From an uncultured virus (IMG/VR IMGVR_UViG_3300025072_000003) (Duplodnaviria > Heunggongvirae > Uroviricota > Caudoviricetes): DNA of 64,000 nucleotides. Below, piece after piece: positions 1 to 64,000 of this stretch. Below the pieces are notes generated by a model. The model ran no database searches. It was given only the letters and a program-made list of their open reading frames with translations, and was not told the origin of the DNA. The translations under genes and the position numbers were made by a program. Positions within the stretch are counted from its first letter, which is position 1. Each line of letters starts with the position of its first letter. The stretch lies in IMG/VR virus record IMGVR_UViG_3300025072_000003; one strand, given 5' to 3'.

Positions 1-88
1 ACTCCTACATAAGAATCCCCATTTTTGATGAAATTAAAGAGGACGTTCTTGCTTGAGGGCGTTTTAATTTTACTTTACAGGAAACAAT

Positions 89-499
89 ATGCGTAAGTTA
101 ACTTTTGAAGATGATACAACCATATGTGTAGCGGACTCATACGAATTTCATATTCCACGGTTTGGAACGAACATACCTGCAAGATCTGTTGTTCCTACTG
201 ATGTTGTTCTTGTTGAGGGGAAAAATGGAACTAGTAAGACTCCAAAGGAGGTTGTGAGGAACGATTCGACAGAACTTCCCTACAAAACCGCCGCACAAGC
301 GTTTACAGAAAAAGAAGTCGAGCCATGGAAGCCGCCTGGATGGAAGATGGGCGTGACTATGAAAGACGTTGACTTAACCGACGAAGAGATATTTGATCAA
401 TTCATTAGAATGATTGACCGAAATGTCGCTAAAGACGAGAATGCTGATGCATGTAGGGTAAAATCAGTAAATGAATGGCTTGAAAGGCACATGAAATGA
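89..499 (+). CDS. hypothetical protein
   Basis: AGGA RBS before ATG; stop overlaps the next start (ATGA). Confidence 0.75.
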   Translation: MRKLTFEDDTTICVADSYEFHIPRFGTNIPARSVVPTDVVLVEGKNGTSKTPKEVVRNDSTELPYKTAAQAFTEKEVEPWKPPGWKMGVTMKDVDLTDEEIFDQFIRMIDRNVAKDENADACRVKSVNEWLERHMK

Positions 500-1116
500 G
501 TGACACATATGATGAAAAGTATCTTGAGAACCTTCGCGTCTTTGGAGATGACCTCACAATCGAAGAATCGGATCAAGTTTACCGACTTGGTGGCGTTACT
601 CATCGCAATGTGAGGGCTATGCTGGAAACAGCCCGTAAGACGGCGATCACAGACGGTCGTTCCTCCAGCGAGTGTTTGAAACAATTGATTGACAATAGGC
701 AATTGATTGACCAAAATGTAAAGAAATACGATTACGACGAGGCACATGAAATGAATGGATACGATGAAGATGGAAACCTGATTAGGAAGTTGTATGGTGA
801 ATATGACGATTGTTATGGCGTTCCTCAAAAAGACAGTTCTGCCGATTTATGCAATGAAGCGGCTCTCAGAATAGAATATTTGGAGGCTTTGTTGCAAAAC
901 AAAGAAAATGAGATCGCTGGATTGCAACGTCGTCAAATGCATGCACCTGTAAGGCGCACCGTTAGTTCTGCTGGATCTGCCGACGATCAGATAAGAATTA
1001 ACTCCGAAGCAGAGTTATTTAAAGAACTCATGCTTCTAATTGACGCTAACGCTGTTTCTAGAATGATTACCAGAAAACAGGCGTTTAGTGAGTTTCTTGA
1101 AAGGCACATGAAATGA
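496..1116 (+). CDS. hypothetical protein
   Basis: 206 aa, translationally coupled on both sides; ends in LERHMK like the previous ORF. Confidence 0.8.
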   Translation: MSDTYDEKYLENLRVFGDDLTIEESDQVYRLGGVTHRNVRAMLETARKTAITDGRSSSECLKQLIDNRQLIDQNVKKYDYDEAHEMNGYDEDGNLIRKLYGEYDDCYGVPQKDSSADLCNEAALRIEYLEALLQNKENEIAGLQRRQMHAPVRRTVSSAGSADDQIRINSEAELFKELMLLIDANAVSRMITRKQAFSEFLERHMK

Positions 1117-1550
1117 GTTTTACTATAAAAAAGGTTACGCCAAAACAGATTTCTGGTCGTTCAATTGAGCTAGAAGCTTCTTTGGATGATGAGATAGTTA
1201 TTGCCGAAGTGGTGGTTGATGGTTTTCCCGAACCCAGCAAAGAACACATTGATGAAGCATTAGTTGATGCTCGTAAACATGCTGAAACTCACAACAATAT
1301 TCGAGATTGGGCTAAGCAATGTACTGTCAAAGAAGCAAATGATGCTGTTGCCAATCGCAATCGCAATCAGACTTCCAATGATAATTGGTGGGGATTTTGG
1401 GGCGATGGAGAAAATGAACAGCCTCAAACCCACAATCAGCATAGAAGTCATAATGAACCAATAACTGCGTTTGAGAAAGTTATGTTTTCAGTCTTGGGCG
1501 TTATGCTTTTTGCTTGGCTTATGTTCGTTTTGATGTTTGGGGGCGCTTAA
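1113..1550 (+). CDS. hypothetical protein with C-terminal TM helix
   Basis: Coupled start; hydrophobic C-terminus VMFSVLGVMLFAWLMFVLMF. Confidence 0.75.
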   Translation: MSFTIKKVTPKQISGRSIELEASLDDEIVIAEVVVDGFPEPSKEHIDEALVDARKHAETHNNIRDWAKQCTVKEANDAVANRNRNQTSNDNWWGFWGDGENEQPQTHNQHRSHNEPITAFEKVMFSVLGVMLFAWLMFVLMFGGA

Positions 1551-1801
1551 TGACTAAATTAGGATCATTATTGGCTTCTTGGAGTAATGCACATGATGGT
1601 TGCAGAGTTCCTAGACCTGCGGCAACAACTGGAGAAGAACCTTGTGAGCATTGCATTAAAGGAAGATGCTTGGTAGCATGGGGAGGTTATTGGCTTGGGG
1701 CGTTTTTAATTATTATTACGTTATCTTTTGGCGTATGGTGGTTTATTGGTTCTGAGCCAGAAGTTAAAGCCACGGAAGATACACATGCAGTGGAACAATA
1801 A
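1550..1801 (+). CDS. small membrane protein with Cys motif
   Basis: Start re-assigned to the ATG overlapping the upstream TAA; CEHC motif plus TM segment. Confidence 0.65.
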   Translation: MTKLGSLLASWSNAHDGCRVPRPAATTGEEPCEHCIKGRCLVAWGGYWLGAFLIIITLSFGVWWFIGSEPEVKATEDTHAVEQ

Positions 1802-1803
1802 CA

Positions 1804-2061
1804 ATGTGGTTCACAGGTAAAGAAATGAAACAGTGCAAATTAGCTAAATCTGGAGAATATAAGGGCGTTAATGCTCCTAATTGCAACCAGGGCAATGGAT
1901 GTGAAGCATGTTGGAAGGTTTTCCAAGATGCGTGTGATCATTCGCAACATATGCAGTTCGTCAATAAGGCTGGCATGTCAAAATGCACTCGTTGCATGAG
2001 TATTGTTGAAGAAGAGAAAGACTATACCCTCAGTAACATTATTGATAAGATGAATGAATGA
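1804..2061 (+). CDS. small Cys-rich (putative Zn-binding) protein
   Basis: CEAC, CDH and CTRC motifs; in operon context. Confidence 0.65.
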   Translation: MWFTGKEMKQCKLAKSGEYKGVNAPNCNQGNGCEACWKVFQDACDHSQHMQFVNKAGMSKCTRCMSIVEEEKDYTLSNIIDKMNE

Positions 2062-2241
2062 ATGAACGAATAAAGGATCTTGAAGAAAGAGTTATTTATT
2101 TGGAGGGCGAAAATCAAAACAGAATAGCTGATTTAGAATCTGAAATGGATAAGAGAGACAATCCCGATTCAATGTACAACCAATAAAATCCTAGCCTTAC
2201 TAAATAATATAAACCTTTAATTTTTTGGAGTTTATATTATT

Positions 2242-2508
2242 ATGGCTATAACAGACGCAATTGCTGGAAGAGATCCAGATGACGCCGCAGACGGCGCAAA
2301 GAAAGTAAGGCGAGCATTGCTTAATGCTATTTCCACTATGGAATCAGCATTATCGCAAGTTCGTAAACAAGTTGACACACACACTCGTGCTGCTATCGTT
2401 ACCGAACTAGGAAGCGATGCAACAGATGCAGTTGCAGTATACAATGCTATTAAGGATGTGCTAACCAGCACTGAGATAGCAAGGGCTGTAGACGATCTAC
2501 CATCCTAA
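2242..2508 (+). CDS. hypothetical protein, paralog of 50599..50850
   Basis: GGAG RBS; aligns by eye with 50599..50850 (GA.KVR, TE.GS, YN..K.VL.STE, D.LP). Confidence 0.8.
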   Translation: MAITDAIAGRDPDDAADGAKKVRRALLNAISTMESALSQVRKQVDTHTRAAIVTELGSDATDAVAVYNAIKDVLTSTEIARAVDDLPS

Positions 2509-2519
2509 GAGATGATGAA

Positions 2520-2915
2520 ATGGACGAAATGAAACCTGTGTTTTATGGATCAGCTACCTCAGAAAATGTGAGGAAGGCTCAGGAGGCTGTAGAAGCTATA
2601 AGGAATTCTCCTTACACAAAAGGATGGGACTCCTTTACTCCTAAGCCTGGAGAACAAGAGTCTATGACGTGTAAGGTTTGTGAAGAGAAAATGAAAGTCA
2701 AAAGGGATTGCTCAGGTCCGACCAGTTTTGCTGGTGCATTATCAAATGCTGGGGTTCCCTATGACTTCTTCTATTGCGAAAACATTGGGTTTGATTGGCA
2801 CAAACAAGTCCTTGCATTAAGAAAAGAGACTGACAATACTGCGAGTGGTGCAATAACCTCACTTTTGAACAGTGAGATTGCTGAAATACTGGAAACTCGG
2901 ATTCCCACCAAATGA
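2520..2915 (+). CDS. hypothetical protein
   Basis: 131 aa ORF in operon; CKVC motif. Confidence 0.75.
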   Translation: MDEMKPVFYGSATSENVRKAQEAVEAIRNSPYTKGWDSFTPKPGEQESMTCKVCEEKMKVKRDCSGPTSFAGALSNAGVPYDFFYCENIGFDWHKQVLALRKETDNTASGAITSLLNSEIAEILETRIPTK

Positions 2916-3385
2916 ATGAAGAAGACATTGTGACAAACCTTGTTCTGTCTGCCCCTCCATCATGGAGAGTAAGGTTCGAGGGCGTTAATTTTTATCTTGA
3001 ACGTGACCGTCTATTAGAAAAGCTTTTTGAAATTGATTATGAAACCGAATTCAGCAATTTCCGTTGTTATTTGTTTTACAAGAGACGAGAGCATGTTCTT
3101 CTTGAACGTTATGGAATTAACTACCGACAATGCACCTTTATGAGTTGCAAAGTTGAAAGAAGTAAAGAAAATTGCTGTGTTAATGTCGCAGTTGAATATT
3201 CTGTTATACCAATTTGTGATTTGACAGTTCATTTTATAAAAGTTTATGACAAAAATCAAGCTGTAATAGATGACAAAGATATGGCAGGCGAAAAACTTAA
3301 CTATGATGATTTTGTGACTTTTAAGATTGAACATAAAATAACATTACAGAATTCTGGCACTTTTATGAAAGATTTGAGACTATGA
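2912..3385 (+). CDS. hypothetical protein
   Basis: ATGA-coupled on both ends. Confidence 0.7.
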   Translation: MNEEDIVTNLVLSAPPSWRVRFEGVNFYLERDRLLEKLFEIDYETEFSNFRCYLFYKRREHVLLERYGINYRQCTFMSCKVERSKENCCVNVAVEYSVIPICDLTVHFIKVYDKNQAVIDDKDMAGEKLNYDDFVTFKIEHKITLQNSGTFMKDLRL

Positions 3386-4059
3386 TTTGGATCATACTAA
3401 TTTTTGGTGCTATAGCAGGCTTTGTTGGGGTGTGGTTATACTTCACCTACAAAGAACATCTTCGCACTATGGAGGGTCAGAGACAGCTAGTTGAGGCTAG
3501 GGATTTCTTTGAGCCTCACCGTCCACGCCGCAACAACGGTCGGGCGCAACAGTGGTGGCGTGGAGAATATAACACAGTTGATCAAAGGTTTTCAGCAATG
3601 ATCGAATCAACCGACACTGTTGTTGCCAATGCTATAGGTGCATGGTGGGACAAATCCATGTCAGAAGAGAGAGACGAACTGGAAAAGCTGAGGCAAGAAC
3701 GTGCAGAAGGTTTGATGGATCAACTTGCTGATGGTCGAGCAGAACGCAATGCTGAACTTGCACAGCGAGCAGTCAACGAAGCAGCCGTGAGGCGTGCTGC
3801 GGCACAAGCAGCAGTTGAGAACATGCGTGGTCCAGAATTCCGTGCAGCACAAGCACAAGAAGAAGCAGAAGCAGAAGCAGCATTCCAGGCGGTATTGCTA
3901 GAGGCGAGAGCAAAGGCATTCCAAGAACAATATGAATTAGAAAAACGCAAGCGAGATGACTACCGTAGGATTGGACTGCGAGCAGATACAGAAGAAGAGT
4001 ACATCGCACAAGCAAGAATAAACGCAATGTTGGACAACAAATTGGGGAATGATCAATGA
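3382..4059 (+). CDS. membrane-anchored coiled-coil protein
   Basis: N-terminal TM helix; Ala/Glu/Arg-rich helical C-terminal half. Confidence 0.8.
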   Translation: MIWIILIFGAIAGFVGVWLYFTYKEHLRTMEGQRQLVEARDFFEPHRPRRNNGRAQQWWRGEYNTVDQRFSAMIESTDTVVANAIGAWWDKSMSEERDELEKLRQERAEGLMDQLADGRAERNAELAQRAVNEAAVRRAAAQAAVENMRGPEFRAAQAQEEAEAEAAFQAVLLEARAKAFQEQYELEKRKRDDYRRIGLRADTEEEYIAQARINAMLDNKLGNDQ

Positions 4060-4418
4060 TATATCTTCTAATATGGTCTATTTCATGGATTGCTATTATG
4101 GTTTTCATGTATGACCCTTTTGAACTAATTAGGAAATGCGCTATTTTATTGAAAGTGGCAGATGACTCCACTAAAACACGAGAGCAGGTGTTCGAAGAAT
4201 TTGTAACTGATATTGAAAAAAACCCTGCCTATGCTGTCATTTCCGCGATTGGCATTGCTATTATTGCTCCACTGTTTCTTATAGTTTTCTTCTGCCTTGG
4301 AGTGTGGGCAATTTTACAGATGTTTGGTCTTCTTTTATGTAGCGCTTTGCGTGCGAAAAACCTAGCATGGAAGATTTGTGCTGCAATTGAAAAAATAGGT
4401 TCAAGGAACAATCAATGA
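4056..4418 (+). CDS. membrane protein
   Basis: Hydrophobic segments; coupled start and stop. Confidence 0.7.
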   Translation: MIYLLIWSISWIAIMVFMYDPFELIRKCAILLKVADDSTKTREQVFEEFVTDIEKNPAYAVISAIGIAIIAPLFLIVFFCLGVWAILQMFGLLLCSALRAKNLAWKICAAIEKIGSRNNQ

Positions 4419-4600
4419 GTGAAAAAGAAGAATGGGAAGACATTGATCATGTGGCAGACTTTTTACATGATTTATGGGAAGAAGCTAGTCATAGAGTTAA
4501 AATTATTGGTGAACTACTTGATCGTTCACGCAAAGATCCGTCTGACGAGTTGTTTGAAGAGATGAAACAATTATATGATGATTTAACGGAGGAGGAGTGA
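4415..4600 (+). CDS. small acidic hypothetical protein
   Basis: Coupled on both sides. Confidence 0.65.
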   Translation: MSEKEEWEDIDHVADFLHDLWEEASHRVKIIGELLDRSRKDPSDELFEEMKQLYDDLTEEE

Positions 4601-4881
4601 TGGAATATTTGTTAATTTTGTTAATTTGGCCAATTTCATGGGTCGTTATTTTTTTATCTTTAGTTGCACATCGTTGGTACTCTGGCATGCCAACCTTTCG
4701 TTATATTGCCCATGAGCTTAACGTAGATAGAAATTCAGAGCCAGCAAGATTGGGTTTTATGGCTACAATCTTTTTTCTCGTTTCTCCCATCCTTGCAATA
4801 TTTGCTTTGGTATGGCCAACCTTATACTTCATTGGAGTGGCAGCGAAAAGAGTGATGATTTGTCTTTTGCGAGAAGATTAA
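4597..4881 (+). CDS. membrane protein
   Basis: GGAGG RBS; two hydrophobic segments; similar layout to 4056..4418. Confidence 0.7.
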   Translation: MMEYLLILLIWPISWVVIFLSLVAHRWYSGMPTFRYIAHELNVDRNSEPARLGFMATIFFLVSPILAIFALVWPTLYFIGVAAKRVMICLLRED

Positions 4882-5325
4882 TTACTTGATGGTCAGAATG
4901 AACTTTTCCCATTCAGGGTGGTCGTGAATTTTATCTTTGTGCTTTGCATAAGTGTTTGCATAAGCCATACAGAACAATTCTTCTGCGCACTGGTCTTGGG
5001 TTTCTCTTTTAGGATCTTTTTTAAGCTTTTGTGCTAGTTTGTCCCATTGAGCAATTTGGCTTTTGCTAAGCGTCTCATAGACGGAATGACCAATTTCATG
5101 AAGTACGGTGAATTCTCTTCCATAGTGCCAAGGAGCGGCTACAGTTATTTTCTTTTTCTGTGGGTCTAGCTCCCCTACGTTTTCGCCATCATTATTCAAT
5201 GTGTTGTGGGGCTGAAATTTATAACTAAAGCCTTTAACTAGTTTCATGTGACTTTTTGGAATAACTGCCAAGGTAGCATTGATATTCTTCTTTTCTTCGT
5301 TTTCTATAAAAGTTTTGAATTCCAT
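4882..5325 (-). CDS. putative zincin-like metallopeptidase (HExxH)
   Basis: VLHEIGH motif with downstream EELFC; lone counter-oriented gene with CTAAATA just upstream. Confidence 0.65.
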   Translation of the reverse strand: MEFKTFIENEEKKNINATLAVIPKSHMKLVKGFSYKFQPHNTLNNDGENVGELDPQKKKITVAAPWHYGREFTVLHEIGHSVYETLSKSQIAQWDKLAQKLKKDPKRETQDQCAEELFCMAYANTYAKHKDKIHDHPEWEKFILTIK

Positions 5326-5327
5326 GA

Positions 5328-5675
5328 TTGTATTTAGCCATTGAGTGTTGTAAAATGAATAGGTATTTGCGTTTCACAGAGTGTTTTGATGAAGAAGACA
5401 GGGGAATCATCAATGACATGATATTTATTGCCAATAACAGCAGATGGAATTTGGAAATGAGCCATCATTTGAATAAGGGTCAAGTAGAAACATTTCTGAA
5501 CACAGCCAGAGTGATTAACACAAGACTTCCACATTACTTGGATCAAATGTGTTCAGAGGGTGGCAAAACAAACAGAAATTGGATGCTTTATAATAATGGT
5601 TATAAAGTCAATACCCCTTTGGTAACAACAGCAATAGTTAGTATGATTTCAAGTTGGGAAAATTATGTTATATAA
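5328..5675 (+). CDS. hypothetical protein
   Basis: ORF in operon; true start probably the internal ATG (MNRYL). Confidence 0.6.
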   Translation: MYLAIECCKMNRYLRFTECFDEEDRGIINDMIFIANNSRWNLEMSHHLNKGQVETFLNTARVINTRLPHYLDQMCSEGGKTNRNWMLYNNGYKVNTPLVTTAIVSMISSWENYVI

Positions 5676-5943
5676 AAAGTATTTGTCTTTATTGTTTGCA
5701 TTGATGGTATCTGTAATACTATTTGTGGGCGTTTATTTTACTATGAATAATGAGCTAGAAGTCAACGCTTCAACATATGAAAGGATTATATTGATAGTAG
5801 AAGAAATGCCAGAATTGAAGTCAGAAATTGAAAACATGGCAAAAAGCGACAACAAAATATCCGGCAATGAATATTGGGAAATAGAAAGAATATACAAAGC
5901 CAAGAAAAGAAAACGATTATTAGAAGGATTAAAGAAGCAATGA
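5665..5943 (+). CDS. membrane-anchored protein, family shared with 56792..57756
   Basis: TM helix followed by an E(I/V)...Y..I ... D..I...EY..I module. Confidence 0.7.
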   Translation: MLYKKYLSLLFALMVSVILFVGVYFTMNNELEVNASTYERIILIVEEMPELKSEIENMAKSDNKISGNEYWEIERIYKAKKRKRLLEGLKKQ

Positions 5944-6452
5944 AGAAATTAATGATATTAGCGATTTTGTTTATAGCTACATCTGCATTTGCGGAGCCAG
6001 TTGTCAGTGGCGTAACGGTTTCTGATTTTCCAGGGGAAATCAGTTCAACGGGCATTCATTTTTATGAAAACCATTCCTGCATTGTTGCAAACGGATATTA
6101 CCACAGAACTGGAGTTAAGGCTTACCTGCAACCAAAGCTTTATCCCAAGGGAGAAATCCCAGATTATTGGGAGATTGAGTTTAAGTTCCATCAATTGCCA
6201 GAAGGAGTTGATCTGGAACACCATCGACGAGGGTTGTTTAGTGCTGCTGTGAAATTAGATGGTTACACTCATCCTATAATGTCAGCAAACTGGAGAAGAA
6301 TAATTGGCGAAAGCAACTTTAGGGCACCGCCCGTAAAGCCAATTTCAATTCGAGGCAAAAAAGGAATTGAACTTATAGTTCCAAAGACATATGGAGACAA
6401 ACAAGTTTTTGTTCGCATAAAAATGCATGGAAAAGGTCTTAATGTTGAGTGA
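5940..6452 (+). CDS. secreted/periplasmic hypothetical protein
   Basis: Start re-assigned to MKKLMILAILFIATSAFA, a typical signal peptide ending A-x-A. Confidence 0.7.
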   Translation: MKKLMILAILFIATSAFAEPVVSGVTVSDFPGEISSTGIHFYENHSCIVANGYYHRTGVKAYLQPKLYPKGEIPDYWEIEFKFHQLPEGVDLEHHRRGLFSAAVKLDGYTHPIMSANWRRIIGESNFRAPPVKPISIRGKKGIELIVPKTYGDKQVFVRIKMHGKGLNVE

Positions 6453-6873
6453 ACTTGACTTAATGATTGAATCATGGGCTATATTTGACCAGCAAGATGT
6501 TCTAGCTGGTCTTTACGCTGATCATTACATTGAAACTACTCAACCAGAGATAAAGATCATTGTTGACAGCCCATTTTCATTGGATGAAGAAGATATTCGG
6601 GTTATGTTCAGTGACGCTTGGAAAGAAACGCAGAAAGCCTCGCAAGAAGTGGAAGAAGTATATCGTGCATTGCATGACACTCGGGGCGTTTTAATTTTTA
6701 ATCAGCCTGGGATGATTGATAGTCCTGGTCGTTACTCGGCTACTATTGATTTAACTGTATATCAAGAGACTTTCACATTTTGGGTTGTTACCCCTGTCGG
6801 AAACAATCTACCCCCAGCGGGTGGCGTGGATTGGATGCTAGATTTTGAGAACGTCCAGAGATGGTTCGCATGA
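6427..6873 (+). CDS. hypothetical protein
   Basis: 148 aa ORF near the end of the + block. Confidence 0.65.
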   Translation: MEKVLMLSELDLMIESWAIFDQQDVLAGLYADHYIETTQPEIKIIVDSPFSLDEEDIRVMFSDAWKETQKASQEVEEVYRALHDTRGVLIFNQPGMIDSPGRYSATIDLTVYQETFTFWVVTPVGNNLPPAGGVDWMLDFENVQRWFA

Positions 6874-7398
6874 TTTTTTCATTGTCAAATGCCATTTTTT
6901 GAAGTATAATAGTGAAACATGCCTAATTGGTTTGTTTTTAAGGAAGAATTAAAATGAAAGATTCACAAATAAAGCAATTAGCCAAACTTTGTTACTACCC
7001 CAAGTCAGAGGGCGATGTTGAGTTTGCCATGCAGTTATTTATTGAAAAAACTGTACTTCCGCCTGATTGCAAAGGATATACCGACGAAGACATGGAAGAT
7101 TACATTAAAAAATATTTGGAGAAATAAAGTGGCTCATACACTGATTGTTTTGACAAAAGAAAATATTAGAGATTTATTGAAAACCCTACCACAGAAAACT
7201 AAAAAAGTGCTGGGGATTTTTTGACATTGGGGCGTTTTAATTTTTTTAAGATAATATACAACCCACAGGAATTGTTTGATTTAAGCTTTTGTAACAAGAA
7301 AGGACCTGCGGAGGCTGTTATAGGCACCCTACATTGTACCCCCACACAAACTTTTTTCAAGTTTATTTCTGAGTTTTTAATTATGCAACAAGGGACCA

Positions 7399-7497
7399 CC
7401 ACTAGGCTGATCGCGCTACCCCCACTAGGCTGATCGTGCCAGCACAGCCCACCAGCACAGCCCACCAGCACAGCCCACCAGCACAGCCCGCCAGCAC
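7399..7497. repeat. Short GC-rich tandem repeats at the array boundary
   Basis: CCACTAGGCTGATCG x2 (7399, 7422), then CCAGCACAGCCC(A/G) x4 plus a partial copy (7439-7497). Confidence 0.9.
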
Positions 7498-7508
7498 CAG
7501 CGTATACC

Positions 7509-7817
7509 CTAGCGGGTATAGCCAGCGTCACGGTCAGTCCAGTAGGCAGAGGTACAGCCCGCCGACTGATAGGCGGCGAAGTCCTCAGCCATACGTAGCC
7601 CTGCCTCGCCATCGTTGTCGTCATAGTGAGTACCACTAGGCTCGATAGCCTCAGGGTTGTCCTTGCGTGCCACGTCCTCACACGATAGACAGTACACTAG
7701 CGCCCGCTTCTTACTCGGCAGGGTGACTAGCACACATCGTTCGTCACGCATAACCGTTTCACTGCAACACTCGCACGCCTTACGGCTGTACTGCTTCTGC
7801 TTGCCTTGCTCGATCAT
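7509..7817 (-). CDS. hypothetical Zn-finger-like protein (last unit of array)
   Basis: GGAGA RBS downstream of element 7866; CECC...CLSC. Confidence 0.7.
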   Translation of the reverse strand: MIEQGKQKQYSRKACECCSETVMRDERCVLVTLPSKKRALVYCLSCEDVARKDNPEAIEPSGTHYDDNDGEAGLRMAEDFAAYQSAGCTSAYWTDRDAGYTR

Positions 7818-7909
7818 CGTCGCGTCTCCAGTGAGAGGGGGTTGATAACGTCTTACAATACGCTATTGACCGAAACCGAACCATCTGACAACTAATTATA
7901 AATTTCCCC

Positions 7910-8437
7910 CTAATCCACGACGGTAAGAGTTTTGCCGTCGAGCCTAATTTGATGGATGGAATCGACCGCATAATCCCGAACTATAATCTCCTTTTCCGTT
8001 TCCTGCCTCTTTGACTTGCTTCTCGCCAGCAGCCACGGATTTATTGTTTCGTCGTCGTGAATCGTTCCATCTTGCCCGCTATACTGGTGCGACAAACTGC
8101 GTTCGACCTTTAATTCGAGATAATGTTTCCCCTTGTGTTCAACGAGTGGCGTAATAGTTCCATCCTCGCGGCTTAATCGTTGCCCCCACTTTCGAGCATG
8201 CGCGGTGAAGTGTTCGCCGTTCCCTTCCCGTTCCCGTTGAGCATTAACGGCGTTTTCATAGCGCCAGTTCATCATTCCGTTGACGTGCGAAGTTTTAATT
8301 ACGTCGCCAATGTACGGGTTGGGTTGCCCGTCTAACTTCTTTCGGAATTTTGGTTCAGTTTTTGCAATAATGCTAACCACACTTGCGCCACGTCGAGTCA
8401 AAAGAGTGGCAATCAATTCGTTTCGAGTGATAGTCAT
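7910..8437 (-). CDS. hypothetical phage protein (cassette)
   Basis: Fills the space between elements 7866 and 8486; GGAGA RBS. Confidence 0.85.
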   Translation of the reverse strand: MTITRNELIATLLTRRGASVVSIIAKTEPKFRKKLDGQPNPYIGDVIKTSHVNGMMNWRYENAVNAQREREGNGEHFTAHARKWGQRLSREDGTITPLVEHKGKHYLELKVERSLSHQYSGQDGTIHDDETINPWLLARSKSKRQETEKEIIVRDYAVDSIHQIRLDGKTLTVVD

Positions 8438-8515
8438 TAGAAGAAGTCTCCGGTGAGGTGGTTGGTTGCGTCTTACAATACGCTATTGACCGAAACAGAA
8501 CTATCTGACAACTAA

Positions 8516-8797
8516 TTATAAAAAGCAGGAAAGTGTTTGCCCAAAATGCGGGGGGTATTCTTCATCTACGTCAACATCGTGAGGTCCGATTGTCAACCCG
8601 CAGCCCAGCAACCTCTCGCGCCCGTCACTCCAACCGTTGAGAGGGTAAGCACGCCAACCGCCTTTGTCGCCCTCTAATGGCACTAGCTTGACACGCTCGC
8701 CAATACTTAGCATCATACCAGTGTCGTCCAACTTAATTGTTTCGACCATTGTGCCGTAGAAGTCCATCGACTCGCCTAGATTGCAAAATTGGGACAT
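8516..8797 (-). CDS. hypothetical protein (cassette)
   Basis: Between elements 8486 and 8838; GAGG RBS. Confidence 0.75.
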   Translation of the reverse strand: MSQFCNLGESMDFYGTMVETIKLDDTGMMLSIGERVKLVPLEGDKGGWRAYPLNGWSDGRERLLGCGLTIGPHDVDVDEEYPPHFGQTLSCFL

Positions 8798-8864
8798 TGT
8801 ATCGCCTCTCGTTGGTGGTGGTTGCTACAATAGGCTATTGACCGAAACCATTCTATCTGACAAA

Positions 8865-9029
8865 CTAATTATAAATTAATTTGCCGTGTTCATCGCAAGG
8901 CTTACCGGATTGTCGCTTGCCCTCTTGTCGTCGTCGCTTGCTACTCATGCTCTTGAGGGTTTCGGTCCTCTCGTAGCGACCGCGACCGCCATTGCTGCCC
9001 CCCATACCCTTCTTAACTTTTACAGCCAT
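8865..9029 (-). CDS. small basic protein, 54 aa (below ORF-track cutoff)
   Basis: Translated by hand MAVKVKKGMGGSNGGRGRYERTETLKSMSSKRRRQEGKRQ...; GAGG RBS; between elements. Confidence 0.65.
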   Translation of the reverse strand: MAVKVKKGMGGSNGGRGRYERTETLKSMSSKRRRQEGKRQSGKPCDEHGKLIYN

Positions 9030-9102
9030 TGTTTTTTCCTCGCGTTGTGTGGTTGGTTTACAATACGCTATTGATTGAGAATTGATTTTCTGACAAGCAA
9101 AA

Positions 9103-9459
9103 TTATAAATCGAAGATATTAACCGGACCAGTGCGGGCAGTAACCGACACGGCAGGCGTTAGCGCCACCTCTCCAGATTCTAATGGACCATGATCCTCTA
9201 CGAGGTTAGCAAGCTGCTCTAGCACCTCAGTGGGGCAATCATACGCTTTCGCGCCTGCGAACGGTAACAGCTTATGAAAGCCTTGGTGCCCACCCTTGCC
9301 GTCGCTTACGGTGATGCGACCCGTTTCGGTGTTGACGCGAGCAATCCGATTGTCCGATTGGATTGTAATAAGGTGAGGCTCTGTATTGCTAACGGGGCAG
9401 ACAACAAACTCTTTTGCCTTACGCATGTTGCCGACTTTTGCAGTTAGTTTGCGAAACAT
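9103..9459 (-). CDS. hypothetical protein (cassette)
   Basis: Start re-assigned to MFRKL after GGAGA RBS; the longer track ORF reads through the element. Confidence 0.75.
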   Translation of the reverse strand: MFRKLTAKVGNMRKAKEFVVCPVSNTEPHLITIQSDNRIARVNTETGRITVSDGKGGHQGFHKLLPFAGAKAYDCPTEVLEQLANLVEDHGPLESGEVALTPAVSVTARTGPVNIFDL

Positions 9460-9538
9460 TGTTTTTCTCCAAGGTGAGGTGATTGGCTTACAATAGGCTA
9501 TTGATCGAAACTGTTCTATCTGACAACAATAATTAAAA

Positions 9539-9901
9539 TTATGCGGCTTCCGCCAGCAATGCTTTAACCTCCTCGTAGCCGGGGTTTCTCTCACTCTTGG
9601 CAAACGTGTGTTGCATGTTGGACATTAGAACCGTCACGTGCCCATATCCAGATTCTCCAAGCATGTACGTCCGTCCGTCGCTACCGTCCACGATGCGCAA
9701 CTTGTTATAATAGGTTGATCGCTTTGGCTTGCCAGTGGTTACACGGCTGCAACGCTGCTTGTCGCCCTTCTTATTGGTTTCAATGTCAAAGGTGCAAGTG
9801 ACTCGGCGGCTTCCGCTTGGCCAATCTTCAAAGCGTGCCGACGTGCGCGGATTGCTGAACGTGAGGGCTTGCTGTTGGGCTTCGAGTTCTTTATAATCCA
9901 T
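9539..9901 (-). CDS. hypothetical protein (cassette)
   Basis: GGAGA RBS; between elements 9501 and 9942. Confidence 0.8.
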   Translation of the reverse strand: MDYKELEAQQQALTFSNPRTSARFEDWPSGSRRVTCTFDIETNKKGDKQRCSRVTTGKPKRSTYYNKLRIVDGSDGRTYMLGESGYGHVTVLMSNMQHTFAKSERNPGYEEVKALLAEAA

Positions 9902-9952
9902 TGTTTTTTCTCCGGTGAGGTGATTGGCTTACAATACGCTATTGACTGAGAA

Positions 9953-10126
9953 TTAAACTTCTGACACCTTTTTTAAATCTTTTTGTCGATGAACCATTGG
10001 CGACCCTTCCAACACGTAATAGGTATACCCATTTTGTATCCATCGGTCAGCAACAACGCCAGTGTATCCAGCTTTGATTTTGCCTCTGCCAGTGTGTTCA
10101 ACGGTTTCGCCAATTGCAAACTGCAT
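9953..10126 (-). CDS. small hypothetical protein, stop inside element
   Basis: Hand translation MQFAIGETVEHTGRG...KKVSEV*; GAGG RBS. Confidence 0.6.
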   Translation of the reverse strand: MQFAIGETVEHTGRGKIKAGYTGVVADRWIQNGYTYYVLEGSPMVHRQKDLKKVSEV

Positions 10127-10216
10127 GTTTTGCCTCTTAGGTAGGTGGTGGTTGCTTACAATACGCTATTGACCGAAACCGTACTATCTGACAATAATAA
10201 TTAAAAAAACCATATA

Positions 10217-10402
10217 CTAGAGGGGTAGCCTATCATAGTAGGAAACTAGTTGCCCAGAAGGGGTGAACATCTCAACAGTAAATTTGTGATTCTTCACGAA
10301 TCCACATGCGTGGATGCAAGCACTCTCCCACGTATTGAATAGCGCGACTACGGGGGACATGCGACCTATGTGGGTGGTTTTGATAATTGATACTTTATAC
10401 AT
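10217..10402 (-). CDS. small hypothetical protein (cassette)
   Basis: AGGA RBS; between elements. Confidence 0.65.
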   Translation of the reverse strand: MYKVSIIKTTHIGRMSPVVALFNTWESACIHACGFVKNHKFTVEMFTPSGQLVSYYDRLPL

Positions 10403-10475
10403 AGCGTTTTCCTTGTGAGGTGATTGGCTTACAATACGCTATTGACCGAAACCGTCCTATCTGACAATAATAATT

Positions 10476-10509
10476 AAAAAAAACGCCCCCCCGCGAGAGA
10501 GGGCGTTTT
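10476..10509 (-). terminator. Rho-independent terminator
   Basis: AAAACGCCC...GGGCG hairpin followed by a T-run on the - strand, just before element 10442. Confidence 0.65.
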
Positions 10510-11321
10510 AATTAAGCTGCTACGTCAACGTCAACGCTTCGGAATTGCGGGTACGCTTGCAGATACTTACGCGCTTGGCGTTTCGTCGTCTGGGTGCCGT
10601 GACTGTTGCACCACGCCTTAAAAGATGCGTGGTGAATCTGACTTCAACAAGTCAGCAGCGGTCAGTGGGCGAGTGGTAGGGGCTTTGGCCATGTAATTTA
10701 CTCCGAAGGAAAAAGGAAAGTGTTGCAATACGCTATTGATTGAAACTGTTCTATCTGACAACAATATTTAAAAAACCCACAACCAACAGGCTGGGTACAA
10801 TTTACCATGATAGAGAGTAAAAACGCCCAAGGTCAGGGCGTTTTAATTTTTATTTACATGAAAACCTTAACAGCCGTAATTGCTTTTAATAGCGTAACGA
10901 CTGCGACACGATAGCCTATTCCACACTTTGTTGAAATTTGTTTTCGGAAGTATCCCTCAAGGTGGCAAAGCATTTTGTATTCGTTCATCGGCTTCCCTCA
11001 GTTGGTGGTTGGCGGTTGTTACACTTGGCTATTGACTGAGAATTAAACTTCTGACAACTTTTTAGGGCGTTGCGTGGTAAGGGTTTAGAGCAACTCCATG
11101 CTAAAGCCAAAGTGACAGAACCCAGTTTCGTCGCTGAGAGCGTCAGCAACGTCCTCCACATCTTCTACGTCAACCGTCAATTCGGTTGGCAGGTCTATCA
11201 TTTCGCCGTCTGTATCCCATTTAATATCTGTACATTTAATTTTCATAGTTTGTGGTCCTCAGTAGAGAGAGTGATTGTCTTACAATAGGCTATTGACTGA
11301 GAATTGATTATCTGACAATAA

Positions 11322-11906
11322 TTAAATACTATTATCAACCTCTATTACTAGGTTGCGAAGTTCAAGCCCGCCATTGTTGATGTTTTTCCGTACCGCAGCC
11401 GATCCTTTAGCAACAGCAAGGGCAACAGCATTTACGGTCGCTGTAACAGATTCGGAATCTTCCTCCCATTCATCGCGATTCCACGAACACACTTCCCCCT
11501 CGTCGTCTACAATGGCGACAAACTCTCCCGTCCAAGCAAATACACCGGGGGAAAGTTCAACGCACTCATTGTAGTCCTTATAGTGGTCTGGTCGTTCTCC
11601 CGCTGCCTGTGCCTCCAATTTCGCCAGCTTCGCCTCTGCCTCTGCCAGCTTCGCCTCTGCCTTCTCACGTTCTAGTTCTCTCACGATAGCATTGTATCGA
11701 CCGTAGGCTTGATTGTACGCCTCTCGTGACGTTCCACTGCCCACCCTCATAAAGTTAGACTTTCGATCAACAGCACAAACTTCGGAAACAGTTTGGTAGC
11801 CAGCTTCGCCCCCGCACTTGAATCGAACTGGCGCATCAGCTTCCTCAAGGTATTCGTTTAGTTCCGCAACGCCTTCGCGTAAGTCTTTTACGGTGAATCG
11901 AGACAT
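11322..11906 (-). CDS. hypothetical protein (cassette)
   Basis: 194 aa; internal AEAKLA repeat; stop 3 nt from element. Confidence 0.8.
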   Translation of the reverse strand: MSRFTVKDLREGVAELNEYLEEADAPVRFKCGGEAGYQTVSEVCAVDRKSNFMRVGSGTSREAYNQAYGRYNAIVRELEREKAEAKLAEAEAKLAKLEAQAAGERPDHYKDYNECVELSPGVFAWTGEFVAIVDDEGEVCSWNRDEWEEDSESVTATVNAVALAVAKGSAAVRKNINNGGLELRNLVIEVDNSI

Positions 11907-12628
11907 TTTATTTTCTCTAGTGAGGTGGTTGTGTAAAATAAACAGGGGGCGAAGCGGTTCATCTCTTTGCCGCTTAGGGTATTCGTCAACTGCCAGCGGC
12001 AGTCTTCTCGTCCCATTTTCAACCCCTCGTTGTTAGGCTATTGACTGAGAATCAATTCTCTGACAACAATATTTAATTATTGCCTTCTAGCTGTCGAATT
12101 TGCCGTTCTGCGGCACTGGCGCTGCTTGCGTGCTTTCTTAGCACAGCCCTGGCTTCGTCTTTAGTCATGCCGCCCATGATGGTTGCGCCAACATCGGACA
12201 TTTTAAGCGTACTGCGAGCAATCTTAATTTGGTGCTTATCAAAAACATTCATTGTTTTTTCCTCAATAATGAGTTGAGTGATTGTCTTACATTAGGCTAT
12301 TGACTGAGAATCAACCCTCTGACAGACTAATTATAATCTTTCAGAGAATTACGGAATTGACTTCCGCGAGTACGTTGGCGCTTCGTTCGATTATCCATCT
12401 CCCCAGCACTCCCTCTACGTGGCTGGTGTCCCTTGCGCAATGGTTTGGCTTGAATTTCGATAGTGATAGTTTTCGATTTTCTGTTTGTCTTACCCATCGT
12501 GCTTGTCCTCAGTAGAGAGAGTTGATTGCCTTATACTATGGTATTGACTGAGAATCGAATATCTGACACACAAAATAAAAAACCTCGCTGGGCTAAGTAC
12601 CACCATAACCCAGCAAGGTCGAGAATGA

Positions 12629-12919
12629 CTAAGCGGCGGCAGCAACCTGAGTGCTACCCTCTGACATACCGTTAGCGGTCTGATTCGCCAGATACAGAGC
12701 GAAGCCAGAGTATGGCAACGGCTCACGAGCCAGCGCGTCAACGATTTCGAGCGTCAACTTTTTAATACCCAACTTTTGGGCTAGTTGGTGGATACCCGCA
12801 ACTTTGTCTTTGTGACATGCTGGGGTGACAACATTGGTGTGCCCCATTGCATACTGGGGTTTGAAGGGGATACCAACGGGCTTTGCCGTTGGTTTACGAT
12901 GGAGCGTTAATTTGCTCAT
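12629..12919 (-). CDS. hypothetical protein (cassette)
   Basis: Between elements; followed by a hairpin and T-run at ~12572-12620. Confidence 0.7.
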   Translation of the reverse strand: MSKLTLHRKPTAKPVGIPFKPQYAMGHTNVVTPACHKDKVAGIHQLAQKLGIKKLTLEIVDALAREPLPYSGFALYLANQTANGMSEGSTQVAAAA

Positions 12920-13103
12920 TTTCGCGTCTCTTTGGTTAGGTTTCGTTTAGTAACAATACGCTATTGACTGAGATATGATTTTCTGACAGCTATTTTACCA
13001 TTTCACAAGTCACCTCCTAAGCCTTAGATAGGGCTATATGGGACGTTCCCAAGATATAGCCGTGGATATTCAATATTTCAACGGAAACGCCTGTATCGCC
13101 CTC

Positions 13104-13355
13104 CTAGCCCCACTCAAACGCCTCACGCTCTTGGCACTCTAGCATTTGATCGCGGCGAAGGTCAGCCAGTTCCTCTTGTACGCCATCTTGCCATTGAGAA
13201 TCATCTTCATCATTCTCATGCGCCTCAAGAGTCTCAAGAGAAAATTGACGCCTAGCTCTAAAGAGGTATTCTTCGCAGCTTTCCCCATCATGCTGGGGTT
13301 CGCCAATAATTAGCGTGCAAGTCCCCTCGCATGTGCAATTCTTAATTTCCGTCAT
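13104..13355 (-). CDS. hypothetical protein (cassette)
   Basis: GAGG RBS downstream of element 13396. Confidence 0.65.
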   Translation of the reverse strand: MTEIKNCTCEGTCTLIIGEPQHDGESCEEYLFRARRQFSLETLEAHENDEDDSQWQDGVQEELADLRRDQMLECQEREAFEWG

Positions 13356-13422
13356 TGTCTCGCCTCTTAGGTTGGTGGTGGCTTACAATACGCTATTGAC
13401 TGAGATACGCCTATCTGACAAT

Positions 13423-13647
13423 TTAATTTTCAACTTCATCACAAAAGTTGGTTGCGCAATCCAAACTGACATCGGCGGTTAGTTGGGCAGCAATGCGGGC
13501 AATAACGTGGTCGCCAATATCACGCGCTCGTTGAATCTCATAAGTTCGCACATCTTTACGCATAGCTGCAATTGTTGCGCTGCCATCATACGACCATTTA
13601 ATATTATTGTAAATGTCGCAGATTCGTTCGTTGATTTCGCCTTGCAT
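13423..13647 (-). CDS. hypothetical protein (cassette)
   Basis: GAGGA RBS; stop 1 nt from element. Confidence 0.7.
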   Translation of the reverse strand: MQGEINERICDIYNNIKWSYDGSATIAAMRKDVRTYEIQRARDIGDHVIARIAAQLTADVSLDCATNFCDEVEN

Positions 13648-13721
13648 CGCGTTGTCCTCAGTTGGTGGTGGTTGGCTTACAATACGCTATTGACTGAGAT
13701 TTAATTATCTGACAACTAAGT

Positions 13722-14012
13722 TTAATAATTGTAGAGAAAGGTTTTCGTAAGTATTTCCGAATCTTCCTCTCGACTCTTTATCCCAAGGGTAACGCTTTTG
13801 CCATAGCCGGTGATGGTTTTTTTCTCCTCATTAATTGAGCAGAAGCCAGCGCCAACTACATTGCTGTAATCATTGCGAGTTTTTTGTTCTTCGTTCCACT
13901 TGGCAAATGGTTGCGCCATCTTAATGTGGTCGATCATTGGATTGAAAATAATGGCAACTGGGGGTCCGCCGTTATCTTCCACGATAATATACTTCGGATG
14001 GTCAAACATCAT
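13722..14012 (-). CDS. hypothetical phage protein (cassette)
   Basis: AGGA RBS; KYIIV...VVGAGFC...YGKSVTLGIKS. Confidence 0.8.
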   Translation of the reverse strand: MMFDHPKYIIVEDNGGPPVAIIFNPMIDHIKMAQPFAKWNEEQKTRNDYSNVVGAGFCSINEEKKTITGYGKSVTLGIKSREEDSEILTKTFLYNY

Positions 14013-14081
14013 GTTTTCCTAGTGGGTGGCGATTGTCTTACAATACGCTATTGACTGAGATTTAATTATCTGACAACAAAA

Positions 14082-14531
14082 TCACGCAGCTTGCGATTTT
14101 CCGTTGCACTTGGTTAATCGCCAAGTTGAGCAACCAAAGAACTTGCCAAATTTGCCCTTGCGTTCTTTGGTGGGTGCGCCACAAGCAGGGCAAGCAGGAC
14201 CAACATTTTCACGCCAGTTGTCGATACGTTTCTGCAAGTTAGTTGCCCACGTAGGAACGCGATGCACTCTCTTGTCGCCACTACAACACATAATGCCATC
14301 ATCGGTGCGAATGAATAGGCTAACGCGAATGGCGTCTTTACCAGCAGGGCGGGAATGACCATCGGGGTTGATTGCAGAGTAAACCCGCATTGATAGCTTG
14401 CGACCATCAAAATCAACTACCTTGCCCCAAACTAATTCGTTGCAATTGTCAAGGGACATAGGACGGAAACCTTGAGCTTCCAAAAAATCGCCCATCTCTT
14501 GCTTCGATACGGGGTAGAAGTTTTTTGACAT
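14082..14531 (-). CDS. protein with C-terminal topoisomerase-type C4 zinc ribbon
   Basis: CPACGAPTKERKGKFGKFFGCSTW..C matches the TopA zinc-ribbon pattern. Confidence 0.75.
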   Translation of the reverse strand: MSKNFYPVSKQEMGDFLEAQGFRPMSLDNCNELVWGKVVDFDGRKLSMRVYSAINPDGHSRPAGKDAIRVSLFIRTDDGIMCCSGDKRVHRVPTWATNLQKRIDNWRENVGPACPACGAPTKERKGKFGKFFGCSTWRLTKCNGKSQAA

Positions 14532-14605
14532 TGTTTTGTCCTCAGGTGGTTGCGACTGTCTTACAATACGCTATTGACCGAGATCGAACTATCTGACAAC
14601 TATTT

Positions 14606-15007
14606 TTACCATTGTCGTTTATTTTCCGTCATTCGTTGCCAATAATCCTCGACAACATAACCAATGTCGGGGTTGGCGGTTGTTCGTTCTTTCAACTCTT
14701 GTACGAACAGAAACCGATGCCTGATACCCTTGTCGAACCCACCGGGGCATTGTGTTGGCACTTTACCAACTTTCATAACCAATATGTAACAGTACATGCC
14801 TTTACAGCTTCCCGTTGCCATGAGAGTGTAACCCTCTGGCACCTTGAAATCGGCACCTAAGTCCCACTTATAGGTTTCAGGTGTCACCGTATACAACCGA
14901 CGAAATTGTGTTCGCCCATTGTAACGATATTGCAGGCACGACCCAGTATTCTCGAATCCGTTGCAGTCAACGCCGATCAGGTCAGTATCTTGCTCAATAG
15001 TAGTCAT
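14606..15007 (-). CDS. hypothetical protein flanked by perfect 73-bp direct repeats
   Basis: Repeats at 14533-14605 and 15009-15081. Confidence 0.8.
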   Translation of the reverse strand: MTTIEQDTDLIGVDCNGFENTGSCLQYRYNGRTQFRRLYTVTPETYKWDLGADFKVPEGYTLMATGSCKGMYCYILVMKVGKVPTQCPGGFDKGIRHRFLFVQELKERTTANPDIGYVVEDYWQRMTENKRQW

Positions 15008-15075
15008 CGTTTTGTCCTCAGGTGGTTGCGACTGTCTTACAATACGCTATTGACCGAGATCGAACTATCTGACAA

Positions 15076-15480
15076 CTATTTATTTAATTCCCACCTAAAT
15101 CGTCGCTGAATGTTATGGGTGACAGTGATTCGCCAAGCCTCCCCAAGATACTTGTCGGTGAAATCAATCCACTCGCCTAGCTGATTGGTACAAGCAATTT
15201 CGGGCAGGTTTAATGCTTTGAATAGTTGATTCAATCCACGGGCACCAGTGCCACCATAGCCCCAAGAGAAGCCACCAAAGCGAACAGTACCCTTGTCGCC
15301 ACGCACAATCACGCCAACGTGGTTGATTCCGTTTCTACCCTTATACAGGTAGCCACGCACGTACATTAGGTTGCCAATCTTGCTTAGGTGCTTGAGGGAT
15401 TTTAGTGATCGGTTGGTGCTTCCACCGCCACGGCGAATCTTGCCATCGTAACTGTCTTTTTCTACAAATTGATAAGCCAT
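15076..15480 (-). CDS. hypothetical protein (cassette)
   Basis: FSWGYGGTG motif; TAG flush with element. Confidence 0.8.
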   Translation of the reverse strand: MAYQFVEKDSYDGKIRRGGGSTNRSLKSLKHLSKIGNLMYVRGYLYKGRNGINHVGVIVRGDKGTVRFGGFSWGYGGTGARGLNQLFKALNLPEIACTNQLGEWIDFTDKYLGEAWRITVTHNIQRRFRWELNK

Positions 15481-15556
15481 TGTTTTTTCCTCAGTTGAGT
15501 GGTGGTTGCTTTACAATACGTTATTGACTGAGATTTAATTATCTGACACACAAAAT

Positions 15557-15589
15557 AAAAAAACCGCCCCCCACTTCAAGGGGCGGTTT
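15557..15589 (-). terminator. Rho-independent terminator
   Basis: CCGCCCC/GGGGCGG stem plus T-run on the - strand, just before element 15524. Confidence 0.75.
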
Positions 15590-15619
15590 AATTTTACTCA
15601 ATCGTCAAATTAAATCGAC

Positions 15620-15916
15620 TTAGGCGGCTTCGACCAAACCGATTGCAACATGCGTAGGGCGACCACGCTTGCCCGTAGGCGACCCGCCAGTGAACTCACG
15701 CTTCACAATGCTCACTTGCGACTCGAAAGGATTAAACTTAGCCTTGTCGTTGTTCGCAACATAGGTGCGAGCTTTGGCAACAATTTCATCGGTCGAGATC
15801 GTGTTAAGATCCCAGTCATTGTCAGCAAAGTATTGCATAGCACGTCGAAGCAATGCGCTCATGTTGTACTTTTTCTTCGGCTTTGCGGGGGACTTCTTTG
15901 TGGACTTCTTTGCCAT
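15620..15916 (-). CDS. small basic putative DNA-binding protein
   Basis: Lys-rich N-terminus MAKKSTKKSPAKPKKK and AT-hook-like KRGRP; start re-assigned. Confidence 0.65.
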   Translation of the reverse strand: MAKKSTKKSPAKPKKKYNMSALLRRAMQYFADNDWDLNTISTDEIVAKARTYVANNDKAKFNPFESQVSIVKREFTGGSPTGKRGRPTHVAIGLVEAA

Positions 15917-16122
15917 GGTAAACGTCTCTTTCGTCAAGGGAACAGGGTATTGACCAGATTCGGTCGTTTGTTTTGACCTCACATGGGTCATTGTCTTACA
16001 GTACGCTATTGACCGAGATTTAATTATCTGACAGACAATATAAAGTTTTTCTTATCCTTTTTTTATCGTGCTTGCCAATATGACAAGTGCTAAGAAACAG
16101 GCTAGATTGTATTCTAGTGGTG

Positions 16123-16512
16123 TCATTCCGACACCCAAAGGGTAACTGTTTCTTCATCAACTCGCAATGAGTGTTTGAATTGATTGAAATCACAAACCCC
16201 TTGAATCATACTTTTGCACTCGATTGCAAATTGTTCGTTGCTTCTGCAATCCCACACAAACGATGTTGTTTTTGGTCCATTCTCGATCAGGTTATCAGCG
16301 CCAATGGTATCCATGTAGGCATATAGCGCTTGCTTTGTTTCAAACGTGCCATCATGCCCAATCATCAGCACGATTTTTGTTCTCGTAAAGGTTTTATATT
16401 CCCCCCCATTTTGGCAGGGAGAATCTACCTCTGCAAAATCTTCGTCAAAATCTTCGTCAAAGTCAAAATCACCAAATTCACTGAAGTATTCATCTAGTTC
16501 TTCTTCGTCCAT
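16123..16512 (-). CDS. hypothetical protein with acidic N-terminus
   Basis: GAGGA RBS; D/E/F-rich first 30 aa. Confidence 0.75.
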   Translation of the reverse strand: MDEEELDEYFSEFGDFDFDEDFDEDFAEVDSPCQNGGEYKTFTRTKIVLMIGHDGTFETKQALYAYMDTIGADNLIENGPKTTSFVWDCRSNEQFAIECKSMIQGVCDFNQFKHSLRVDEETVTLWVSE

Positions 16513-16564
16513 TGATTCCTCGTTGGTGTTTGTTGCTTACAATAGGCTATTGACTGAGAATTGA

Positions 16565-16981
16565 TTATCTGACAACTTCTCTTTTAATTTTGTCCAAGTC
16601 AAGATAAACGATATAGCAAGATAATATTTTTCGTTTATCGGTTTTCCTTGGTGCTGTATCGACAACCGTTTTCCCTCTTGCGTCCAACACAACAACATGC
16701 CCTTGCACTTGAATGATGTACCCGCAGGTGATTGCATCGGATAGTTTAGCGAGTGTCGCCCTAGCCCCGCCAACGCTCATTCCTTTGACGTTAGAGCCTC
16801 TTGAGCGTACAGTGTATTTCTTACGAACAGCGTACACAACGTCTTTGATGGTATGCAGGTATCTCGTTTGATGCTGACAACCAAAGTATCTAACAGCAGC
16901 TAGGGCGCAAATATTTTTGTTTGTATTGTGAGGGTTATTGCTTTTGGCACGAGATGTTTTACGGCAGGTGGCTTGAGTCAT
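16565..16981 (-). CDS. hypothetical protein, stop inside element
   Basis: Ends ...VVR* within element 16550. Confidence 0.8.
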   Translation of the reverse strand: MTQATCRKTSRAKSNNPHNTNKNICALAAVRYFGCQHQTRYLHTIKDVVYAVRKKYTVRSRGSNVKGMSVGGARATLAKLSDAITCGYIIQVQGHVVVLDARGKTVVDTAPRKTDKRKILSCYIVYLDLDKIKREVVR

Positions 16982-17035
16982 TGGTTTTGCTCGCTAGTTG
17001 GTGGTTGTTGCTTACAATACGCTATTGACTGAGAT

Positions 17036-17290
17036 TTAATTATCTGACAATCTATTTTTGACATAATGACACATGCCAATTGTTTTAATATCTTCGCCAG
17101 TGAATGTGAACCACTCGCCCCCGCCTAGAAGTCCCTCATTCATTGCGTGGGGGTGTACTCCCTTTAGTTCGCAAAATGCGTCCCAATTGCCGCAAGTTAT
17201 GATTGATTGCGCGGTTAGCTGCACTCTCATCGTATTCATTGTTTTCTCTTTCAACAGTAGGTGGAAACAGGGTTCGCAGAACGGCGACAC
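17036..17290 (-). CDS. hypothetical protein, stop inside element
   Basis: Ends LSDN*; true start probably the internal MNTMRV. Confidence 0.6.
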   Translation of the reverse strand: MSPFCEPCFHLLLKEKTMNTMRVQLTAQSIITCGNWDAFCELKGVHPHAMNEGLLGGGEWFTFTGEDIKTIGMCHYVKNRLSDN

Positions 17291-17771
17291 CCTGGATACC
17301 CTTTTTGCCCTTACAAGATCGCCAAGTATCAGACGATAGGCTTAGTTATCTCCTGGCATGACTTGTCCTCTTGTTGAGTGTTGCGGCGGTTATAATATGC
17401 TATTGACTGAGATTTAATTATCTGACAGGTGTTTAGAAATTTTCTCGCAACAGACGTTCTACCTCTGTATCGTCATTCGCTTTGAGTGCTGCGACGATCC
17501 CTTCGTCATCAAGTGCGATAACAGGTGTAATAAGATGTTTTTCACACAATTCTGCAAATTCATTTTTGGTCATTTAATTTTCCTTAAAAAGCAAAACGAT
17601 AGGAAGCAAGCAGCTTACACGCGAATCAAGCTAAGTGATTCTGTCTCACCCGCACCTCCACGCCTGTGGCATAATAGGAGGATGTAAGGATTGTTGACGT
17701 GTTAGACCTTGCTACTTGCGAGTAGGTCAACTCTTTTTCCTTCGTCTTACAATACGCTATTGACTGAGATT

Positions 17772-18170
17772 TTAATTTCTGACAAATCCAAGTGGATTTT
17801 CTTCAATTACTTTCCTCGCCTTTTTGTAGGCTTGATAATTAGCCCAAACAGCGTTTAAGTCATCGCCGGGGTATTGTGCCATTTTCTTTAACAGCATGAT
17901 AGCTTCACCAGCCATTGTGGGAGTGATGTCGCGGTGCATTGCCTCACCATAGACCACCTGGGTTGGCTTCCTGTAGGTGTCGCCATCTATCCCGATATAG
18001 GGAACCATCATTGAGTTGGACTCTTGCGAGTGTGTTGGCTTTGCCCCTAAACGTGTTAGCAATGCCCTCACAGCATCGGCTGATATACCCAACTTGCGTG
18101 CTGCGCTGAACACGTTTTGCTTGACGTTCTTACCAGCGTTATATTTTCGTCGAAACATCATTCTCTCCAA
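17772..18170 (-). CDS. hypothetical protein, stop inside element
   Basis: Ends VRN*; GGAGA RBS near the internal ATG. Confidence 0.75.
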   Translation of the reverse strand: MERMMFRRKYNAGKNVKQNVFSAARKLGISADAVRALLTRLGAKPTHSQESNSMMVPYIGIDGDTYRKPTQVVYGEAMHRDITPTMAGEAIMLLKKMAQYPGDDLNAVWANYQAYKKARKVIEENPLGFVRN

Positions 18171-18214
18171 GGGGCGTTTTAATTTAACTCTTACAGTACG
18201 CTATTGACTGAAAA

Positions 18215-18562
18215 TTAAACTTCTGACAACTCTTTGTTGTCGTTTACTTGTTTTCGCCACTGTAGTTCCACTGCGTCGGGAATACTCGGAATTTTGGTTC
18301 TGGCGATTATTTTATCATCATGGTCAATTTCAATTACCACATCAATTCCATCAGCAAACGTCAATGCGTTATAATTGTTGTTGGTATCTACAGATTGAAC
18401 CAATCGAGCTAGACCCGTTTTTCTAAGCCAGTCATAGAGAACAGAACGGTTGGGTGCTATCACCCACTTGATTAGGTGATCTGTAGCGTCCGTTCCACCA
18501 TCGAAGCCTTGCAGTGTCAACTCAAAGAATTTCATTTTGCATTTCCTATGTTTAATTAGCAA
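18215..18562 (-). CDS. hypothetical protein, stop inside element
   Basis: Ends LSEV*; true start probably MKFFEL. Confidence 0.75.
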   Translation of the reverse strand: MLIKHRKCKMKFFELTLQGFDGGTDATDHLIKWVIAPNRSVLYDWLRKTGLARLVQSVDTNNNYNALTFADGIDVVIEIDHDDKIIARTKIPSIPDAVELQWRKQVNDNKELSEV

Positions 18563-18655
18563 GGTGGCGACCTAACCACTCCATCTACCCCACTCATCGC
18601 AGGGCGACTCGGAGAAGATGTCCACCACCTTGCTCATTGTGTTATTGCGTGAGAA

Positions 18656-19024
18656 TTAAACTTCTGACAAACTAATATCATAAGCATCAAAAATTGTTCG
18701 CCAGTATTCGGTAACTGGATTAGATTCCTGGCACGCTTCCCTTACATACTCGACACCATCGGTGGTAAGGTCATTTTCGAGCCACACGCCGATTTTCCAA
18801 TCATCAGCAACTTCGTGAGCATTTATGCAATCTTCACCGCAACCGCAGTGCTGGGGGCAATCTGATTCGCCAATGTCACTACACAGCTTAGGGTATTCGC
18901 CAGAGTCATAGGAAGTTTGGTCATCAATGTCGGCGGGTGCGTTACCAGCGTCGTTGATTTCCTGGCAGATTGCTTCGCCACATTCCTTGCAGTAAACGTC
19001 AGCATCGTAAATATAAACTTCCAT
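18656..19024 (-). CDS. acidic Cys-containing hypothetical protein
   Basis: YDADVYCKECG...CPQHCGC; ends LSEV* in element. Confidence 0.8.
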   Translation of the reverse strand: MEVYIYDADVYCKECGEAICQEINDAGNAPADIDDQTSYDSGEYPKLCSDIGESDCPQHCGCGEDCINAHEVADDWKIGVWLENDLTTDGVEYVREACQESNPVTEYWRTIFDAYDISLSEV

Positions 19025-19081
19025 TTTGTTTCCTCAGGTTGGTTGGGTTGGTCTTACACGATGCTATTGACTGAGATTTAA

Positions 19082-19339
19082 TTATCTGACAGGTATTCCA
19101 ACAAATTCCAACGCACTATCGGTAACTGTAACAATTTCGTGACAGTACGTTCTATCCTTGCATACGCCAGCTTTGAATGGTTCAAGGTCAGTGAAATTAT
19201 CTACTTTCACATCGCCAGTAACGGAAACCACAAACTGGTCATTTATCGGGACAATTCGCTCAACGCTTTCCCCACGGTGGTCAACTAAGCGAATTAGAAT
19301 GGCAAGTGCTTCGGCGTCGTGTACTTTGAAATGAGTCAT
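19082..19339 (-). CDS. hypothetical protein (cassette)
   Basis: GGAGA RBS; stop inside element. Confidence 0.7.
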   Translation of the reverse strand: MTHFKVHDAEALAILIRLVDHRGESVERIVPINDQFVVSVTGDVKVDNFTDLEPFKAGVCKDRTYCHEIVTVTDSALEFVGIPVR

Positions 19340-19398
19340 TGAATGGTTTCTCCTTACAGTACGCTATTGACTGAGATTTAATTATCTGACAACTATCT

Positions 19399-19758
19399 TT
19401 AAATATCTTCACTTTCGTAAGGTGACATACTGGTGCGACATTCTGGGCATCGGTCATCGCAGGTGCAATCATCCTCCATATCCCACTCGTGCCCACACTC
19501 GCACTTATAGTGGTTGAGGAAGTATTGTTCTAACACCTTATGTTCGTTCCCATTTACCAAAATCACGATTCGAGGTGATTTACTTTTGTGCATAGCTACC
19601 AGCATATCAGCCGCTCGCAATGCTTCCTCTTTGTCGCTTGCTTCCTCAGTGTCGCCAAGGTGCGTAGGGTCCTCGCCATCAACCACGCCGTATGCGCCAA
19701 TCAGCCACGTATCCGGCTCTTTGTGGTAGTTTACCAATATGTCGATTATTTCGTACAT
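19399..19758 (-). CDS. hypothetical protein with C-terminal Zn ribbon
   Basis: YKCECGHEW...DDRCPEC. Confidence 0.75.
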   Translation of the reverse strand: MYEIIDILVNYHKEPDTWLIGAYGVVDGEDPTHLGDTEEASDKEEALRAADMLVAMHKSKSPRIVILVNGNEHKVLEQYFLNHYKCECGHEWDMEDDCTCDDRCPECRTSMSPYESEDI

Positions 19759-19759
19759 C

Positions 19760-20026
19760 TTAATTCCCTTCTACTCCATCTTTCCACAATTTAATTTCGT
19801 CGGGAACGTCTGTAAATGCACTATTAACAGCATCAAGTTTCGCTTTCCAAGCAGCGTCCCATACTTTAACAGCCTCTCGCATTTCCTCCACGCTGAGTAC
19901 AGCGTGAACACTCCCTACAACCTGAAAGTCGTCGTCCCTTAGTGCAACTGTCACCGGAACACCAGAAACTCTCATTTCTTCGGGATTAAGGTCAAAAACA
20001 TGAACAGCATTGGTTGGTTTCTTCAT
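19760..20026 (-). CDS. hypothetical protein
   Basis: GGAGA RBS; first gene of a two-gene unit. Confidence 0.7.
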   Translation of the reverse strand: MKKPTNAVHVFDLNPEEMRVSGVPVTVALRDDDFQVVGSVHAVLSVEEMREAVKVWDAAWKAKLDAVNSAFTDVPDEIKLWKDGVEGN

Positions 20027-20079
20027 TTTGGTTTCTCCAAGGGCGTTTTAATTTAACTAATACGCTATTGACTGAGATT

Positions 20080-20358
20080 CTAATTTCTGACACATGTATC
20101 AGAAATTAAAACGCCCGCCTGAGTGATAGAGTGAATCTCCTTTGCTTCCAAGATTGTGGTCAGTACGCACCAATAAGCGTCACCAAAATTGAAAAAGCAA
20201 TAGAATGTATCGCCACAGTATGGCTCACCCATAGCGAAGCCATTTAGGAAGTAGGCTTCTGGGGGCAAACTGCCAAGAGCTTCATAGTATTCGTCCTCAG
20301 TACACTTGGCAGCACCGCAAGACTTAGCACGTTCAAAGCAACTTTTTGTTTCTGGCAT
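20080..20358 (-). CDS. hypothetical phage protein
   Basis: EYYEALGSLPP...FAMGEP motif; stop inside element. Confidence 0.75.
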   Translation of the reverse strand: MPETKSCFERAKSCGAAKCTEDEYYEALGSLPPEAYFLNGFAMGEPYCGDTFYCFFNFGDAYWCVLTTILEAKEIHSITQAGVLISDTCVRN

Positions 20359-20506
20359 GGCGTTTTCTCCAAAGGGTTGATTGTCTTACAGTACGCTATT
20401 GACTGAGATTTAATTATCTGACAACCAAATTAAAACATTCCGCTAATAATAGTGCCAGCCATTAGCGAACCAAACAAAAGTATAAAAATTAAAGTGTTTT
20501 TCATTG

Positions 20507-20803
20507 CTATGCTCCAACAGGCGTAAAAGTAAAATTGCCTTCAGTAAAAGGGGACTTCGCCAACCGAACTCGGGTTTTGAGTTTATTGTCAAATTTCAGG
20601 CTGTTAAAACCTTTCCATTCTGGCGATAACAAGCCTATTGCTCGTTTCGGCAACTTTACCTTACGCTCAAACTCACATTCGCAATCCTCGCAAATTCGTT
20701 GCCCCTCAAAACAACAAATTGCGAAACTTCTGGCTTGCGTGCCATTCAATCGTTGTTGATGCAGCGGAACAGTACAAGCAAAACAGTTGTTGTTAGTTAC
20801 CAT
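20507..20803 (-). CDS. hypothetical Cys-containing protein
   Basis: GAGGA RBS; CFAC...CEDC. Confidence 0.65.
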   Translation of the reverse strand: MVTNNNCFACTVPLHQQRLNGTQARSFAICCFEGQRICEDCECEFERKVKLPKRAIGLLSPEWKGFNSLKFDNKLKTRVRLAKSPFTEGNFTFTPVGA

Positions 20804-20966
20804 TTTAGTCCTCAGGTGGTTGGTGTTTCGTTCAATACGCTATTGACTGAGATTTAATTATCTGACAACAAAATTAAAAACTTTTGGGCAGGGACGGCAG
20901 GGTACAATTTACCCTGATAACTAAGAGCAATTAAATTAAAATTATAAATTTTAATTTAACGCCCAG

Positions 20967-21039
20967 TGACACGGACGGGAATCGAACCCGCGTAGGCGAG
21001 ATTGAAAGTCTCGCTGCAAAACCAGCATCGCACCGCGCC
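20967..21039 (-). tRNA. tRNA-Glu (TTC)
   Basis: Acceptor GGCGCGG/CCGTGTC; anticodon arm CGAGA-CTTTCAA-TCTCG; T arm GCGGG-TTCGATT-CCCGT; no encoded CCA. Confidence 0.85.
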
Positions 21040-21047
21040 CCTTTGTG

Positions 21048-21235
21048 TGGCTAGGTCAGGATGGAATCGAACCATCATTACGTCCAAATCGTTCAACGCT
21101 AGTTGCTCGCTGTCCCCAACTAAGGCTTACGCGCGATTGCCCCGCAACTAACTTGATGGTTTAGATCAGACCATCACAGATTGACTTGGTTAGCCAATAT
21201 CCACCGCAACCGTGCGAGTTGCAGCTTACTAACCC
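21048..21235 (-). ncRNA. ~188-nt tRNA-like structured RNA (acceptor stem and T arm around a multi-hairpin insert)
   Basis: 5' GGGTTAG pairs with 3' CTGACCT, followed by AGCCA; T arm GATGG-TTCGATT-CCATC; four internal stems. Confidence 0.6.
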
Positions 21236-21274
21236 TCATGTTTCGCTATTGACTGAGAATTAAACTTCTGACAA

Positions 21275-21661
21275 CTAACTTGCTAATTCTGCATTGGTTG
21301 TCAATTTTAGCTTCTCGATTGTATCTAAATCACTAGGCGTAAGGCTTAATAGCATTTCAGTCGCCTCTAGTCCATCCGTAATCATCTTATGCCGAATGTG
21401 TTTAGTCCAAGCGGCATTAAACTCATCTTCGGTTAGACGGGCATTATGAGCGTCGAATGTGCCACCATCAATCAGATTGAGGTGTCGCCCAGTTGACTGT
21501 CCCCAATCGTTGGTACGGACAAACAAGTCGCCTTTGACGCGAAATGCTACCACTACGGTACGCGAGTAATAAATTGCAACACCATCACAAATGATTTTAA
21601 TGGTATCGCCGTAGCTACTCTTACTCTCGCCGTAGCTTTCAATATCTGGTTTCATCCACAT
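21275..21661 (-). CDS. hypothetical phage protein (cassette)
   Basis: GGAGA RBS; TAG flush with element. Confidence 0.8.
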   Translation of the reverse strand: MWMKPDIESYGESKSSYGDTIKIICDGVAIYYSRTVVVAFRVKGDLFVRTNDWGQSTGRHLNLIDGGTFDAHNARLTEDEFNAAWTKHIRHKMITDGLEATEMLLSLTPSDLDTIEKLKLTTNAELAS

Positions 21662-21735
21662 AGTATGTTTTCTCCGTTAGGGGGTTGCTTGCACAAACTG
21701 CTATTGACTGAGAATTAAACTTCTGACAACTAAAT

Positions 21736-21963
21736 TTAACTTCCCTGCCCCATGCCTAGCTGATTAAGTTCTGTTTCATCAAACTTGTAATGGGTATACA
21801 AGCCACGTTTTACTGACACTTGCACACGTTCAAGAGATCGCTTCCACGTCTTTGGCTTGCCGATCACTTTCCATCGTTGCGGTGTCCCATCGACGTTTTT
21901 CTCGCTGACGTGATGAACGAAATCGCCGGGGGTTAGGCTTTTGGCTTGGGCTAGTGTAATCAT
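21736..21963 (-). CDS. hypothetical protein (cassette)
   Basis: GGAGA RBS; between elements. Confidence 0.75.
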   Translation of the reverse strand: MITLAQAKSLTPGDFVHHVSEKNVDGTPQRWKVIGKPKTWKRSLERVQVSVKRGLYTHYKFDETELNQLGMGQGS

Positions 21964-22040
21964 CGTGTTTTCTCCAGAGTGAGTGATTGTTTGTGTTACA
22001 ATTGGTTATTGACTGAGATTTAATTATCTGACAACTAAAT

Positions 22041-22484
22041 TTAAGGTCCAATGTAAAATTCGGCGTATGGGTTTTTGCCCATCACAAACTTTTTGCCATT
22101 CCACACAATATCCTGAAGATAAACCCGACCGCCAGAGCACGTACCCTCTCGGCAATCATGCTCCCACGCTTCGTGAGTATCGAACCCTTCAGCCGAACGT
22201 AGATCGCTGGAAAGCTCTTGATAAAACAACGCATTAACATCGTCGTCGGTCCACGCTGCGCGTTCCTCATCATCCCACGCACCAAATTCACCAAACCAAT
22301 CGCGGGCAGCTTCTATTTGCTCACTGGTTGTTAGGAGAGGTTTTTCGCTGGCTTGCTCCAAAGAGTTTTGCCAAGTAACGCGACCAGCATCTTCGCCATG
22401 CTCAGCAATGCTTCCAGATAGCTCGTAGGCGTCAACATCATCGGTGAAAAATGATAATACGTTAATTTCCATTTGAATCTCCAA
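22041..22484 (-). CDS. acidic hypothetical protein (cassette)
   Basis: WFGEFGAWDDEE motif; GGAGA RBS near internal ATG. Confidence 0.8.
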   Translation of the reverse strand: MEIQMEINVLSFFTDDVDAYELSGSIAEHGEDAGRVTWQNSLEQASEKPLLTTSEQIEAARDWFGEFGAWDDEERAAWTDDDVNALFYQELSSDLRSAEGFDTHEAWEHDCREGTCSGGRVYLQDIVWNGKKFVMGKNPYAEFYIGP

Positions 22485-22595
22485 AGGTTTGATTTACAAT
22501 TGGCTATTGACTGAGATTTAATTATCTGACAACCAATTTAAAAAAAACGTCCGACCATACTCGGGGAAGCATGATCGGACTTAACCGCACTACTA

Positions 22596-24281
22596 CTATG
22601 CGGCTAATTCAGATTTACTACGCAACTCAGCAACATTACCCACAGTCTCGATATAGTTGGTGATTGCGCGAGTGATAGCCACATAGTGTGCATTCGATTC
22701 CTGCTTCTTTTGCTCCTCGCTAGTCGCCTTAGGGTGGGGACATAGTTCGGGGTGGATATGAATCACCGTATCGGCTTCACTGCCCTTAGCACGATGGATA
22801 GTGCTAAGAATGACGCAACCATTGCTTGACTTCGGCGGCATGAAAACTTCGTCGATTTTCGACTTGACTTCGGCAACCGAAAAACAACTTTCGGAAAGCA
22901 ACTCAATTACTTCCAACCGCTCTTTGTGTTCAGCCAACTTATAACCAGTAGTGTTGACTGCGCGGTCATTGATCCAAACTTGAGCGCGGTTGATCATCTC
23001 ACCAACATCGGTTGTGGCTCTTTCGCCATTCCCGGTTGCCCACATATCAACATACCACTTCAAAAGCATAGCCTCTTTGTCGCCACCACGCATATAAAAC
23101 TTGCGACCGATGGTAGCATAGAAACGAGCAATTTGAACCAATGGGGCATTGGTGCGACAGATCAGCATGCAATCTTCGCCAGCAGTTTCAACCAAATCAA
23201 AAAGACAAGCCTCTTTCACAACGCTACCCTTAGGTGCGCCCGGTCTGGCTTGAATATCAGATACGATCTTTTGCGCCTCTTCAATAACAGCCAAGCTATT
23301 GCGATAGGACACTGGCATAGGCAATTCTAGGCAACCACGATCACTGCCAGTGAGAATTGCGTTGATCCGATCAAACGCATCATGCCGAGCGCCCCGGAAA
23401 GCGTACAACGATTGTTCGGGATCACCAACAGCCATAATCCTAGTGCCAGCATCATTGAATTGTTCCAACAACCATAACTGGCAATTGTTCCAATCTTGAC
23501 ACTCATCGACAAAGACGAAATCAAAACTAGGCAAGGGGAGATTGTACACAACGACCAACCATAACATGTCGTCGAAATTGTATCGGTATGTTTCAACGTC
23601 CATAGCCAATTCTAGACACTCCACAGTCATTTTGACAGCTTCGTCTAACAAATCGGATGGAATACCCAAATCGTAATCTTCGTCTAGCAAACGGATCAAA
23701 TCAACGTCATCGGGGCATAGACCATCGGCTTTAGCCTTAGAAACTAAATCCGACACTTGCGTCCACATCACTTCATGTTTTTCCTTCTCACCGATAACTT
23801 TAATCATAATATCGGCATCTTTGAACTTGTTGATTCGCTTCCGCCCCCACTTGGAACGAATCGCTGCCATGCCAGCACTATGGGTGGTGCCAGCTTCGGC
23901 ACCAGTACCGAACAAATTGTCCTTTAATCGCTTGCCATCGGCTGTACCGAAAGCGTAAGCGGCAACCGAACCATTATGGTCACTGGTGTAACCGTGAATG
24001 CCCTCACATTGGACGGTTGTTTTGCCACTGCCAGCGCGAGCTTTGACCAGAATGTGTGGACCATCATGCCCACTTGCAACAGCATCATAGACAGCAGATT
24101 GATATTGATCTTTGCGAATCAATGGCAACTTAGATTCGCGGGCTTCACGTACTTCACACTTGTCAGCAGCATGATACGTAACCCACTTGCCATTTTGCTT
24201 CTTAATGAATCCCTTGCCTTTAGGGACACTGCAACCGCACTCAATACAAATACCAGCAAACTTGTTAGCTTTAGACATCAA
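22596..24281 (-). CDS. SF1A UvrD/Rep/PcrA-like DNA helicase with N-terminal Zn-ribbon
   Basis: Motif I ARAGSGKTT; motif II VFVDECQD; motif III VGDPEQSLYAFRGA; motif IV SYRN; motif V STIHRAKGSE; motif VI YVAITRA. Confidence 0.93.
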   Translation of the reverse strand: MMSKANKFAGICIECGCSVPKGKGFIKKQNGKWVTYHAADKCEVREARESKLPLIRKDQYQSAVYDAVASGHDGPHILVKARAGSGKTTVQCEGIHGYTSDHNGSVAAYAFGTADGKRLKDNLFGTGAEAGTTHSAGMAAIRSKWGRKRINKFKDADIMIKVIGEKEKHEVMWTQVSDLVSKAKADGLCPDDVDLIRLLDEDYDLGIPSDLLDEAVKMTVECLELAMDVETYRYNFDDMLWLVVVYNLPLPSFDFVFVDECQDWNNCQLWLLEQFNDAGTRIMAVGDPEQSLYAFRGARHDAFDRINAILTGSDRGCLELPMPVSYRNSLAVIEEAQKIVSDIQARPGAPKGSVVKEACLFDLVETAGEDCMLICRTNAPLVQIARFYATIGRKFYMRGGDKEAMLLKWYVDMWATGNGERATTDVGEMINRAQVWINDRAVNTTGYKLAEHKERLEVIELLSESCFSVAEVKSKIDEVFMPPKSSNGCVILSTIHRAKGSEADTVIHIHPELCPHPKATSEEQKKQESNAHYVAITRAITNYIETVGNVAELRSKSELAA

Positions 24282-24366
24282 TTTTCCCCGTTGAAGTCAA
24301 GTAGTAGTAGTAACTTACAATACGCTATTGATCGAGAATTGATTGTCTGACAACATTCTCAAAAAA

Positions 24367-24579
24367 GATTACACTAGAATGCAGGTAGGACTATATCGCT
24401 AGTTCTATAACCCCGACAACCAAGCCAGAGTGGGACTTGCACCAAATTCATAAGTTGAGGGGCATGCCGTATTGCCTCAAACTGACCTACCTTGCAAAGT
24501 AGGGCGAATTTTTGCCTTTCAGTTGCAACACCAAAAAGCCACATGGCGATTGTAGAACTAACTGCATTCCAGTGTAACC
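24367..24579 (-). ncRNA. ~213-nt structured RNA occupying a whole cassette
   Basis: Ends pair over 16+ bp (TTACACTGGAATGCAG / CTGCATTCTAGTGTAA); second stem TAGTTCTACAA / TTATAGAACTA; T-run after the 3' end; no ORF of 60 aa or more. Confidence 0.6.
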
Positions 24580-25004
24580 TCTCGGCTACAATCGGTTATT
24601 GATCGAAAGCAAACTATCTGACAACCAATTTAAAAGTTTTCAAAACCAAAAGCATAGGGTACAATTTAGCCTAATATCATCCTACATTGTACCCAACCGC
24701 TACGCAAAAAGCAATTACCTATCAAGGTATTGCTTACACTCAAGTTCACTATCGAAAGCGGCAACGTAACGACCCATCTTGAGCGCTTCCCATTGCCATT
24801 CTACCCACTTGTATATGAACCATTCGCCAGTATGTGTGTTTCGGACGATTGCGTGATTCTTATAAGGAGTCATATCAGTTAGCCTTAAAAATTAAAACGC
24901 CCCAACCAGAGAAGAGGTTGAAAACCCTGGTTGGGACGCGAAGCAAAGAAACGAAGAAACGAACTTAACAATACGCTATTGACTGAGAATCAACAATCTG
25001 ACAA

Positions 25005-25373
25005 CTAAATTCCCCAGATTGGGAAATAGTTATCCAAAACGAACGCCTTGCAATCGTCTGGCAGTTCGGTGAACTCAATACGCTTGCCTAAATGATTTTT
25101 ACGCCCCACTGGGATAGTCCAACCATTGTTGGTATCAATTGGCGTTAATGACTCACCGTGACATCCCATGCCCATTGGGTGGAAGGGATAGGCACTCATG
25201 CCAAGGTGAATGAATTGCCCGTCAGTACGCTTACGGTAACGACCTGAGAATACCACTGTATATCGGTCAGCTACGCTATCGCCAGCATCATAGCATCGGA
25301 CGTTGGTGGGCACACCATTGGGACAAAACTTGTTGTATCGCTTTTGATCGGTAATTGCAGGAATCATTTTCAC
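25005..25373 (-). CDS. hypothetical phage protein (cassette)
   Basis: YDAG...DRYTVVF...HLGKRIEF; TAG flush with element. Confidence 0.8.
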   Translation of the reverse strand: MKMIPAITDQKRYNKFCPNGVPTNVRCYDAGDSVADRYTVVFSGRYRKRTDGQFIHLGMSAYPFHPMGMGCHGESLTPIDTNNGWTIPVGRKNHLGKRIEFTELPDDCKAFVLDNYFPIWGI

Positions 25374-25425
25374 TCTCCAAAGGGGCGTTTTAATTTAACT
25401 CTTACAATACGCTATTGACTGAGAA

Positions 25426-25875
25426 TCAAACTTCTGACAACCTTTGTTTTTTTTGCTCCAAATCATTAACCATTGTCTGTTGACGCCTAACAGTAGCTTG
25501 TGCCTCTTTCAATACTCTGTACTCACGATCAATTGCCCGATCAATACATTGTAACTCGGCTAACCTACGAAGCTCATCAATGTTCTCTACACTCTCTAAT
25601 GCTTCTGACAACAATTGAGGGATTACCCTACTGGCTTTTTTTATAGCCGAATAGGAAGCATCACCACCACTAAAGCTAACGCCATCCCTTGACGACCACC
25701 TGCCATCTGCACCACGTTGCAAGTGTAAGCTGTATACACGATCACAACCGTTGATTCTTACCTTGCCTTGATGCACACAAGCATTGTTCTCGCCAGATAT
25801 GGTAACGTGCTGGGGTTCTTCGGTAAAGTCAACTCGATCTGCTTTGCCAGCATTTACTACGGCTGTTTGAAACAT
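25426..25875 (-). CDS. hypothetical protein with C-terminal coiled coil
   Basis: GAGGA RBS; ends LSEV* in element. Confidence 0.8.
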   Translation of the reverse strand: MFQTAVVNAGKADRVDFTEEPQHVTISGENNACVHQGKVRINGCDRVYSLHLQRGADGRWSSRDGVSFSGGDASYSAIKKASRVIPQLLSEALESVENIDELRRLAELQCIDRAIDREYRVLKEAQATVRRQQTMVNDLEQKKQRLSEV

Positions 25876-25995
25876 TGCATATCCTCTTGAGTTAAATTAA
25901 AACGCCCCCAGTGCGCCATGGTACTGGACTTACTTTCGCTGGACGGCGTTAGTGGCTTACAATAGGCTATTGACTGAGAATTAAACTTCTGACAA

Positions 25996-26472
25996 CTATT
26001 TCCGAATGACGGTTAAATAATCGCCTTCACCGAATTTGAATAGGCGGTCATCGTGGAAAAATCTTATCTCAACAGAAAAATGAACTGCACTTACAATATC
26101 GACCGTTTCGACTTGCTTTTTTTCTTCTCCATATAAAATAACCCATTGCCCAGATTCTATGTCGCAGGCTTCCACTGAAACCAATTCCTCCTCCAATTGC
26201 TCACACTTCTTACAGTATGGTTCGTCTTTATCATTTTCTACCGGGACATATTCAATTTCGCTTTCTGGATGAATGTCTCCACACAAAATGCACTTTTGGT
26301 GTGGAACGAACCATTCCTCATACCATTCAAGCATACCTGCCCAAACGTCGTCGCTTTCTTTAAGAAACATAACCCCGTTACCTGCCTTGTCTCGGAAAGT
26401 CATAATCTTTCCAGTAGTATCAGATTCAAGGGTGATAGTCGTATTGTCTGGTGTCATAGTAGTTGTCTCCAT
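25996..26472 (-). CDS. hypothetical protein (cassette)
   Basis: CILC...CKKC; TAG flush with element. Confidence 0.75.
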   Translation of the reverse strand: METTTMTPDNTTITLESDTTGKIMTFRDKAGNGVMFLKESDDVWAGMLEWYEEWFVPHQKCILCGDIHPESEIEYVPVENDKDEPYCKKCEQLEEELVSVEACDIESGQWVILYGEEKKQVETVDIVSAVHFSVEIRFFHDDRLFKFGEGDYLTVIRK

Positions 26473-26508
26473 TGATTGGCTATTGACTGAGAATTAAACT
26501 TCTGACAA

Positions 26509-27066
26509 CTATTCCTGAAACAATTGATACCATTCATCGTAATTGTCATCGTCGGGGCGTCGAATGTCCTCGCAATTACCATTACAATCAATGTATCTAA
26601 TTGCACCATCAATATCCGGTGCTTCAAGTGCGCCACCGCAAGCCAACTCAATTTCGTCCAATGGGGGCGTAAATTTTCTTATCTGTTCATCTCGATCAGC
26701 AGCTTCGCCAGAATCCAACTCACGTCCACCACACGTTGGTTGTGACGCCAATAGTGTCTTGATCGCATCACCATCAACGCCTGTAACGACATCCCCTATC
26801 CCACCAATTGGGTCCAACTCATTCAAATTAAGAATGTTTGTCTCTGGCGATTCTAGCCCACCAATCTGGACTGAGGCTTCATCTTTGAAATAACACAAAG
26901 TCTCTTCCAATGCCTCACGCATCACAAGCGAGTCTGTTACCGTTTGTGGCATATCGTTTTCGTCTGCAAGCATGACGCAGGCTTCTATTGCGTCCTCATG
27001 CGACGTACACTCAATCGTGCGACCGATTTTGCCATCATTACCAACATAAATTGCTACGTACTTCAT
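26509..27066 (-). CDS. acidic hypothetical protein (cassette)
   Basis: GGAGA RBS; TAG flush with element. Confidence 0.8.
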   Translation of the reverse strand: MKYVAIYVGNDGKIGRTIECTSHEDAIEACVMLADENDMPQTVTDSLVMREALEETLCYFKDEASVQIGGLESPETNILNLNELDPIGGIGDVVTGVDGDAIKTLLASQPTCGGRELDSGEAADRDEQIRKFTPPLDEIELACGGALEAPDIDGAIRYIDCNGNCEDIRRPDDDNYDEWYQLFQE

Positions 27067-27212
27067 TTTGTCTCTCCAAAGGGTTTTAATTAAATAACCT
27101 AAGACGGCTCACCGTAACAAGGCTGTTAGGGTTACGATCCCCTCAACTTCCACGGGACTGTTGCCATCGTCGGTTATAATGTGTTATTGACTGAGAATTA
27201 AACTTCTGACAA

Positions 27213-27899
27213 CTATTCAGTCGGATTCGTAGAATGAACCAACTGAACAGAAAAGCCGTAGTTGTCATCAAAATTGCCATCTGTTATGCAATCGTTAAAA
27301 TCATCCTCACTTACGCCTTGTTCTGTCAGAATCTCACAAAATCGCTTCTCTGCCATATCGGGGCAATTGTAGGAACTTAGACTGGTTGTTACCCCACTCT
27401 GCAACTCAATCACATTGATTGAATTTATAGCCTTGGGTGCTGGCTTAATTGGCTTTGTACGCTTACCGTTGATAAACATTGCTTTAATATCAAGCAAAAT
27501 ATCTTCTTTCGATATGTGATCTTCGCCGCCACCCCCTTGAATGTATTTTTCAAACTCGCCATCTTCCCCACTGTACCAATCGGCAAACCGTTGTTTTCCT
27601 AACATTTGATAAATGTCCTCTGCCATCTCATCTTGTAGCCTAGATTCACTGGCTTGACGGTTCAACTCATTGCTCACCATCTGATCCGAACTAACAGGCT
27701 GAACCATATTAAACGGCAAATACTCTTCGTAGTGACCATCGGAAACGTCACATTCCAATATGGGATCGCCAAGACCATCCTCATACGTCACCTCATCACC
27801 AGCATAAAACTCTTGAGAAATTGGCTCACCAGCACCGTTATAATTTTGTGTGACGAATCCTACAGTAATCTTCTGGAATGGTTGTCGAAGGCGGTCCAT
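27213..27899 (-). CDS. acidic hypothetical protein (cassette)
   Basis: GGAGA RBS; TAG flush with element. Confidence 0.8.
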   Translation of the reverse strand: MDRLRQPFQKITVGFVTQNYNGAGEPISQEFYAGDEVTYEDGLGDPILECDVSDGHYEEYLPFNMVQPVSSDQMVSNELNRQASESRLQDEMAEDIYQMLGKQRFADWYSGEDGEFEKYIQGGGGEDHISKEDILLDIKAMFINGKRTKPIKPAPKAINSINVIELQSGVTTSLSSYNCPDMAEKRFCEILTEQGVSEDDFNDCITDGNFDDNYGFSVQLVHSTNPTE

Positions 27900-27974
27900 G
27901 ATTGTTTCTCCAAAGGGGTTTTAATTTAATGTTCGTTACAATACGCTATTGACTGAGAATTAAACTTCTGACAA

Positions 27975-28346
27975 TTAAAATAAGCCGTAATCTGTTAAAC
28001 CCAAACTCTTAGCTACTTTGTCGGCTTCATCTTGGCTAGTGAATGTAGCGGCATTGTCATAGTTGGTTGTCCAATACCCTCTACTGGTCAAACTCCAACC
28101 AACGCTTATCCACTCTTCGGGTCCACTAAGGCTTCCTTTACGGATTCTGATTTTGGATGGCGCTAATTCCACTTCTTCTCTCCACACTTCCTCGCTACCC
28201 TCTAATGCCTTGTCGAAGTCCAAGCCATCCCTAGCTGCAATGTGGCGCAAGTCAGTCAGAATGTCCCTCAATGACTCTTGATTGCCAGTACGCTGGGAAT
28301 TGGCGTTCTCATAAATGATTTTCTCTAGCTTGTCTTGATTAGTCAT
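27975..28346 (-). CDS. hypothetical protein (cassette)
   Basis: LRDILTDLRH motif; TAA flush with element. Confidence 0.8.
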   Translation of the reverse strand: MTNQDKLEKIIYENANSQRTGNQESLRDILTDLRHIAARDGLDFDKALEGSEEVWREEVELAPSKIRIRKGSLSGPEEWISVGWSLTSRGYWTTNYDNAATFTSQDEADKVAKSLGLTDYGLF

Positions 28347-28421
28347 AGTCTCTCCAAAGGGTTGATTTACAATACGCTATTGACTGAAAATTATAATTCT
28401 GACAACCAAATAAACAATTTC

Positions 28422-28499
28422 CGTAAGTCGTGAATACCAAAGGACTTACGACGATAAGATATTTACTTGTCGTAAGTCGTTACTATCAACGGACTTACG
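28422..28499. repeat. Two tandem palindromes CGTAAGTC-N13-GACTTACG
   Basis: 28422-28450 and 28471-28499; both have 13-nt spacers. Confidence 0.85.
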
Positions 28500-28594
28500 A
28501 GGTACAATTTACGCTGATAAACCGCAAAAAGTAAAATTAAAACGCCCCCCGCCAAGTCTCTGGAGAACCTTGACGAGGGACACCCTTTGGAATC

Positions 28595-28918
28595 TTACGC
28601 CACAAGCTGTTTTGGCGCACTACGCTTGGTAGCTGGAAGGGCATGAAGGAAGTAAATACGATCCCATTCCGAACCACCAGGACCATACATGAACTCATCC
28701 TTAGATTCTGGCTCACCAGCTTTGCGCCATGCCTCAAAACCACCACCACTCCACCAATAGGAGTAATTAAAGCCACTATACCTATCAGAGGCATGAAGCA
28801 CATGCTCAATCATAGAGCAAATGCCTTTTTTCTCATCGGCACTGATTGTATTACGAGTCAACATCCGATTGCCCCAATTAACCAACTCATCTACCGAAAC
28901 AGTCTTACGCTTTGACAT
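28595..28918 (-). CDS. hypothetical protein (cassette)
   Basis: GGAGA RBS; IEHVLHASDRYSGFNY. Confidence 0.75.
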   Translation of the reverse strand: MSKRKTVSVDELVNWGNRMLTRNTISADEKKGICSMIEHVLHASDRYSGFNYSYWWSGGGFEAWRKAGEPESKDEFMYGPGGSEWDRIYFLHALPATKRSAPKQLVA

Positions 28919-28969
28919 TGCATCTCTCCAAAGGGGGTTAGTTGATTACAATACGCTATTGACTGAGAA

Positions 28970-29305
28970 TTATAATTCTGACAACTGTTTTGGCATATTC
29001 TCCGAATAGGTCGATTCGTCGATATAATCGTATCGCATCGACCGTCCAGCCATATTACCCCACTCTGCGCCAAAGGTTACATTAAACCCCTTGTCGTCGA
29101 ATGATAGCTGTTTGGCTGTTACCTGTAGGTGAGATTCTTTGCCATCGTGAGTCAAAATCACCAACCTACCACCTTGCATACGCACAAACTTGCGGGCGGT
29201 TGGAATCGTTGCACAAGCTACAGCCCCCATTCCAGGGTGCGTCCACATCATATAAGGATTCAAGGCAAGGTATCGTAACAATGAGGCTTTGTTCTTAGGT
29301 TTCAT
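28970..29305 (-). CDS. hypothetical protein, stop inside element
   Basis: GGAGA RBS; ends LSEL*. Confidence 0.75.
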   Translation of the reverse strand: MKPKNKASLLRYLALNPYMMWTHPGMGAVACATIPTARKFVRMQGGRLVILTHDGKESHLQVTAKQLSFDDKGFNVTFGAEWGNMAGRSMRYDYIDESTYSENMPKQLSEL

Positions 29306-29362
29306 AGTCTCTCTCCAAAAGGGGCGTTTTAATTTAACTTACAATTGTCTATTGACTGAGAA

Positions 29363-29878
29363 TTAAACTTCTGACAACTTGGTTGGAAAAAAAGCAGGTT
29401 TCACCTCAACTTCGTATTCACCATTAAATTCTTCATGGAAGTCGTCGTCATTCACTGTAACACAATAGGATTGCGCAAAACAGTTATCAACATCCATAGT
29501 GACGCCTAATTCTTCCCTATCGGGGGAAAACAATACGCCTTGCGTCCAACACGTCGAATCACGCTCGCTAGTAACAACCTGAATTGCCATTGCGCATCCG
29601 TTGTCGAATACAACTTCCTTATCAAATTCAGTCAGACCACTCTTTTTACAATCGCCAGTGGCAATACTGCAAATTTTCTCCATCTCATTTACAATATGGG
29701 GGGCAACAAGCAATGTCTCATAATGAGATTCAGCATCATTGGGTATGCCACTTAAATTATCGGCAACCTCTTTAACCTCTTCATCACTGAGATAATTCAA
29801 GAGGGTAGCAATCAAGTCGCTGTAGCCGTTAATACTAGGCTCAACATTAGCCCAAACTCTATCTTTTTGGTTACTCAT
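29363..29878 (-). CDS. hypothetical protein, stop inside element
   Basis: Ends LSEV*; ATG only 10 nt from the upstream element. Confidence 0.8.
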   Translation of the reverse strand: MSNQKDRVWANVEPSINGYSDLIATLLNYLSDEEVKEVADNLSGIPNDAESHYETLLVAPHIVNEMEKICSIATGDCKKSGLTEFDKEVVFDNGCAMAIQVVTSERDSTCWTQGVLFSPDREELGVTMDVDNCFAQSYCVTVNDDDFHEEFNGEYEVEVKPAFFPTKLSEV

Positions 29879-30126
29879 GTGTTTCCTATTGACTGAGAAT
29901 TAAACTTCTGACAAGTTTTCGGCAAAGTCCGTGTATACGTCACGCAATCTGCAATGCTCTTGAATAAATGTAGATTGTAGGCTGGTGGCGTATTTAATGG
30001 GACAATCCACAATTTCTGGTACTTCTACATCGTATACCTTAATGACTTGTATTCGCACTGTTCTCATAATCTCTCTCCAAAGGGGCGTTATAATTTACTA
30101 TTGACTGAGAATTAAACTTCTGACAA

Positions 30127-30858
30127 CTAACTTTCGTCCCACCACCTTTTTATATTCGCAGTATGGTTGTCAAATTCCACTCCGTAAATCCTCCTAATGC
30201 TATCACCACCATCGGGATCTTCAAGGAAAACTACGCGAGTAACAAAATTGTCGCTCCACTCCCAACCACTAAATTCGGCAACACCTTCAACGCCCCAATC
30301 TTCAAAAGACTTATCGGCGGCTGAGCGTCGGCGTTCGTCCAATCCACTTAACTCTTCCTTAACTCCAGCCCATTCCAACAGTTCAAAATCACCATCGTCT
30401 ATGTGATTGACTAGAGATTGAAGCTCAACAATCTCGTCGTAACTAATTCGCTCGGCTTTAATCTCACCACGCAAATAGTCTAGCCTAGCTTTGATTTTGG
30501 CTTGACCACCGTATTGCTCGCCATCGGAAAGCTGACAATCAATAATCCTCTCCTCTAGCGATTCCTCACTGTAGAATACGTGGTCGCAATTATCGCAACC
30601 CTCTCCCTCACATACGTCCAAGGGAATATCTTGACCACAATCAGGACAATGACCACCAGGGTAGGAATCAATGATCGCCCTAGACCCACACGACTCTTGT
30701 TCAATGTTCAATTGAGATAATACGTCATTGTTCAACTCTTCGCTCAATATCTCCATCACACCAGGATAGGAGGTAATCTGCGCCACACTCATGCTAGATA
30801 GCACTGTAAGTAACGCTGCATCAAATTCCGCTTGACTGTAACTCATTTTACTCTCCAA
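30127..30858 (-). CDS. acidic hypothetical protein with Zn-ribbon
   Basis: CPDCG...CDNC; TAG flush with element. Confidence 0.8.
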   Translation of the reverse strand: MESKMSYSQAEFDAALLTVLSSMSVAQITSYPGVMEILSEELNNDVLSQLNIEQESCGSRAIIDSYPGGHCPDCGQDIPLDVCEGEGCDNCDHVFYSEESLEERIIDCQLSDGEQYGGQAKIKARLDYLRGEIKAERISYDEIVELQSLVNHIDDGDFELLEWAGVKEELSGLDERRRSAADKSFEDWGVEGVAEFSGWEWSDNFVTRVVFLEDPDGGDSIRRIYGVEFDNHTANIKRWWDES

Positions 30859-31043
30859 GGGTTATTTCTTCGTCCTCACAGCTAGGACATTCCGAATCTT
30901 CGGCGTCCATGAAAAATTCGCCATGCTTAGGGCAATTGCAAGTTCCAATGCCTTTGTCTGCCATTTGTTATCTCCAAGGGGTTATAACTTACTATTGACT
31001 GAGAATTAAACTTCTGACAAACAAAAGTAAAATTAAAACGCCC

Positions 31044-31691
31044 CTATGAGTGTTCGACCGTTTCTAAGCCAATGCTATCAAACGAAAATTGTAGAATCTC
31101 TTCCGCAATGTCTTGTACTTCATCGGTAGATAGCCCCTCAATAGAGGTGTGAAGCACTGGTTTATACAATACAGTTGTTCCACCATCGCCAACTGGGTAA
31201 AGATCATAGCCCCGAAAATGCAAATCGCCCTTATCCCCACCAATGGCACGATAACCACGATCATCCTCTTTGCGGGTCAATTCGTCATGGCGTGAACTGG
31301 CTAGACCATCCAACACAAGCATATCAGGAACAGGATAATCATACATCCCATTATCATCGGGTTTGATACGAATGGTATCCTTACAACGATCCTTTGCCAC
31401 TGTAGCGAAACAATTGAATATGGTACGTGTGACGCCCATAAGAGACTTGTTTCCACCAGACATAACATATCGGTCGCCAATTTTCATTAAGTGGGCAAAA
31501 CTGGCAATCTCTCTCCCTACCTCTTCGCAGGGCTTCTCATCGTCAATCAGGGATAGAAAACTACGAACCATATCGCAGGCTTTGTCCTGCATCTCGCCCT
31601 CTTCTCGATAGTCAGGGTCGTCAATAATGTTTTGCTCTGCCAACTCTGCTACCGTTTCTAGTGCTTCCTTCAAATCCATGTTTCTCTCCAC
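31044..31691 (-). CDS. hypothetical protein (cassette)
   Basis: 215 aa; GGAGA RBS near internal ATG. Confidence 0.8.
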   Translation of the reverse strand: MERNMDLKEALETVAELAEQNIIDDPDYREEGEMQDKACDMVRSFLSLIDDEKPCEEVGREIASFAHLMKIGDRYVMSGGNKSLMGVTRTIFNCFATVAKDRCKDTIRIKPDDNGMYDYPVPDMLVLDGLASSRHDELTRKEDDRGYRAIGGDKGDLHFRGYDLYPVGDGGTTVLYKPVLHTSIEGLSTDEVQDIAEEILQFSFDSIGLETVEHS

Positions 31692-31748
31692 AAGAGGGTT
31701 AGTTGATTACAATACGCTATTGACTGAGAATTATAATTCTGACAACTA

Positions 31749-31946
31749 TTATCCAGATACGACAAATTCGATCATCGTTCGCATATTCGGATTGGCGTGA
31801 TACTCACAGGCTTTCTTAGCTTGGCGAAGAGTCTTAGTCTCTTCAAGGCGAGAATACGTGTGGTAGCTGACGTACTTACCATCGCTTCGCTCAATAGCGT
31901 AAGAACCAGATTCCCAGATGTTCGCTGAAGTCTTTTTGAATCTCAT
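31749..31946 (-). CDS. small hypothetical protein (cassette)
   Basis: AGGA RBS; TLRQAKKACE. Confidence 0.7.
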   Translation of the reverse strand: MRFKKTSANIWESGSYAIERSDGKYVSYHTYSRLEETKTLRQAKKACEYHANPNMRTMIEFVVSG

Positions 31947-32010
31947 TGCGTTTCCTTAGAAATTAGAGGCGTTACAACCAGCTATTGACTGAGAATTATA
32001 ATTCTGACAA

Positions 32011-32319
32011 CTATTCCTCTATTTTCTCCCGATAGCAAACAGAATTCGCCTTCATCCAATGGCGAAACATCTCTTCTTTATTATCGCTGTTATCTAGTAT
32101 GTCTGTTATGTCTGCCCAACCCTGCCTTTCTGCCCTATAGATGCCAGCACGTAATATGCCGATAAACTTAGAACTACAGCCATACTCCACAACGGATACG
32201 GCGTCACCATTAGGGGCGCGAGACTCTAAGCCAATAACACCCTCTTCTGTACCCTGAAGGGTGATTAGACGCCAATCAGCATTGATTCGGTAAATCACAG
32301 TTAAATCGTCTTGTCTCAT
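32011..32319 (-). CDS. hypothetical protein (cassette)
   Basis: AGGAG RBS; TAG flush with element. Confidence 0.75.
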   Translation of the reverse strand: MRQDDLTVIYRINADWRLITLQGTEEGVIGLESRAPNGDAVSVVEYGCSSKFIGILRAGIYRAERQGWADITDILDNSDNKEEMFRHWMKANSVCYREKIEE

Positions 32320-32329
32320 AGGTTCTCCT

Positions 32330-33460
32330 TTTGTTTGACCTACAAGACAATAACGGGACTGGATAGCAATCGTCCGGTTTATTCTGAAAACTTTTCCTAT
32401 CGCGCCGTTTATCGCGCCGTTTCGGCGCGATACCTTATATTACCAATTGAATGACATTTACCGCGCCGATAAGGTACAATTTAGACTAACTGTTAAAATG
32501 GGCAAGCTATGGTACAATTTAGACTAATAACCAATTAGGTACAATTTAGACCAATAAACCAAAAAGGTCAGAAAGATAGACTGCACAAGGGGCGTTTTTT
32601 AATTAACCTATAGTTAATTAAAAATGTAGCAATTAGGTTGCCACCACCAATATCAGCCAATTCGATTCGGTACACCCTGACATTGACCGAGATACCAATT
32701 TCTGACAATAATTCTGAAAACTTTTCCGACTTCCTCAATCGAGGGGCGCAATTTTTTACCCCACCTTTATTTTTTTAATTATCACAATCTAAAACTTTTT
32801 AATTTCCACAAAACTTATCGCTTGGGTCGTATTTTTTATTTAATTTTCAATTAAATTAAAAACGCCCCAGCGTAACCTGAGCACAAACCAGTTCTTTAAT
32901 ATTAGAAGAATATACCAACGGGGCGCTTTTTTTAATTAAAACGGAAAACATTTCGGGTGTGGAACAAGAGAAAGAGCACAAAAACTTTTTTAATTAAAAA
33001 TAATGCTAAAGTTAAATTAAAACGCCCCGATATAGAAGGCATGGTAGGCGGTAAATGGTGAGGAAATGGACGAGAATCGCGCTTTGGTCGTTTTAATTTT
33101 ACCATAGTGGAGAATCACTGGGGATATACTTAGGATCGCTTCTACACACCTTTTTGGTCAATTCTATGGGTAGATTGGTGTTGTGTAGTGTGATTAGCAA
33201 CACATTTCCCCTCTTTATTTCGGAGCACAAAAGGTTTCACCTACTGGTGTTAATAAGGCTTCAAGTCCTATTAAGACCGTATTTATTCCTTCTCTTTCCC
33301 TTTGAATTAGCACACTGCTTCCCTGTGTTAATAAGGCTTTGTGTTGTCTTGTTGGATCACAAACGTCTATCACAAACTTGGTTGCACAGATTGAATATCA
33401 GGTTTGGTTGATTGAGCACATAGTTGTCTCGATATGGAGCACATCCTGTACAGCAGGAAG
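32330..33460. other. ~1.1 kb non-coding, repeat-rich region (candidate origin, terminus or control region)
   Basis: GGTACAATTTAGAC x3 (32473, 32511, 32538); TATCGCGCCGTTT x2; several GGGCG-Tn-AATT motifs in both orientations; AT-rich tracts. Confidence 0.55.
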
Positions 33461-33463
33461 AAA

Positions 33464-33874
33464 TTAAGATTGCTCTTTTTGCCTTGGACACCCATGAATA
33501 TTACCATATCTATTCAATTCAGTCATGTTACAGGTGTTGCTTGCCCTAGCCTGATCGCCGTTTTCACTTACTCGTTGCACTGTATGTATTAAAGGTCCAC
33601 GGCTGGTTATGTCAACCAAATAAGTAATGTGTTCACCAGTTAAATACAAACTCTTAAACGCATCCCTGTGCGTTATGTAATGACTTATCCACATATATGT
33701 TGTTTTGTCGTGCAGTATAGCTCTGTACTCTCTACTTGGAGGAATTTCTTTAATGGAATCGGGATTTATAAAAACTTGTACTTCTGGTCCTCCAATGCTA
33801 CCATCGGGCATTTTTAGTTGTATTTTTTCAACTCTAACTTCCTTCAATACTTTCCATTCTAGATAAGTTTTCAT
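33464..33874 (-). CDS. hypothetical protein, paralog of 52163..52513
   Basis: Shared EV...INP...LH...TY.W..H...H..AF..LYL.GE pattern. Confidence 0.75.
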   Translation of the reverse strand: MKTYLEWKVLKEVRVEKIQLKMPDGSIGGPEVQVFINPDSIKEIPPSREYRAILHDKTTYMWISHYITHRDAFKSLYLTGEHITYLVDITSRGPLIHTVQRVSENGDQARASNTCNMTELNRYGNIHGCPRQKEQS

Positions 33875-34141
33875 ACTTTATCTAGTATTGGGTCGTTTTA
33901 ATTTTACCAATCTTCGTTGAAGCAGTCTGCATACATGCTGTAAACTAGCTTGTAAACAATGAACAGCAATATTGCGACCATTATCACCATACTGGTAGCA
34001 ACAGTACAGGCGTGCATAAATGGGCTAATACTACAGACATACGACCATCCAACAATTCCCAATGCACTACCAATCAATGTAGCAGATGTAAGCATATGTG
34101 TTTTTAGATTCATTATTATTCTTTCTTTGGTTTATCCGTAA

Positions 34142-34372
34142 TCATCGCACTGATAATTCCACTTTACTTATTTCGGTTCTTATTCTTTGGCATCGTTTAC
34201 GTGAGCTAGTAGCGTTAAGGTTGCTATATCTTACTCCACCAAATTTATTGGTAACAGTCCAAATACTTTTGACACCATGCCCAATGTCAGCAAAGTATGA
34301 ATAGCCCACTTGACCTATGGATAGGTTTTTTGACTCATTTAGTTGATTGAGTAATTTTTCAGTAATCGTCAT
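34142..34372 (-). CDS. hypothetical protein
   Basis: Coupled to 34369..34653. Confidence 0.65.
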   Translation of the reverse strand: MTITEKLLNQLNESKNLSIGQVGYSYFADIGHGVKSIWTVTNKFGGVRYSNLNATSSRKRCQRIRTEISKVELSVR

Positions 34373-34653
34373 CGTACTTCCATTTGTTCTTTTGAGGTAG
34401 TAGGTTCCTCATTCTTACCATTTTCATCAACGGTATAGAGGTCTTCGATTGTATCGCAATGCTCGTAAGTGCGAAATCGACAGAACACGTCTCCTATTCC
34501 TCTCTCTTTATCGAAGAATACTCTATAGACGTGATCGTTGTTATCGTATTGAACTTCTCCAGGTTGTACTTCCCCATCAATATCGTAGTATTTGTACAAT
34601 TGACGAGTTAGATTCGCTGCTTGTCCCTCACTCAGTGGTTTATACACAATCAT
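34369..34653 (-). CDS. hypothetical protein
   Basis: AGGA RBS after element 34685. Confidence 0.7.
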   Translation of the reverse strand: MIVYKPLSEGQAANLTRQLYKYYDIDGEVQPGEVQYDNNDHVYRVFFDKERGIGDVFCRFRTYEHCDTIEDLYTVDENGKNEEPTTSKEQMEVR

Positions 34654-34769
34654 TGTTCTTTATCCTTTTGGTTATGATTGGTTGTTGACTGAGATTGGTT
34701 TATCTGACAGATATTTTTTTTATAATTTTCAGCCACAAAAGGTCTAGATAGTCTTAAAGGAGATTCCCC

Positions 34770-35021
34770 ATGAATGAAAACACCCTATACTTAGCTGGAC
34801 TGATTGATGAAGATGGCAAGCCTCTTGTCGAAAACTTCCGAAACACTGACCGTGACCCCCGGCAGCCAATAAGATCAGAGCGTGATCCAGAAGTAGAAGC
34901 TATGCCAATTCTACAATCTGTTCAAGCCGCCTTGCAAAGTGGTGAATTAAGCCAAGCTGGATTTAGCTACCTAATGAAAGGGTTGACTACTTTGAAACCA
35001 CAAATTCAGGGCAATATGTAA
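34770..35021 (+). CDS. counter-oriented hypothetical protein
   Basis: AAGGAG RBS; CTAGATA upstream. Confidence 0.7.
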   Translation: MNENTLYLAGLIDEDGKPLVENFRNTDRDPRQPIRSERDPEVEAMPILQSVQAALQSGELSQAGFSYLMKGLTTLKPQIQGNM

Positions 35022-35477
35022 ATTAGATTTTGGTGTGTTGGGTCGTATTTTTTTTATTTGAAGCGTCTTGTGGTGTCGTTATTGGTCGTTTAACCCATCT
35101 GTCTGACAGAGTTTGAATTTATCACCATATCAACACGTCCTACATTAACATGGAATGTATTTCCTCTCACTTTTTTCATATAATTTTCAGCCACAATTGC
35201 TGCTATACCATGTGCTTCATGTTTACTTTCTGCCCTTACCAAGATTGCGAGTGTTCTACTGACCTGTTTTGTATCCACTACAATTGCTACTGGATAGTTG
35301 TTCATTATGTTTCTTTCTTCGTTTGGGGGTTATTTTAGAGCATGTATTGAATTTTGGTGTGTTGGGTCGTATTTTTTATTTGAAGCGTCGTATGGGTCTT
35401 GTGGGGTCGTTTAATTTCACTTAAATAATCGTTTAGCAGCGAATAGGTCCAAAGCTCACTTTTGGGTGCATTTGGCT

Positions 35478-35762
35478 TTATGAGTCAATCCCTCTGAACG
35501 ACTCCCCTACCTCTGCTAAGTGGTCCATTCTTCTATACTTTTTCCATTCTTCAACGATTGTGCTTATTGGTGTGTCTGGTGCGTATCTCTTATAAGAATA
35601 ATTTTTGTTGTACCCTGTCGCACTAGTTGCATAGAAGGAATACAAAAACCAACATTTCATAGAGGAATAAGTATAAAAAGGACTGATATTTTTTTCATTG
35701 ACATAATTAGCTAAATGCCCTCCAATCAAATATTTATACTCTTCCACCATATGAAGATCCAT
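35478..35762 (-). CDS. aromatic-rich small protein, member of the 53.6-55.3 kb family
   Basis: W..Y...Y.YKRYAPD....IVEEWKKY, closely similar to 54321..54596. Confidence 0.7.
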   Translation of the reverse strand: MDLHMVEEYKYLIGGHLANYVNEKNISPFYTYSSMKCWFLYSFYATSATGYNKNYSYKRYAPDTPISTIVEEWKKYRRMDHLAEVGESFRGIDS

Positions 35763-36059
35763 TTATTTGGTCATAAATTTTATCTGACAGTCAATTGTCC
35801 ATTCATCGGATTCATCGTCAACCCGTTCAGCCAGATTTGATACTTGAAAGATCATTTTTTGTAGTCTTATAGTGCCTAGAATGAAACTTCCATCATCATC
35901 TAGTCTAAGATTTCGTATGACTCTCACAACTTCGGCACTTCCTGCGCTTCCAGCGTAATCGCTAGGCAATCCAGCGCCACATACTAGATCGAGTCTAAAT
36001 TTCATTGTATCGTCAAACGACACTGAGATTTTACGTTTAATTTTTGTTGGTAGGCTCAT
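35763..36059 (-). CDS. hypothetical protein
   Basis: ATG 9 nt from element 36069. Confidence 0.65.
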   Translation of the reverse strand: MSLPTKIKRKISVSFDDTMKFRLDLVCGAGLPSDYAGSAGSAEVVRVIRNLRLDDDGSFILGTIRLQKMIFQVSNLAERVDDESDEWTIDCQIKFMTK

Positions 36060-36293
36060 GTTAGGTTATTGCCTGAGAATTGGTTATCTGACAATTACTT
36101 CTTGTTTCTTTGCCGTTTTCGTTCATTATATGCGTCTGTTTCCTTTTGCCTACGCTCTTTGCCTTTGGAAACACATTTGCCCCAACTTAGACTTTTCTTC
36201 GCTTCCTTCTTTTTTCCGAATCCAAACACAGCTTTCCTTGATCTTTGGTTAAAATTGCTAGTCCGTATCTGCAATGTATGGGCGTTTTAATTT

Positions 36294-36752
36294 TTAGCTT
36301 GGCAGCACTTGAGGACACACTGGACCAGCGACAATTTCAAATCCTCCCGCTAGTCCAGCCACATCACACGCTTCCTGAAGTTCATCAACCATTTGCTTCC
36401 TTAGCACTTCGCAGATTGACCCTGCAAGTTTTCGATCTTCGACAATAGGGAGATCTTGATCTGCATATCGTTTGAATTTAACTACAATTTCGTATGTTCC
36501 GTCTCCACCAATTTCATTTTCATACTCGTCATAACGATCACGATTATGATGCAACGAATACTCTTCCTCTGTGAGAAGTATTGAAGGCGCATATTTGCCT
36601 GTTGGACGAAAACAATCTCCCATTGCTGGCGAGTATGAAATTTCTCCACACACGACTTTCCCTCTGTTATTCTTTAACCACTTTAGCTGATCGTCATCCC
36701 ATGCCATATCTTCATCAACATTGAATGTAACTTGCACTGTTTCTTTTGACAT
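36294..36752 (-). CDS. hypothetical protein
   Basis: AGGA RBS after element 36773. Confidence 0.75.
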   Translation of the reverse strand: MSKETVQVTFNVDEDMAWDDDQLKWLKNNRGKVVCGEISYSPAMGDCFRPTGKYAPSILLTEEEYSLHHNRDRYDEYENEIGGDGTYEIVVKFKRYADQDLPIVEDRKLAGSICEVLRKQMVDELQEACDVAGLAGGFEIVAGPVCPQVLPS

Positions 36753-37173
36753 TATAATTTCCTTTGGGGTTATTGACTGAGAATTGATTATCTGACAATT
36801 ATTTTACCAATGATCTGGCGCATCTCCGTTCACAATCAATCCGATCTTGCAAGCTACCCAATATAATACAACGGTAAGAAGTCCCACAAAAACTCCCCTC
36901 ATTGGATCATTGTACAAAACCCAATGAATCACTACGCTGCCTAATAACAAGCCAATGTAAAATCCAATCTTATTGAACATTTTTTATCCTTTTGATTAAT
37001 TATTGTCGAACAGCGACGACACAGACGACCATGCAAGCAAAAACAGAATCATAGCCATCACTATTAGTATGCCTAAAACATTAAAGCAGAAATTTTTAAT
37101 CTTTGAAATCATCGTAAGCACTCCATTGCTTAGTTAATTGTAGGTTGACCGAGAATTGATTATCTGACAATTA

Positions 37174-37650
37174 TTATGGCAATTCCACAACTAATTGTTT
37201 TGCGAATCGTTCGTGTTCCTCATTAGAATATGGCTTAGACGATTTCATATCATCGCCTTCCCAATTTGTGACACATGTATTCTTCGGCAGGCAGAAGTCT
37301 AGGCTACCATTATAACCTTCGCTTGCATTGGATGGTCGTGCCTGGATCGCTAAAACTTCGCCACTTGGGAACACTAAATGAACATCGCAATCATGGTCTG
37401 GAACGTCAACCGTTCTTTGCAGATAATCATAATCCTCATTCCCTGTGGTTTGAGGAAACTTTTCAAATGATCCATTTTTGAATCCGATGCACCCTTGAGT
37501 GTATTTTGCGATTTCCTTACCGTTATCGCACTCCCAAATCAAATCATCAGAACCAGTGATTCCATAGACTTCTGCCTCTGGGGACTCCAACAGCATGTGT
37601 GCAATTGCTTCTTCCTTAGTTGCATCATAAGTTTCTGATTTAATTTTCAT
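37174..37650 (-). CDS. acidic hypothetical protein
   Basis: AGGA RBS; stop 3 nt from element. Confidence 0.75.
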   Translation of the reverse strand: MKIKSETYDATKEEAIAHMLLESPEAEVYGITGSDDLIWECDNGKEIAKYTQGCIGFKNGSFEKFPQTTGNEDYDYLQRTVDVPDHDCDVHLVFPSGEVLAIQARPSNASEGYNGSLDFCLPKNTCVTNWEGDDMKSSKPYSNEEHERFAKQLVVELP

Positions 37651-37668
37651 TATTTGTTTCCTTGGTTA

Positions 37669-37884
37669 TTAGATTACTGGTGCGGCTGGTGCTGTTGGAG
37701 GCTTTCGTTCATATATTCTGCCAATGCTGTCAACATCATAATCGCATTCTGGACAATGGCAAAGAACAACATCGGTGCTGTCTCCCATAAACAGATCTTC
37801 AGTATGAGCAGTAAATTCACAGTTGCATGCGCACTTAAAATTGTGTTTAATTTTGTACTTCCCTGTTTTTACTATCTCGATCAT
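37669..37884 (-). CDS. small Zn-ribbon protein
   Basis: FKCACNCEF...CHCPEC. Confidence 0.7.
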   Translation of the reverse strand: MIEIVKTGKYKIKHNFKCACNCEFTAHTEDLFMGDSTDVVLCHCPECDYDVDSIGRIYERKPPTAPAAPVI

Positions 37885-38252
37885 TGATAAAGACCTTCCT
37901 CGATGCCTTGATTAAGGCTTTGGATAATTCGGTGCATTTTATCTCTTGCACCTGCTGGCGACCACTGCTTGATTAGCTCTGGGCAGTATGTCTCATATGT
38001 TTTTTCCAGCAATACGTCTCTCATTGTTCTTAACGCATCACTATGTCCTTGCTTGTAGTGCTTTCGCACCGTTGGTCCATCTTCACGAGAAAGGTATGGA
38101 CGATGATCATAGGTTGTGCGAATGATTTTCCACAACAAAGAAATTTGATCTGTCGTGAACAAATGCCCATAAACTTCAATGTCCTGCTTCACGCCAAAAA
38201 GAGGATCGGTTTTAGCGGCGCTTGGCATGATTGGTGGGATAGTGGTTGTCAT
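37881..38252 (-). CDS. hypothetical protein
   Basis: GGAGA RBS after element 38284. Confidence 0.75.
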   Translation of the reverse strand: MTTTIPPIMPSAAKTDPLFGVKQDIEVYGHLFTTDQISLLWKIIRTTYDHRPYLSREDGPTVRKHYKQGHSDALRTMRDVLLEKTYETYCPELIKQWSPAGARDKMHRIIQSLNQGIEEGLYQ

Positions 38253-38312
38253 TATTATTGTCTCCTGGGGTTATGATTGGTTGTTGACTGAGAATTGATT
38301 GTCTGACAATTA

Positions 38313-38804
38313 TTATCGTTTTATGTATTTCTTTTTATGATCCCATTTATCGACTGGTGGTTTCATTACAAGTCCCTCTCGCTTAGACTTATTGACAGGC
38401 AACGCAACATCCATTATTCGATACAAAGCTTTTTCGATAACATCAGCGAACCCTCTTGGATAGTTATCACACTGTCCTGCTTCATTGACTTCAAGCCAAA
38501 CATCTTGATCGTTATCATAATCTTTGAAGATTATGTGTTCGATCTTTATTTTTCCTTCGGCGTGTTGAGCACGCATTTCTGTCAACAGCACCTCAGACCC
38601 GACAGTTACTTCCCCATCAACTGGCTGCACTTCTTCGATGAATGTTTCCACTAAGCCATCTGGCATAGCATATCCATTAATTGGGTCGTAAATTAAAATA
38701 AATGTTTTCATTTCATTGTTACCTTTTGATTTCTCGCAATCTCTTTTGAAGCTTCCAATAGTCGTCATCGACTGATTCAAAGTCAAGCATTGCTCTGTAT
38801 TCAT
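38313..38804 (-). CDS. hypothetical protein
   Basis: True start probably the internal MKTFILIYDP. Confidence 0.65.
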   Translation of the reverse strand: MNTEQCLTLNQSMTTIGSFKRDCEKSKGNNEMKTFILIYDPINGYAMPDGLVETFIEEVQPVDGEVTVGSEVLLTEMRAQHAEGKIKIEHIIFKDYDNDQDVWLEVNEAGQCDNYPRGFADVIEKALYRIMDVALPVNKSKREGLVMKPPVDKWDHKKKYIKR

Positions 38805-39256
38805 GCGACCAAGTGCCAGTTCTAATTACGCTAGACAGTTCTCCAAACTCCGCCACCAATTTTTTTAGACTTTTAATTTCATCGTCTTTTGAACTGTTGT
38901 TAGGCAATTCGTTTTTTTCCTTGTTGGTAATGTTGAACCATGAGATTGAGTGATACGGATAATATCTTCCTAGATTGTCCGTCACTCCCATTTTCAACAA
39001 ACTCTCAACACAACCTAACGCATTTTTGCTATTTGGATTAATGTTTTTATATTGTACCTTAATTCTTTCTGAATCATTCATCCTGACAGTTACTTGAGTA
39101 ATCATAATAATTCCAAAACTCCTTCCCAAAGTCTCGCAACTCTAACTACAGCACGAGCGCTCATCAACAGTCCCTTATTGCTGTCGAATTCTTTGTCGGG
39201 AACGACTAACTGTTTTTCGTTACCGCTCTTGAAAAAAAGTTTTGCTTCATATCGCA

Positions 39257-39622
39257 TTACAATTCACCAATCAATTTTGCTGCTATGGCTTCATCACTGA
39301 CTGAGTTGGAAAATGTAATCTTGTGAAGTTTTCTTTGAGCCGCTTTATCTCTTACGTTGTGCCACAGATCTATCAGTGCTTGTTTTGAATCGCTAGAAAA
39401 ACTTTTGTACATTCCATCAACAGAAAGATGGATCGTTAAAGTTTCACCAAAACCATCAACCCATTCAGGACCAGTTGCATTCGTTACAAGTTCAAGTGCG
39501 ATGGTTTTGCCATTGCGATCTGCCTCTAACTTAAATTTCGTAAGAGGATAAGATTCAACTCTCTCTTCCTCTACCCACTCCAATCCTTCAAGCAATTCAA
39601 AAAACTTTTTTAATTGTGTCAT
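39257..39622 (-). CDS. hypothetical protein
   Basis: AGGA RBS after element 39653. Confidence 0.75.
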   Translation of the reverse strand: MTQLKKFFELLEGLEWVEEERVESYPLTKFKLEADRNGKTIALELVTNATGPEWVDGFGETLTIHLSVDGMYKSFSSDSKQALIDLWHNVRDKAAQRKLHKITFSNSVSDEAIAAKLIGEL

Positions 39623-40149
39623 GTTATTTCCTTTGTACTTTCTGATTGTATGTTGACTGAGAATGGATTATCTGACAATTATTATTCACATTTTGTCAGA
39701 GTGCGAGTTTTAAAAGTTTTCACCCACTCTGTTTTAAACCAGTTTAACCATGTGGGTTTCCACACTCCAATAAATGATTCTACAGCCAACACGTCACCAC
39801 AGTTAGGGCAATTAGCCTCATCAAGAGCAGAGTTGTAGTGCTTGCATTTATCGCAGCATAAAACAGTTTCAATTCTCAAAATCATTCCTCCTGGTCGTTT
39901 TAATTAGTGTGTCCCAAGTTAATTGCCTTACGTCCATGCCAATAGAGGTTAACGTATCTGGCACTTTCCCGCAGCATCGCGTAAGTTATGGTAGATTCCG
40001 CTTTTCATACACACCAAAAAAAAATTTAGCGACGTGCGACTTACCTCGACAGCCAAATCGTTCATATGATACGTTTAGCCTTTTGTCGATCCCATCTGTG
40101 CGGGAGTTCTTATGCTCTTTTCGCAACTGTCTTCCGCTAAATTAAAAGA

Positions 40150-40236
40150 CCCATTCCGAATTGGACTTGCACCAATATTTCTTGACCCAAGCCAAGTATC
40201 CTAATAGCTCATGGCGTTTAGATGAAGCGAAATAGG
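40150..40236 (-). ncRNA. degenerate tRNA-like element
   Basis: 9-bp closing stem CCTATTTCG/CGGAATGGG; T-arm-like ATTGG-TGCAAGT-CCAAT; anticodon-like arm CTTGG-CTTGGG-TCAAG (6-nt loop). Confidence 0.4.
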
Positions 40237-40289
40237 TTAATTCATTATGTTTGGCTATTGATCGAGAATTGATTATCTGACAACTATCT

Positions 40290-40553
40290 TCAAGCTATTA
40301 CTTCAAGTTCTTCTGCGATTGCAACCCAACGATTGTGATCTTCATTGAAATCTACATAAACTCTTTTTTCTAAAACTTTAACTACTTCCCCAACACAATC
40401 GTGTGTTATAGCCCCCCATCCAAACTCCGGTCTTACAACACTTTTCTTTACCCTAACAATACTTCCAACTACAACATCAATTGCAATCTCAACATCTGCG
40501 TAAGATTGCCATTCCAATAGACGTTCCATAGTTCTATCGCCAGTCATTGACAT
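40290..40553 (-). CDS. small protein with Mind bomb/HERC2/KEG-type SH3-like domain
   Basis: VGSIVRVKKSVVRPEFGWGAITHDCVGEV...VYVDF...W.....ELEV resembles the HERC2-like repeats of HERC2/KEG. Confidence 0.6.
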   Translation of the reverse strand: MSMTGDRTMERLLEWQSYADVEIAIDVVVGSIVRVKKSVVRPEFGWGAITHDCVGEVVKVLEKRVYVDFNEDHNRWVAIAEELEVIA

Positions 40554-41026
40554 TAAATTGCCCTTTTTGCAAGCATGTTTTTGTATTCTTCATCCCACTC
40601 GTACACTTCCGATTCATCAACTGGTCGCCCATACGCAGCAAACAAGCCTTTCAATCGTCTGTTCAACATTCCACTGATACGTCGCACCTCAGTAATTGTA
40701 CGTTCGCCATCGCAGTGTAGGGCTTCTGGCTCCAAATCGGAGTACACACACAAGATTGCTTTAAGGATATGAACCTCTGCCTGATCTTGGAAGATGTTTG
40801 CTTCAATCTTCTGCGGTTTCCGTTCGATTACTGATCCGTCTGCACTTTCTAGCAAATTGTATGGGACGGTAAATACTGTGCCAGCAGAATGGGAGTTGTA
40901 TTGTGCAGTCAGTTCAACCTTTGCCTTTCTGGGATTAAGCTTTATAATCACCCCTCTTGCAGTTGCTCCATTTGTACGACCGAAAGTAACTGGCTGTTTA
41001 ATCTTGAAGTTTTCACGAGTTGACAT
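40553..41026 (-). CDS. hypothetical protein
   Basis: GAGGA RBS; SH3-like N-terminus; DLEPEALHCDGE. Confidence 0.8.
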   Translation of the reverse strand: MSTRENFKIKQPVTFGRTNGATARGVIIKLNPRKAKVELTAQYNSHSAGTVFTVPYNLLESADGSVIERKPQKIEANIFQDQAEVHILKAILCVYSDLEPEALHCDGERTITEVRRISGMLNRRLKGLFAAYGRPVDESEVYEWDEEYKNMLAKRAI

Positions 41027-41077
41027 TGTGTTTCCTCTGTTGGGGTTAGTTGGTTATGATTGTAGGTTGATTGAGAA

Positions 41078-41407
41078 TTAGTTTTCTGACAACTGTTTTT
41101 CCCAAAAAGCAAAACCGCCGTCTGTGTAAGGGTCAGCACTTACTTCATCCGTACTAACAACTACTCCATTCTCGAACATAAGATCACGAACAGCCTCTTC
41201 TAGCTCAGTTGCATCAGCAAACCTTGGCGTATTCCCTTCCCATTCCCCTGATTTCTGGGAGTCATTTTGCAATGTAACTCGATATGCCCACCCTTCTGGT
41301 TCGCATTGATTATCCCAGTAAATTTCTGCTTTTGTTGGCAAATCCTTTTTGTCAAGTGATTGGAATGTTAAATTAACTATGTTCAACGCTTTTAGGCATG
41401 GGTTCAT
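41078..41407 (-). CDS. hypothetical protein, stop inside element
   Basis: Ends LSEN*. Confidence 0.7.
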   Translation of the reverse strand: MNPCLKALNIVNLTFQSLDKKDLPTKAEIYWDNQCEPEGWAYRVTLQNDSQKSGEWEGNTPRFADATELEEAVRDLMFENGVVVSTDEVSADPYTDGGFAFWEKQLSEN

Positions 41408-41844
41408 TTATTTTTCCATTCGTGCGAAAGAAGTCTCTGTACGTCACGGAAAGAGTGACCATCACAAATCAATCTGCCGATCTGTTCAACATATTTTGAA
41501 ACCTCCTCTTGAGGAAGTGGTTCATAAGGTCTAGGAACAGAAGACCTCAACTCTTCGTCGCTATACTTGCCACTGTCTCGCTCGCTACGAGACAATGTTT
41601 CACTAAGGTAAGACGTTTGCTCTCGCTCATAAAAGCCAACATCGCCTTCACCATCGCAGGAATCAATGCAATAATGTTTCCCATCGACAATTAAGCCTTT
41701 ACAGCCACAACTCCTACTTGCTGGTTTTTCTGAATCGTAAAATTTGAAATCTCCCATTCCTGGTGTGCATTCACTTATTTTGCACCCAAAATCCATCCTC
41801 AAATAAATTCCCATTCCTTGAATTTCACTAAGAGCATTCGACAA
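41404..41844 (-). CDS. hypothetical protein
   Basis: Coupled to 41078..41407. Confidence 0.7.
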   Translation of the reverse strand: MSNALSEIQGMGIYLRMDFGCKISECTPGMGDFKFYDSEKPASRSCGCKGLIVDGKHYCIDSCDGEGDVGFYEREQTSYLSETLSRSERDSGKYSDEELRSSVPRPYEPLPQEEVSKYVEQIGRLICDGHSFRDVQRLLSHEWKNK

Positions 41845-42080
41845 ACTATAACAGAAACAGCTTCTTTCTTTCCTTTTGAACCAAAGAAGCTTCCAAGCAA
41901 TGTTCCAGCTACTCGCCTTCCCTCATACTCTTCGTCCATAGCAAAAGCTTGCCAAGGAAAATCTTCAGTGTTGGTGTTTTTGAACTTTCTGATATATCCA
42001 ATAACGGAATCGCCATACTTGACAATCGAAGCGGTTTCTCTTGAAGAACTAGGAACTTTCTCAACTGTAATCATTGCCAT
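41799..42080 (-). CDS. hypothetical protein
   Basis: GGAGA RBS after element 42114. Confidence 0.7.
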   Translation of the reverse strand: MAMITVEKVPSSSRETASIVKYGDSVIGYIRKFKNTNTEDFPWQAFAMDEEYEGRRVAGTLLGSFFGSKGKKEAVSVIVCRMLLVKFKEWEFI

Positions 42081-42124
42081 ATCTCCTGGGAATGCTTTGG
42101 TTATGATTGTATGTTGATTGAGAA

Positions 42125-43126
42125 TTAGTTTTCTGACAAATATTTTTCATCAATCTCTGGTGGATCTGCAATATAAATGCTGTTTTTGAAATAACTTCTA
42201 ACAGTTTGCACTTTTCCGTATGGAGTAAAACACAATTCGCCTTTATAGTCGAACACACGATGAATCCCAACCTTGTCAACATCCAAAAAGTTTCCGTTGA
42301 CAATCTCTTTGTCGAACTTATCATAGACAGGGGTGCGTCCACTGAACTGCCCAACTAAATTTGTCCAATCTTGAATTTCCGTGACAATTGTGCCATCTTC
42401 AACATCATGAGATTTCCCGCCAAACAATCTTGTCATTCTCGCGTCGTATTTGCTGATCGTTTTTTCATACACAGCGCCTTCTGCATTTTTCTGCTTTCCA
42501 TAAACCCAAAGAGTGTAACACTCAATGGAGAGAGGCAAGGCTCCTACGACCTTAGCCGATTCCTGCAACGCTTCTTCTAAACTGTTTAAATATAATATTC
42601 TTGTGCTTGGTCTTGAATAACCAACCTCTTCTTCTATTTCTTTTTTTAATTCTTCATCAAAATTCTTAATGAATTCGTCCAATTCTTTTTGTGGACCATC
42701 CCAAATCTCTTCTGGGATTTCTTTGCTTTCGCCTATTCTTTCCGCAACCCTTTCGTACTCTTTCTCGTTTTCAAAAAGGTGGTTCCACTGTCTTTTAGTT
42801 AAATAGAATGTGCATCGTTTGTCATCTTCATCCATAGCATCAATCACAACACTGTACCTTGTGTCAGCACTAGGATCGAAATCCGTCATTGCTTCAAGTT
42901 TTTGTGGACCAAAACCCTGGTTTGGAGCATGTTCAGATTGATCATCGTTCAACTTGGCATTGTCCGGCGCATGTTGGTAGCATCGTTCATGCCATGCTTT
43001 CACGCTGTTGTGATCTTCCGATCCACCATAACCATCATATTCTTGTACGTTTCCGTTCAATCTTACAAGTTCTCTCTCGCACAATTCGTGACCACAACCC
43101 TTGCAGATGTATGAAGACATTCCCAT
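42125..43126 (-). CDS. hypothetical protein, 333 aa, stop inside element
   Basis: AGGA RBS; N-terminal CKGC...HERC; ends LSEN*. Confidence 0.85.
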   Translation of the reverse strand: MGMSSYICKGCGHELCERELVRLNGNVQEYDGYGGSEDHNSVKAWHERCYQHAPDNAKLNDDQSEHAPNQGFGPQKLEAMTDFDPSADTRYSVVIDAMDEDDKRCTFYLTKRQWNHLFENEKEYERVAERIGESKEIPEEIWDGPQKELDEFIKNFDEELKKEIEEEVGYSRPSTRILYLNSLEEALQESAKVVGALPLSIECYTLWVYGKQKNAEGAVYEKTISKYDARMTRLFGGKSHDVEDGTIVTEIQDWTNLVGQFSGRTPVYDKFDKEIVNGNFLDVDKVGIHRVFDYKGELCFTPYGKVQTVRSYFKNSIYIADPPEIDEKYLSEN

Positions 43127-43144
43127 TTTATGTTTCCTTAATTA

Positions 43145-43486
43145 TTAAAGGTAAGCCGCGCCATAGCTTGACATTCGACCAACACCATTAGATTCATCAA
43201 ATACGTTTCCTCTTGCATGTTTCGCTGGAGCTTTCCACGATGCAGCCTTAAAAATGTCGCCTTGCTTAAAAGATCCCAAGTTTTTGTTTTTGCCATCTGC
43301 CAGTGCAATAAAGCAATACACAGAACTTCCAAAACTGCCGACACGCATGCCGATTCTCAAAAACTTTCTCCCCCCTGCACGACTTAACTTTGGGACTCCA
43401 ATTGATGGGTAATTTTTTTCGTGATGTTCATCAATCAATTCTTGACACAACTCCATGAATTTGTCAATAGCTGGTTCAATTTCCAT
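43145..43486 (-). CDS. conserved-looking phage hypothetical protein
   Basis: SVYCFI...GDIFKAASWKAPAKHARGNVF motif; GGAGA RBS. Confidence 0.8.
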   Translation of the reverse strand: MEIEPAIDKFMELCQELIDEHHEKNYPSIGVPKLSRAGGRKFLRIGMRVGSFGSSVYCFIALADGKNKNLGSFKQGDIFKAASWKAPAKHARGNVFDESNGVGRMSSYGAAYL

Positions 43487-43512
43487 TTTTCAAGTCTCCT
43501 GATTGTGTGGGG

Positions 43513-43764
43513 TTATCCAGATATGCTGATCACGCCATGATTAGTATTGATCTCTGGCAAATACTCTTCGCCAAATGAATCTGCGAAGTCTGCCTCAAAA
43601 TCTTCGCATGTATCCCAGGCAAATCCATCATCGCCCATCGAAGTTGTGGTAAAGCATGGTCCACCCTTTGACGAACCAGTAGCAATCTCTCTTGCTTCCT
43701 TTGCATCATTGCCAGTTAGATACAGCACTTCAATGGGTTTCATTCTAATTGTAGTAATCATCAT
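43513..43764 (-). CDS. hypothetical protein
   Basis: GGAGA RBS after element 43799. Confidence 0.7.
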   Translation of the reverse strand: MMITTIRMKPIEVLYLTGNDAKEAREIATGSSKGGPCFTTTSMGDDGFAWDTCEDFEADFADSFGEEYLPEINTNHGVISISG

Positions 43765-44323
43765 TTGTCTCCTGTTTTCTGTTGGCTATAACAGGAGGTT
43801 GATTGAGAATTGATTATCTGACAAAGATTATGAATTATAATGCAGAATCAAAAGAATTAACGTCCCAGCAATGCATAGTGCATATTCAATACGATTACCA
43901 TGTGGGGGGGGACATAGCGATCTCGATTCTTTCTAGTTCCTGGGAATTCTTGACTTTCGTAATTTGTTGTCAGTCCAATTTGATTTAGCTTATCATTTTG
44001 AACATTCTTCCACACATTGCCAGTATTTGTTGGCAAATCTTCTGGTGTCCAAGTTGGAGGATCATTTTGTTTAGGCTCCCAATCTTTCAAAGATTGAAGA
44101 CAACCATCTACAAATGTACTGCAACTATTAATTGCAAAAAGCACTCCAAGCAACAACGCATTAAACATAAGTTTCTCCTAATTATTATTATTTAACTCGA
44201 AACACATCCATATTCTCGTTTGAACCACATATAAGCCACTCTTCATCAACCGAAGTTATGCCATCAAAGTGTCCGTTTTCATTGTACACAAACTCATATG
44301 TCTAACGAGCAAAACCATATTTT

Positions 44324-44623
44324 CTATCCTTTGTCCATATCTTGACCACAACTTCGGCATGTGCAAGTGGATGTTTTACCACACACACAAACTGGATCTG
44401 GCTGTTCTTTATTCTTCGCAATAAATGGTTTCATTTTTTCAGGAATATCAATTGCAACCGTCAGCGTAATGCATTTATGACACACACAGCACACCAGTGT
44501 GGTTCTACCAGTGCCAAGACAATCGGTTACGTCTTCGCCCTCAAACTCCAACCACGAATTACAATGTGGGCAATGCTTAGTTGCCGTTGGACAATCTTTA
44601 ATTACTCTCATTTGATTCCTCAA
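44324..44623 (-). CDS. Cys-rich Zn-finger protein
   Basis: CPHC, CCVC, CVC...CTCRSC. Confidence 0.65.
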   Translation of the reverse strand: MRNQMRVIKDCPTATKHCPHCNSWLEFEGEDVTDCLGTGRTTLVCCVCHKCITLTVAIDIPEKMKPFIAKNKEQPDPVCVCGKTSTCTCRSCGQDMDKG

Positions 44624-44820
44624 TTTCTATTTCATTTACTGGCAACCATCCAAACCAATCAGTCTTTACAGAACGACAAAGCAAACTAAGGGTTCCCATG
44701 CAAGTTGGTCTGCCTTCCTCTTTCACAATAAATTCTGGTCCGTGTTGCCGAACTCTTTCTTTCGTTCTCTTGGTTGACTTTCCGCCTCCCAAGACTTTAA
44801 TGTTAAAAGTTTTCATAGTT

Positions 44821-45054
44821 TTATTCTGGAATTGGTCTAATGCCTTGCGACCATTCTTCATCGTTAGCCCAATCTTCCACATGATCAACAGCATCCGTGG
44901 CAATGCCATGTGCTTCGATCCATTCTTTGAAATCTTCTGCTAATTTCTTGCGGGCGGAGAACATGTCATCAACCCGTACCTGCATCCATTCAACTGGCTT
45001 GTCTTCAACAGTCTTCTTGCCTTTTGGCAAAAGTTTTGGCTTTTTCTTCAACAT
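44821..45054 (-). CDS. hypothetical protein
   Basis: Downstream of tRNA-Arg, in the same unit. Confidence 0.6.
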   Translation of the reverse strand: MLKKKPKLLPKGKKTVEDKPVEWMQVRVDDMFSARKKLAEDFKEWIEAHGIATDAVDHVEDWANDEEWSQGIRPIPE

Positions 45055-45085
45055 AATTTTCTACTAAGCCTATATCTTTGGTAAG

Positions 45086-45159
45086 CGCCCCTGTCAGGAC
45101 TCGAACCTGAAACCTATTGATTAGAAGTCAATTGCTCTTTCCAATTGAGCTACAGGGGC
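45086..45159 (-). tRNA. tRNA-Arg (TCT)
   Basis: GCCCCTG/CAGGGGC acceptor; D arm GCTC-AATTGGAAA-GAGC; anticodon ATTGA-CTTCTAA-TCAAT; T arm TCAGG-TTCGAGT-CCTGA. Confidence 0.95.
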
Positions 45160-45231
45160 AAATTAGAGGGGAAGCCCCTCAAGTTGTTATGTTTGTAGGT
45201 TGATTGAGAATTGATTATCTGACAAACAATC

Positions 45232-46620
45232 TTACAAATATCTTGATAAACTCAACCCTTCTGCTGCGCACCATTTATTGATAGCTCTGTATTCAAATGG
45301 CATAGGCATTGCGTTGCATTGACCACGAGCCTCAATAATTGTGCGAGACTTAACCTCTATCTGTATTGTAACCATCTTTTTAGTCGCCAATGGATGCCCA
45401 ATACTGAGTGAGTAAATGGCATTTGCTCCTGAACTACACGAACCAGAATAACTCCCCACACAATGTCGCAAGGATTTCCCTTCTGCCATCAATTCTTTGG
45501 TGGAAAGCAATTCTTTAATTACACATTGCTTTTCATCATTTTTGCCTTCCAAAAAGTCTATGCCTCGGATGCCACAACTTGACCAATTCAAATCTCCTGT
45601 ACGTTTAATTTTGGCTTGTCGTCCAAGTTCAACATGCCAATCTTCAACTCTTTGAAGCAATGTATCGACAGTTCTGCCCTTCATGCAGAAATTTGGCTGT
45701 TCTGCTCGTTGATTTAATATGTAATCAACTATTGGACCATAATGGATTGTGTCCAACATTGGATTCGCTATGAAGAAGCGTATCACGGTTGCCCAAAAGT
45801 CTTCATTTACCTCACCTTGAAACAGTCCAACGCGAGTAGCCAACAGACCTCTTGCGCACCGATCATTGCCATCTAACCCAAGGACTTGTGCATATCTCAA
45901 AGCGCCACTTATGGTTAAATCATTTGGTGATTCCAAAAATAAGTGAGCCATTCTCTTTGTTAATTTTATTGGAAGACGACTTTGCTTACGAATGTTCTCG
46001 CCCTGCGAAAGATTTACGAACCACTCTTTGTGAATAGAAGTGTTTTTGTCGTGATCATACTCAAACCACGCAGAATCCATAAATGATGGAATTTCGTACT
46101 TTGATAGAAGATGCCTAACCAAAGATCCAAACTGACGGTCTACATTTTTTGATGCACACTTCCAACCCTTTGGTGGATTTACCCACATCCAATGCCATTC
46201 AGATATGGCAAACAACGCATCTACATAATTATTTCTACGAAAATTATTATTTCTGTGATCGCTTGGATGACGATTCACATCTAAAAGCTTAGTTTTTTCA
46301 ACAGCAAGCAACAACTCTAGAAATGCCTGCCTTCGATCTTTGTGCGGATCTATGTGCTTATACAGAGAATGCTGAGCCACCCTGCCCAAAAGAACCTTCA
46401 ATTTAGTTGATAGACCACATCCACCGAATTCGCCATTGAAAGCATTTTCTATTGTTGCACAAATTCCACGAGATTTTCTACGTTTGGCAACTTTGTCTGC
46501 GTTAATGGCGTCATAAAATTGACGCTGCTTTCTGGCAACTTTGAGTCGTCGAATATCAGCCTTTCTCTCAATGAGGCTTTCTTTTTTCTTGTCAACCTTC
46601 TTTTTCGACATCTCCAACAC
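45232..46620 (-). CDS. PcfJ-like domain protein
   Basis: C-terminal ELMAEGKSLRHCVGSY...IYSL...TIQI...IIEARGQCN is the PcfJ signature. Confidence 0.8.
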   Translation of the reverse strand: MLEMSKKKVDKKKESLIERKADIRRLKVARKQRQFYDAINADKVAKRRKSRGICATIENAFNGEFGGCGLSTKLKVLLGRVAQHSLYKHIDPHKDRRQAFLELLLAVEKTKLLDVNRHPSDHRNNNFRRNNYVDALFAISEWHWMWVNPPKGWKCASKNVDRQFGSLVRHLLSKYEIPSFMDSAWFEYDHDKNTSIHKEWFVNLSQGENIRKQSRLPIKLTKRMAHLFLESPNDLTISGALRYAQVLGLDGNDRCARGLLATRVGLFQGEVNEDFWATVIRFFIANPMLDTIHYGPIVDYILNQRAEQPNFCMKGRTVDTLLQRVEDWHVELGRQAKIKRTGDLNWSSCGIRGIDFLEGKNDEKQCVIKELLSTKELMAEGKSLRHCVGSYSGSCSSGANAIYSLSIGHPLATKKMVTIQIEVKSRTIIEARGQCNAMPMPFEYRAINKWCAAEGLSLSRYL

Positions 46621-46969
46621 CTCGATTCAAAAACTCTTCACGTATTTTGTTCATAAACGGATCTTCTGAATTGTCGTCCAAAAACTTTCGAAAATTGCCA
46701 AGGTACTCACGGCAAGCTTTTGCAACATCAGCGTTTGAATCTGCTTGTTTGTACGCATCATTAAATTTCATCCACGCCAGCGTTAGAGAGAAATCGACTT
46801 CGTTCAGCACCTTTTGTCTTGCTTCAAGTGCTTCAATCTTATCGACACATAGTTCTGCAATGCCAATTGTGCTTTGATCCTCCAAGCCTGCAATTTCATC
46901 TGCCAACTCTAAAATTCGATCTTGTCGAATCTCTGCCAATATCAGTTCGCCAAATTCTTTACTTACCAT
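46592..46969 (-). CDS. hypothetical protein
   Basis: 125 aa helical ORF upstream of the PcfJ-like gene. Confidence 0.7.
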   Translation of the reverse strand: MVSKEFGELILAEIRQDRILELADEIAGLEDQSTIGIAELCVDKIEALEARQKVLNEVDFSLTLAWMKFNDAYKQADSNADVAKACREYLGNFRKFLDDNSEDPFMNKIREEFLNRGVGDVEKEG

Positions 46970-47040
46970 TTTTGACTTTCTAATTAAAATTAAACCGCCC
47001 CTCCCTACTCCACTGTTTCGGGAGGGGCGACCTCCGTGAA

Positions 47041-47334
47041 TTACACGATAGGGGCGTTTTTATTTTTCAAGCTATGCTCAAGAATGGATTCGTATGCATC
47101 AAAAACATTGTCACTGTCTTTAATTACTTCGACTCCGCACAATGATCTAAAGCCACTGACTTCAAAATCTACAATGCCATTTGTAACATCATTTGTATTG
47201 GCAATTGCATACCCAAGAGGTTCCAAAACTTCATTCAGTTCTGCAACATCACCATCTGCAAGTGCCTTTTTCAATTTAGGGCTTGCATTGTGTGTTAGGT
47301 TGTTAAATCGAATCGTCCGTAAATCCCAAACCAT
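47041..47334 (-). CDS. hypothetical protein
   Basis: AGGA RBS; followed by a GC hairpin at ~46995-47030. Confidence 0.7.
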   Translation of the reverse strand: MVWDLRTIRFNNLTHNASPKLKKALADGDVAELNEVLEPLGYAIANTNDVTNGIVDFEVSGFRSLCGVEVIKDSDNVFDAYESILEHSLKNKNAPIV

Positions 47335-47589
47335 CTTTTATATTCCTTTTGAAAACTTTATTTAACTCATTACTTTTCTGTTGAAACTATCCTTGAATCT
47401 ATCAATTGCATCAACCAATGCAAGAGTCGCCAAGGCTTGTGATCCTATGGCTGCAACTTTCGCCCTGGCAATCGCTTGGTCGGTATGATCTGTGTGGCGT
47501 GTATCTGTATGTTTCCCTGCCTCTTCAGCCAAGGCTTGTGATCTATTGTAGTTTTTATAACCTGTCATTTCAATTCCTATAAAGACTTT

Positions 47590-47979
47590 CTATGCCACTA
47601 ATTCATGGCATGCTTGCGACAATTCCCCAAACTCTGGGGAGTTAATTCCAACGAATGACCTCAAAAAGTAAACAACAGCATCGGGCGTATAATTTTTACC
47701 ATTACTCATACCATGCTTCACAACATCCCCAGCCCATCGCTGCACACCCTCATAGCTAACATCCGTCAACTTTACTGGAGGACTGCCAGAAGGCGTAATA
47801 ATTGGTGCAAGACCATTCCTGTAGAGCGTCTTTTGTTCTGTTTCTTTAGGCTTATTGACCTGAATAGGTTTAGTCACTTCAACTTTAGCCTTTTTTGCAA
47901 AAACATATCCACATTCACACTTTGCTCGCACATGAATCAATTTGCCACAATTACATTTTCTGTATCCCTGTCCAGCCAT
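47590..47979 (-). CDS. hypothetical protein with N-terminal Zn-ribbon
   Basis: CNCG...CECG; AGGA RBS after element 48012. Confidence 0.75.
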   Translation of the reverse strand: MAGQGYRKCNCGKLIHVRAKCECGYVFAKKAKVEVTKPIQVNKPKETEQKTLYRNGLAPIITPSGSPPVKLTDVSYEGVQRWAGDVVKHGMSNGKNYTPDAVVYFLRSFVGINSPEFGELSQACHELVA

Positions 47980-48037
47980 TGTTTTTGTTTCCTTTGTGTT
48001 ATGCTTGTAGGTTGCCCGAGATTGAACTTTCTGACAA

Positions 48038-48571
48038 CTATTTCACAACTTCCAATTCATCAACTTTGCAATCATAACTTTGAGAACCAAAATGAACGTA
48101 ATAACAGTCTTCGTCTCCCTTTGCCTCTCCGCTTGCAAAGTCTTCGCTTCTTCCTCTCACAATTCCTTCTGAACCAGCAGGGACCACTTCGCATCCATCA
48201 TCAATTCCATTCTCGGCATCGTCGCTTTTCAGTTCAACCAACGCTCGCACTTTGTCGCCTGCCTTAATTGGTTGGCACTCATATCCTTCAATTGAAATTT
48301 GGATATTTTTAACATCCCCATACCTCTCTTCCACAATTTTTTTCAATTCCTCTTTTGTGGGATATTCGCCCTCTACATAGATCAATCCAACATAAGCATA
48401 AACCGATACAACAGATAGATCTACCTTAGGTCCAGCAGGGTATGGAGCATTATAAATCACCCCAATTTCATCACACTTAATTGCCGTGTTCAATTCCTTG
48501 AAAGATTCTTGATGATTGTCAAACTCATGACAATCACCGGCATCAACGATTTTTGGTAGTTTAAATTTCAT
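48038..48571 (-). CDS. hypothetical protein
   Basis: C-terminal SH3-like GDKVRA...EGIV...YYVHF; TAG flush with element. Confidence 0.75.
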   Translation of the reverse strand: MKFKLPKIVDAGDCHEFDNHQESFKELNTAIKCDEIGVIYNAPYPAGPKVDLSVVSVYAYVGLIYVEGEYPTKEELKKIVEERYGDVKNIQISIEGYECQPIKAGDKVRALVELKSDDAENGIDDGCEVVPAGSEGIVRGRSEDFASGEAKGDEDCYYVHFGSQSYDCKVDELEVVK

Positions 48572-48646
48572 TTTAGTATCCTAAATCTGTTAAAATTTCA
48601 TCAATAAGCTGACATTCAGCACGCCTGACGCCAAGCTAGTTTCCAT

Positions 48647-49114
48647 TTATTTCGCATCCCACATTTCCCGCTCTGCTTCATACTGTTCTGCTTCACCTTC
48701 GCCAGTGAACCATCCATTAACTTCGTCACTGAAAATAGCTTTGATCAATGCCTCTGCCACCTGATAGTGACCATGAAACACATCCATTGGAACATCTTCA
48801 AATTCTTCTGGATGAGAACGACTGGATGGGTGGTGCTTGTATCCTGTCAATTGCCATGCAGCAACTTCTCTGTGTTTGGCAATTGACTTAACTGTAGTTT
48901 CACTGAGATCAATTGAGTAGCCACTATTGACAATAACTACTTGTAGGTCTTCAAATCCGCGATTTTCAACTTGTGTAACATAATTGGCATTTGGGAAAAA
49001 AGATTTAAGGCTTTTTTCCAAAAGAGACACCAAAGCATCAACATGCTTTTCGCCAAAAGCAACCTTATCTTCGTGCGACAGTGTAGTTACTGAAAATCGT
49101 CGTTCGTTCATCAT
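48647..49114 (-). CDS. hypothetical protein
   Basis: GGAGA RBS after element 49147. Confidence 0.75.
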   Translation of the reverse strand: MMNERRFSVTTLSHEDKVAFGEKHVDALVSLLEKSLKSFFPNANYVTQVENRGFEDLQVVIVNSGYSIDLSETTVKSIAKHREVAAWQLTGYKHHPSSRSHPEEFEDVPMDVFHGHYQVAEALIKAIFSDEVNGWFTGEGEAEQYEAEREMWDAK

Positions 49115-49992
49115 TGTCTCCTGTTGTGTTGGGTTATACAGGGATGTTGATTGAGAATTGATTATCTGACAACTATTTCATCTTTTTAATCTCATCCAAC
49201 AAAGCATTCTCTTCCTCTTTCAAGACAGCCAATTTCACAGCAATTTCCTTCATTCTTGGATCTGCGTACTCTTTGTCTGTGGGAAGTGTTAAACCACGCT
49301 CAAATATGACTCGCTTGGCAACTTCGTTGGATATAATTGTCATTAAATCTCCCGAATTCCCGAGTATAGTTGTCTAGGGTTTAGAGATGGCCATTTCAAA
49401 CACTCTGAATGCGTGCCTTGGAAAACAACCGCTGGCTCTTTTTCAAGTCTGACAACATAAATTTCATGCGTTTTAAGCCCTCTTAATCTTTCGATCTCCG
49501 CACATAGATCGTAGATTAGACGGTGAGGCTTGTCATTCCATTCGTCTGCTTGTGGTCCAATTCCACTGGGCGCGTTTCGGTAGTCTTCTATGTTAAGCAT
49601 TTTTCTTTTTCCCTTCAACAGATGCCAACAACTTTCTTCGTCTACGCCTACGACAATCATCGTCGTTTGCTAGTTCTGATGACTGACATGCGCCATACAA
49701 AACGACAGCAACGATTAACGAAATAACTATGCCACAAAATATTTCAAATGGAGTCATGTTATCCAATTCCAAATAATGACAAAACGTATAGCCCTATCGA
49801 ACTTACGATAAAGCTTACACAAAAAAGGCTGAAAGCCCACACTATCTTTTCTTTGTTCATAGTTGTATGTTGCCTGAGATTGAGTTATCTGACATAAAAA
49901 CATAAAAAATAACGCCCCGCCAGCACAGAAAAGCCGCTCGTCGCGTTTGAAAAATTTAGAACGAGGCTTTTGTGTACTGACGAGGGCGCTTA

Positions 49993-50289
49993 TTAGTCGT
50001 CAAGCTTGACCACTGATCCGTCTTCTTTGACGTGGTATCTTTTTGATGGGGCGGGATATGTTGGTTTAATTTTTCTGCCATTTAGTCTTTTCATATGCGT
50101 GCAGTTCCTCATGCCTCCAGCTTGCACGTCATAAACTCGTCCTTTGCACTGGAACAAAGATCTTGCCTCACTTGTTGGAGAAGCATTTTTCATTCTGCCT
50201 CCACAATTATCGCACCTATGAATTCCAATTAAACTCAAGAGCCAATTTTTCATTTTAATCCTCTTTTGTGAACACCAAAAATCCACCAT
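49993..50289 (-). CDS. small Cys-containing protein
   Basis: CDNC...C...C; start probably MKNWLL. Confidence 0.6.
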   Translation of the reverse strand: MVDFWCSQKRIKMKNWLLSLIGIHRCDNCGGRMKNASPTSEARSLFQCKGRVYDVQAGGMRNCTHMKRLNGRKIKPTYPAPSKRYHVKEDGSVVKLDD

Positions 50290-50539
50290 AAGTGATTTGG
50301 GTTAATCCTCCAACCAGAATCCATAGATTGGGGGTATTGACTATCCAATGTGTGCCAGCTATAGCAAATGTAAAAATCGAACAACGTATAATCTGCCAAC
50401 CTATCCTGGCTTTTTCGGCACGCCTAATCTTTCCTCGATATACGCACCATCGCATAGGTATTCGCTTCATGCTTTACCTTTCGTCTTTTGGGTTATGATT
50501 GTAAGTTGACTGAGAATTAGTTATCTGACAACAAATCAC

Positions 50540-50576
50540 AAAAAAAGCCACATACCCCCAAAAGAGGTGTGTGGCT
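50540..50576 (-). terminator. Rho-independent terminator at the upstream edge of the array
   Basis: GCCACACACC/GGTATGTGGC stem plus T7 on the - strand, 8 nt before element 50506. Confidence 0.75.
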
Positions 50577-50598
50577 CAATTGTAACAAATTTGTTCCA

Positions 50599-50850
50599 TT
50601 AGGGCAACGGATCTACAGTGTCTCCAACTTCTGTGCTTTCTAGCACCGATTTCAATGAATTGTATAATGTCAACAATTCTGCGGCATCAGCAGAACCCAT
50701 TTCTGTAGTCAAATTGGATCGACCATGTTCTTGAACGAGTTCCCTAACATCATTAAGTCCAGATCTAACAGTGCGAATCATATTAATCATTTTGTTCCTA
50801 ACTTTAATCGCACCTTCTGGAACCCCGCTTCCTTTGTCTAAAATAGCCAT
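50599..50850 (-). CDS. hypothetical protein, paralog of 2242..2508
   Basis: AGGAGG RBS; similarity described under 2242..2508. Confidence 0.8.
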   Translation of the reverse strand: MAILDKGSGVPEGAIKVRNKMINMIRTVRSGLNDVRELVQEHGRSNLTTEMGSADAAELLTLYNSLKSVLESTEVGDTVDPLP

Positions 50851-50910
50851 AAGCCTCCTTTGTTTATTTGTATATATTACCCTTGTTCTGTTTCATGAAT
50901 CGAATACAAT

Positions 50911-51516
50911 TTGAATATGAACAAAAAAAACGCAGATGCCGCTTTGTATGAATTGAAGAAACTAGCTGAAGAGTTAGAGATTTCAGATATATCCAATGTT
51001 CTTCTGGACAATCCACGATTCATTGTGTGGAGTGGATCAGGATCTAAAGGTCAGCACCACTTTGGAACTTTTGGATTGTTGATCCATACAGAAGAGGTTG
51101 TTGCTGGCTGTTTTGCCATGATGGACACATTCCCACAATATAATATTGATCCAACTGAATTATTCCTCTCTGCTCTTTTTCACGATTCTGGGAAGATGTT
51201 TGATTATGACAATCATTGGTTTGACAATAACCCAAATTTTGCTAAAAACAAAAATGACAATAATTGGAGATCCACAGACCACAAAAGATTGATACACCAC
51301 ATAAGCCGCTCAGCGTTGATTTGGAACGATGCCGTAAAAGAACATCCAGAACTACAAAAATATGCTGATCCAGTATTACATGCCATTCTGTCCCATCACG
51401 GAAGGCGAGAATGGGGAAGCCCAGTTGCTCCAAAATCTAGGGTTGCTTGGCTTCTTCATTTGTGCGATGGCATTAGTGCTAGACTACATGACACAGATAC
51501 AATGGATAGATTTTAA
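50911..51516 (+). CDS. HD-domain hydrolase, YhaM/Cbf1-like (HD domain only)
   Basis: HH...GLLIHT.EV; ALFHDSGK; HAILSHHG..EWGSPV.P; LHLCD. Confidence 0.88.
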   Translation: MNMNKKNADAALYELKKLAEELEISDISNVLLDNPRFIVWSGSGSKGQHHFGTFGLLIHTEEVVAGCFAMMDTFPQYNIDPTELFLSALFHDSGKMFDYDNHWFDNNPNFAKNKNDNNWRSTDHKRLIHHISRSALIWNDAVKEHPELQKYADPVLHAILSHHGRREWGSPVAPKSRVAWLLHLCDGISARLHDTDTMDRF

Positions 51517-51687
51517 ATGAAAAGTTGCGAAGAATGCCTAAGCGAACTTTCCAAGATAATGAAAGAATACGTCGAAGCAATTAAGGTTGAAAATAACATA
51601 ACAGAATTAGAAGCAGGAGAAGCAATGATCCACTGCTCTGATTCAATATCTCACATGGTTGTATACGGCAACCGATAGGAAAAAACG

Positions 51688-52158
51688 ATGACTGATGAAT
51701 TGACTGTAGATAGAAGGGAAAATGAAAGATGCATAATTGAATTACATGATAAATTCTGTATTAAATTAACTAAGGAAAGCGTTTATTCTGCTGATTTGGT
51801 AGTTAATGACGAATCATTCAAAGTAATCGTTGATTCTGTTTTTTTCGCAATGGAAGAACTAGACATTCCTGGCTACTTGTTTATCACTGTTTTGCCTGGA
51901 TCTCTTATTGCAACAGGTCCAAATCCAGACGATTGTGGGCTTGGACTTTATAATGAAGGAATGCAACACATAACAATTGCTGGTGTTCAACACGAAGAAT
52001 TCCCTGGCACTCCACAAGATTGGCTTGCAGAACTCTCTATCACAACCATTCATGAAGTGATCCATTACAAACAAGATTTAGATGGCACACTTGGGAAAGA
52101 TGGATATGAAGAAGCGGCTGATGAAATGTCTGTTAAAATGTCTAAATTGGTAATTTAA
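51688..52158 (+). CDS. putative zincin-like metallopeptidase (HExxH)
   Basis: TTIHEVIHYKQ...EEAA. Confidence 0.6.
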   Translation: MTDELTVDRRENERCIIELHDKFCIKLTKESVYSADLVVNDESFKVIVDSVFFAMEELDIPGYLFITVLPGSLIATGPNPDDCGLGLYNEGMQHITIAGVQHEEFPGTPQDWLAELSITTIHEVIHYKQDLDGTLGKDGYEEAADEMSVKMSKLVI

Positions 52159-52162
52159 AAAA

Positions 52163-52513
52163 TCAAGCTGCGTATGCATACCTCATAATCTCTTCTGGCA
52201 TTTCATCTAAATCAAGTGGAGTGTTTGTTTTACTATCATAAGGGTGTTCTGGCTCGTTGTTGAAATAATATCCAACATATTCTCCATCAAGATACAATGC
52301 ATTGAATGCTTCGTCGTGATTTGCCAAATGCGCATCCCAAACATATGTTATTCCTTTGTGTAGAAGGCACTTCAAATATTTGCCTTTGGATTGTTTCCAC
52401 AAATTATTCATCTCTTGCATGCTTGGATTAATGTGAATCAGCACTTCACGATTTGGAGGAATTGACACTCTTTCCCTACTTGATTCATTTACTAGCCATT
52501 CTTTGAAGTTCAT
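52163..52513 (-). CDS. hypothetical protein, paralog of 33464..33874
   Basis: MNFKEWLVNE N-terminus; GTAAATA upstream. Confidence 0.75.
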   Translation of the reverse strand: MNFKEWLVNESSRERVSIPPNREVLIHINPSMQEMNNLWKQSKGKYLKCLLHKGITYVWDAHLANHDEAFNALYLDGEYVGYYFNNEPEHPYDSKTNTPLDLDEMPEEIMRYAYAA

Positions 52514-52534
52514 GCATTATTTACCATATTTCAT

Positions 52535-53185
52535 TCATTTAATATCACTATCATCATCTAATTGTTGCAAAAACTCTGGGATAATGCCATAGTATTCAAA
52601 GTTCCTCCTGAATTGGTGCATGGTGTAATAAAATATGTCAATTTCTTGACCAGATTGAAATGCATAATCTAATATTTCATCATAAATGCTTTTTGACAAT
52701 GCATATCCACACGTACACATCGCACCACGCAGTTTCAAAAGGTTTTTGTCAACCTGCTCTTGATCCCATGTTGAGCCATCAGGATAATAGCCTCCAAGAT
52801 GGTATCTCCCCCCTAAATACAGCATATCCCAATCTACAGATTCAATTTGTGGCAGAATTGACTTAAATAAATCATTTGAATCTTCCCTTACTTTAACATC
52901 ATCCTCAAGTATGAGTATTTTGTCATATCCTTCTTTTTTTGCGTGCTGAATAACCTTAATATGGCTTAACTTGCATCCAATTGCACCTTTTATATACTTC
53001 TCTTCCTTATGCTCAAATCTGTCGTAGCATAAAGTATTGATGTCTTCCAACGATTCCAATTTTACGGCGGAAATACGATTGTAATCAATTTTGGCTTTAT
53101 GAAGTTCTTTTCCAACTTCCATTATCCTATCGGTGCGCTCATCCAAATTGATTACATAGACTTCATCGAAATATTCATTTATCAT
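52535..53185 (-). CDS. glycosyltransferase family 25
   Basis: YVINLDERTDR; GCKLSH; ILILEDD; WDMLYLG. Confidence 0.9.
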   Translation of the reverse strand: MINEYFDEVYVINLDERTDRIMEVGKELHKAKIDYNRISAVKLESLEDINTLCYDRFEHKEEKYIKGAIGCKLSHIKVIQHAKKEGYDKILILEDDVKVREDSNDLFKSILPQIESVDWDMLYLGGRYHLGGYYPDGSTWDQEQVDKNLLKLRGAMCTCGYALSKSIYDEILDYAFQSGQEIDIFYYTMHQFRRNFEYYGIIPEFLQQLDDDSDIK

Positions 53186-53646
53186 GAAAGGTCATTTAAT
53201 GCTAAAGCTCTAGCGTCTGTTATGACAGATGAGATAATTCGCCACTTATCTCTGCCACTAGAAGCCAAATACTCTATTGTATACCGACCCTGTGGACGGT
53301 TTTCTAATTGTATCTCATTGCCAGACAACCAACTCCACATTGCCTCAGCACAGGGCTTTGTGTCTTCTGACCATACGCCCATAACAAAGGAACAGTCTTT
53401 AGGAAGGGCAATTCTCCTCATTATAGGAGAAAAGCTGTGGTATTTAAACATGCTTGGAGCAGAATTTCTTAGTCTTTTCAATGCTTTCATAGCATAAAAA
53501 ATGGGCATCATCTGATCGTGATCCCCATAAATCTCTTGAATATAGACGCTTATCTTCTTGTAAATTAAGTTCTGTATAGCTTGGGGAGCCTTGTTGCTTC
53601 TATCTAACCAATAGTTTTTCATCTCACATCCTTTGGCAGTTGCCAT
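53182..53646 (-). CDS. hypothetical protein
   Basis: Coupled to the GT25 gene. Confidence 0.65.
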   Translation of the reverse strand: MATAKGCEMKNYWLDRSNKAPQAIQNLIYKKISVYIQEIYGDHDQMMPIFYAMKALKRLRNSAPSMFKYHSFSPIMRRIALPKDCSFVMGVWSEDTKPCAEAMWSWLSGNEIQLENRPQGRYTIEYLASSGRDKWRIISSVITDARALALNDLS

Positions 53647-53664
53647 ATTCAGATGCAGTATTTA

Positions 53665-55289
53665 TCAGTTAGAGATATAAATCTCCCAATCGTCAACAAT
53701 TCTTTTACCTGGCATCTTATCACATCTGTATTGTCTGTATCTAAGTTGTGAGGAAGAATAATGATACCAACTCGATATTGAATAATAAGCAAAAAATGGG
53801 TAGGGCTTGCTATCAATTAAATACTCAACCAATGCGCCTACGGCATCGTCATTATACACTCGCATAAGTCACTCATTTAAATAAGCCTTCCAATCGTCAA
53901 GCACCCTTGGCGAGTCATACCTTGTCCACCATTTGTGCGATATGTTAATTTTGTCCAAATACCAGTCGCCAGGATTTCCCAAGTAGACATTCCAATGTTT
54001 GATTTTATAATATATCGCGTCATACTCTCCGACTACAAGAAAAGCATCTTCTATAACAGAGTCAACAATGTCAATGTCACTCACAATATTCAATCCAGTC
54101 ATACACCACTGTGGGATATTCTCTTTTTTTTGGTATGGTGGCGGCGTTCCCCAAACTCATCTCGTAGTGGGACGTATTTTTATATCCAAAATTATACCCC
54201 TTAATGGTGTCGTTGGCATTTAGAAAATTCCAATTAACCAGAGCATAAAATGCTGCATCGTATTCTCCAACCTCTACAAAAGCGAGGACAATTAATTTAT
54301 TGCATAAGTCTGTTGCTTTTTTATCCATCATGATAATTTATCCAACTTCTGATGATCGTGTCTCTCTGATCATCTGGTGCATAACGCTGGTAGGCAATAT
54401 TCTTATGTCTTTCATATTCATAATTATCATACGACTCATCACCATCACTAATGTAATAGCCCCAATTACAAAAGAGGTAATAAGTGAAATACGGAAATCT
54501 ATGCCACCTGAAATGATCATAAAAAGTGCTGTTTAGAATATAGCTAGTTGACGATTTCAATTCTTTCAAATACTCCTCAAGTTTCTCTGCTTCCATAACT
54601 CACCCAATCTTTAACAATGGTTCGACGAAACCGTTCAGTGAGATCATCATTGCCAACACAGTAATTCCTCGCTACATGCAAATCCGAATCTGTTAAATAA
54701 TCATACCAATCAAGCAAACAAAAATAAGTAGGATAAGGTCTTTTGCCACCATATGCTACTTCATTATAGCACAAATGGGAGAAGTGTTCACGTAATTCCA
54801 TTTAAATAAGCCTCCCACTCTTTAATGATTTCCAACTTCTCAATTCCTGTAAAAGTGTTCTTGTAGGAATACTTGTTGTTCAAATCACCTGGCACTTCAT
54901 ACGAATAATTAAACCAACTTCTCATATGAAAGAAAGCACGAAATGGTTTTCGGGGCATGTATGTTTCACTATTAATCCATTCAAGTAATGAAACGTAAAT
55001 GATTAAGGTTAATTCATGTTTTAATTTCTCATTCATCTAAATAAGCCTCCCACTCTGCGATCATTTCCAACGAATCGTAATACATATTTCTGTAAGACTC
55101 CCACTCTGCGATCATTTCCAACGAATCGTAATACATATTTCTGTAAGAAAAGTTTTTTGCATTGAATGTGTTGTCTCCATCTGAAAAATGCACCCAACTC
55201 TTCATATGAAAATAAAGACAAATGGGTTTCGATACCTGCCATTTATTATCGTGATAATAGATCAACAGTTCATCAATAATAAAATTCAT
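53665..55289 (-). other. Tandem cluster of seven small aromatic-rich paralogous ORFs (53665, 53869, 54077, 54321, 54577, 54788, 55029)
   Basis: 66-91 aa each, mostly overlapping starts and stops; shared (Y/F)....W..(Y/F) core and terminal (I/V)..W..Y. Confidence 0.7.
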
Positions 55290-55628
55290 CAGGAATAGCC
55301 AATCTCATAATATTCGAATCCAAACTCTAAATAATCAGACCAACTATGCATTATTTTTGATGTGACAAGAGTTCTGACATTGTTTTTGCGTGACTTTTCG
55401 GCAATAAAAATCCACGAAATCATTAATGCTTTGTGAACTAATCATCAATGAACCCCATCCAATCACTACTTTCAATCATGCCAAGACAGGTGGTTGAAGA
55501 TATGTTTTTAGTTGGAGAACTTCCGCCATTACAATACAGTGACCATCCTAGAAAGATTGTTGAAATGAACAACAAATCATCTATAGGATGAACTGTACTA
55601 CAATAAACTTCCCAGCCATCACGTTCAA

Positions 55629-56441
55629 TCACAGTGTAGTCACAGTCATTGGAGTTTCGCCATCAAAAACAACCTCTACTCTGTTGACTACCTTGCCAAA
55701 TGGAGGCATTGCAATTTCTTTGAATTCAGTACGTTCAACAACAAGGTTAGGATTACGTCTTGCCTCATGCCTATCTGGAAGAGACTTTATCTCTGCTATG
55801 CTAAAGGGGCGTTTTAATTTTACCTTTTGAATAAACACGCCTCTCTTAAAGAAGTCTGGGTATTCATTCCAATTAATGCCTTTCTGGAACAGCATCTCCT
55901 GCTTATCAGACCCATTTTTGCCCATCAATTCCTTGTGTGAGTAAAAAGACTGTGATGCCATGCTAATGCTGTTCTTAGTGGCATCTTGCTCACGCCACAG
56001 TACAGCATTAGCTGCTTCCATTTTATTTGGAACAGTCCATGCTCGACAATCGAATACTGGGTCCAAATGTGCTTTCTCTGGGATTGCCTCTCTCAAGTGC
56101 TTGTTGAAGAACAAAGAGCATTTTGCTGCTAAAATGGAGCATATTTTAAAAATACGCCCATCAAAGTAGATTTGGCTCTTAATATTGTCAGAATACAGAA
56201 CCAAAGTAATCTCATCGCTCTGTGTGTACGCTATATGGGCGTTTGTCTCCCTCGCAAGGTACTTTGCGGTATTCGTCATCAATTCTGACAAGCGAACGTC
56301 ATATGGACGCTCTAGACCCCTTGTGAAGGTGCTAAAGTTCTTTCCATCCAAACGAACGACTAAAGGGAGAAGAGGCATTGCTACCACTTGCTCCCTTCCC
56401 TCAAGTTCCTTCATTCTGTTTCCGAATTCATCACCACTCAT
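55629..56441 (-). CDS. tRNA(His) guanylyltransferase Thg1-like protein
   Basis: VVRLDGKNFSTFT; YTQSDEITL; FDGRIFK; PVFDCR; WREQDATKNSI. Confidence 0.93.
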   Translation of the reverse strand: MSGDEFGNRMKELEGREQVVAMPLLPLVVRLDGKNFSTFTRGLERPYDVRLSELMTNTAKYLARETNAHIAYTQSDEITLVLYSDNIKSQIYFDGRIFKICSILAAKCSLFFNKHLREAIPEKAHLDPVFDCRAWTVPNKMEAANAVLWREQDATKNSISMASQSFYSHKELMGKNGSDKQEMLFQKGINWNEYPDFFKRGVFIQKVKLKRPFSIAEIKSLPDRHEARRNPNLVVERTEFKEIAMPPFGKVVNRVEVVFDGETPMTVTTL

Positions 56442-56795
56442 CTTGTATGTCCTTTGTGTCTTTCATTAGAATTTCAATTGATTCTTTTTTCTTTTTTTCA
56501 TTATGCAGATGTTTCTTTCTTTCTACAACTCTGATTACATAACTTTCTATTGACCTATATTCAAACTCATTAATTAACCCATCTTCCATTATCTTTGCCT
56601 TTTTCAACTCGCCTTCCAAACTGGGATACTTCTTTGCCCAATTAACTACGTTACATATTTCGCATCGTCAATTTCTTTATTCCCAGTGTCTACTATCATC
56701 CAAGCGAACATTGACACAACAAAAATAGAAAATCCTGCCACTAAAATGGCAGTTTCGTGTTCTCTATAAAAATCTTTCAATCTTTCGCAATTCAT
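56431..56795 (-). pseudogene. frameshifted paralog of 56792..57121 and 57118..57756
   Basis: MNCERL...TM...KEIDDAKY switches frame near 56655 into NVVNWAKKYPSL...EDGLINEFEY; could be a sequencing error. Confidence 0.6.
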
Positions 56796-57121
56796 TGCTT
56801 CCTCAAAAACTCTTTAACTTTATTCTTTTCTCGTCCTGCCTGATGATCTCTATAGAAGCTCATCATGTGTCCATATTCATACTTGCTTATTACATTGTCC
56901 TTTAAAGCGGCATCTAAATAATCTGCCCGAACATTCGGATAAACCTTTTTCCATGATGCTATTTCTTTATATTCTGTTTCGCTTATTTCTTCTGTCAAGT
57001 GTGATCTTACAAACAGAACAAGACAAATGACAACTATGCCTCCAATAAGACACGTAAATACAATCGGAAATACAATATCGAATTTGTCATAAATCAAATT
57101 TTTTAATTCTGCACAATTCAT
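56792..57121 (-). CDS. membrane-anchored protein (one repeat module)
   Basis: MNC start, TM, EISETEY...KDNVISKYEY. Confidence 0.75.
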   Translation of the reverse strand: MNCAELKNLIYDKFDIVFPIVFTCLIGGIVVICLVLFVRSHLTEEISETEYKEIASWKKVYPNVRADYLDAALKDNVISKYEYGHMMSFYRDHQAGREKNKVKEFLRKQ

Positions 57122-57756
57122 TTGTCTTCTGAGGTGGCTTTTATTTCATTTTTAGTTTCTTCCAATTCTTCTTCTGCTTTTTCTGCACTGCGTCTTTCAT
57201 ATTCGCCGTATATTTCATCGTACTCTGATTCTGTTACAATATCATCTTCCATTGCGTCAGAAACCATTTTTTTTAATTCATCGTCGTTAGCATATCTTGC
57301 TATGTTGGCAATGTTTAATATGGTTGTATATTGGGAAGTAGATATTTCTTTATTGCCTGCTTTTTCTGCTTCTGGCGTTGTCTCCCACCCATTAGCTTCT
57401 GTCTCTGTAGGCTTAACACTTGTCAAATTTGTCAAATCATGTTTTATTTTTGATACATCACTTTTTTCATCACGCGACTTGTTCTTTTCGAAAAGAGCAT
57501 ATATGTCATTGTATTCTGATACGGTGATGATTCCGTCTTTCATGGCATTGGTAATAGGACCACGCAAATAATCGTTCCCAGAAAGATTTTTAATATTGTT
57601 GTATTCACTTGGATCTATTTCATTGCCAGATATTGCCCAATCTATGGATGGAAGCAACACAAAGAAGATTATTACCAAAAATAAAATTCCGCCACCAACA
57701 CCAAGCACTGGTCCTGGTATCTTTTCAAGGAAATCAATTAATCTTTTGCAATTCAT
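57118..57756 (-). CDS. membrane-anchored protein (two repeat modules)
   Basis: MNC start, TM, AMKDGIITVSEY and AMEDDIVTESEY. Confidence 0.8.
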   Translation of the reverse strand: MNCKRLIDFLEKIPGPVLGVGGGILFLVIIFFVLLPSIDWAISGNEIDPSEYNNIKNLSGNDYLRGPITNAMKDGIITVSEYNDIYALFEKNKSRDEKSDVSKIKHDLTNLTSVKPTETEANGWETTPEAEKAGNKEISTSQYTTILNIANIARYANDDELKKMVSDAMEDDIVTESEYDEIYGEYERRSAEKAEEELEETKNEIKATSEDK

Positions 57757-57760
57757 GCTA

Positions 57761-58321
57761 CTACCTATGGGCTGGGACTAATCCAATCTTAACTCTTCCG
57801 TCTTTTGTTTTTGCTGAGACTTCCCACTTTGGAACAAATGACACTAAGCCATAAAGGTATGGACCTTCACTGTACACGACAATTTCAACTTTTTCTTCGT
57901 CCTGAAACGTCCTATCAAACATCTCATTTAAATTAACAAAGAAATGTGCCGAGTCATCATCATGTTCTACATATTGAACTCCACTTTCAGAAACCTGTAT
58001 TTTACATTCGATGTTAGAATCAATTTCATAAGGAACAAACTGAACTGAAATTAAAATTGCAACAAAAGATAAAAACACTAGACCCAAGACAGAGTATACG
58101 CAATAGTCATGGCAATTTCTTATCAACGCTCTGTCGTGATGCCCCTCTTGCCTAATTATCATCCATACGAATGCCAACACAAAGGTAATTAAACAACCGC
58201 CTGCCAGAAATCCAATTGTCATCATATGTAATAACTCCACAATTTGCAATGCGATACAATCTCGTTGTACACATCTTCGCCAAAATCGTCTTTTATATTT
58301 GCATGGTAGCCATTTGCGCAC
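57761..58321 (-). CDS. membrane protein
   Basis: Two TM segments; true start probably the internal MMTIG. Confidence 0.65.
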   Translation of the reverse strand: MRKWLPCKYKRRFWRRCVQRDCIALQIVELLHMMTIGFLAGGCLITFVLAFVWMIIRQEGHHDRALIRNCHDYCVYSVLGLVFLSFVAILISVQFVPYEIDSNIECKIQVSESGVQYVEHDDDSAHFFVNLNEMFDRTFQDEEKVEIVVYSEGPYLYGLVSFVPKWEVSAKTKDGRVKIGLVPAHR

Positions 58322-58518
58322 AAGAAATCACGCAAAGTCAAATCAAAACAATGGTTTCCTTCGCAGATTATGATAGTGCTAGACCTCAAGATCACCGTAA
58401 CTCTATGCCAATGCTTGGCTCCATAATGGTCTTGCTTCCACGTTCTGGTTCGCTCAATGTCACATCCTGACGTTATTTTAAGATCCCGCCAAGACTTCAT
58501 AGCTCCTTTAAGATCCAC
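58222..58518 (-). CDS. hypothetical protein
   Basis: ORF in operon context. Confidence 0.6.
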   Translation of the reverse strand: MDLKGAMKSWRDLKITSGCDIERTRTWKQDHYGAKHWHRVTVILRSSTIIICEGNHCFDLTLRDFLCANGYHANIKDDFGEDVYNEIVSHCKLWSYYI

Positions 58519-58848
58519 TGTTCCATCCTGGGTCTGTTTTGTCTAGGTACTTCTCCGCTGACCTTACTGCACTAGCGCCGTCTTCTTTGTCAATTAATAG
58601 CTTCTGATTTTCATCATATAACGACACCAACATATTGCTACCATATGCGACTTGAAAATATCTTAATTTCCATTTCTCATTCTGTTCATCGTAGTAAATG
58701 CTTGTAGACATTTAATTTTCCTTATCTTCTTTTAATCCAAGATTGATAGCAATACTTTCAAAAGGATTACGTGCATCAACATAGCAATCCTCACACATCT
58801 CTCCGTAAATGTTATTCAGTAATTCATTATCGCAACATTTACATTTGA

Positions 58849-60159
58849 TCATAAAGTCTCTTTCGTAGTTTTGGTAGGCTTTGTACCCTTGCCAGTAAAT
58901 TCAATAATTGCTTTTGCAAGATTGTGTTGATGTCGCTTATTGCGACTTTCTCGATGAATCTTTCCTAACACTATAGCAAATTCAGCCCTGCAATCATCGC
59001 CATAGTATTCGCCAATCTTATCCACTGTCTTGGGTATGATTTCATCTTTCCCGAGAGATCGCAATGAAGAAATTAAATCAAGATAAGCTTGACGAGCTAA
59101 GTCTTTCTCTTCATTCCACTCAACAACCCTTTTAGGACCTCTGCCTTTGGGATACGCTTTCTTCTTCATCTTTTCTGGTCTTCTTCTTGGCGGGTACACA
59201 GAAGGCTCAACCTTCTTTCCTTTTGGCTCAGATGTTCCTGCCCAAAAACCATCTGGCTTTAATCCTTCCTTCTTCTTTTTATCAAGAAGTTTCACAGCGT
59301 CCTTTTTTGCTTTTTCCAATGCTTCACGTTGCAAAAGAGTCATGAAACCCGAACGTCTTTCTGCTTGCTTTCTAGCCTCCACTAACGCTGAATTATTAGA
59401 TGCATCTGCGCCTGTCAAGCAACCGCACCTTTCCCAATAAACATTTCCGCCATATTGCATGAATCCCACACCATTAACAATGTCACCAGATCTTAGTCCA
59501 ATTTCCTTAAATGGTATTTCAAGCCTAACCCATTCGCCACCCTTTGGCAAATCTCCCATGTTGTGATAATACAAATCGCCACTATCTGTCAATTTTGGAA
59601 ACAATAAATCTTCGCCCCAATAAGCACGATGACACCATTGGTTGTTGTGCTGGATTTCTATTAAAATAGTTTTTGGATTGTTTAGTTTGTGATGAAACTT
59701 TACATAAACGAAAAAGGAATCACCTACAATTTCCATCTTCCTGTTATAAATCGCGTGTTCACTTCGCTTATCGCCGTCACCCGATCCAGAATTATGGTAT
59801 TGAATTCGAGAACGAATAGATCCATCCATCTTCTCTGCTGTGCTATACAGCCATTGCCCAGAAGCAATCTCGCCATGCTTAATGCTTGCATCGCCTTCAA
59901 TCCAAACCTCTTCTTTAATATCAGAAGATGATTCAATTAAACCAGAGACTTTTTCTTTTGCCAAATCCTCTCTACAAGTTGTGTCTTCTTTCCAAGACTT
60001 TCTCTTTCCATCCAACCACTTCTCTGCTTTCCCAAGCACCTGTTCTGTAGTTAGATTTTCTCCCTCAGCGCTCAACCAAATAGTTGAACATGATGCTCCA
60101 CCTTGTCTTAGTTCGCACTTCCATACTCCGTTTTCTGAAAATATCTTTGTCTCAAACAT
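58849..60159 (-). CDS. multi-domain protein with a beta-sandwich-like module of PVC-bacterial type
   Basis: WCHRAYWGE...MGDLPKGGEWVRLEIP...GL..GDIVNGVGFMQYGGNVYW; AGGAG RBS. Confidence 0.75.
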   Translation of the reverse strand: MFETKIFSENGVWKCELRQGGASCSTIWLSAEGENLTTEQVLGKAEKWLDGKRKSWKEDTTCREDLAKEKVSGLIESSSDIKEEVWIEGDASIKHGEIASGQWLYSTAEKMDGSIRSRIQYHNSGSGDGDKRSEHAIYNRKMEIVGDSFFVYVKFHHKLNNPKTILIEIQHNNQWCHRAYWGEDLLFPKLTDSGDLYYHNMGDLPKGGEWVRLEIPFKEIGLRSGDIVNGVGFMQYGGNVYWERCGCLTGADASNNSALVEARKQAERRSGFMTLLQREALEKAKKDAVKLLDKKKKEGLKPDGFWAGTSEPKGKKVEPSVYPPRRRPEKMKKKAYPKGRGPKRVVEWNEEKDLARQAYLDLISSLRSLGKDEIIPKTVDKIGEYYGDDCRAEFAIVLGKIHRESRNKRHQHNLAKAIIEFTGKGTKPTKTTKETL

Positions 60160-60379
60160 TGTCTTCTCCTAGAGCTACACGCTCTTTCCAATTTGGCATA
60201 CACCTGTCTAACCAATTTTCTGCGCAGGCTTTAACGTTCACGTCTTTTTCATTTTTAATTATATTGCCATCTTTATCTTTGACAGGAACTTCGCCTCTAG
60301 CGCCTTTTTCAAAGAAATGAAGATTCCAATGATTTTTCTCATACAACAATTCTAACTTCAACCACTGATTATTATCCAT
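60152..60379 (-). CDS. hypothetical protein
   Basis: Shares A(E)xWLD....W with 58508..58711 and the N-terminus of 58849..60159. Confidence 0.65.
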   Translation of the reverse strand: MDNNQWLKLELLYEKNHWNLHFFEKGARGEVPVKDKDGNIIKNEKDVNVKACAENWLDRCMPNWKERVALGEDNV

Positions 60380-60743
60380 CCCATGTTCCCTTTGCCATAA
60401 AACTCAGGCATACGTGTTCGTTAATTTCTCCGACTTTCACACCTCTGTGATTGTATCCTTCCATCCAATTTCTTAATCTGAACGGCATTTTCCATACAAC
60501 ATAATCCTTTTCATAATACAGAGTTATGCAGTGATGCTGGACATCTACCTTTACAAGACTATCAAATCCTGGCGTTTCCTTCAATGCCATTGAAACTGGA
60601 TCTGGGAAATCATCATCGGAATAATACTCCTTGTTTAGATGATCTTGTGTTATCTTAAATTGAAATCTCTTCCAATCACCTTTGCAAGCAGTTCTTGACG
60701 TTGCCTTTGGTTTGGCAAAATTTCCAAATCCTATTGATGCCAT
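60372..60743 (-). CDS. hypothetical protein
   Basis: Coupled ORF. Confidence 0.7.
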   Translation of the reverse strand: MASIGFGNFAKPKATSRTACKGDWKRFQFKITQDHLNKEYYSDDDFPDPVSMALKETPGFDSLVKVDVQHHCITLYYEKDYVVWKMPFRLRNWMEGYNHRGVKVGEINEHVCLSFMAKGTWDG

Positions 60744-61120
60744 TATTTTTCCAACAATTGTAAGTGGTTTTCGAAAATAAATTCTGCCGTTACAGATTCT
60801 TTGCTTCTTCCAATTCCCAATTCTTTTCTTTGTCGGTTAGCGTCTTCAGATGCATCACTTGCATTTTTGCCGTTGACGTGAAAAATATATCGCTGTGAAA
60901 CACCACACATATTTCCTATTTGGCAAACAGTATATTTTTTATTACTGTTCAGAGAGATCTGTTCTCTCACATCTTCCAACTCGCCTATTTCGTCTGCCAT
61001 CTGTTTTTTCTCGTCAGCAGAGAATGCCATTGCATCATTGCCTAAAGAAGATCTCAATTTTCTGATAGAATCATTAATTGAATTTATGGCTCTAGTTGTT
61101 TGTCGTTCAGTAAGTTCCAT
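60743..61120 (-). CDS. hypothetical protein
   Basis: AGGA RBS; coupled. Confidence 0.7.
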   Translation of the reverse strand: MELTERQTTRAINSINDSIRKLRSSLGNDAMAFSADEKKQMADEIGELEDVREQISLNSNKKYTVCQIGNMCGVSQRYIFHVNGKNASDASEDANRQRKELGIGRSKESVTAEFIFENHLQLLEK

Positions 61121-61252
61121 TTCTAATTCCTACAAAAATAAAGGACTCTGATGCGCCAATTGGCTTAGAAAATGATCAGGGGGAGTGCCACTTTCTAGAA
61201 AATTACATCAGAGTCCTAACGTGTCAAATTTTACGAAATGTACGTTCTCTCT

Positions 61253-61513
61253 TCAATAATCATCATATTCGCCTTCACCATCCTCATCCTCATCCTCATA
61301 TTCGTCAATGTCACGAGGCTGATTCTGTTGATACAATCTCTCAGCTTCTTGGGATGATTTGGCTCTAAACTTGTAGCCAAGTGCCTCAGATAGGGAATTG
61401 ACGCCATTAATCCCCTTTACAGCCTCAGAAGGCAGGATTTCCCCGCCAGCAAATTGATCATTAAGCTGTTTAGCCATATCGGTCAACTGCTGTTCACTAA
61501 TCTTGTTATCCAT
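61253..61513 (-). CDS. small protein with acidic C-terminus
   Basis: GGGA RBS; DEYEDEDEDGEGEYDDY tail. Confidence 0.7.
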   Translation of the reverse strand: MDNKISEQQLTDMAKQLNDQFAGGEILPSEAVKGINGVNSLSEALGYKFRAKSSQEAERLYQQNQPRDIDEYEDEDEDGEGEYDDY

Positions 61514-61586
61514 GTTTTCCCTTTTCTTGTAAATACAGACAATCTTTTAGTCTATTATACTTCAAAAAGAGGCAAACTGTAAACAA

Positions 61587-61868
61587 CTATTCCAAGAAAT
61601 TTATGTAATCTATCATGGAACGATCAATAATAGCCTTTTGTAGTCTGTCGCCATTTAGATTCAATGTTGAAGCTATGGCTTGTCGTTCCCGCATTATGCG
61701 TAGTTCGTTCGCCTGATCCTCTAACAGCACATCGACAAATTCCTTCCAAACGCACATCGCACAAATACGACCCTCTGGACGTTCTTCCGTGCCGTGAACT
61801 CTTGCATATGTTGCAAAACTGGTTCCGCCTATCTCTGCCCCATTGCCTTCACATCTTGCGCATTTCAT
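61587..61868 (-). CDS. small Cys-containing protein
   Basis: CARC...CAMC; GGAG RBS. Confidence 0.65.
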   Translation of the reverse strand: MKCARCEGNGAEIGGTSFATYARVHGTEERPEGRICAMCVWKEFVDVLLEDQANELRIMRERQAIASTLNLNGDRLQKAIIDRSMIDYINFLE

Positions 61869-62443
61869 ACTCTCCCCTTCATCATTGCATGCCTCTTCCT
61901 CATCATCTTTACATGCTCTCTCAATTCGTTACGGTGATCCCTCAACTCTTCTAATGTCATTTCCACATCGCCCTTTAACTCATTGCAGGGAGAACACATT
62001 GTCTGATAATTGTCAAGGTTGTTTTTGCCGCCCTTTGATTTTGGAACAATATGATCTTTAGTCATTAAGATAAGTTCATTATCAACGACAGAGTATAAAT
62101 TAAAATGACACCCTCCATCTAAAACCCACTCGTCAAGGCTCATGTATTCTCCTTTTGCCCCACAACACATGCAAGATATACCTCTTGAGAACAAAGTATA
62201 TCGTTGAGAACAAATTTTTACAGAATGTTCAACTTCATCTACAACAAAAACCCTTCTTGTTTTGCGATACTTTTTATCTGATGGATCATCAACAAGCAAT
62301 AAGTGCTTAAATAATTCCTCTGGGTTGAAAAGTGCAAGACTGAAATATGGCATGTTGCCGTTACAGGAAATCCATGGAGCAATTCCAAGATCTTCTAACT
62401 TTGAATATTCAATGTCTATGACTTCACTCATTGTGTTTCCCAT
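61865..62443 (-). CDS. HNH endonuclease
   Basis: CMCCG...TKDHIVPKSKGGKNNLDNYQTMCSPCNELKG. Confidence 0.9.
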   Translation of the reverse strand: MGNTMSEVIDIEYSKLEDLGIAPWISCNGNMPYFSLALFNPEELFKHLLLVDDPSDKKYRKTRRVFVVDEVEHSVKICSQRYTLFSRGISCMCCGAKGEYMSLDEWVLDGGCHFNLYSVVDNELILMTKDHIVPKSKGGKNNLDNYQTMCSPCNELKGDVEMTLEELRDHRNELREHVKMMRKRHAMMKGRV

Positions 62444-62555
62444 TTCATTATTGATAAAATCAAACCAATTACCATCGTACTTGTCGCTATCAAAGAACCG
62501 TTAAGTAATACAACGTCCATGTTGATTTCCCCCTAAAGTAAAATTAAAACGCCCC

Positions 62556-62897
62556 TCAATCCCTTTCGTCATAGTCTCCATACGGAAGATTGTCATAGTC
62601 CTGATTGAATTGTCTGCTAGAGTATTCCTGGTGGTCGTTTAATTTTTTATTTGAAGCCGCAAGTCTCTTTTTAAGAGATGCGATTTCATCCCTTTGTTCT
62701 CTTAATTTTTCAAATACCAATTCTGCCAATGCGCAAGTCCGATGTTGCCAGTAATCATTTAGATGGAATTCGTATGGATAACACTCTTTCTCTAGTCCCC
62801 CATAAGGAACTAAATTAAAACTGTTTACAAGATTCAATGGATCGTCTGTATCCAATGCTTCTCTTATTTCGTCTATTCCTGGCGTTTTCACAATCAA
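62556..62897 (-). CDS. hypothetical protein
   Basis: GGAGA RBS. Confidence 0.7.
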   Translation of the reverse strand: MIVKTPGIDEIREALDTDDPLNLVNSFNLVPYGGLEKECYPYEFHLNDYWQHRTCALAELVFEKLREQRDEIASLKKRLAASNKKLNDHQEYSSRQFNQDYDNLPYGDYDERD

Positions 62898-62925
62898 TTC
62901 TCCAAAGGGATTCCATTAAAAAACT

Positions 62926-63198
62926 TCATTCAATCATCTCCATTCCCAAAACCCAAAATAACACACCTACAAAGTATGCAACTATGGCAATGAGTAGCGT
63001 TACAAAACTTCTAATGAACCACAGTAACACAAGCCAAAAAATGGCTGCGAATGTTAATTCATCTCCATTAATCATTTTAACAATGTCAAAAATTGCTGTT
63101 GCAATAACATAAATTTCGTAAACCACTCCACCGAATGCTCCAAGAACGAAACACGCAACAGACAAAACAAGTAGGCATACTCCACTAATGTTTTTCAT
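62926..63198 (-). CDS. membrane protein
   Basis: Almost entirely hydrophobic; coupled start. Confidence 0.7.
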   Translation of the reverse strand: MKNISGVCLLVLSVACFVLGAFGGVVYEIYVIATAIFDIVKMINGDELTFAAIFWLVLLWFIRSFVTLLIAIVAYFVGVLFWVLGMEMIE

Positions 63199-63560
63199 AA
63201 TCCACCTGTCCTTTTTACGTTCTTACGCTTAAGACTAATAGACACTACATCACCCTGACCTTCATTTCCAACGATGCGCCGCTGAGAGTTGGCTATTTTC
63301 TCTGCGTCTCCAAAATCTTTTGCAAAAACTTTAAACAGATGTCCACAAGGTTTTCCAATCAGGTCAGTTCCATCGCTTATAATTTCATATTCGTGAAGAA
63401 ACTTAAAACGTGGCTTAGTAATTGAATTAACCAATGATTCAAGTTGTTCATATGAAACCGTTTGTCCACCATATGCCAAGTCTAGACACTCAACTTGCGT
63501 TTCATTTAATGTCGCAATTTTGTCCCATAAAGCTTCTATTTGCTCGTCGCTTAAACTCAT
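63195..63560 (-). CDS. hypothetical protein
   Basis: Coupled on both sides. Confidence 0.7.
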   Translation of the reverse strand: MSLSDEQIEALWDKIATLNETQVECLDLAYGGQTVSYEQLESLVNSITKPRFKFLHEYEIISDGTDLIGKPCGHLFKVFAKDFGDAEKIANSQRRIVGNEGQGDVVSISLKRKNVKRTGGL

Positions 63561-63970
63561 GCTGTCACCATTGCCTTGTTCTTCCAGTAATTAAAAGACT
63601 CACGCATTTGTGACTCAAACTCTTCGGGAGTCATATTGGTTGCTGTTCCACCATCTGAGCCAAAATGGTTGTGCATGAGAGTCATAGTCGCAATGGGTGC
63701 CAATTCATCAGTAGGATGACCATTGATTGCTATGACTTCATATTCAGCATCAGTCTCAGCACCTTCGTCCTCTTCCAGAACATCATGACCGTAAAGAACT
63801 ACCTGAACACGCTTGGCAGGAATCTTTTTAGTTTCCCTAATTACATGTGTGCTTTTTCGTGGTTCTTCTCCCTCACTGCGCGACTTGAATTCGCCAACCA
63901 GCTTATCGCCTTCCTTCAACTCAACTACGCCAGTATAGAAGTTGTCTGGTGGGACTTCTACCAGAATCAC
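63557..63970 (-). CDS. hypothetical protein
   Basis: GAGG RBS; 137 aa. Confidence 0.7.
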   Translation of the reverse strand: MILVEVPPDNFYTGVVELKEGDKLVGEFKSRSEGEEPRKSTHVIRETKKIPAKRVQVVLYGHDVLEEDEGAETDAEYEVIAINGHPTDELAPIATMTLMHNHFGSDGGTATNMTPEEFESQMRESFNYWKNKAMVTA

Positions 63971-64000
63971 TCCCTCACGATAACCGGGGGAGATACCACC

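Follow-up and report, generated by a model that had tools for sequence, protein, structure and literature searches.

A promoter-like element heads the small-gene cassettes of a 43-kb array in an uncultured marine phage

In T4-type phages, PeSL promoter/terminator cassettes are already known to be deleted, inserted and swapped by ordinary recombination, while the cassettes of integrons are promoterless. Here we describe a 43-kb block in an uncultured marine phage, made up of small genes that are mostly orphans and analysed within a 64-kb window (the whole stretch of DNA studied). Within this block, one short element precedes almost every one of about 70 genes. The PeSL cassettes are the closest known system, and the original prediction drew this comparison aptly. 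Typical PeSLs, however, have an adjoining stem-loop, which only a minority of the copies have here; and unlike integron cassettes, those of this array each carry their own expression signal.

The element and the cassettes it heads

A search of the window for TTGTCAGA-N8-TYTCRRTCAA, allowing up to two mismatches, returned 69 matches spanning 7866-50531, without exception on the minus strand (Table 1); 55 are exact, 12 carry one mismatch and two carry two mismatches. Only 0.03 copies are expected by chance from shuffled sequence, and 69 were reached in none of 100 shuffles, bearing out the predicted count of about 69 co-oriented copies. Their spacing also follows the earlier description, dense to 32 kb and sparser to 50.5 kb, with 54 copies at 7.9-32.7 kb and 15 at 34.7-50.5 kb. 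The position weight matrix derived from all 69 copies holds 38.9 bits across 26 nt, and the members score between 23.6 and 41.6 bits; the window contains no weaker copies, every non-member site on both strands scoring below 12 bits.

Conservation extends beyond the predicted 26-bp unit on both sides, upstream into AT-rich sequence at -14 to -1 and downstream into a second block at positions 27-40, which ends in Y35 R36 T37 A38 A39 (Y35 in 67 and R36 in 68 of the 69 copies). The 8-bp centre, predicted to be variable, does occur in 31 variants but is not free: it is AT-biased and tends to be common to neighbouring copies, whose centres share an identity of 0.686 versus 0.509 for random pairs, a value equalled in none of 2000 permutations.

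The predicted layout of element, leader, ribosome-binding site and ORF or non-coding RNA is likewise recovered. For 58 of the 69 copies, the ATG of an ORF with 30 aa or more lies no further than 60 nt downstream, the median distance being 40 nt (interquartile range 32-43). A Shine-Dalgarno-like motif accompanies 52 of the 58 ORFs; the remaining 11 copies head tRNA-Arg, three short units (about 55-70 nt, each with a terminator hairpin at its end), the tRNA-Glu region or long leaders. As had been proposed, the cassette ORFs are unrelated and include no paralogues, all-against-all blastp of the 96 array ORFs giving no pair at E<=1e-3. None of the 69 copies lies within an ORF body; at 48 of them, a long upstream open frame meets its stop codon inside the element or at most 6 nt ahead of it. 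Runs of five T occur within 30 nt upstream of 14 of the 69 copies, versus 3.9% of random 30-nt windows, and strong terminator hairpins of 13-14 pairs precede three.

Table 1. Features of the array. Element rows are motif search matches; centres and the next 14 nt come from flank comparison.
Feature	Coordinates	Strand	Centre	Next 14 nt	Remarks
Whole array	7866..50531	-			69 co-oriented elements, ~96 small ORFs (from crude calls), 2 tRNA genes, several short non-coding units; leftward transcription
Element	7866..7891	-	TGGTTCGG	TAGCGTATTGTAAG	
Element	8486..8511	-	TAGTTCTG	TAGCGTATTGTAAG	
Element	8838..8863	-	TAGAATGG	TAGCCTATTGTAGC	
Element	9071..9096	-	AAATCAAT	TAGCGTATTGTAAA	
Element	9501..9526	-	TAGAACAG	TAGCCTATTGTAAG	
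Element	9942..9967	-	AGTTTAAT	TAGCGTATTGTAAG	
Element	10169..10194	-	TAGTACGG	TAGCGTATTGTAAG	
Element	10442..10467	-	TAGGACGG	TAGCGTATTGTAAG	
Element	10736..10761	-	TAGAACAG	TAGCGTATTGCAAC	
Element	11032..11057	-	AGTTTAAT	TAGCCAAGTGTAAC	
Element	11293..11318	-	TAATCAAT	TAGCCTATTGTAAG	
Element	12041..12066	-	GAATTGAT	TAGCCTAACAACGA	
Element	12300..12325	-	GGGTTGAT	TAGCCTAATGTAAG	
Element	12544..12569	-	TATTCGAT	TACCATAGTATAAG	
Element	12964..12989	-	AAATCATA	TAGCGTATTGTTAC	
Element	13396..13421	-	TAGGCGTA	TAGCGTATTGTAAG	
Element	13690..13715	-	TAATTAAA	TAGCGTATTGTAAG	
Element	14051..14076	-	TAATTAAA	TAGCGTATTGTAAG	
Element	14574..14599	-	TAGTTCGA	TAGCGTATTGTAAG	Within 73-nt exact repeat
Element	15050..15075	-	TAGTTCGA	TAGCGTATTGTAAG	Within 73-nt exact repeat
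Element	15524..15549	-	TAATTAAA	TAACGTATTGTAAA	
Element	16009..16034	-	TAATTAAA	TAGCGTACTGTAAG	
Element	16550..16575	-	TAATCAAT	TAGCCTATTGTAAG	
Element	17025..17050	-	TAATTAAA	TAGCGTATTGTAAG	
Element	17403..17428	-	TAATTAAA	TAGCATATTATAAC	
Element	17760..17785	-	AATTAAAA	TAGCGTATTGTAAG	
Element	18204..18229	-	AGTTTAAT	TAGCGTACTGTAAG	
Element	18645..18670	-	AGTTTAAT	TAACACAATGAGCA	2 mismatches
Element	19067..19092	-	TAATTAAA	TAGCATCGTGTAAG	
Element	19367..19392	-	TAATTAAA	TAGCGTACTGTAAG	
Element	20068..20093	-	AATTAGAA	TAGCGTATTAGTTA	
Element	20399..20424	-	TAATTAAA	TAGCGTACTGTAAG	
Element	20843..20868	-	TAATTAAA	TAGCGTATTGAACG	
Element	21249..21274	-	AGTTTAAT	TAGCGAAACATGAG	Heads tRNA-Glu region
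Element	21704..21729	-	AGTTTAAT	TAGCAGTTTGTGCA	
Element	22009..22034	-	TAATTAAA	TAACCAATTGTAAC	
Element	22507..22532	-	TAATTAAA	TAGCCAATTGTAAA	
Element	24328..24353	-	CAATCAAT	TAGCGTATTGTAAG	Heads UvrD-type helicase gene
Element	24599..24624	-	TAGTTTGC	TAACCGATTGTAGC	
Element	24979..25004	-	TTGTTGAT	TAGCGTATTGTTAA	
Element	25415..25440	-	AGTTTGAT	TAGCGTATTGTAAG	
Element	25970..25995	-	AGTTTAAT	TAGCCTATTGTAAG	
Element	26483..26508	-	AGTTTAAT	TAGCCAATCAATGG	
Element	27187..27212	-	AGTTTAAT	TAACACATTATAAC	
Element	27949..27974	-	AGTTTAAT	TAGCGTATTGTAAC	
Element	28380..28405	-	ATTATAAT	TAGCGTATTGTAAA	
Element	28959..28984	-	ATTATAAT	TAGCGTATTGTAAT	
Element	29352..29377	-	AGTTTAAT	TAGACAATTGTAAG	
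Element	29889..29914	-	AGTTTAAT	TAGGAAACACATGA	
Element	30101..30126	-	AGTTTAAT	TAGTAAATTATAAC	
Element	30995..31020	-	AGTTTAAT	TAGTAAGTTATAAC	
Element	31720..31745	-	ATTATAAT	TAGCGTATTGTAAT	
Element	31985..32010	-	ATTATAAT	TAGCTGGTTGTAAC	
Element	32683..32708	-	AATTGGTA	TGTCAGGGTGTACC	
Element	34685..34710	-	TAAACCAA	CAACCAATCATAAC	
Element	36069..36094	-	TAACCAAT	TAACCTAACATGAG	98-aa ORF, ATG at element position 36, no Shine-Dalgarno motif
Element	36773..36798	-	TAATCAAT	TAACCCCAAAGGAA	
Element	37145..37170	-	TAATCAAT	CCTACAATTAACTA	
Element	38284..38309	-	CAATCAAT	CAACCAATCATAAC	
Element	39653..39678	-	TAATCCAT	CATACAATCAGAAA	
Element	40258..40283	-	TAATCAAT	TAGCCAAACATAAT	
Element	41067..41092	-	AAACTAAT	CCTACAATCATAAC	
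Element	42114..42139	-	AAACTAAT	CATACAATCATAAC	
Element	43799..43824	-	TAATCAAT	CCTCCTGTTATAGC	
Element	45200..45225	-	TAATCAAT	CCTACAAACATAAC	tRNA-Arg 40 nt downstream
Element	48012..48037	-	AAGTTCAA	CCTACAAGCATAAC	
Element	49147..49172	-	TAATCAAT	CATCCCTGTATAAC	
Element	49870..49895	-	TAACTCAA	CATACAACTATGAA	2 mismatches
Element	50506..50531	-	TAACTAAT	CTTACAATCATAAC	Most upstream (first) copy
tRNA-Arg (TCT)	45085..45159	-			Non-coding gene headed by element 45200..45225
tRNA-Glu (TTC)	20966..21039	-			209 nt downstream of element 21249..21274
13-pair terminator hairpin + T-run	10480..10509	-			Ends 12 nt upstream of element 10442..10467
13-pair terminator hairpin + T-run	15561..15589	-			Immediately upstream of element 15524..15549
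14-pair terminator hairpin + T-run	22549..22580	-			3' of helicase gene, immediately upstream of element 22507..22532
Short non-coding unit, candidate small RNA	24900..24978	-			Terminator hairpin 24923-24900 follows ~55 nt beyond element 24979
Short non-coding unit, candidate small RNA	25901..25969	-			After element 25970; terminator-like hairpin 25917-25901 at end
Short non-coding unit, candidate small RNA	32626..32682	-			After element 32683; terminator-like hairpin 32644-32626 at end
476-bp unit (one element + ORF 14606-15007)	14533..15008	-			Run X9: missing from a 500-nt contig, with 73 nt identical both sides of junction
215-bp segment (element 17403 + 46-aa ORF 17433-17573)	17378..17592	-			819-nt X9 contig has ~42 nt instead, with element copy like 21704
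108-nt segment with 44-aa ORF	11933..12040	-			Between element 12041 and leader of ORF 11322-11906; missing in related contig L106

Promoter function and the factor that may read it

The possible promoter role raised in the original prediction is now very probable: the element is co-oriented with the genes, heads ORFs, a tRNA and RNA units alike, and follows terminators, a context from which its function, start site and timing are all predicted. Because three copies follow the 13-14-pair terminator hairpins, transcription must restart there. A translation signal would not stand, as the element does, ahead of tRNA-Arg (at 40 nt) and of the three short units that end in terminator hairpins. More specifically, we think it likely that the element forms the core of a phage-specific promoter of about 50 bp, the copies of which would also be passive substrates for homologous recombination.

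Transcription probably starts near element position 36, as suggested by the conservation of Y35 and R36, by ATG codons placed exactly at position 36 in three copies (including that of the 98-aa ORF), and by the point, position 39, from which the related contig L106 is homologous to the window. Initiation would then fall 10 nt past the 26-bp element, on the conserved step from pyrimidine to purine. If so, TTGTCA(GA) would be a -35-type box with TTGTCA at -35 to -30, followed by a 17-bp spacer whose last seven bases (TYTCRRT) are conserved; the invariant CAA would occupy -12 to -10 as a non-canonical second box, and the upstream AT-rich stretch would be the outermost part of the promoter. This geometry resembles that of a sigma-factor promoter in its TTGTCA box and spacer length, and differs in its second box.

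The host sigma-70 holoenzyme may read such a sequence, as TTGTCA differs from the sigma-70 -35 box at a single position and is preceded by AT-rich DNA. The element is not, however, a sigma-70 consensus promoter, its second box does not match the sigma-70 -10 box, and the array shows no clear enrichment of sigma-70-type matches (51 observed versus 36.2 +/- 5.5 expected, 51 versus 46.3 +/- 6.3, and 61 versus 56.6 +/- 7.4). Given this second box and an information content of about 39 bits, a phage-encoded or phage-modified specificity factor is expected, which, working on the core enzyme of the host, could be a sigma-like protein or an activator that appropriates sigma. Reading by a phage RNA polymerase is less likely. 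Among the products encoded in the 64-kb window, no sigma factor, RNA polymerase or activator is recognisable.

Probable recombination between element copies

The original prediction further cast the element as an integron-like exchange site for a tyrosine recombinase, with arms forming an imperfect inverted repeat. This reading is not supported. The dyad is weak, with six of eight arm positions complementary and two never so, and 10 bp, not 8, separate the symmetric halves; a direct repeat (TNTCAG, offset 15) fits the arms equally well. Where element positions 1, 21 and 22 vary, compensation on the opposite arm was never found, and hairpin potential does not exceed that of shuffled sequence (RNA folding energy -1.42 versus -1.40). 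The many variants of the centre, and the expression signal belonging to each cassette, also argue against such a site. No integrase or recombinase is detectable among the products of the window, the prediction itself having noted the lack of an integrase there.

One natural variant points the same way. The variant set is small: one solid contig, a second contig, and 626 nt from a relative (L106). In the first, of 500 nt and depth 3.1, from run X9, position 14532 is followed directly by 15009, so that exactly one cassette is missing, and 73 letters are identical on both sides. This exact repeat is the longest stretch shared by any of the 2346 copy pairs, the next being 52 and 42 nt, and the deletion falls in the sole pair that has it. 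Breakpoints so placed favour homologous over site-specific recombination, being where a homology-dependent process would put them. The second X9 contig (819 nt, depth 4.1) and L106 each differ from the window by a small ORF adjoining an element, the element of L106 sitting directly on the leader of ORF 11322-11906. All three variants thus differ in gene content at elements, in line with the proposal that the element marks sites of gene gain and loss, although Logan contigs break at repeats and breakpoints away from elements could therefore hardly be shown by this method.

Taken as a whole, the earlier reading retains its array of oriented elements, its possible promoter, its gene-content breakpoints and its PeSL comparison, and finds no support for the tyrosine-recombinase exchange site. 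Being 69 near-identical copies in direct orientation, the elements could act as passive substrates for homologous recombination, which may delete, insert or swap single cassettes, and would keep neighbouring copies alike. Repeated copies of a promoter would, in this way, allow ordinary recombination to remove or exchange entire genes.

Sequence and setting of the repeated element

The repeated element described in the original prediction is real: the pattern TTGTCAGA-N8-TYTCRRTCAA, numbered 1-26 on the coding (minus) strand, was found in 69 copies at up to two mismatches in a motif scan of the window (55 exact, 12 with one mismatch and two with two), against 0.03 expected from dinucleotide-preserving shuffles, and every copy lies on the minus strand, from 7866 to 50531. 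A weight matrix built from these copies amounts to 38.9 bits and its members score 23.6-41.6 bits. As no other site on either strand of the window reaches 12 bits, the family is sharply bounded and without decayed copies. All 69 copies agree at positions 2-8, 17, 19-20 and 24-26, and the 8-nt centre takes 31 different forms. Conservation exceeds these 26 bp: positions -14 to -1 are A/T-rich, and positions 27-40 constitute a second conserved block in two regional versions, the first mostly TAGCGTATTGTAAG in copies from 7.9 to 32 kb, and the second, with C in first place as in CMTACAATCATAAC, in 12 copies from 34.7 to 50.5 kb. Common to both versions are Y35 (67 of 69 copies), R36 (68 of 69), T37, A38 and A39; position 29 is G in 48 copies, T in 11, A in nine and C in one, and a C/A-rich leader begins past position 40. 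The register between the element and this downstream block is fixed in all copies, and the two therefore behave as one unit.

Most copies (54) lie between 7.9 and 32.7 kb, the other 15 between 34.7 and 50.5 kb, and the largest gaps coincide with the longest open reading frames (ORFs), which encode the recognisable products of the array, a 561-aa UvrD-type helicase and a 462-aa PcfJ-like protein. Along the array, regional G+C content is approximately 0.48 at 8-10 kb, 0.42-0.46 up to 32 kb and 0.38-0.41 from 32 to 50 kb. The sub-type of the element also changes by region, from centres of the form TAGnnCGG through TAATTAAA and AGTTTAAT/ATTATAAT to TAATCAAT, together with the downstream block; these regional blocks may represent successive expansions, or different timing classes.

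An ATG-initiated ORF of at least 30 aa begins within 60 nt downstream of 58 of the 69 copies (median 40 nt), and 52 of these ORFs have a Shine-Dalgarno motif. Packing of the units is very tight: in 32 copies a long open frame that comes from upstream has its stop codon in the 6 nt preceding the element, and in a further 16 the stop lies at positions 11-15, in the centre. The 11 copies that lack a nearby ORF precede a tRNA-Arg (40 nt from its element), the region of a tRNA-Glu, several long leaders, and three short units of ~55-70 nt which run from promoter to terminator (see table). No Rfam family matched the latter three, which are candidates for small RNAs of the phage. For 14 of the 69 copies, the 30 nt upstream include a run of five T, against 3.9% of random windows; most copies lack an adjoining stem-loop, and strong hairpins stand before three.

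Coordinates of features in the window and in the metagenome contig L082
Feature	Location	Strand	Remarks
Element, second version	L082:301-326		Heads a 58-aa ORF; L082 is not part of the window
Textbook TTGACA-17-TATAGT promoter with AT-rich upstream stretch	L082:535-575		After the 58-aa ORF
Near-consensus sigma-70-type site, TTGTCA-17-TATAAT	6882-6910	+	Promoter scan
Terminator hairpin (13-14 pairs plus T-run), then element	10509-10480	-	Hairpin scan
Terminator hairpin (13-14 pairs plus T-run), then element	15589-15561	-	Hairpin scan
Terminator hairpin (13-14 pairs plus T-run), then element	22580-22549	-	Hairpin scan
ORF-less unit	24900-24978	-	After element 24979; ends in terminator-like hairpin
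ORF-less unit	25901-25969	-	After element 25970; ends in terminator-like hairpin
ORF-less unit	32626-32682	-	After element 32683; ends in terminator-like hairpin
Motif AATTAAAACGCCCC, examples	6683-6696, 7229-7242, 18171-18184, 24890-24903, 25382-25395, 25895-25908	both used	Motif scan
Motif AATTAAAACGCCCC, further examples	28535-28548, 29321-29334, 31031-31044, 33015-33028, 55806-55819, 62542-62555	both used	Motif scan

Two other repeated features were observed. With up to two mismatches allowed, the window contains 28 copies of the motif AATTAAAACGCCCC, spread over both strands (0.54 expected). Complete copies make up the A-tract/GC base of bidirectional terminator hairpins (for example 10476-10513 and 15561-15593); half-copies are located in leaders between element and Shine-Dalgarno motif and, with no partner arm, immediately behind TAA stop codons. 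The motif may be left over from cassette recombination, or may constitute a second signal. Separately, the minus strand at 28406-28520 contains two hairpins with the same 8-bp stem, CGTAAGTC / GACTTACG, between a terminator and the element at 28380-28405, in an unusually long non-coding gap (190 nt); here the contigs of X9, a marine sequencing run, exhibit a spike in depth and several loose ends.

ORFs were called crudely, as longest frames chosen greedily, and few of them are recognisable: eight of 59 larger ORFs have Pfam matches (E<=1e-3) and 10 of 104 have any match in PHROGs, to which a relaxed Pfam scan (138 ORFs) and an NCBIfam scan (109 ORFs) added nothing relevant. Outside the array are genes for an HD-domain protein, a family-25 glycosyltransferase, a Thg1-type tRNA-His guanylyltransferase and an HNH endonuclease. 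None of the window ORFs in these Pfam (59 and 138), PHROGs (104) and NCBIfam (109) searches matched an integrase, recombinase, sigma factor, RNA polymerase or repressor, nor did Pfam or PHROGs reveal a T4-type core gene in the window. An all-against-all blastp comparison of 96 array ORFs returned no paralogous pair; the repeats therefore flank unrelated genes, and tandem gene duplication is ruled out as their source. In the element-free blocks that flank the array (52163-64000 on the minus strand and 89-7224 on the plus strand) ORFs overlap or abut. These blocks hold the few recognisable genes, encoding Thg1, glycosyltransferase 25, the HNH endonuclease and a DUF3228 protein, and the plus-strand block is convergent with the array, whose end it faces near 7.2 kb.

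A putative phage-controlled promoter

The suggestion that the element may serve as a promoter is well supported by its context, namely its orientation, its distance to the ribosome-binding site, and its placement relative to tRNAs and terminators. Co-orientation with genes, a fixed distance to the ribosome-binding site, and use ahead of a tRNA and small units point to a transcription start signal that would act on double-stranded DNA; so, too, do the siting of copies immediately behind terminators, the AT-rich stretch upstream, and the absence of a fold. With regard to the last, the mean energy of the 26-mer is -1.42 kcal/mol as RNA (-1.40 in shuffles) and -0.40 as DNA (-0.63 in shuffles), such that folding of the element is at shuffle level in both forms, and a single-strand hairpin of the attC type was not found. 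The arms are 8 bp long; six positions are complementary between them, and 10 bp separate the symmetric halves. Pairs 4/23 and 6/21 are never complementary, and the variable positions 1 and 22 are uncompensated. Folding at shuffle level and the lack of compensation rule out a reading of the arms as a covarying hairpin, and a direct repeat, TNTCAG at an offset of 15, describes them equally well. The element has no Rfam match at gathering or E<=1 thresholds, the sole Rfam matches in the window being two tRNAs.

These results also bear on the proposal that the element acts as RNA, as a site in long polycistronic transcripts at which sequence-specific processing or protein binding frees or regulates each downstream mRNA. 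In favor of such a site, all copies are on the coding strand, and their distance to the start codon is fixed. However, neither structure nor covariation is evident, the upstream stretch is AT-rich, and some copies stand right behind terminators, where no transcript would arrive; the element also heads a tRNA and small terminator-bounded units. On this evidence we regard an RNA-level function as scarcely credible.

If the element is a promoter, transcription probably starts at or beside position 36, as the Y35-R36 step is nearly invariant, as three copies have an ATG at exactly this position, and as the homology between the window and a related metagenome contig (L106) begins at position 39. 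One of these three ATGs opens a 98-aa ORF that lacks a Shine-Dalgarno motif, as for a leaderless message. Given a start at 36, TTGTCA would occupy -35 to -30 with a spacer of 17 bp, the conserved TYTCRRT would fall at -19 to -13, and the invariant CAA at -12 to -10. We infer from the sequence a layout like that of sigma-factor promoters, except that the second box is foreign.

This arrangement invites comparison with an ordinary early promoter for unmodified host sigma-70 RNA polymerase, such as those of the PeSLs (promoter-early stem-loop cassettes) of T4-type phages, in which case the odd second box would reflect host preference, or a weak -10 box that is offset by the -35 box and the upstream AT-rich element. 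TTGTCA matches the -35 consensus at five of six positions, the AT-rich stretch is directly upstream, the spacing that follows from a start at 36 is canonical, and small orphan genes such as those of the array are typical of early regions. Nevertheless, nothing 16-18 bp downstream of TTGTCA fits a -10 box; at -12 to -7 the copies read CAATAG or CAACMT, and the T at -7, which corresponds to position 29, is absent. A promoter scan revealed no clear sigma-70 enrichment in the array and no consistent match on the element (two copies among the matches listed, with a spacer of 18). Further, an information content of 39 bits, with seven invariant positions in the first box, far exceeds what a sigma-70 promoter needs, and the sigma-70-type promoters of this lineage (a textbook one on L082, and that at 6882-6910 in the window) indicate that the host appears to use the ordinary consensus. 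Recognition by unmodified host polymerase is thus unlikely, and, judged by its letters, the element is not a sigma-70 consensus promoter. Two related candidates were rejected. An antisense sigma-70 promoter on the reverse complement (TTGACY-18-AATAAT) fits approximately nine copies among those listed, and so is not general; an archaeal TATA-box reading of the AT-rich stretch was set aside given the Shine-Dalgarno motifs, the hairpin-plus-T-run terminators and the sigma-70 promoter of L082. The latter three features, the Shine-Dalgarno motifs being strong, indicate a bacterial host.

Because ordinary sigma-70 promoters occur in the same lineage, we favor a second, phage-controlled promoter class, the reader of which would be a sigma-like factor encoded by the phage, or a host polymerase that phage proteins redirect. 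Phages with their own RNA polymerase, sigma factor or means of appropriation (the class II/III promoters of T7, the middle promoters of T4) carry many near-identical, information-rich, co-oriented promoters that depart from the host consensus, and the copies in the array resemble them in each of these respects. A polymerase of the T7 type fits less well: its promoters consist of a single uninterrupted block of ~23 bp around the start site, whereas the element is conserved in two parts on either side of a variable centre and also has a -35-like box, and so better fits a sigma-type reader. No T7-type polymerase gene was detected in the window with Pfam or NCBIfam, and the putative reader must be encoded outside it.

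Alternatively, the element might be an operator for a phage DNA-binding regulator, either stoperator-like or an activator site, with the true promoter a separate minimal signal downstream. The partial dyad symmetry (or the TNTCAG direct repeat) and the many oriented copies in short intergenic gaps are consistent with an operator, and the conserved 27-40 block could be the actual core promoter. The stoperators described in cluster A mycobacteriophages are asymmetric, oriented sites in many intergenic copies, short repressor sites that halt elongation in a temperate phage (PMC9283540, PMC6550527). Compared with those descriptions, the array shares the many oriented intergenic copies and nothing further: the element spans 26-54 bp, is in fixed register with leader and start codon, and follows terminators, and the window yielded no repressor, integrase or other hint of a temperate life cycle. 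Element and downstream block also form one unit, and copies situated after strong terminators would still need a promoter, yet nothing else is conserved there. An operator in this sense is very unlikely, and an activator-dependent promoter would in practice be a version of the phage-controlled promoter that we favor.

Exchange between copies

Neighboring copies resemble one another more closely than random copies, in the 8-nt centre (identity 0.686 vs 0.509; none of 2000 permutations as high), in the next 16 nt (0.674 vs 0.566; none of 2000) and in the preceding 12 nt (0.469 vs 0.414; one of 2000). Contigs from four independent marine runs (X3, X6, X8 and X9) were aligned to 13001-33000. Runs X3, X6 and X8 provided long error-free pieces, and X9 shorter, mostly error-free pieces at low depth. 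The aligned contigs mostly end at elements, as repeats in short-read assemblies would cause them to; joints of which one side was just 20-40 nt, that is, the repeat itself, were dismissed as repeat or assembly artefacts, and loose ends at elements were likewise left unused.

One 500-nt contig of X9 (depth 3.1) joins 14532 to 15009, with sides of 267 and 233 nt and 73 letters in common. The deleted segment, 14533-15008, comprises exactly one element and the ORF at 14606-15007, and the two copies involved, 14574 and 15050, have the longest exact shared stretch (73 nt) of all 2346 pairs, of which the next longest are 52 and 42 nt, and eight reach 40 nt. In a second X9 contig (819 nt, depth 4.1), 17378-17592, which holds one element and a 46-aa ORF, is replaced by ~42 nt with an element like the copy at 21704. 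Lastly, in L106 an element adjoins the leader of the homologue of ORF 11322-11906 directly, and the gene upstream of it is unrelated; in the window, that leader is separated from the element at 12041 by 108 nt that include a 44-aa ORF. All three structural differences are cassette-sized and border an element, in a small sample obtained by a method that favors breakpoints at repeats. The one-cassette deletion in X9 is what homology-dependent recombination between direct repeats predicts.

At a short segment, 17262-17336, contigs of X6 and X9 match just these ~75 nt and then continue into unrelated sequence on both sides, and an extra T after 17316 is present in three runs, at depths of up to 38.6. 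The segment seems to be present in further genomic settings.

The arm-centre-arm layout, a length of 26 bp within the range of recombinase core sites, the cassette-sized differences at the element and the mutually unrelated ORFs could also indicate a site for site-specific recombination, integron-like or of the tyrosine-recombinase core type, which would be served by a recombinase encoded elsewhere and might double as a promoter. With a tyrosine recombinase, however, the 31 centre variants would block most pairwise exchanges. The lox, FRT and dif sites have inverted arms around an identical 6-8-bp centre, unlike the present symmetric halves, which are just 8 bp long, match at six of eight positions and are 10 bp apart. 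Moreover, the element has no attC-kind hairpin potential, each cassette carries its own leader and signal, no recombinase was found in the 64 kb, and the one solid deletion falls in the longest homology. We therefore consider a dedicated recombination site extremely improbable. The originally proposed exchange function holds in a passive, homology-driven sense, as in PeSLs, but a recombinase-driven one is not supported, given the 73-nt homology at the deletion and the lack of a recombinase in the window.

The integron-like system envisaged in the original prediction is not supported. As in integrons, unrelated small ORFs are arrayed in one direction and separated by a recurring site; however, the array lacks a folded attC-type palindrome, the window lacks an integrase, and the deletion is homology-dependent. 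Integron cassettes are promoterless and depend on one common promoter, whereas here the conserved signal and a leader are repeated in each cassette, and the array is interrupted by terminators. A more elaborate version, a phage counterpart of the integron in which an undescribed transcription system (a sigma-like factor or polymerase with a bipartite site of ~39 bits) would be combined with exchange between copies by the same protein-DNA complex or a dedicated recombinase, making promoter and exchange site one, is in our estimation highly improbable. A new recombination mechanism is not revealed here.

Relatives and the PeSL pattern

Searches of the reference collections revealed no close relative of this virus. 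Neither a megablast search of INPHARED with 24 kb of the window nor a tblastn search of it with a 436-aa ORF returned a match, and INPHARED relatives of the helicase have at most 30% identity. The closest Thg1 proteins (58% and 51% identity) belong to uncultured phages of 635 and 485 kb, which are without the element, having one two-mismatch match each, similar to the control. In IMG/VR, the pattern had no exact match and the proteins had no close relatives. At least 120 stretches of bacterial or archaeal genome contigs contained a single match each with no conservation of the flanks, as expected by chance, and no array or prophage copy was present among the matches listed. In the full-text literature, the arm sequences recovered unrelated primers alone among the matches listed.

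A metagenome scan returned at least 113 stretches, of which L003, L042-45, L067-69, L082 and L106 are genuine among the matches listed. The first three of these entries represent three contigs that match parts of the window at 100% identity. The other two, L082 and L106, are short contigs, not identical to the window, from a data set shared with one of the identical contigs, and L106 has 78.5% identity with the beginning of ORF 11322-11906. The element and promoter on L082 (see table) indicate that the lineage has elements beyond the window and uses ordinary sigma-70-type promoters. Marine DNA runs that contain the lineage number 23 among those listed, from 18 studies, and eight of them hold at least half of the sampled words; no RNA run was among those listed.

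The closest parallel to the array is found in the PeSLs of the T4-type phages RB49/phi1, T4/PST and KVP40/nt-1 (Arbiol et al., 2010, PMC2839356; Comeau et al., 2014, PMC4122927). Those reports describe 52 PeSLs in phi1 and 51 in RB49, directly upstream of orphan genes: the preceding gene stops within an AT-rich stretch, and the cassette finishes at its 3' end with a Shine-Dalgarno motif and a start codon. Where RB49 and phi1 differ by the gain or loss of a single gene, a PeSL stands on either side of it, which is attributed to homologous recombination over ~100 bp of similarity; the promoters match the sigma-70 consensus at both -35 and -10, with a stem-loop regularly included (PMC2839356, PMC4122927). 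Measured against these descriptions, the array is alike in its tens of intergenic repeats before orphan genes, in its A/T-rich positions -14 to -1 with upstream stops just before or inside 48 of the 69 copies and Shine-Dalgarno motif plus ATG behind 52, and in gene indels flanked by copies, as in the X9 deletion and two further cases of a small, repeat-biased sample. It differs from the PeSLs so described in that its second box is not sigma-70-like, seemingly in that most copies lack a stem-loop (a T-run is beside 14 of 69, and strong hairpins are few), and in its greater density (54 copies in 25 kb) and far more uniform core (39 bits); a T4-type core gene is also absent from the window, and no close relative was found in INPHARED or IMG/VR. 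By analogy, then, the array is the PeSL pattern.

The principle behind PeSLs, that repeats used for expression are also the recombination substrates which move single orphan genes, is thereby extended beyond T4-like phages and sigma-70 promoters, and the natural one-cassette deletion in a metagenome shows it at work here. The remaining interest lies in the factor that would read a 39-bit bipartite promoter, in a marine phage lineage present in the metagenomes of many studies. If transcript mapping confirms the promoter reading, then the array, with 69 copies of ~39 bits, would be among the densest and most uniform phage promoter arrays described, and the promoter and its reader could serve as an orthogonal expression system. 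Confirmation would also point to a not-yet-seen transcription specificity factor in an uncultured, widespread lineage of marine phages.

What the first reader, a model, noticed from the sequence alone, without database searches (positions are those of the whole stretch)
9953..48571. Cassette ORFs end exactly at, or borrow their stop codon from, the element
Seen: ten ORFs have their stop codon directly abutting TTGTCAGA (ends at 15076, 21275, 25005, 25996, 26509, 27213, 27975, 30127, 32011, 48038). Thirteen more run into the element and stop inside it, giving unrelated proteins the same C-termini: LSEV (18215, 18656, 25426, 29363), VSEV (9953), LSDN (17036), LSEL (28970), LSEN (41078, 42125) and VR/VRN (16565, 17772, 19082, 20080). 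With the common spacer types the element supplies a stop in at least one of these two frames, plus the flush TAG. Established: integron cassette ORFs often place their stop codon in the edge of attC. Inference: genes were captured with a junction at the element edge and almost no 3' UTR. That is expected of precise cassette assembly, and not required if the element were only a promoter.
Basis: partly seen in the sequence, partly recalled or inferred. Interest (0 to 1): 0.75.

Follow-up and report, generated by a model that had tools for sequence, protein, structure and literature searches.

The report
Phage gene ends abut repeated promoter module
In a large uncultured marine phage, 69 copies of one regulatory module sit before small unknown genes, and the genes end at or just inside its edge mainly because the genome is tightly packed, not because of integron-like capture.

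Summary
Of 69 copies of the minus-strand element, 12 have the upstream stop flush with TTGTCAGA, 14 have it inside the element (+11 to +15) and 22 have it 1-12 nt before.

The element is the core of a roughly 55-nt module: AT-rich flank, octamer, 8-nt spacer, 23-nt block. Its similarity runs on through the leader and Shine-Dalgarno to the next ATG. It does not fold. No integrase lies in the window. One copy sits 26 nt before a tRNA. It is best read as a phage-specific promoter plus 5' UTR.

Ordinary junctions in the window are just as tight: median -1 nt, with 18 ATGA overlaps. Stops fall where the flank tolerates them. Read-ins occur only in frames with an early element stop.

Homologs of one LSEN protein show a complete native C-terminus plus four element-coded residues, so it is not truncated.

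One metagenomic variant carries an unrelated ORF between two conserved modules. The closest known kind is the PeSL cassette of T4-type phages, but this module lacks a sigma-70 consensus.

Integron-like capture is not supported.

The parts
7853..50539 (-). Array of 69 copies of the module, each placed before an ORF or a tRNA
   Evidence: nhmmer profile; information profile
7853..32719 (-). Type A sub-array: 54 modules ending ..TCAATAGCGTATTGTAAG, mostly one small ORF per module, GC 44.4%
34672..50539 (-). Type B sub-array: 15 modules ending ..TCAACMTACAATCATAAC, often several ORFs per module
13676..13730 (-). Example module near consensus: AT-rich flank with TAA-ACT-TAG, TTGTCAGA, spacer taattaaa, 24-nt block
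   Evidence: the upstream ORF 13722-14012 ends at d=-6 with a second in-frame stop flush
15076..15480 (-). Flush-stop ORF (TAG abuts the octamer). One of 12; the others are 21275-21661, 25005-25373, 25996-26472, 26509-27066, 27213-27899, 27975-28346, 30127-30858, 32011-32319, 36095-36274, 48038-48571 and 49173-49343
29363..29878 (-). Read-in ORF ending LSEV at +15. One of 10 at +15; the others are 9953-10126, 17036-17290, 18215-18562, 18656-19024, 25426-25875, 28970-29305, 29900-30067, 41078-41407 and 42125-43126
16565..16981 (-). Read-in ORF ending VR at +11. One of 4 in the +2 frame; the others are 19082-19339 (+11), 17772-18170 and 20080-20358 (+14, VRN)
41078..41407 (-). 109-aa protein of a small-protein family: conserved DGG.A.W, then EKQ, then the element-coded LSEN
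12073..12252 (-). 59-aa cassette ORF that an unrelated 120-aa ORF replaces in the variant contig L009
14529..14605 (-). Module plus leader, 76 of 77 nt identical to 15005-15081, although the flanking ORFs are unrelated
45085..45159 (-). tRNA-Arg(TCT) starting 26 nt after position +40 of module 45225, with no ribosome-binding site
20966..21039 (-). tRNA-Glu(TTC) inside the cassette of module 21274
15561..15589 (-). Strong intrinsic-terminator-like hairpin whose T run ends about 10 nt before module 15549. Similar ones lie at 10480-10509 and 22549-22580

Best explanation
The element is the core of a repeated regulatory module. Its parts, in order, are an AT-rich flank (-15..-1), the octamer TTGTCAGA, an 8-nt AT-rich spacer, a 23-nt conserved block, a C/A-rich leader, a Shine-Dalgarno and the start codon. 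The module gives most units in a 43-kb region of small unknown genes of a large uncultured marine phage their own transcription and translation start.

I infer that it is a promoter read by a phage-specific factor or polymerase, because it is not a sigma-70 consensus.

Genes end at or in its left edge for three reasons:
1. The genome is packed to the limit everywhere.
2. A stop codon fits the module only at a few flank positions (0, -3 to -6), or in the spacer at +9..+15.
3. ORFs that lack their own stop survive only in the two frames that the spacer closes within five codons.

The LSEV, LSEN and VR tails are therefore short, probably neutral extensions, plausibly created by loss of a flush stop.

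Because about 80-90 nt are shared by all copies, the modules also serve as substrates for homologous recombination. This swaps, deletes or duplicates the ORFs between them, as described for PeSL cassettes of T4-type phages.

Shown: the anatomy, the spacing statistics, one ORF replacement, and the intact C-terminus of one family. Inferred: promoter activity, stop-loss history and recombination mechanism.
For: Anatomy:
- Conservation spans -15..+40 and C is nearly excluded from the flank.
- Pairwise similarity between copies runs from about -12 to the next ATG.

Transcription role:
- Strong terminator-like hairpins end about 10 nt before modules 15549, 10467 and 22532. This leaves no room for a promoter upstream of the octamer.
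- tRNA-Arg begins 26 nt after module 45225 with no RBS.
- The same module, about 90% alike in its core, precedes genes three times in 104 kb of two other viral contigs that share no other DNA similarity with the window.

Compaction:
- The 65 junctions without a module have a median gap of -1 nt, and 18 are 4-nt overlaps.
- 41 of 65 have 10 nt or less, against 48 of 69 module junctions within -12..+15.

Constraint on stop placement:
- In the 21 flanks not abutted by an ORF the consensus is TTTTTAAWTWTKG.
- A stop costs least there at d=-5, -12, -6, 0 and -3, and most at -1, -2 and -7..-11. In those costly positions only 3 of 34 own stops lie.

Read-ins:
- All 14 stop by +15. None uses the +29/+39 stops or the open frame. 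The chance of this if frames were random is 8e-7.

Native ends:
- 20 of the 33 aligned homologs (of 46 found) of the 109-aa LSEN protein end 2-4 residues after the conserved W. The window protein has W+EKQ followed by LSEN, and its last pre-octamer codon is CAG.
- PHROG or Pfam matches of flush or near-flush ORFs reach the end of their profiles (25005-25373, 22041-22484, 38313-38804, 13722-14012).

Exchange:
- L009 has an ORF replacement between modules.
- Adjacent modules are more alike than random pairs: 13.5 against 16.2 mismatches of 52, reached by 0 of 5000 permutations. Meanwhile the ORFs are unrelated.

Precedent: PeSL description and model (PMC2839356, sections 13 and 16 read).
Against: - No transcript data exist. 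No listed sequencing run is RNA, so promoter activity and the start site are unproven.
- The module is not sigma-70-like: the scan flags 2 of 69 copies. The factor that would read it is unknown and is not in the window.
- A residual phase bias is not fully explained by flank constraints. 27 of 31 own stops at tolerated positions are in phase with the octamer, against 4 of 6 expected (p=0.009).
- 10 of 14 stops at -3/-6 are followed by a second in-frame stop flush with the octamer.
- A flush stop triplet is present in 24 of 48 abutted flanks but in only 2 of 21 free flanks (p=0.0013). This hints at a common ancestral flush junction rather than independent compaction.
- Recombination evidence rests on one 1,011-nt contig. 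Its diverged tract ends inside the next ORF, not at a module.
- The short-read contig joints are compatible with assembly artefacts at a repeat longer than the assembler's word.
Confidence: 0.6

Rival explanations
1. Integron-like capture. The element is an attC-like recombination site, and ORFs were captured by a site-specific recombinase with the junction at the element edge.
For: - 12 stops are flush and many stops are in phase with the octamer.
- The ORFs are unrelated to each other.
- One ORF replacement lies between elements.
Against: - No integrase or recombinase family appears among 122 ORFs of the window or 121.
- The module has no secondary structure: mean z is -0.19 and the core is +0.57.
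- Similarity extends to the next gene's ATG, so the element is 5' regulatory DNA.
- One copy directly precedes a tRNA.
- The octamer does not fit the integron core GTTRRRY (by inspection; the motif is recalled).
- In L009 the left breakpoint is after +40 and the right one is near -9. They are not at one fixed point.
Confidence: 0.04
2. The module is itself a small mobile element, of miniature-insertion or homing type. It inserts at gene ends and brings its own stop codons, promoter and leader, so the flush in-phase stops mark its left terminus.
For: - The left edge of similarity is sharp, at -12..+2.
- Flush stop triplets are enriched at abutted junctions: 24 of 48 against 2 of 21.
- Two 77-nt copies at 14599 and 15075 are near-identical (76 of 77) and flanked by unrelated ORFs.
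- An HNH endonuclease gene lies at 61865-62443.
Against: - No terminal inverted repeats or fold are present.
- No target-site duplication was seen in the aligned copies (by eye).
- All 69 copies have one orientation and sit only before genes with a correctly spaced RBS.
- The core is conserved in another phage where it is rare: 3 copies in 104 kb. That fits a regulatory site better than a selfish repeat.
Confidence: 0.1
3. The conserved block acts in RNA, as a processing site, a stabiliser or a translation signal in a long polycistronic transcript. It is not a promoter.
For: - Conservation continues into the leader.
- There is no sigma-70 consensus.
- All copies are co-oriented.
Against: - No RNA structure is predicted.
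- The 5-bp CAATA/TATTG pairing of type A is absent in type B, and its variants are not compensated (by eye).
- One copy precedes a tRNA without an RBS.
- Terminators directly upstream of several copies would cut off a long transcript.
Confidence: 0.12
4. The module is only a promoter and plays no special part in gene exchange. The junction pattern is compaction alone, and the L009 difference is ordinary homologous recombination between diverged strains.
For: - Spacing equals that of ordinary junctions.
- The diverged tract in L009 ends inside the next ORF.
- Only one variant was found among the 9 metagenome contigs with the motif.
Against: - The replaced ORFs share no similarity, yet they sit between conserved modules.
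- Neighbouring modules are homogenised while the ORFs are unrelated.
Confidence: 0.12

Closest known systems
PeSL (promoter-early stem-loop) regulatory cassettes of T4-type phages (Arbiol et al. 2010, PMC2839356; Comeau et al. 2014, PMC4122927)
   Same: - It is a repeated intergenic composite of roughly 100 nt. It begins with the upstream gene's stop codon in an AT-rich tract and ends with the Shine-Dalgarno and start codon of the next gene.
- There are about 50 copies per genome, mostly before ORFans in hyperplastic regions.
- Recombination between copies deletes, inserts or replaces the ORFs.
(PMC2839356 sections 13 and 16 read; PMC4122927 abstract only.)
   Different: - There is no sigma-70 -35/-10 consensus: 2 of 69 copies are flagged.
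- The core is much more uniform, with 8 + 23 nearly invariant bases.
- The module itself has no stem-loop. Terminator hairpins lie before only some copies: 4 were seen by the scan in 7.8-47.8 kb.
- The phage has no close DNA match among phage records and the one ORF tested has no close relative in IMG/VR contigs. Whether it is T4-type cannot be told from the window.
- Mini-circles were not tested.
Integron gene cassettes with attC sites
   Same: - It is an array of unrelated small ORFs, each with one copy of a repeated site.
- ORF stops lie at or in the site.
   Different: - The site is 5' regulatory DNA of the next gene, not a 3' hairpin.
- It has no fold.
- There is no integrase in the window.
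- Each unit has its own RBS and probable promoter.
Phage-polymerase promoters of T7-like phages (23-bp conserved promoters, some overlapping the end of the upstream gene; recalled, not checked in a paper here)
   Same: - A roughly 23-nt highly conserved block lies directly before a short leader.
- An A/T-rich stretch (TGTAA / CATAA) ends the block.
- Upstream ORFs run into the promoter region.
   Different: - An extra invariant octamer lies 8 nt upstream.
- No single-subunit polymerase gene is in the window.
- The copy number is far higher.

Membership tests
Integron / attC cassette array | Adjacent intI tyrosine recombinase | tested here: not met
   0 of 122 window ORFs match an integrase or recombinase family in Pfam, and 0 of 121 in PHROGs. 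The rest of the genome (at least 263 kb) could not be seen.
Integron / attC cassette array | Site is an imperfect inverted repeat that folds as a hairpin | tested here: not met
   For the 69 modules (-15..+45) the mean z is -0.19, and 4% have z<-2. For the core the mean z is +0.57.
Integron / attC cassette array | Site lies 3' of a promoterless ORF and belongs to that ORF's cassette | tested here: not met
   Similarity between copies extends rightwards to the next ATG, including the RBS. One copy lies 26 nt before a tRNA.
PeSL regulatory cassette | Composite intergenic motif: upstream stop in an AT-rich tract, promoter, Shine-Dalgarno, start codon | tested here: met
   definition from PMC2839356 figure 2 legend.
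PeSL regulatory cassette | Sigma-70 consensus -35 and -10 | tested here: not met
   Only modules 31020 and 30126 pass the scan (TTGTCA-18-AATAGT). None passes in 7.8-27.8 kb.
PeSL regulatory cassette | Stem-loop terminator or attenuator component | tested here: inconclusive
   Strong hairpin plus T run lies directly before modules 15549, 10467 and 22532, and a weaker one before 10761. The module itself is unstructured. 19% of the -60..+10 stretches have z<-2.
PeSL regulatory cassette | Concentrated before ORFans in a variable region | tested here: met
   7 of 73 array ORFs have any PHROG hit. The two tested LSEV proteins have only self or 99% variants among 5.8 billion proteins.
PeSL regulatory cassette | Differences between related genomes are bounded by the motif | tested here: inconclusive
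   There is one case. In L009 the ORF between two modules is replaced, but the diverged tract continues about 160 nt into the next ORF. The contig joints are unreliable.
PeSL regulatory cassette | Host phage is a T4-type myovirus | not testable with these tools
   No structural or replication core genes lie in the window. No genome is held.

The most novel reading that the evidence does not exclude
The module is a universal stop-promoter-leader adaptor of a recombination-based gene-cassette platform in a jumbo phage. Its left edge would be a defined junction that carries in-phase stop codons (TAA at -9..-7, TAG at -3..-1, TAA at +13..+15). Any ORF joined there is then terminated within five codons. 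ORFans would be gained, lost and reshuffled through module-to-module exchange, possibly via mini-circles, under a promoter type not yet described.

The phase bias, the tandem in-frame stops and the flush-stop enrichment would be traces of that common junction.
Probability: 0.2. Interest if true: 0.6.

Novelty: new variant of a known kind. Interest (0 to 1): 0.35.

Why it matters
The specific observation, stops at or inside the element, is mostly an ordinary result of extreme compaction. Stop codons can sit only where a conserved regulatory module tolerates them. It should not be read as evidence for an integron-like system.

The array itself is worth recording. It has 69 near-identical non-sigma-70 modules in 43 kb of a phage of at least 263 kb, most placed before a database orphan. 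It extends the PeSL idea of regulatory cassettes as recombination hot spots beyond sigma-70 promoters and cultured T4-type phages.

It also gives a clean sequence handle for two tasks. One is finding the transcription factor or polymerase that reads the module. The other is following ORFan turnover in marine metagenomes.

Tried and rejected
- Near-identity DNA search of two 12-kb stretches against 50,697 phage records: no match.
- No whole genome is held for the window.
- Relatives of the helicase 22596-24281 in IMG/VR: none. In phage records only about 30% identity.
- The 333-aa protein has no match in phage records.
- Five IMG/VR loci encode distant homologs of the 333-aa protein (L017-L021). 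None has the module, and the frequent words there are coding repeats or short unrelated motifs.
With P0050 it found no relative.
- Motif scan of bacterial and archaeal genomes: 4 single hits. My own arithmetic expects about 4 by chance in 596 Gb, so there is no host clue.
- Sequencing runs: no RNA holder is listed.
- Logan contigs of four DNA runs break at the modules. Most joints have sides under 40 nt, or an overlap equal to the word size, and were set aside. The one long joint has sides of 233 and 267 nt and skips 14533-15008 between the two near-identical 77-nt modules. It may be a real cassette deletion or a graph artefact.
- Literature search for the motif strings: 2,952 papers hold one of the 8-10-mers, and none of the 15 listed is relevant. 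I therefore found no description of this motif in that search.
- Earlier findings of this scan: nothing for this genome or sequence.
- Hairpin idea (CAATA-GCG-TATTG, like N4 early promoters, recalled): rejected. Type B lacks it and the type A variants are uncompensated.
- Paralogy as the source of shared junctions: rejected. Only 6 weak pairs appear among 163 ORFs, and none are neighbours in the array.

Full report
**What is there**

The octamer TTGTCAGA occurs 63 times in the window, 61 of them on the minus strand, against 3.24 expected. Aligning its surroundings shows that it is part of a much longer repeat. A profile built from 58 copies finds 69 full copies (E<1e-4). All are on the minus strand, with octamer starts between 50531 and 7891.

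Three exact octamers (25611, 49455, 56291) lack the rest and are chance or coding occurrences. Eleven full copies begin with C, G or A instead of T.

The information profile shows these parts:
- an AT-rich flank at -15..-1, from which C is almost excluded; T at -3 occurs in 51 of 69 copies
- invariant bases 2-8
- an AT-rich 8-nt spacer
- a strongly conserved block at 17-39

Pairwise similarity between copies starts at about -12..+2. In many pairs it continues to +65..+78, which is the start codon of the next ORF. The repeated unit is therefore the whole intergenic region: flank, octamer, spacer, block, C/A-rich leader, GGAG/GAGG and ATG.

Two sub-types exist. Type A has 54 copies between 7.9 and 32.7 kb. 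Type B has 15 copies between 34.7 and 50.5 kb.

**The observation**

I measure d as the base after the stop codon minus the first base of the octamer. The upstream ORF ends as follows (plus the ORF before module 9096):

| d | copies |
|---|---|
| 0 | 12 |
| +15 | 10 |
| +11 | 2 |
| +14 | 2 |
| -1 | 3 |
| -3 | 5 |
| -4 | 2 |
| -5 | 2 |
| -6 | 9 |
| -12 | 1 |
| -18 to -114 | 17 |
| no ORF of 43 aa or more | 4 |

I add flush 49173-49343 and 36095-36274, and read-in 29900-30067.

The element closes the octamer's own frame by +15 in 37 of 69 copies and the +2 frame by +14 in 37 of 69. At least one of these two frames is closed in 61 of 69. The remaining frame is never closed before +34.

Seven of ten read-in ORFs exist letter for letter in the public protein collection, so other gene callers made the same calls. 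They lie on contigs of up to 263,030 nt.

**What the element is**

It does not fold. For -15..+45 the mean z-score is -0.19, and for the core it is +0.57.

The window holds no integrase or recombinase among 122 ORFs (PHROGs).

Strong terminator-like hairpins end about 10 nt before modules 15549, 10467 and 22532. Any promoter for the next gene must therefore lie in the module.

tRNA-Arg starts 26 nt after position +40 of module 45225 without a ribosome-binding site. tRNA-Glu lies in the cassette of module 21274. This points to a role in transcription, not translation.

The same module precedes genes three times in 104 kb of two other viral contigs that share no other DNA similarity with the window. 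That fits a conserved recognition site.

The module is not a sigma-70 consensus: the scan flags 2 of 69 copies. Two candidate readings remain inference only:
- TTGTCA plus a poor -10 at 24-30
- a -10-like [T/A]AT[T/C][G/A]T at 32-37, with A33 in 61 of 69 and T37 in 59 of 69, and no -35

**Is the spacing special?**

Ordinary same-strand junctions without a module (65) have a median gap of -1 nt. Eighteen are 4-nt overlaps and 41 of 65 have 10 nt or less. This is statistically the same as the 48 of 69 module junctions with stops in -12..+15 (p=0.47). The phage leaves no untranslated DNA anywhere.

Where exactly the stop sits follows the module's own constraints. In the 21 flanks that no ORF abuts, the consensus is TTTTTAAWTWTKG. 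A stop codon is cheap there at d=-5, -12, -6, 0 and -3. It is costly at -1, -2 and -7..-11, where only 3 of 34 own stops are found.

ORFs without their own stop all end at the first element stop by +15. None reads on to +29/+39 or uses the open frame. The chance of this if frames were random is 8e-7.

Far junctions have frames 6:5:6, so the phase bias is local.

**What is not fully explained**

- 37 of 48 near stops are in phase with the octamer (p=7e-10 against one third).
- After allowing only tolerated positions, 27 of 31 are still in phase against 4 of 6 expected (p=0.009).
- Ten of 14 stops at -3/-6 are followed by a second in-frame stop flush with the octamer.
- A flush stop triplet is present in 24 of 48 abutted flanks against 2 of 21 free flanks (p=0.0013).
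- In 7 of 10 read-ins at +15, the codon at -3..-1 is one base away from a stop (p=0.01, confounded by composition).

Together these suggest that a flush in-phase stop was the common earlier state. Stops at -3/-6 would then be later gains in the AT-rich flank, and the +15 tails would be stop losses. This is inference.

**Homolog test**

The 109-aa protein 41078-41407 (...FAFWEKQLSEN) has 46 homolog clusters. I aligned 33 of them. I left out two giant repeat proteins and eleven whose match stops early or lies inside a longer protein.

Twenty of the 33 end 2-4 residues after the conserved W, and none ends LSEN. The window protein has W+EKQ and then LSEN. Its native end is therefore intact and flush with the octamer, and the element adds four residues.

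The 333-aa protein 42125-43126 has 36 homologs, on contigs of up to 602 kb. Only its first 225 or so residues are conserved, so its end is uninformative. None of the 15 aligned homologs ends LSEN.

The 171-aa and 149-aa LSEV proteins have only themselves or 99% variants of equal length.

Family matches of four flush or near-flush ORFs run to the end of their profiles.

**Exchange**

The cassette ORFs are unrelated to each other. Adjacent modules, however, are more alike than random pairs: 13.5 against 16.2 mismatches of 52, reached by 0 of 5000 permutations. Modules 14599 and 15075 are 76 of 77 nt identical.

Most metagenome contigs with the motif are identical pieces of this phage. One contig, L009, is a variant:
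- It is identical through the ORF 12327-12497 and module 12325 up to +40.
- It then carries an unrelated 120-aa ORF in place of the 59-aa ORF 12073-12252.
- It regains similarity at -9 of module 12066.
- It stays about 81% alike for the first 160 nt or so of the next ORF, and is identical thereafter.

So an ORF was replaced between two modules, and one recombination endpoint lies in a module, but the other endpoint lies inside a gene.

Contigs of four other DNA runs break at modules. Their joints are mostly too short to trust. One 500-nt contig skips exactly the cassette between the two near-identical modules, but it could be an assembly artefact.

**Comparison with known systems**

The closest known kind is the PeSL cassette of T4-type phages. 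It is a roughly 100-nt composite that starts with the upstream stop codon in an AT-rich tract and ends with the SD and start codon. There are about 50 per genome, mostly before ORFans. Recombination between copies shuffles genes and forms mini-circles (PMC2839356, abstract and sections 13 and 16 read; PMC4122927, abstract).

This array shares the anatomy, the context and, with one example, the exchange. It differs in four ways:
- it lacks the sigma-70 consensus
- it has no stem-loop within the motif
- its core is far more uniform
- its phage has no close cultured relative

It fails every tested defining feature of integrons.

**Verdict**

The integron-like inference is not supported. The cassette idea survives only in the PeSL sense.

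I rate it a new variant of a known kind, with interest about 0.35. The open points are the identity of the promoter and the residual phase bias.

Noticed in passing
21048-21230 (-): Between module 21274 and tRNA-Glu lies about 180 nt with a T-loop-like GGTTCGATTCC and a ...CCTAGCCA end. Neither ARAGORN nor Rfam calls it. It may be a degenerate or unusual tRNA-like RNA.
   Followed up: partly
2242-2508 (+) and 50599-50850 (-): These are two paralogous small ORFs (43% identity over 88 aa) in opposite orientation on either side of the array. The second lies just upstream of the first module.
   Followed up: no
7900-32700 versus the rest: The type A part of the array has GC 44.4%, against 39.7% (32.7-50.5 kb), 37.9% (50.5-64 kb) and 40.3% (1-7.8 kb).
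   Followed up: no
e.g. 10169-10198, 10442-10471, 11293-11322, 36773-36802, 38284-38313 (+): Read on the opposite strand, the module looks like a sigma-70-type promoter: TTGAC[CT], 18 nt, then AATAAT or AATTAT from the flank. This would give antisense transcription into the upstream gene, or it may be a coincidence.
   Followed up: no
leaders after modules 18229, 25440, 27974, 29377, 20093: A shared leader (..TTAAATTAAAACGCCCCTTTGGAGAG..) recurs at non-adjacent cassettes with unrelated ORFs.
   Followed up: no
11934-12024 (-): The leader after module 12066 carries about 90 nt that the variant contig L009 lacks.
   Followed up: partly
55629-56441 (-): A Thg1-like tRNA-His guanylyltransferase gene (PHROG E=1.6e-77) lies in the same phage as the two tRNA genes.
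   Followed up: no
42125-43126 (-): This 333-aa protein has an N-terminal CKGCGHE zinc-ribbon-like motif. It belongs to a family found on contigs of 234-602 kb. The family's C-terminal third is not conserved.
   Followed up: partly
L019 7100-7900 and 15200-15450: A distant relative's locus carries long 21-nt-period coding repeats (GGCGACGT...).
   Followed up: no

Follow-up and report, generated by a model that had tools for sequence, protein, structure and literature searches.

A tRNA-like element without an anticodon arm beside tRNA-Glu in an uncultured marine phage

What is a piece of phage DNA that begins and ends like a tRNA and adjoins a genuine tRNA gene but has no anticodon arm: a stable RNA with a role of its own, or the remains of a dead tRNA? 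This question is raised by RNA1, a minus-strand element of about 184-188 nt (21235-21048) in a 64-kb phage window, the window being the whole stretch of DNA that was analysed. Positions within the element are given in RNA numbering, counted from G1. A preliminary description of the locus had presented it as a tRNA mimic of a possibly undescribed kind and had proposed that it might act as a decoy, for example for anticodon nucleases, or be matured by RNase P.

Anatomy of RNA1 and its standing among known RNA families

All features that the preliminary description had claimed for RNA1 were found on the minus strand where it had placed them. They are arranged as follows, together with the neighbouring tRNA gene:

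21229..21235, minus strand: 5' acceptor strand GGGUUAG (RNA 1-7), followed by U8 and A9; from sequence and pairing
21203..21225, minus strand: hairpin 1, GCUGCAAC(U)/(G)GUUGCGGU, 8-9 bp (RNA 11-33); pair probability 0.93
21186..21197, minus strand: hairpin UUGG-CUAA-CCAA (RNA 39-50); pair probability 0.05
21154..21176, minus strand: hairpin 3, UGAUGGU-CUGAUCUAA-ACCAUCA (RNA 60-82); pair probability 0.66
21098..21152, minus strand: branched domain with closing stem GUUAGUUGC/GCAACUAGC (RNA 84-138; stem 84-92/130-138); pair probability 0.93, present in the MFE structure
21084..21095, minus strand: 12-mer UGAACGAUUUGG (RNA 141-152), resembling a tRNA remnant; copy at 40064-40053
21060..21076, minus strand: canonical T arm GAUGG-UUCGAUU-CCAUC (RNA 160-176); from sequence and the T-loop word
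21048..21059, minus strand: 3' acceptor strand CUGACCU (RNA 177-183), unpaired A184, then GCCA; from sequence and pairing
20966-21039, minus strand: tRNA-Glu(UUC), co-oriented with RNA1; ARAGORN, and Rfam tRNA at 36.1 bits

RNA1 thus carries, as had been proposed, the top half of a tRNA, with acceptor stem and T arm intact and without a D or an anticodon arm. The acceptor stem forms seven of seven pairs, including two G-U pairs (G1-U183 and U5-G179, or 1-72 and 5-68 in tRNA numbering), and its 3' strand (177-183; 21059-21053) directly follows the T arm. The acceptor stem, U8 and the canonical T arm of a tRNA are all present, and the 31 nt of T arm and acceptor are intact throughout, while the sequence between them is unrecognisable as tRNA; a cloverleaf with a D arm and a 7-nt anticodon loop was not found in RNA1. 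Position 3 is a G3-C181 pair (G3-C70 in tRNA numbering), in agreement with the earlier remark that the G3-U70 alanine determinant is absent. The 'CCA' at the 3' end lies one base out of register (A-G-CCA) and may be a coincidence, because CCA is encoded by neither of the two tRNAs of the window. The gap between this CCA-like end and tRNA-Glu, as placed by ARAGORN, is indeed 8 nt, and the tRNA starts 12 nt 3' of A184. The RNA1 unit contains no ORF of at least 30 aa.

With regard to the interior, three of the four hairpins named in the preliminary description have good predicted stability, but the UUGG/CCAA hairpin, although present in the sequence, is weak. Several words recur inside RNA1 (UGAUGGU, GUUGCGG, GCAACU and UUAGUUG), so that many alternative pairings are possible. 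For example, the 5' strand of hairpin 3 repeats the T-stem word UGAUGGU, and CCAAGUC (47-53) is able to pair instead with GAUUUGG (146-152), a long-range helix that has a probability of 0.005 and appears in the MFE structure of the RNA1 interior. The loop word of hairpin 1, UCGCACG, is found again in the 3' tail of a second unit, which is described below. In the unconstrained ensemble, the mean pair probabilities are 0.66 for the acceptor stem and 0.29 for the T arm of RNA1, and enforcing both gives a structure of -59.4 against an MFE of -59.9, at a cost of 0.5 kcal/mol. RNA1 as a whole is no more stable than its shuffles (z = -1.18, 26 of 200 being at least as stable), and the interior alone likewise has no excess stability (z = -0.67).

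The intact top half and its placement are non-random. The T-loop word GGTTCRANTCC occurs exactly three times in the 64-kb window, namely in the two real tRNAs and in RNA1. Full complements of CTGACCT are found at 18 of the 63,994 minus-strand positions of the window, which corresponds to about 0.05 chance acceptor matches expected anywhere in the 170 nt upstream of the 3' strand and to about 0.003 in the few positions that adjoin the inferred transcription start.

Searches with ARAGORN and Rfam 15 place RNA1 outside every known family, as had been suspected. Default ARAGORN reported only tRNA-Glu and tRNA-Arg in the window, Rfam 15 at its gathering thresholds found the same two tRNAs, and neither program called anything at RNA1. 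When the Rfam search was relaxed to E<=10 on 451 nt around the element, the only tRNA-clan match in RNA1 among the matches listed was a partial tRNA (16.6 bits, E=1.1, against a cut-off of 29 bits) that covers 21052-21116 only and uses an alternative 5' strand, GGGACAG; the sole other minus-strand match inside RNA1 was to the lncRNA model Yar_2 (15.4 bits, E 0.7). Models of tmRNA, Y RNA and introns were not among the Rfam matches listed at RNA1 at E<=10. The bacterial Y RNA model (YrlA, RF02553) had no match in 20900-21350 at that threshold, and no Ro/TROVE domain was found among the window proteins scanned.

Transcription unit, genome and relatives

The setting of RNA1 is defined by the following features:

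21237..21279, minus strand: promoter copy of RNA1, TTGTCAGA-N8-TCTCAGTCAATAGCG..., with the start-site variant AAACATGA; from the promoter alignment
21275-21661: gene upstream of RNA1
55629-56441: Thg1-like gene

A phage promoter of about 40 nt on the coding strand, TTGTCAGA-N8-TCTCAGTCAATAGCGTATTGTAAG, lies upstream of almost every gene in the window, where small genes are tightly packed and promoters follow one another at a spacing of 230-750 nt. We extracted and aligned 69 copies. In four of these, an ATG at element index 48/49 opens an ORF (33, 98, 158 and 171 aa), and at least the 98-aa and 171-aa ORFs have no Shine-Dalgarno sequence. The four ORFs are best read as leaderless mRNAs, which would place the start of transcription at about index 48-49 and would mean that the promoter is conserved through +1. 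Index 48-50 of the RNA1 copy is an ATG at 21239-21237 and G1 is index 52; we infer that the transcript starts at about 21239-21237, 2-4 nt before G1.

All but three of the 69 promoters have an ORF of at least 30 aa within 160 nt. The exceptions are those of RNA1, of tRNA-Arg and of a unit at 40296, and it is in these three only that AAACAT replaces the usual TATTGT at index 44-49. For the unit at 40296, this variant points to another RNA gene. At the RNA1 unit, the presence of tRNA-Glu is enough to account for it, so that it does not prove RNA1 itself to be a gene. The leader of the tRNA-Arg unit is about 31 nt long. In addition, UUAGUUG, a word of the upstream edge of the promoter, is present in two copies inside RNA1.

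The window is an early-gene block of an uncultured marine phage of about 500 kb. When 128 window ORFs were scanned against Pfam, 10 proteins matched at E < 1e-4, including a UvrD-like helicase, a Thg1-like tRNA-His guanylyltransferase and a PcfJ-like protein, and further a family 25 glycosyltransferase, an HD domain protein and an HNH endonuclease. The nearest counterparts of the Thg1-like protein (58%, 51% and 47% identity) are from three uncultured huge phages of 485-635 kb. The same promoter type recurs in three IMG/VR contigs of one metagenome, which are probable sister contigs with a total of 164 kb; CheckV estimates their completeness at 7%, 14% and 12% for 35, 69 and 60 kb, and this puts the genome near 500 kb. 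The window sequence is present in 23 public sequencing runs listed, all of them marine metagenomes, with no RNA run among those listed. Four of the runs gave contigs that agree with the window at every position of 21004-21269, with no variants in RNA1.

Across 50,697 GenBank phage records, RNA1 has no near or distant match beyond tRNA parts and short matches at chance level. Megablast with 20 kb of the window found no match among GenBank phages, and blastn of the region recovered tRNA-Glu only; at E<=10 the remaining matches were short and at chance level, and among the matches listed those that fall on annotated tRNA genes (Ser, Gln, Ile) all lie over the T-arm region. In IMG/VR, an exact 30-mer had no match, three flanking proteins had no relatives, and two promoter patterns gave single chance matches, except for the three contigs of one metagenome; a pattern that combined the 12-mer with the T loop gave five matches, one to an ordinary tRNA-Asn and four by chance. 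Among metagenome contigs, the promoter pattern matched only short ones whose sequence is that of the window elsewhere and does not include RNA1; in GTDB genomes, it gave 67 single chance matches. Relatives of the helicase form a clade at 40-53% identity in metagenome assemblies, with IMG/VR giving 25-31% only. A single-sequence covariance model of RNA1 matched none of four huge phages, nor the remainder of the window or the three sister contigs, and with filters off it detected only ordinary tRNAs, at 6.2-23 bits, through their acceptor and T-arm parts. An orphan T arm in one sister contig (G001; locus L157, about 1075-1095, minus strand) was considered as an analogue of RNA1 and set aside as ambiguous, its best fold using the T-stem strand elsewhere.

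A second ORF-free unit and signs of tRNA ancestry

Downstream of the promoter at 40296 lies an ORF-free stretch of about 232 nt, which we refer to as RNA2:

40016..40248, minus strand: candidate RNA2, ORF-free, with a promoter that carries AAACATAA, ending in nine U; no ORF of at least 30 aa

RNA2 has no match better than E 0.5 in Rfam and no 3' T arm, and its predicted fold does not match that of RNA1 helix for helix. The two units have in common the exact 12-mer (at 40064-40053 in RNA2) and, in colinear order, the words ATATTGG, CAAGTC and AGTTGCG. Their gapped local alignment scores 52, compared with 27 +/- 5 for shuffles, none of 300 of which reached 52, and with a maximum of 38 for control segments (n=51). 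RNA2 is the best alignment partner of RNA1 among the 2,121 segments that do not overlap it (2,126 in total, on both strands of the window), by a small margin, as the next-best segments score 47 and 46; BLASTN between the two recovers the 12-mer only (E 0.006). It is likely, though not established, that RNA1 and RNA2 are paralogues, a relationship that largely rests on one 12-mer. If so, the insert would have diverged to about 55-60% identity with the top half of RNA1 still perfect, which suggests selection on the top half. A tblastx search of RNA1 and RNA2 against the window and the sister contigs returned nothing below E 0.19 and thus gave no sign of a decayed protein gene in either unit.

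The 12-mer also bears on the origin of RNA1. A genuine tRNA-Asn(GUU) in an IMG/VR locus (L177) carries it at the junction of the D stem and the anticodon stem, with GAAC as the D-stem 3' strand, GA as the junction and UUUGG as the anticodon-stem 5' strand, and RNA2 matches this tRNA over 15 nt that reach four bases into the anticodon loop. In RNA1, only 7 nt separate the anticodon-stem remnant from the T stem, compared with 16-17 in a tRNA. Read in the light of the match to tRNA-Asn, RNA1 looks like a tRNA with an insert of about 130 nt in its D region and a deleted anticodon loop. As it has no anticodon, it cannot decode.

Comparison with T4 species 1 RNA and competing explanations

Among known systems, the closest parallel in design is the species 1 RNA of phage T4 (rnaC), a stable RNA of 139 nt (NC_000866, 70908-71046) that lies, with rnaD (species 2), directly after tRNA-Arg in the tRNA operon. 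The literature of the 1970s describes species 1 RNA as a product of tRNA-processing enzymes that contains T and pseudouridine. Like RNA1, it belongs to a transcription unit of tRNA genes and adjoins a tRNA. Near its 3' end lies a canonical T arm (CCGGG-UUCGAAU-CCCGG), which is followed by a strand pairing with the 5' end, and hairpins replace the D and anticodon arms, amounting to about 100 nt in rnaC. Moreover, rnaC likewise has no Rfam family and gives weak sub-threshold matches, the best on its strand being tRNA-Sec at 17.5 bits. Placement in a tRNA unit, a T arm, paired termini and the absence of an anticodon arm are therefore common to both RNAs, and the suggestion of the preliminary description that RNA1 might be undescribed as a kind was wrong. 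However, the likeness does not extend to homology in sequence or structure, since the RNA1 model scores rnaC at 10.4 bits (E 0.11) and T4 tRNAs at 6.2-13 bits. The two also differ in that rnaC is far more stable than its shuffles (z = -4.57, compared with -1.18 for RNA1), follows tRNA-Arg at the 3' end of its operon rather than preceding tRNA-Glu at the 5' start, and has an interrupted terminal stem where that of RNA1 is a regular 7 bp. The passages on species 1 and 2 RNAs in two published accounts give their roles as unknown (PMC3014915; PMC9697503).

We favour the reading that RNA1 is a tRNA-derived, non-decoding stable RNA of the T4 species 1 kind that is matured by tRNA enzymes, and we regard this reading as evenly poised between right and wrong. 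In such a scheme, RNA1 would be transcribed together with tRNA-Glu from its own phage promoter, the primary transcript beginning just ahead of G1. The first seven bases would pair with the seven bases after the T arm and thereby rebuild the top half of a tRNA, with about 150 nt of hairpins occupying the place of the D and anticodon arms. This top half may be recognised by RNase P, by 3'-trimming enzymes and by the CCA-adding enzyme, in which case the host machinery would separate RNA1 from tRNA-Glu and leave, after trimming, a stable RNA of about 184-188 nt, as it does for T4 species 1 RNA; maturation by RNase P, as the preliminary description had envisaged, is plausible. The function of the RNA would then reside in its insert, or in the sequestration of proteins that bind the acceptor ends of tRNAs. 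A role as a decoy for such acceptor-end factors is conceivable but speculative, whereas the decoy for anticodon nucleases that had been suggested is unlikely, as there is no anticodon loop for them to recognise.

The main rival is a dead tRNA that was once the first of the operon. After an insertion of about 130 nt in the D region and the loss of the anticodon loop, its debris would now serve only as the 5' leader of tRNA-Glu and be removed in the processing of that tRNA, a reading that we consider somewhat unlikely. The pieces that are kept read like untouched tRNA parts split by two discrete lesions, GAACG-AUUUGG is found in a real tRNA-Asn, where it forms the D-stem 3' strand, the junction and the anticodon-stem 5' strand, and the 7 nt from there to the T stem fall short of the 16-17 of a tRNA. 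In addition, the fold energy of RNA1 is not significant, the first tRNA of an operon would naturally start beside the promoter, and repeated promoters and duplicated cassettes would favour rearrangements, in line with the two copies of UUAGUUG in RNA1. However, it would be odd for decay to leave all 31 nt of T arm and acceptor intact and the rest between them unrecognisable, 190 nt of junk are unusual in so tightly packed a window, and a leader of about 31 nt is enough for the tRNA-Arg unit; if RNA2 is a paralogue, the element would be old and its top half nevertheless undecayed. A bolder extension of the preferred reading is that RNA1 and RNA2 belong to a family of tRNA-derived regulatory RNAs that is specific to the phage and has its own 'RNA-gene' variant of the promoter, RNA1 being CCA-tailed, possibly charged, and acting in trans in early infection. 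We think this improbable; RNA1 might then soak up host proteins or defence toxins whose targets are acceptor ends or, alternatively, its G-rich single strands might act on the C/A-rich leaders of phage early mRNAs. That RNA1 would be only a processing or punctuation signal which, like a t-element or mascRNA, directs cleavage by RNase P or RNase Z is very unlikely. For tRNA-processing enzymes, a top half is the smallest substrate needed, and plant-mitochondrial t-elements and mascRNA resemble RNA1 in having a tRNA top half without decoding function. However, these elements are short and flank mRNAs or long RNAs, whereas RNA1 is 188 nt long, lies at a transcription start and has a tRNA as its next neighbour, and the mascRNA model found nothing at RNA1, its only match being on tRNA-Glu (21.3 bits against a cut-off of 42.5). 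There would also be nothing to punctuate, given that RNA1 begins 2-4 nt after the putative transcription start in a unit without an mRNA and is followed by a tRNA with its own processing signals, and a minihelix of about 35 nt would do, which leaves the 150-nt insert unexplained.

Two further explanations set the tRNA-derived design aside or assign RNA1 to a described class. A leaderless micro-ORF of 21 codons could run from the ATG at 21239-21237 to a TGA at RNA 60-62, given that an ATG at index 48/49 opens ORFs of 33, 98, 158 and 171 aa at four other promoters and that the RNA1 copy shares the start-site word CATGAG with two of them. However, a frame of only 21 codons would lie within the acceptor stem and hairpin 1 and would account for neither the T arm nor 120 further nucleotides, and CATGAG is also found inside RNA2, 36 nt after the start, where a 3-codon frame follows; we find a micro-ORF very doubtful indeed. 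Hardly any credence is due to RNA1 as a reduced tmRNA or an intron-interrupted tRNA. Its topology is admittedly that of tmRNA (RF00023 and its clan), in which the ends are paired and a large insert between acceptor and T arm takes the place of the anticodon arm, and tmRNAs are reported from huge phages (PMC7162821). RNA1 is nonetheless not a tmRNA, as the preliminary description had already argued: it has G3-C70 where tmRNA has G3-U70, is about half the usual tmRNA length and contains no credible tag frame, ARAGORN makes no tmRNA call on it at default or with -ps, and no tmRNA model appears at E<=10 among the Rfam matches listed. No SmpB was found among 128 (16 + 112) window proteins; the window and the probable sister contigs cover 64 kb and 164 kb of a genome of about 500 kb. 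A 'permuted tmRNA' that ARAGORN returned with -ps70 was rejected, its 29-aa 'tag' passing through the T arm. As for an intron, relaxed ARAGORN parses RNA 82-184 as a tRNA-Ser(UGA) with a 26-nt intron, but we give this call no weight because it also arose in 84 of 400 controls in which the true T arm and 3' strand were kept and the upstream 152 nt shuffled, and the parse reaches -28.3 kcal/mol, compared with -57 to -60 for the long-range models of RNA1. Moreover, known bacterial tRNA introns are of group I, and no group I model had a match in the RNA1 region (Rfam, E<=10).

As a dead tRNA, RNA1 would be no more than an ordinary remnant. On the preferred reading of a stable, non-decoding RNA, it has a wider bearing, as stable tRNA look-alikes that lack an anticodon have been known from phage tRNA operons since T4 and have no assigned function. 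RNA1 would be a second, unrelated example, from a marine phage of about 500 kb, which suggests that the design is recurrent rather than an oddity of T4. It would also show how an insertion into the D region, combined with a lost anticodon loop, can turn a decoding tRNA into something else. Finally, RNA1 has a clear transcription unit, its top half is intact and RNA2 may be its paralogue; it offers a concrete substrate on which the processing, CCA addition, charging and protein partners of such RNAs, and thereby their role, may be tested.

Promoter element and the genes it precedes

An element of about 40 nt recurs in 69 copies in the window, ahead of almost all of the small genes, and its conservation extends through the inferred start site. 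Copies between roughly 7.8 and 32 kb belong to one sequence class, CAATAGCGTATTGTAAG, and those between roughly 34 and 50 kb to a second, CAACNTACAATCATAAC. The element looks like the promoter of a phage-specific RNA polymerase or sigma factor and not of the sigma-70 type. At four genes the ATG lies at promoter index 48/49 (the position within the aligned element), and these genes appear to give leaderless mRNAs. The gene at 26472 may alternatively start at a second ATG, 15 nt downstream, which has GGAG ahead of it.

7840-50544, mostly minus strand: promoter element, 69 copies
26472, minus strand: ATG at index 48/49, 158 aa
29878, minus strand: ATG at index 48/49, 171 aa
36059, minus strand: ATG at index 48/49, 98 aa
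~49860, minus strand: ATG at index 48/49, 33 aa

A second promoter-driven unit without an ORF

40016-40248, minus strand: promoter-driven ~232-nt unit with U9 at its 3' end

This unit is a candidate for a new ncRNA. It contains a long-range helix of 10 bp (AAUUUAGCGG/UCGCUAAAUU) and a T-arm-like hairpin, AUUGG-UGCAAGU-CCAAU, and over 15 nt it matches the D and anticodon stem of a tRNA-Asn.

tRNA flanks and the tRNA array of a sister contig

The ~31-nt leader ahead of tRNA-Arg (45160-45190, minus strand) holds a tight hairpin, GAGGGGCUUCCCCUC. On the 3' side of tRNA-Glu, a perfect 13-bp inverted repeat of A and U only, UUAAAUUAAAAUU-UAU-AAUUUUAAUUUAA (20940-20965, minus strand), is preceded by GGGCG; related GGGGCGTTTTAATTT words, of repeat families D12, D14 and D16, occur again at many of the gene boundaries.

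Locus L157 of the IMG/VR sister contig G001, which has the same promoter type, carries a tRNA array.

1-1372, minus strand: Leu-CAA, a 91-nt tRNA, Ser-GGA, Leu-UAG, Phe-GAA, Leu-UAG
348-416, minus strand: weak extra tRNA, 25.9 bits
472-570, minus strand: Rfam match to bacterial small SRP RNA, 40.0 bits, exactly the gathering score
~1075-1095, minus strand: orphan T arm, called as a tRNA by no tool

The 91-nt tRNA received a four-base anticodon call (gaga). Because the SRP RNA match, which lies inside this phage array, partly overlaps the tRNA-Phe call, it may be an artefact or may represent a 4.5S-like RNA encoded by the phage.

A Thg1-like protein

55629-56441, minus strand: Thg1-like tRNA-His guanylyltransferase (Pfam PF04446, E 1e-29)

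The protein shares 58% identity with its counterpart in a 635-kb uncultured phage. The phage of the window invests in chemistry at tRNA 5' ends.
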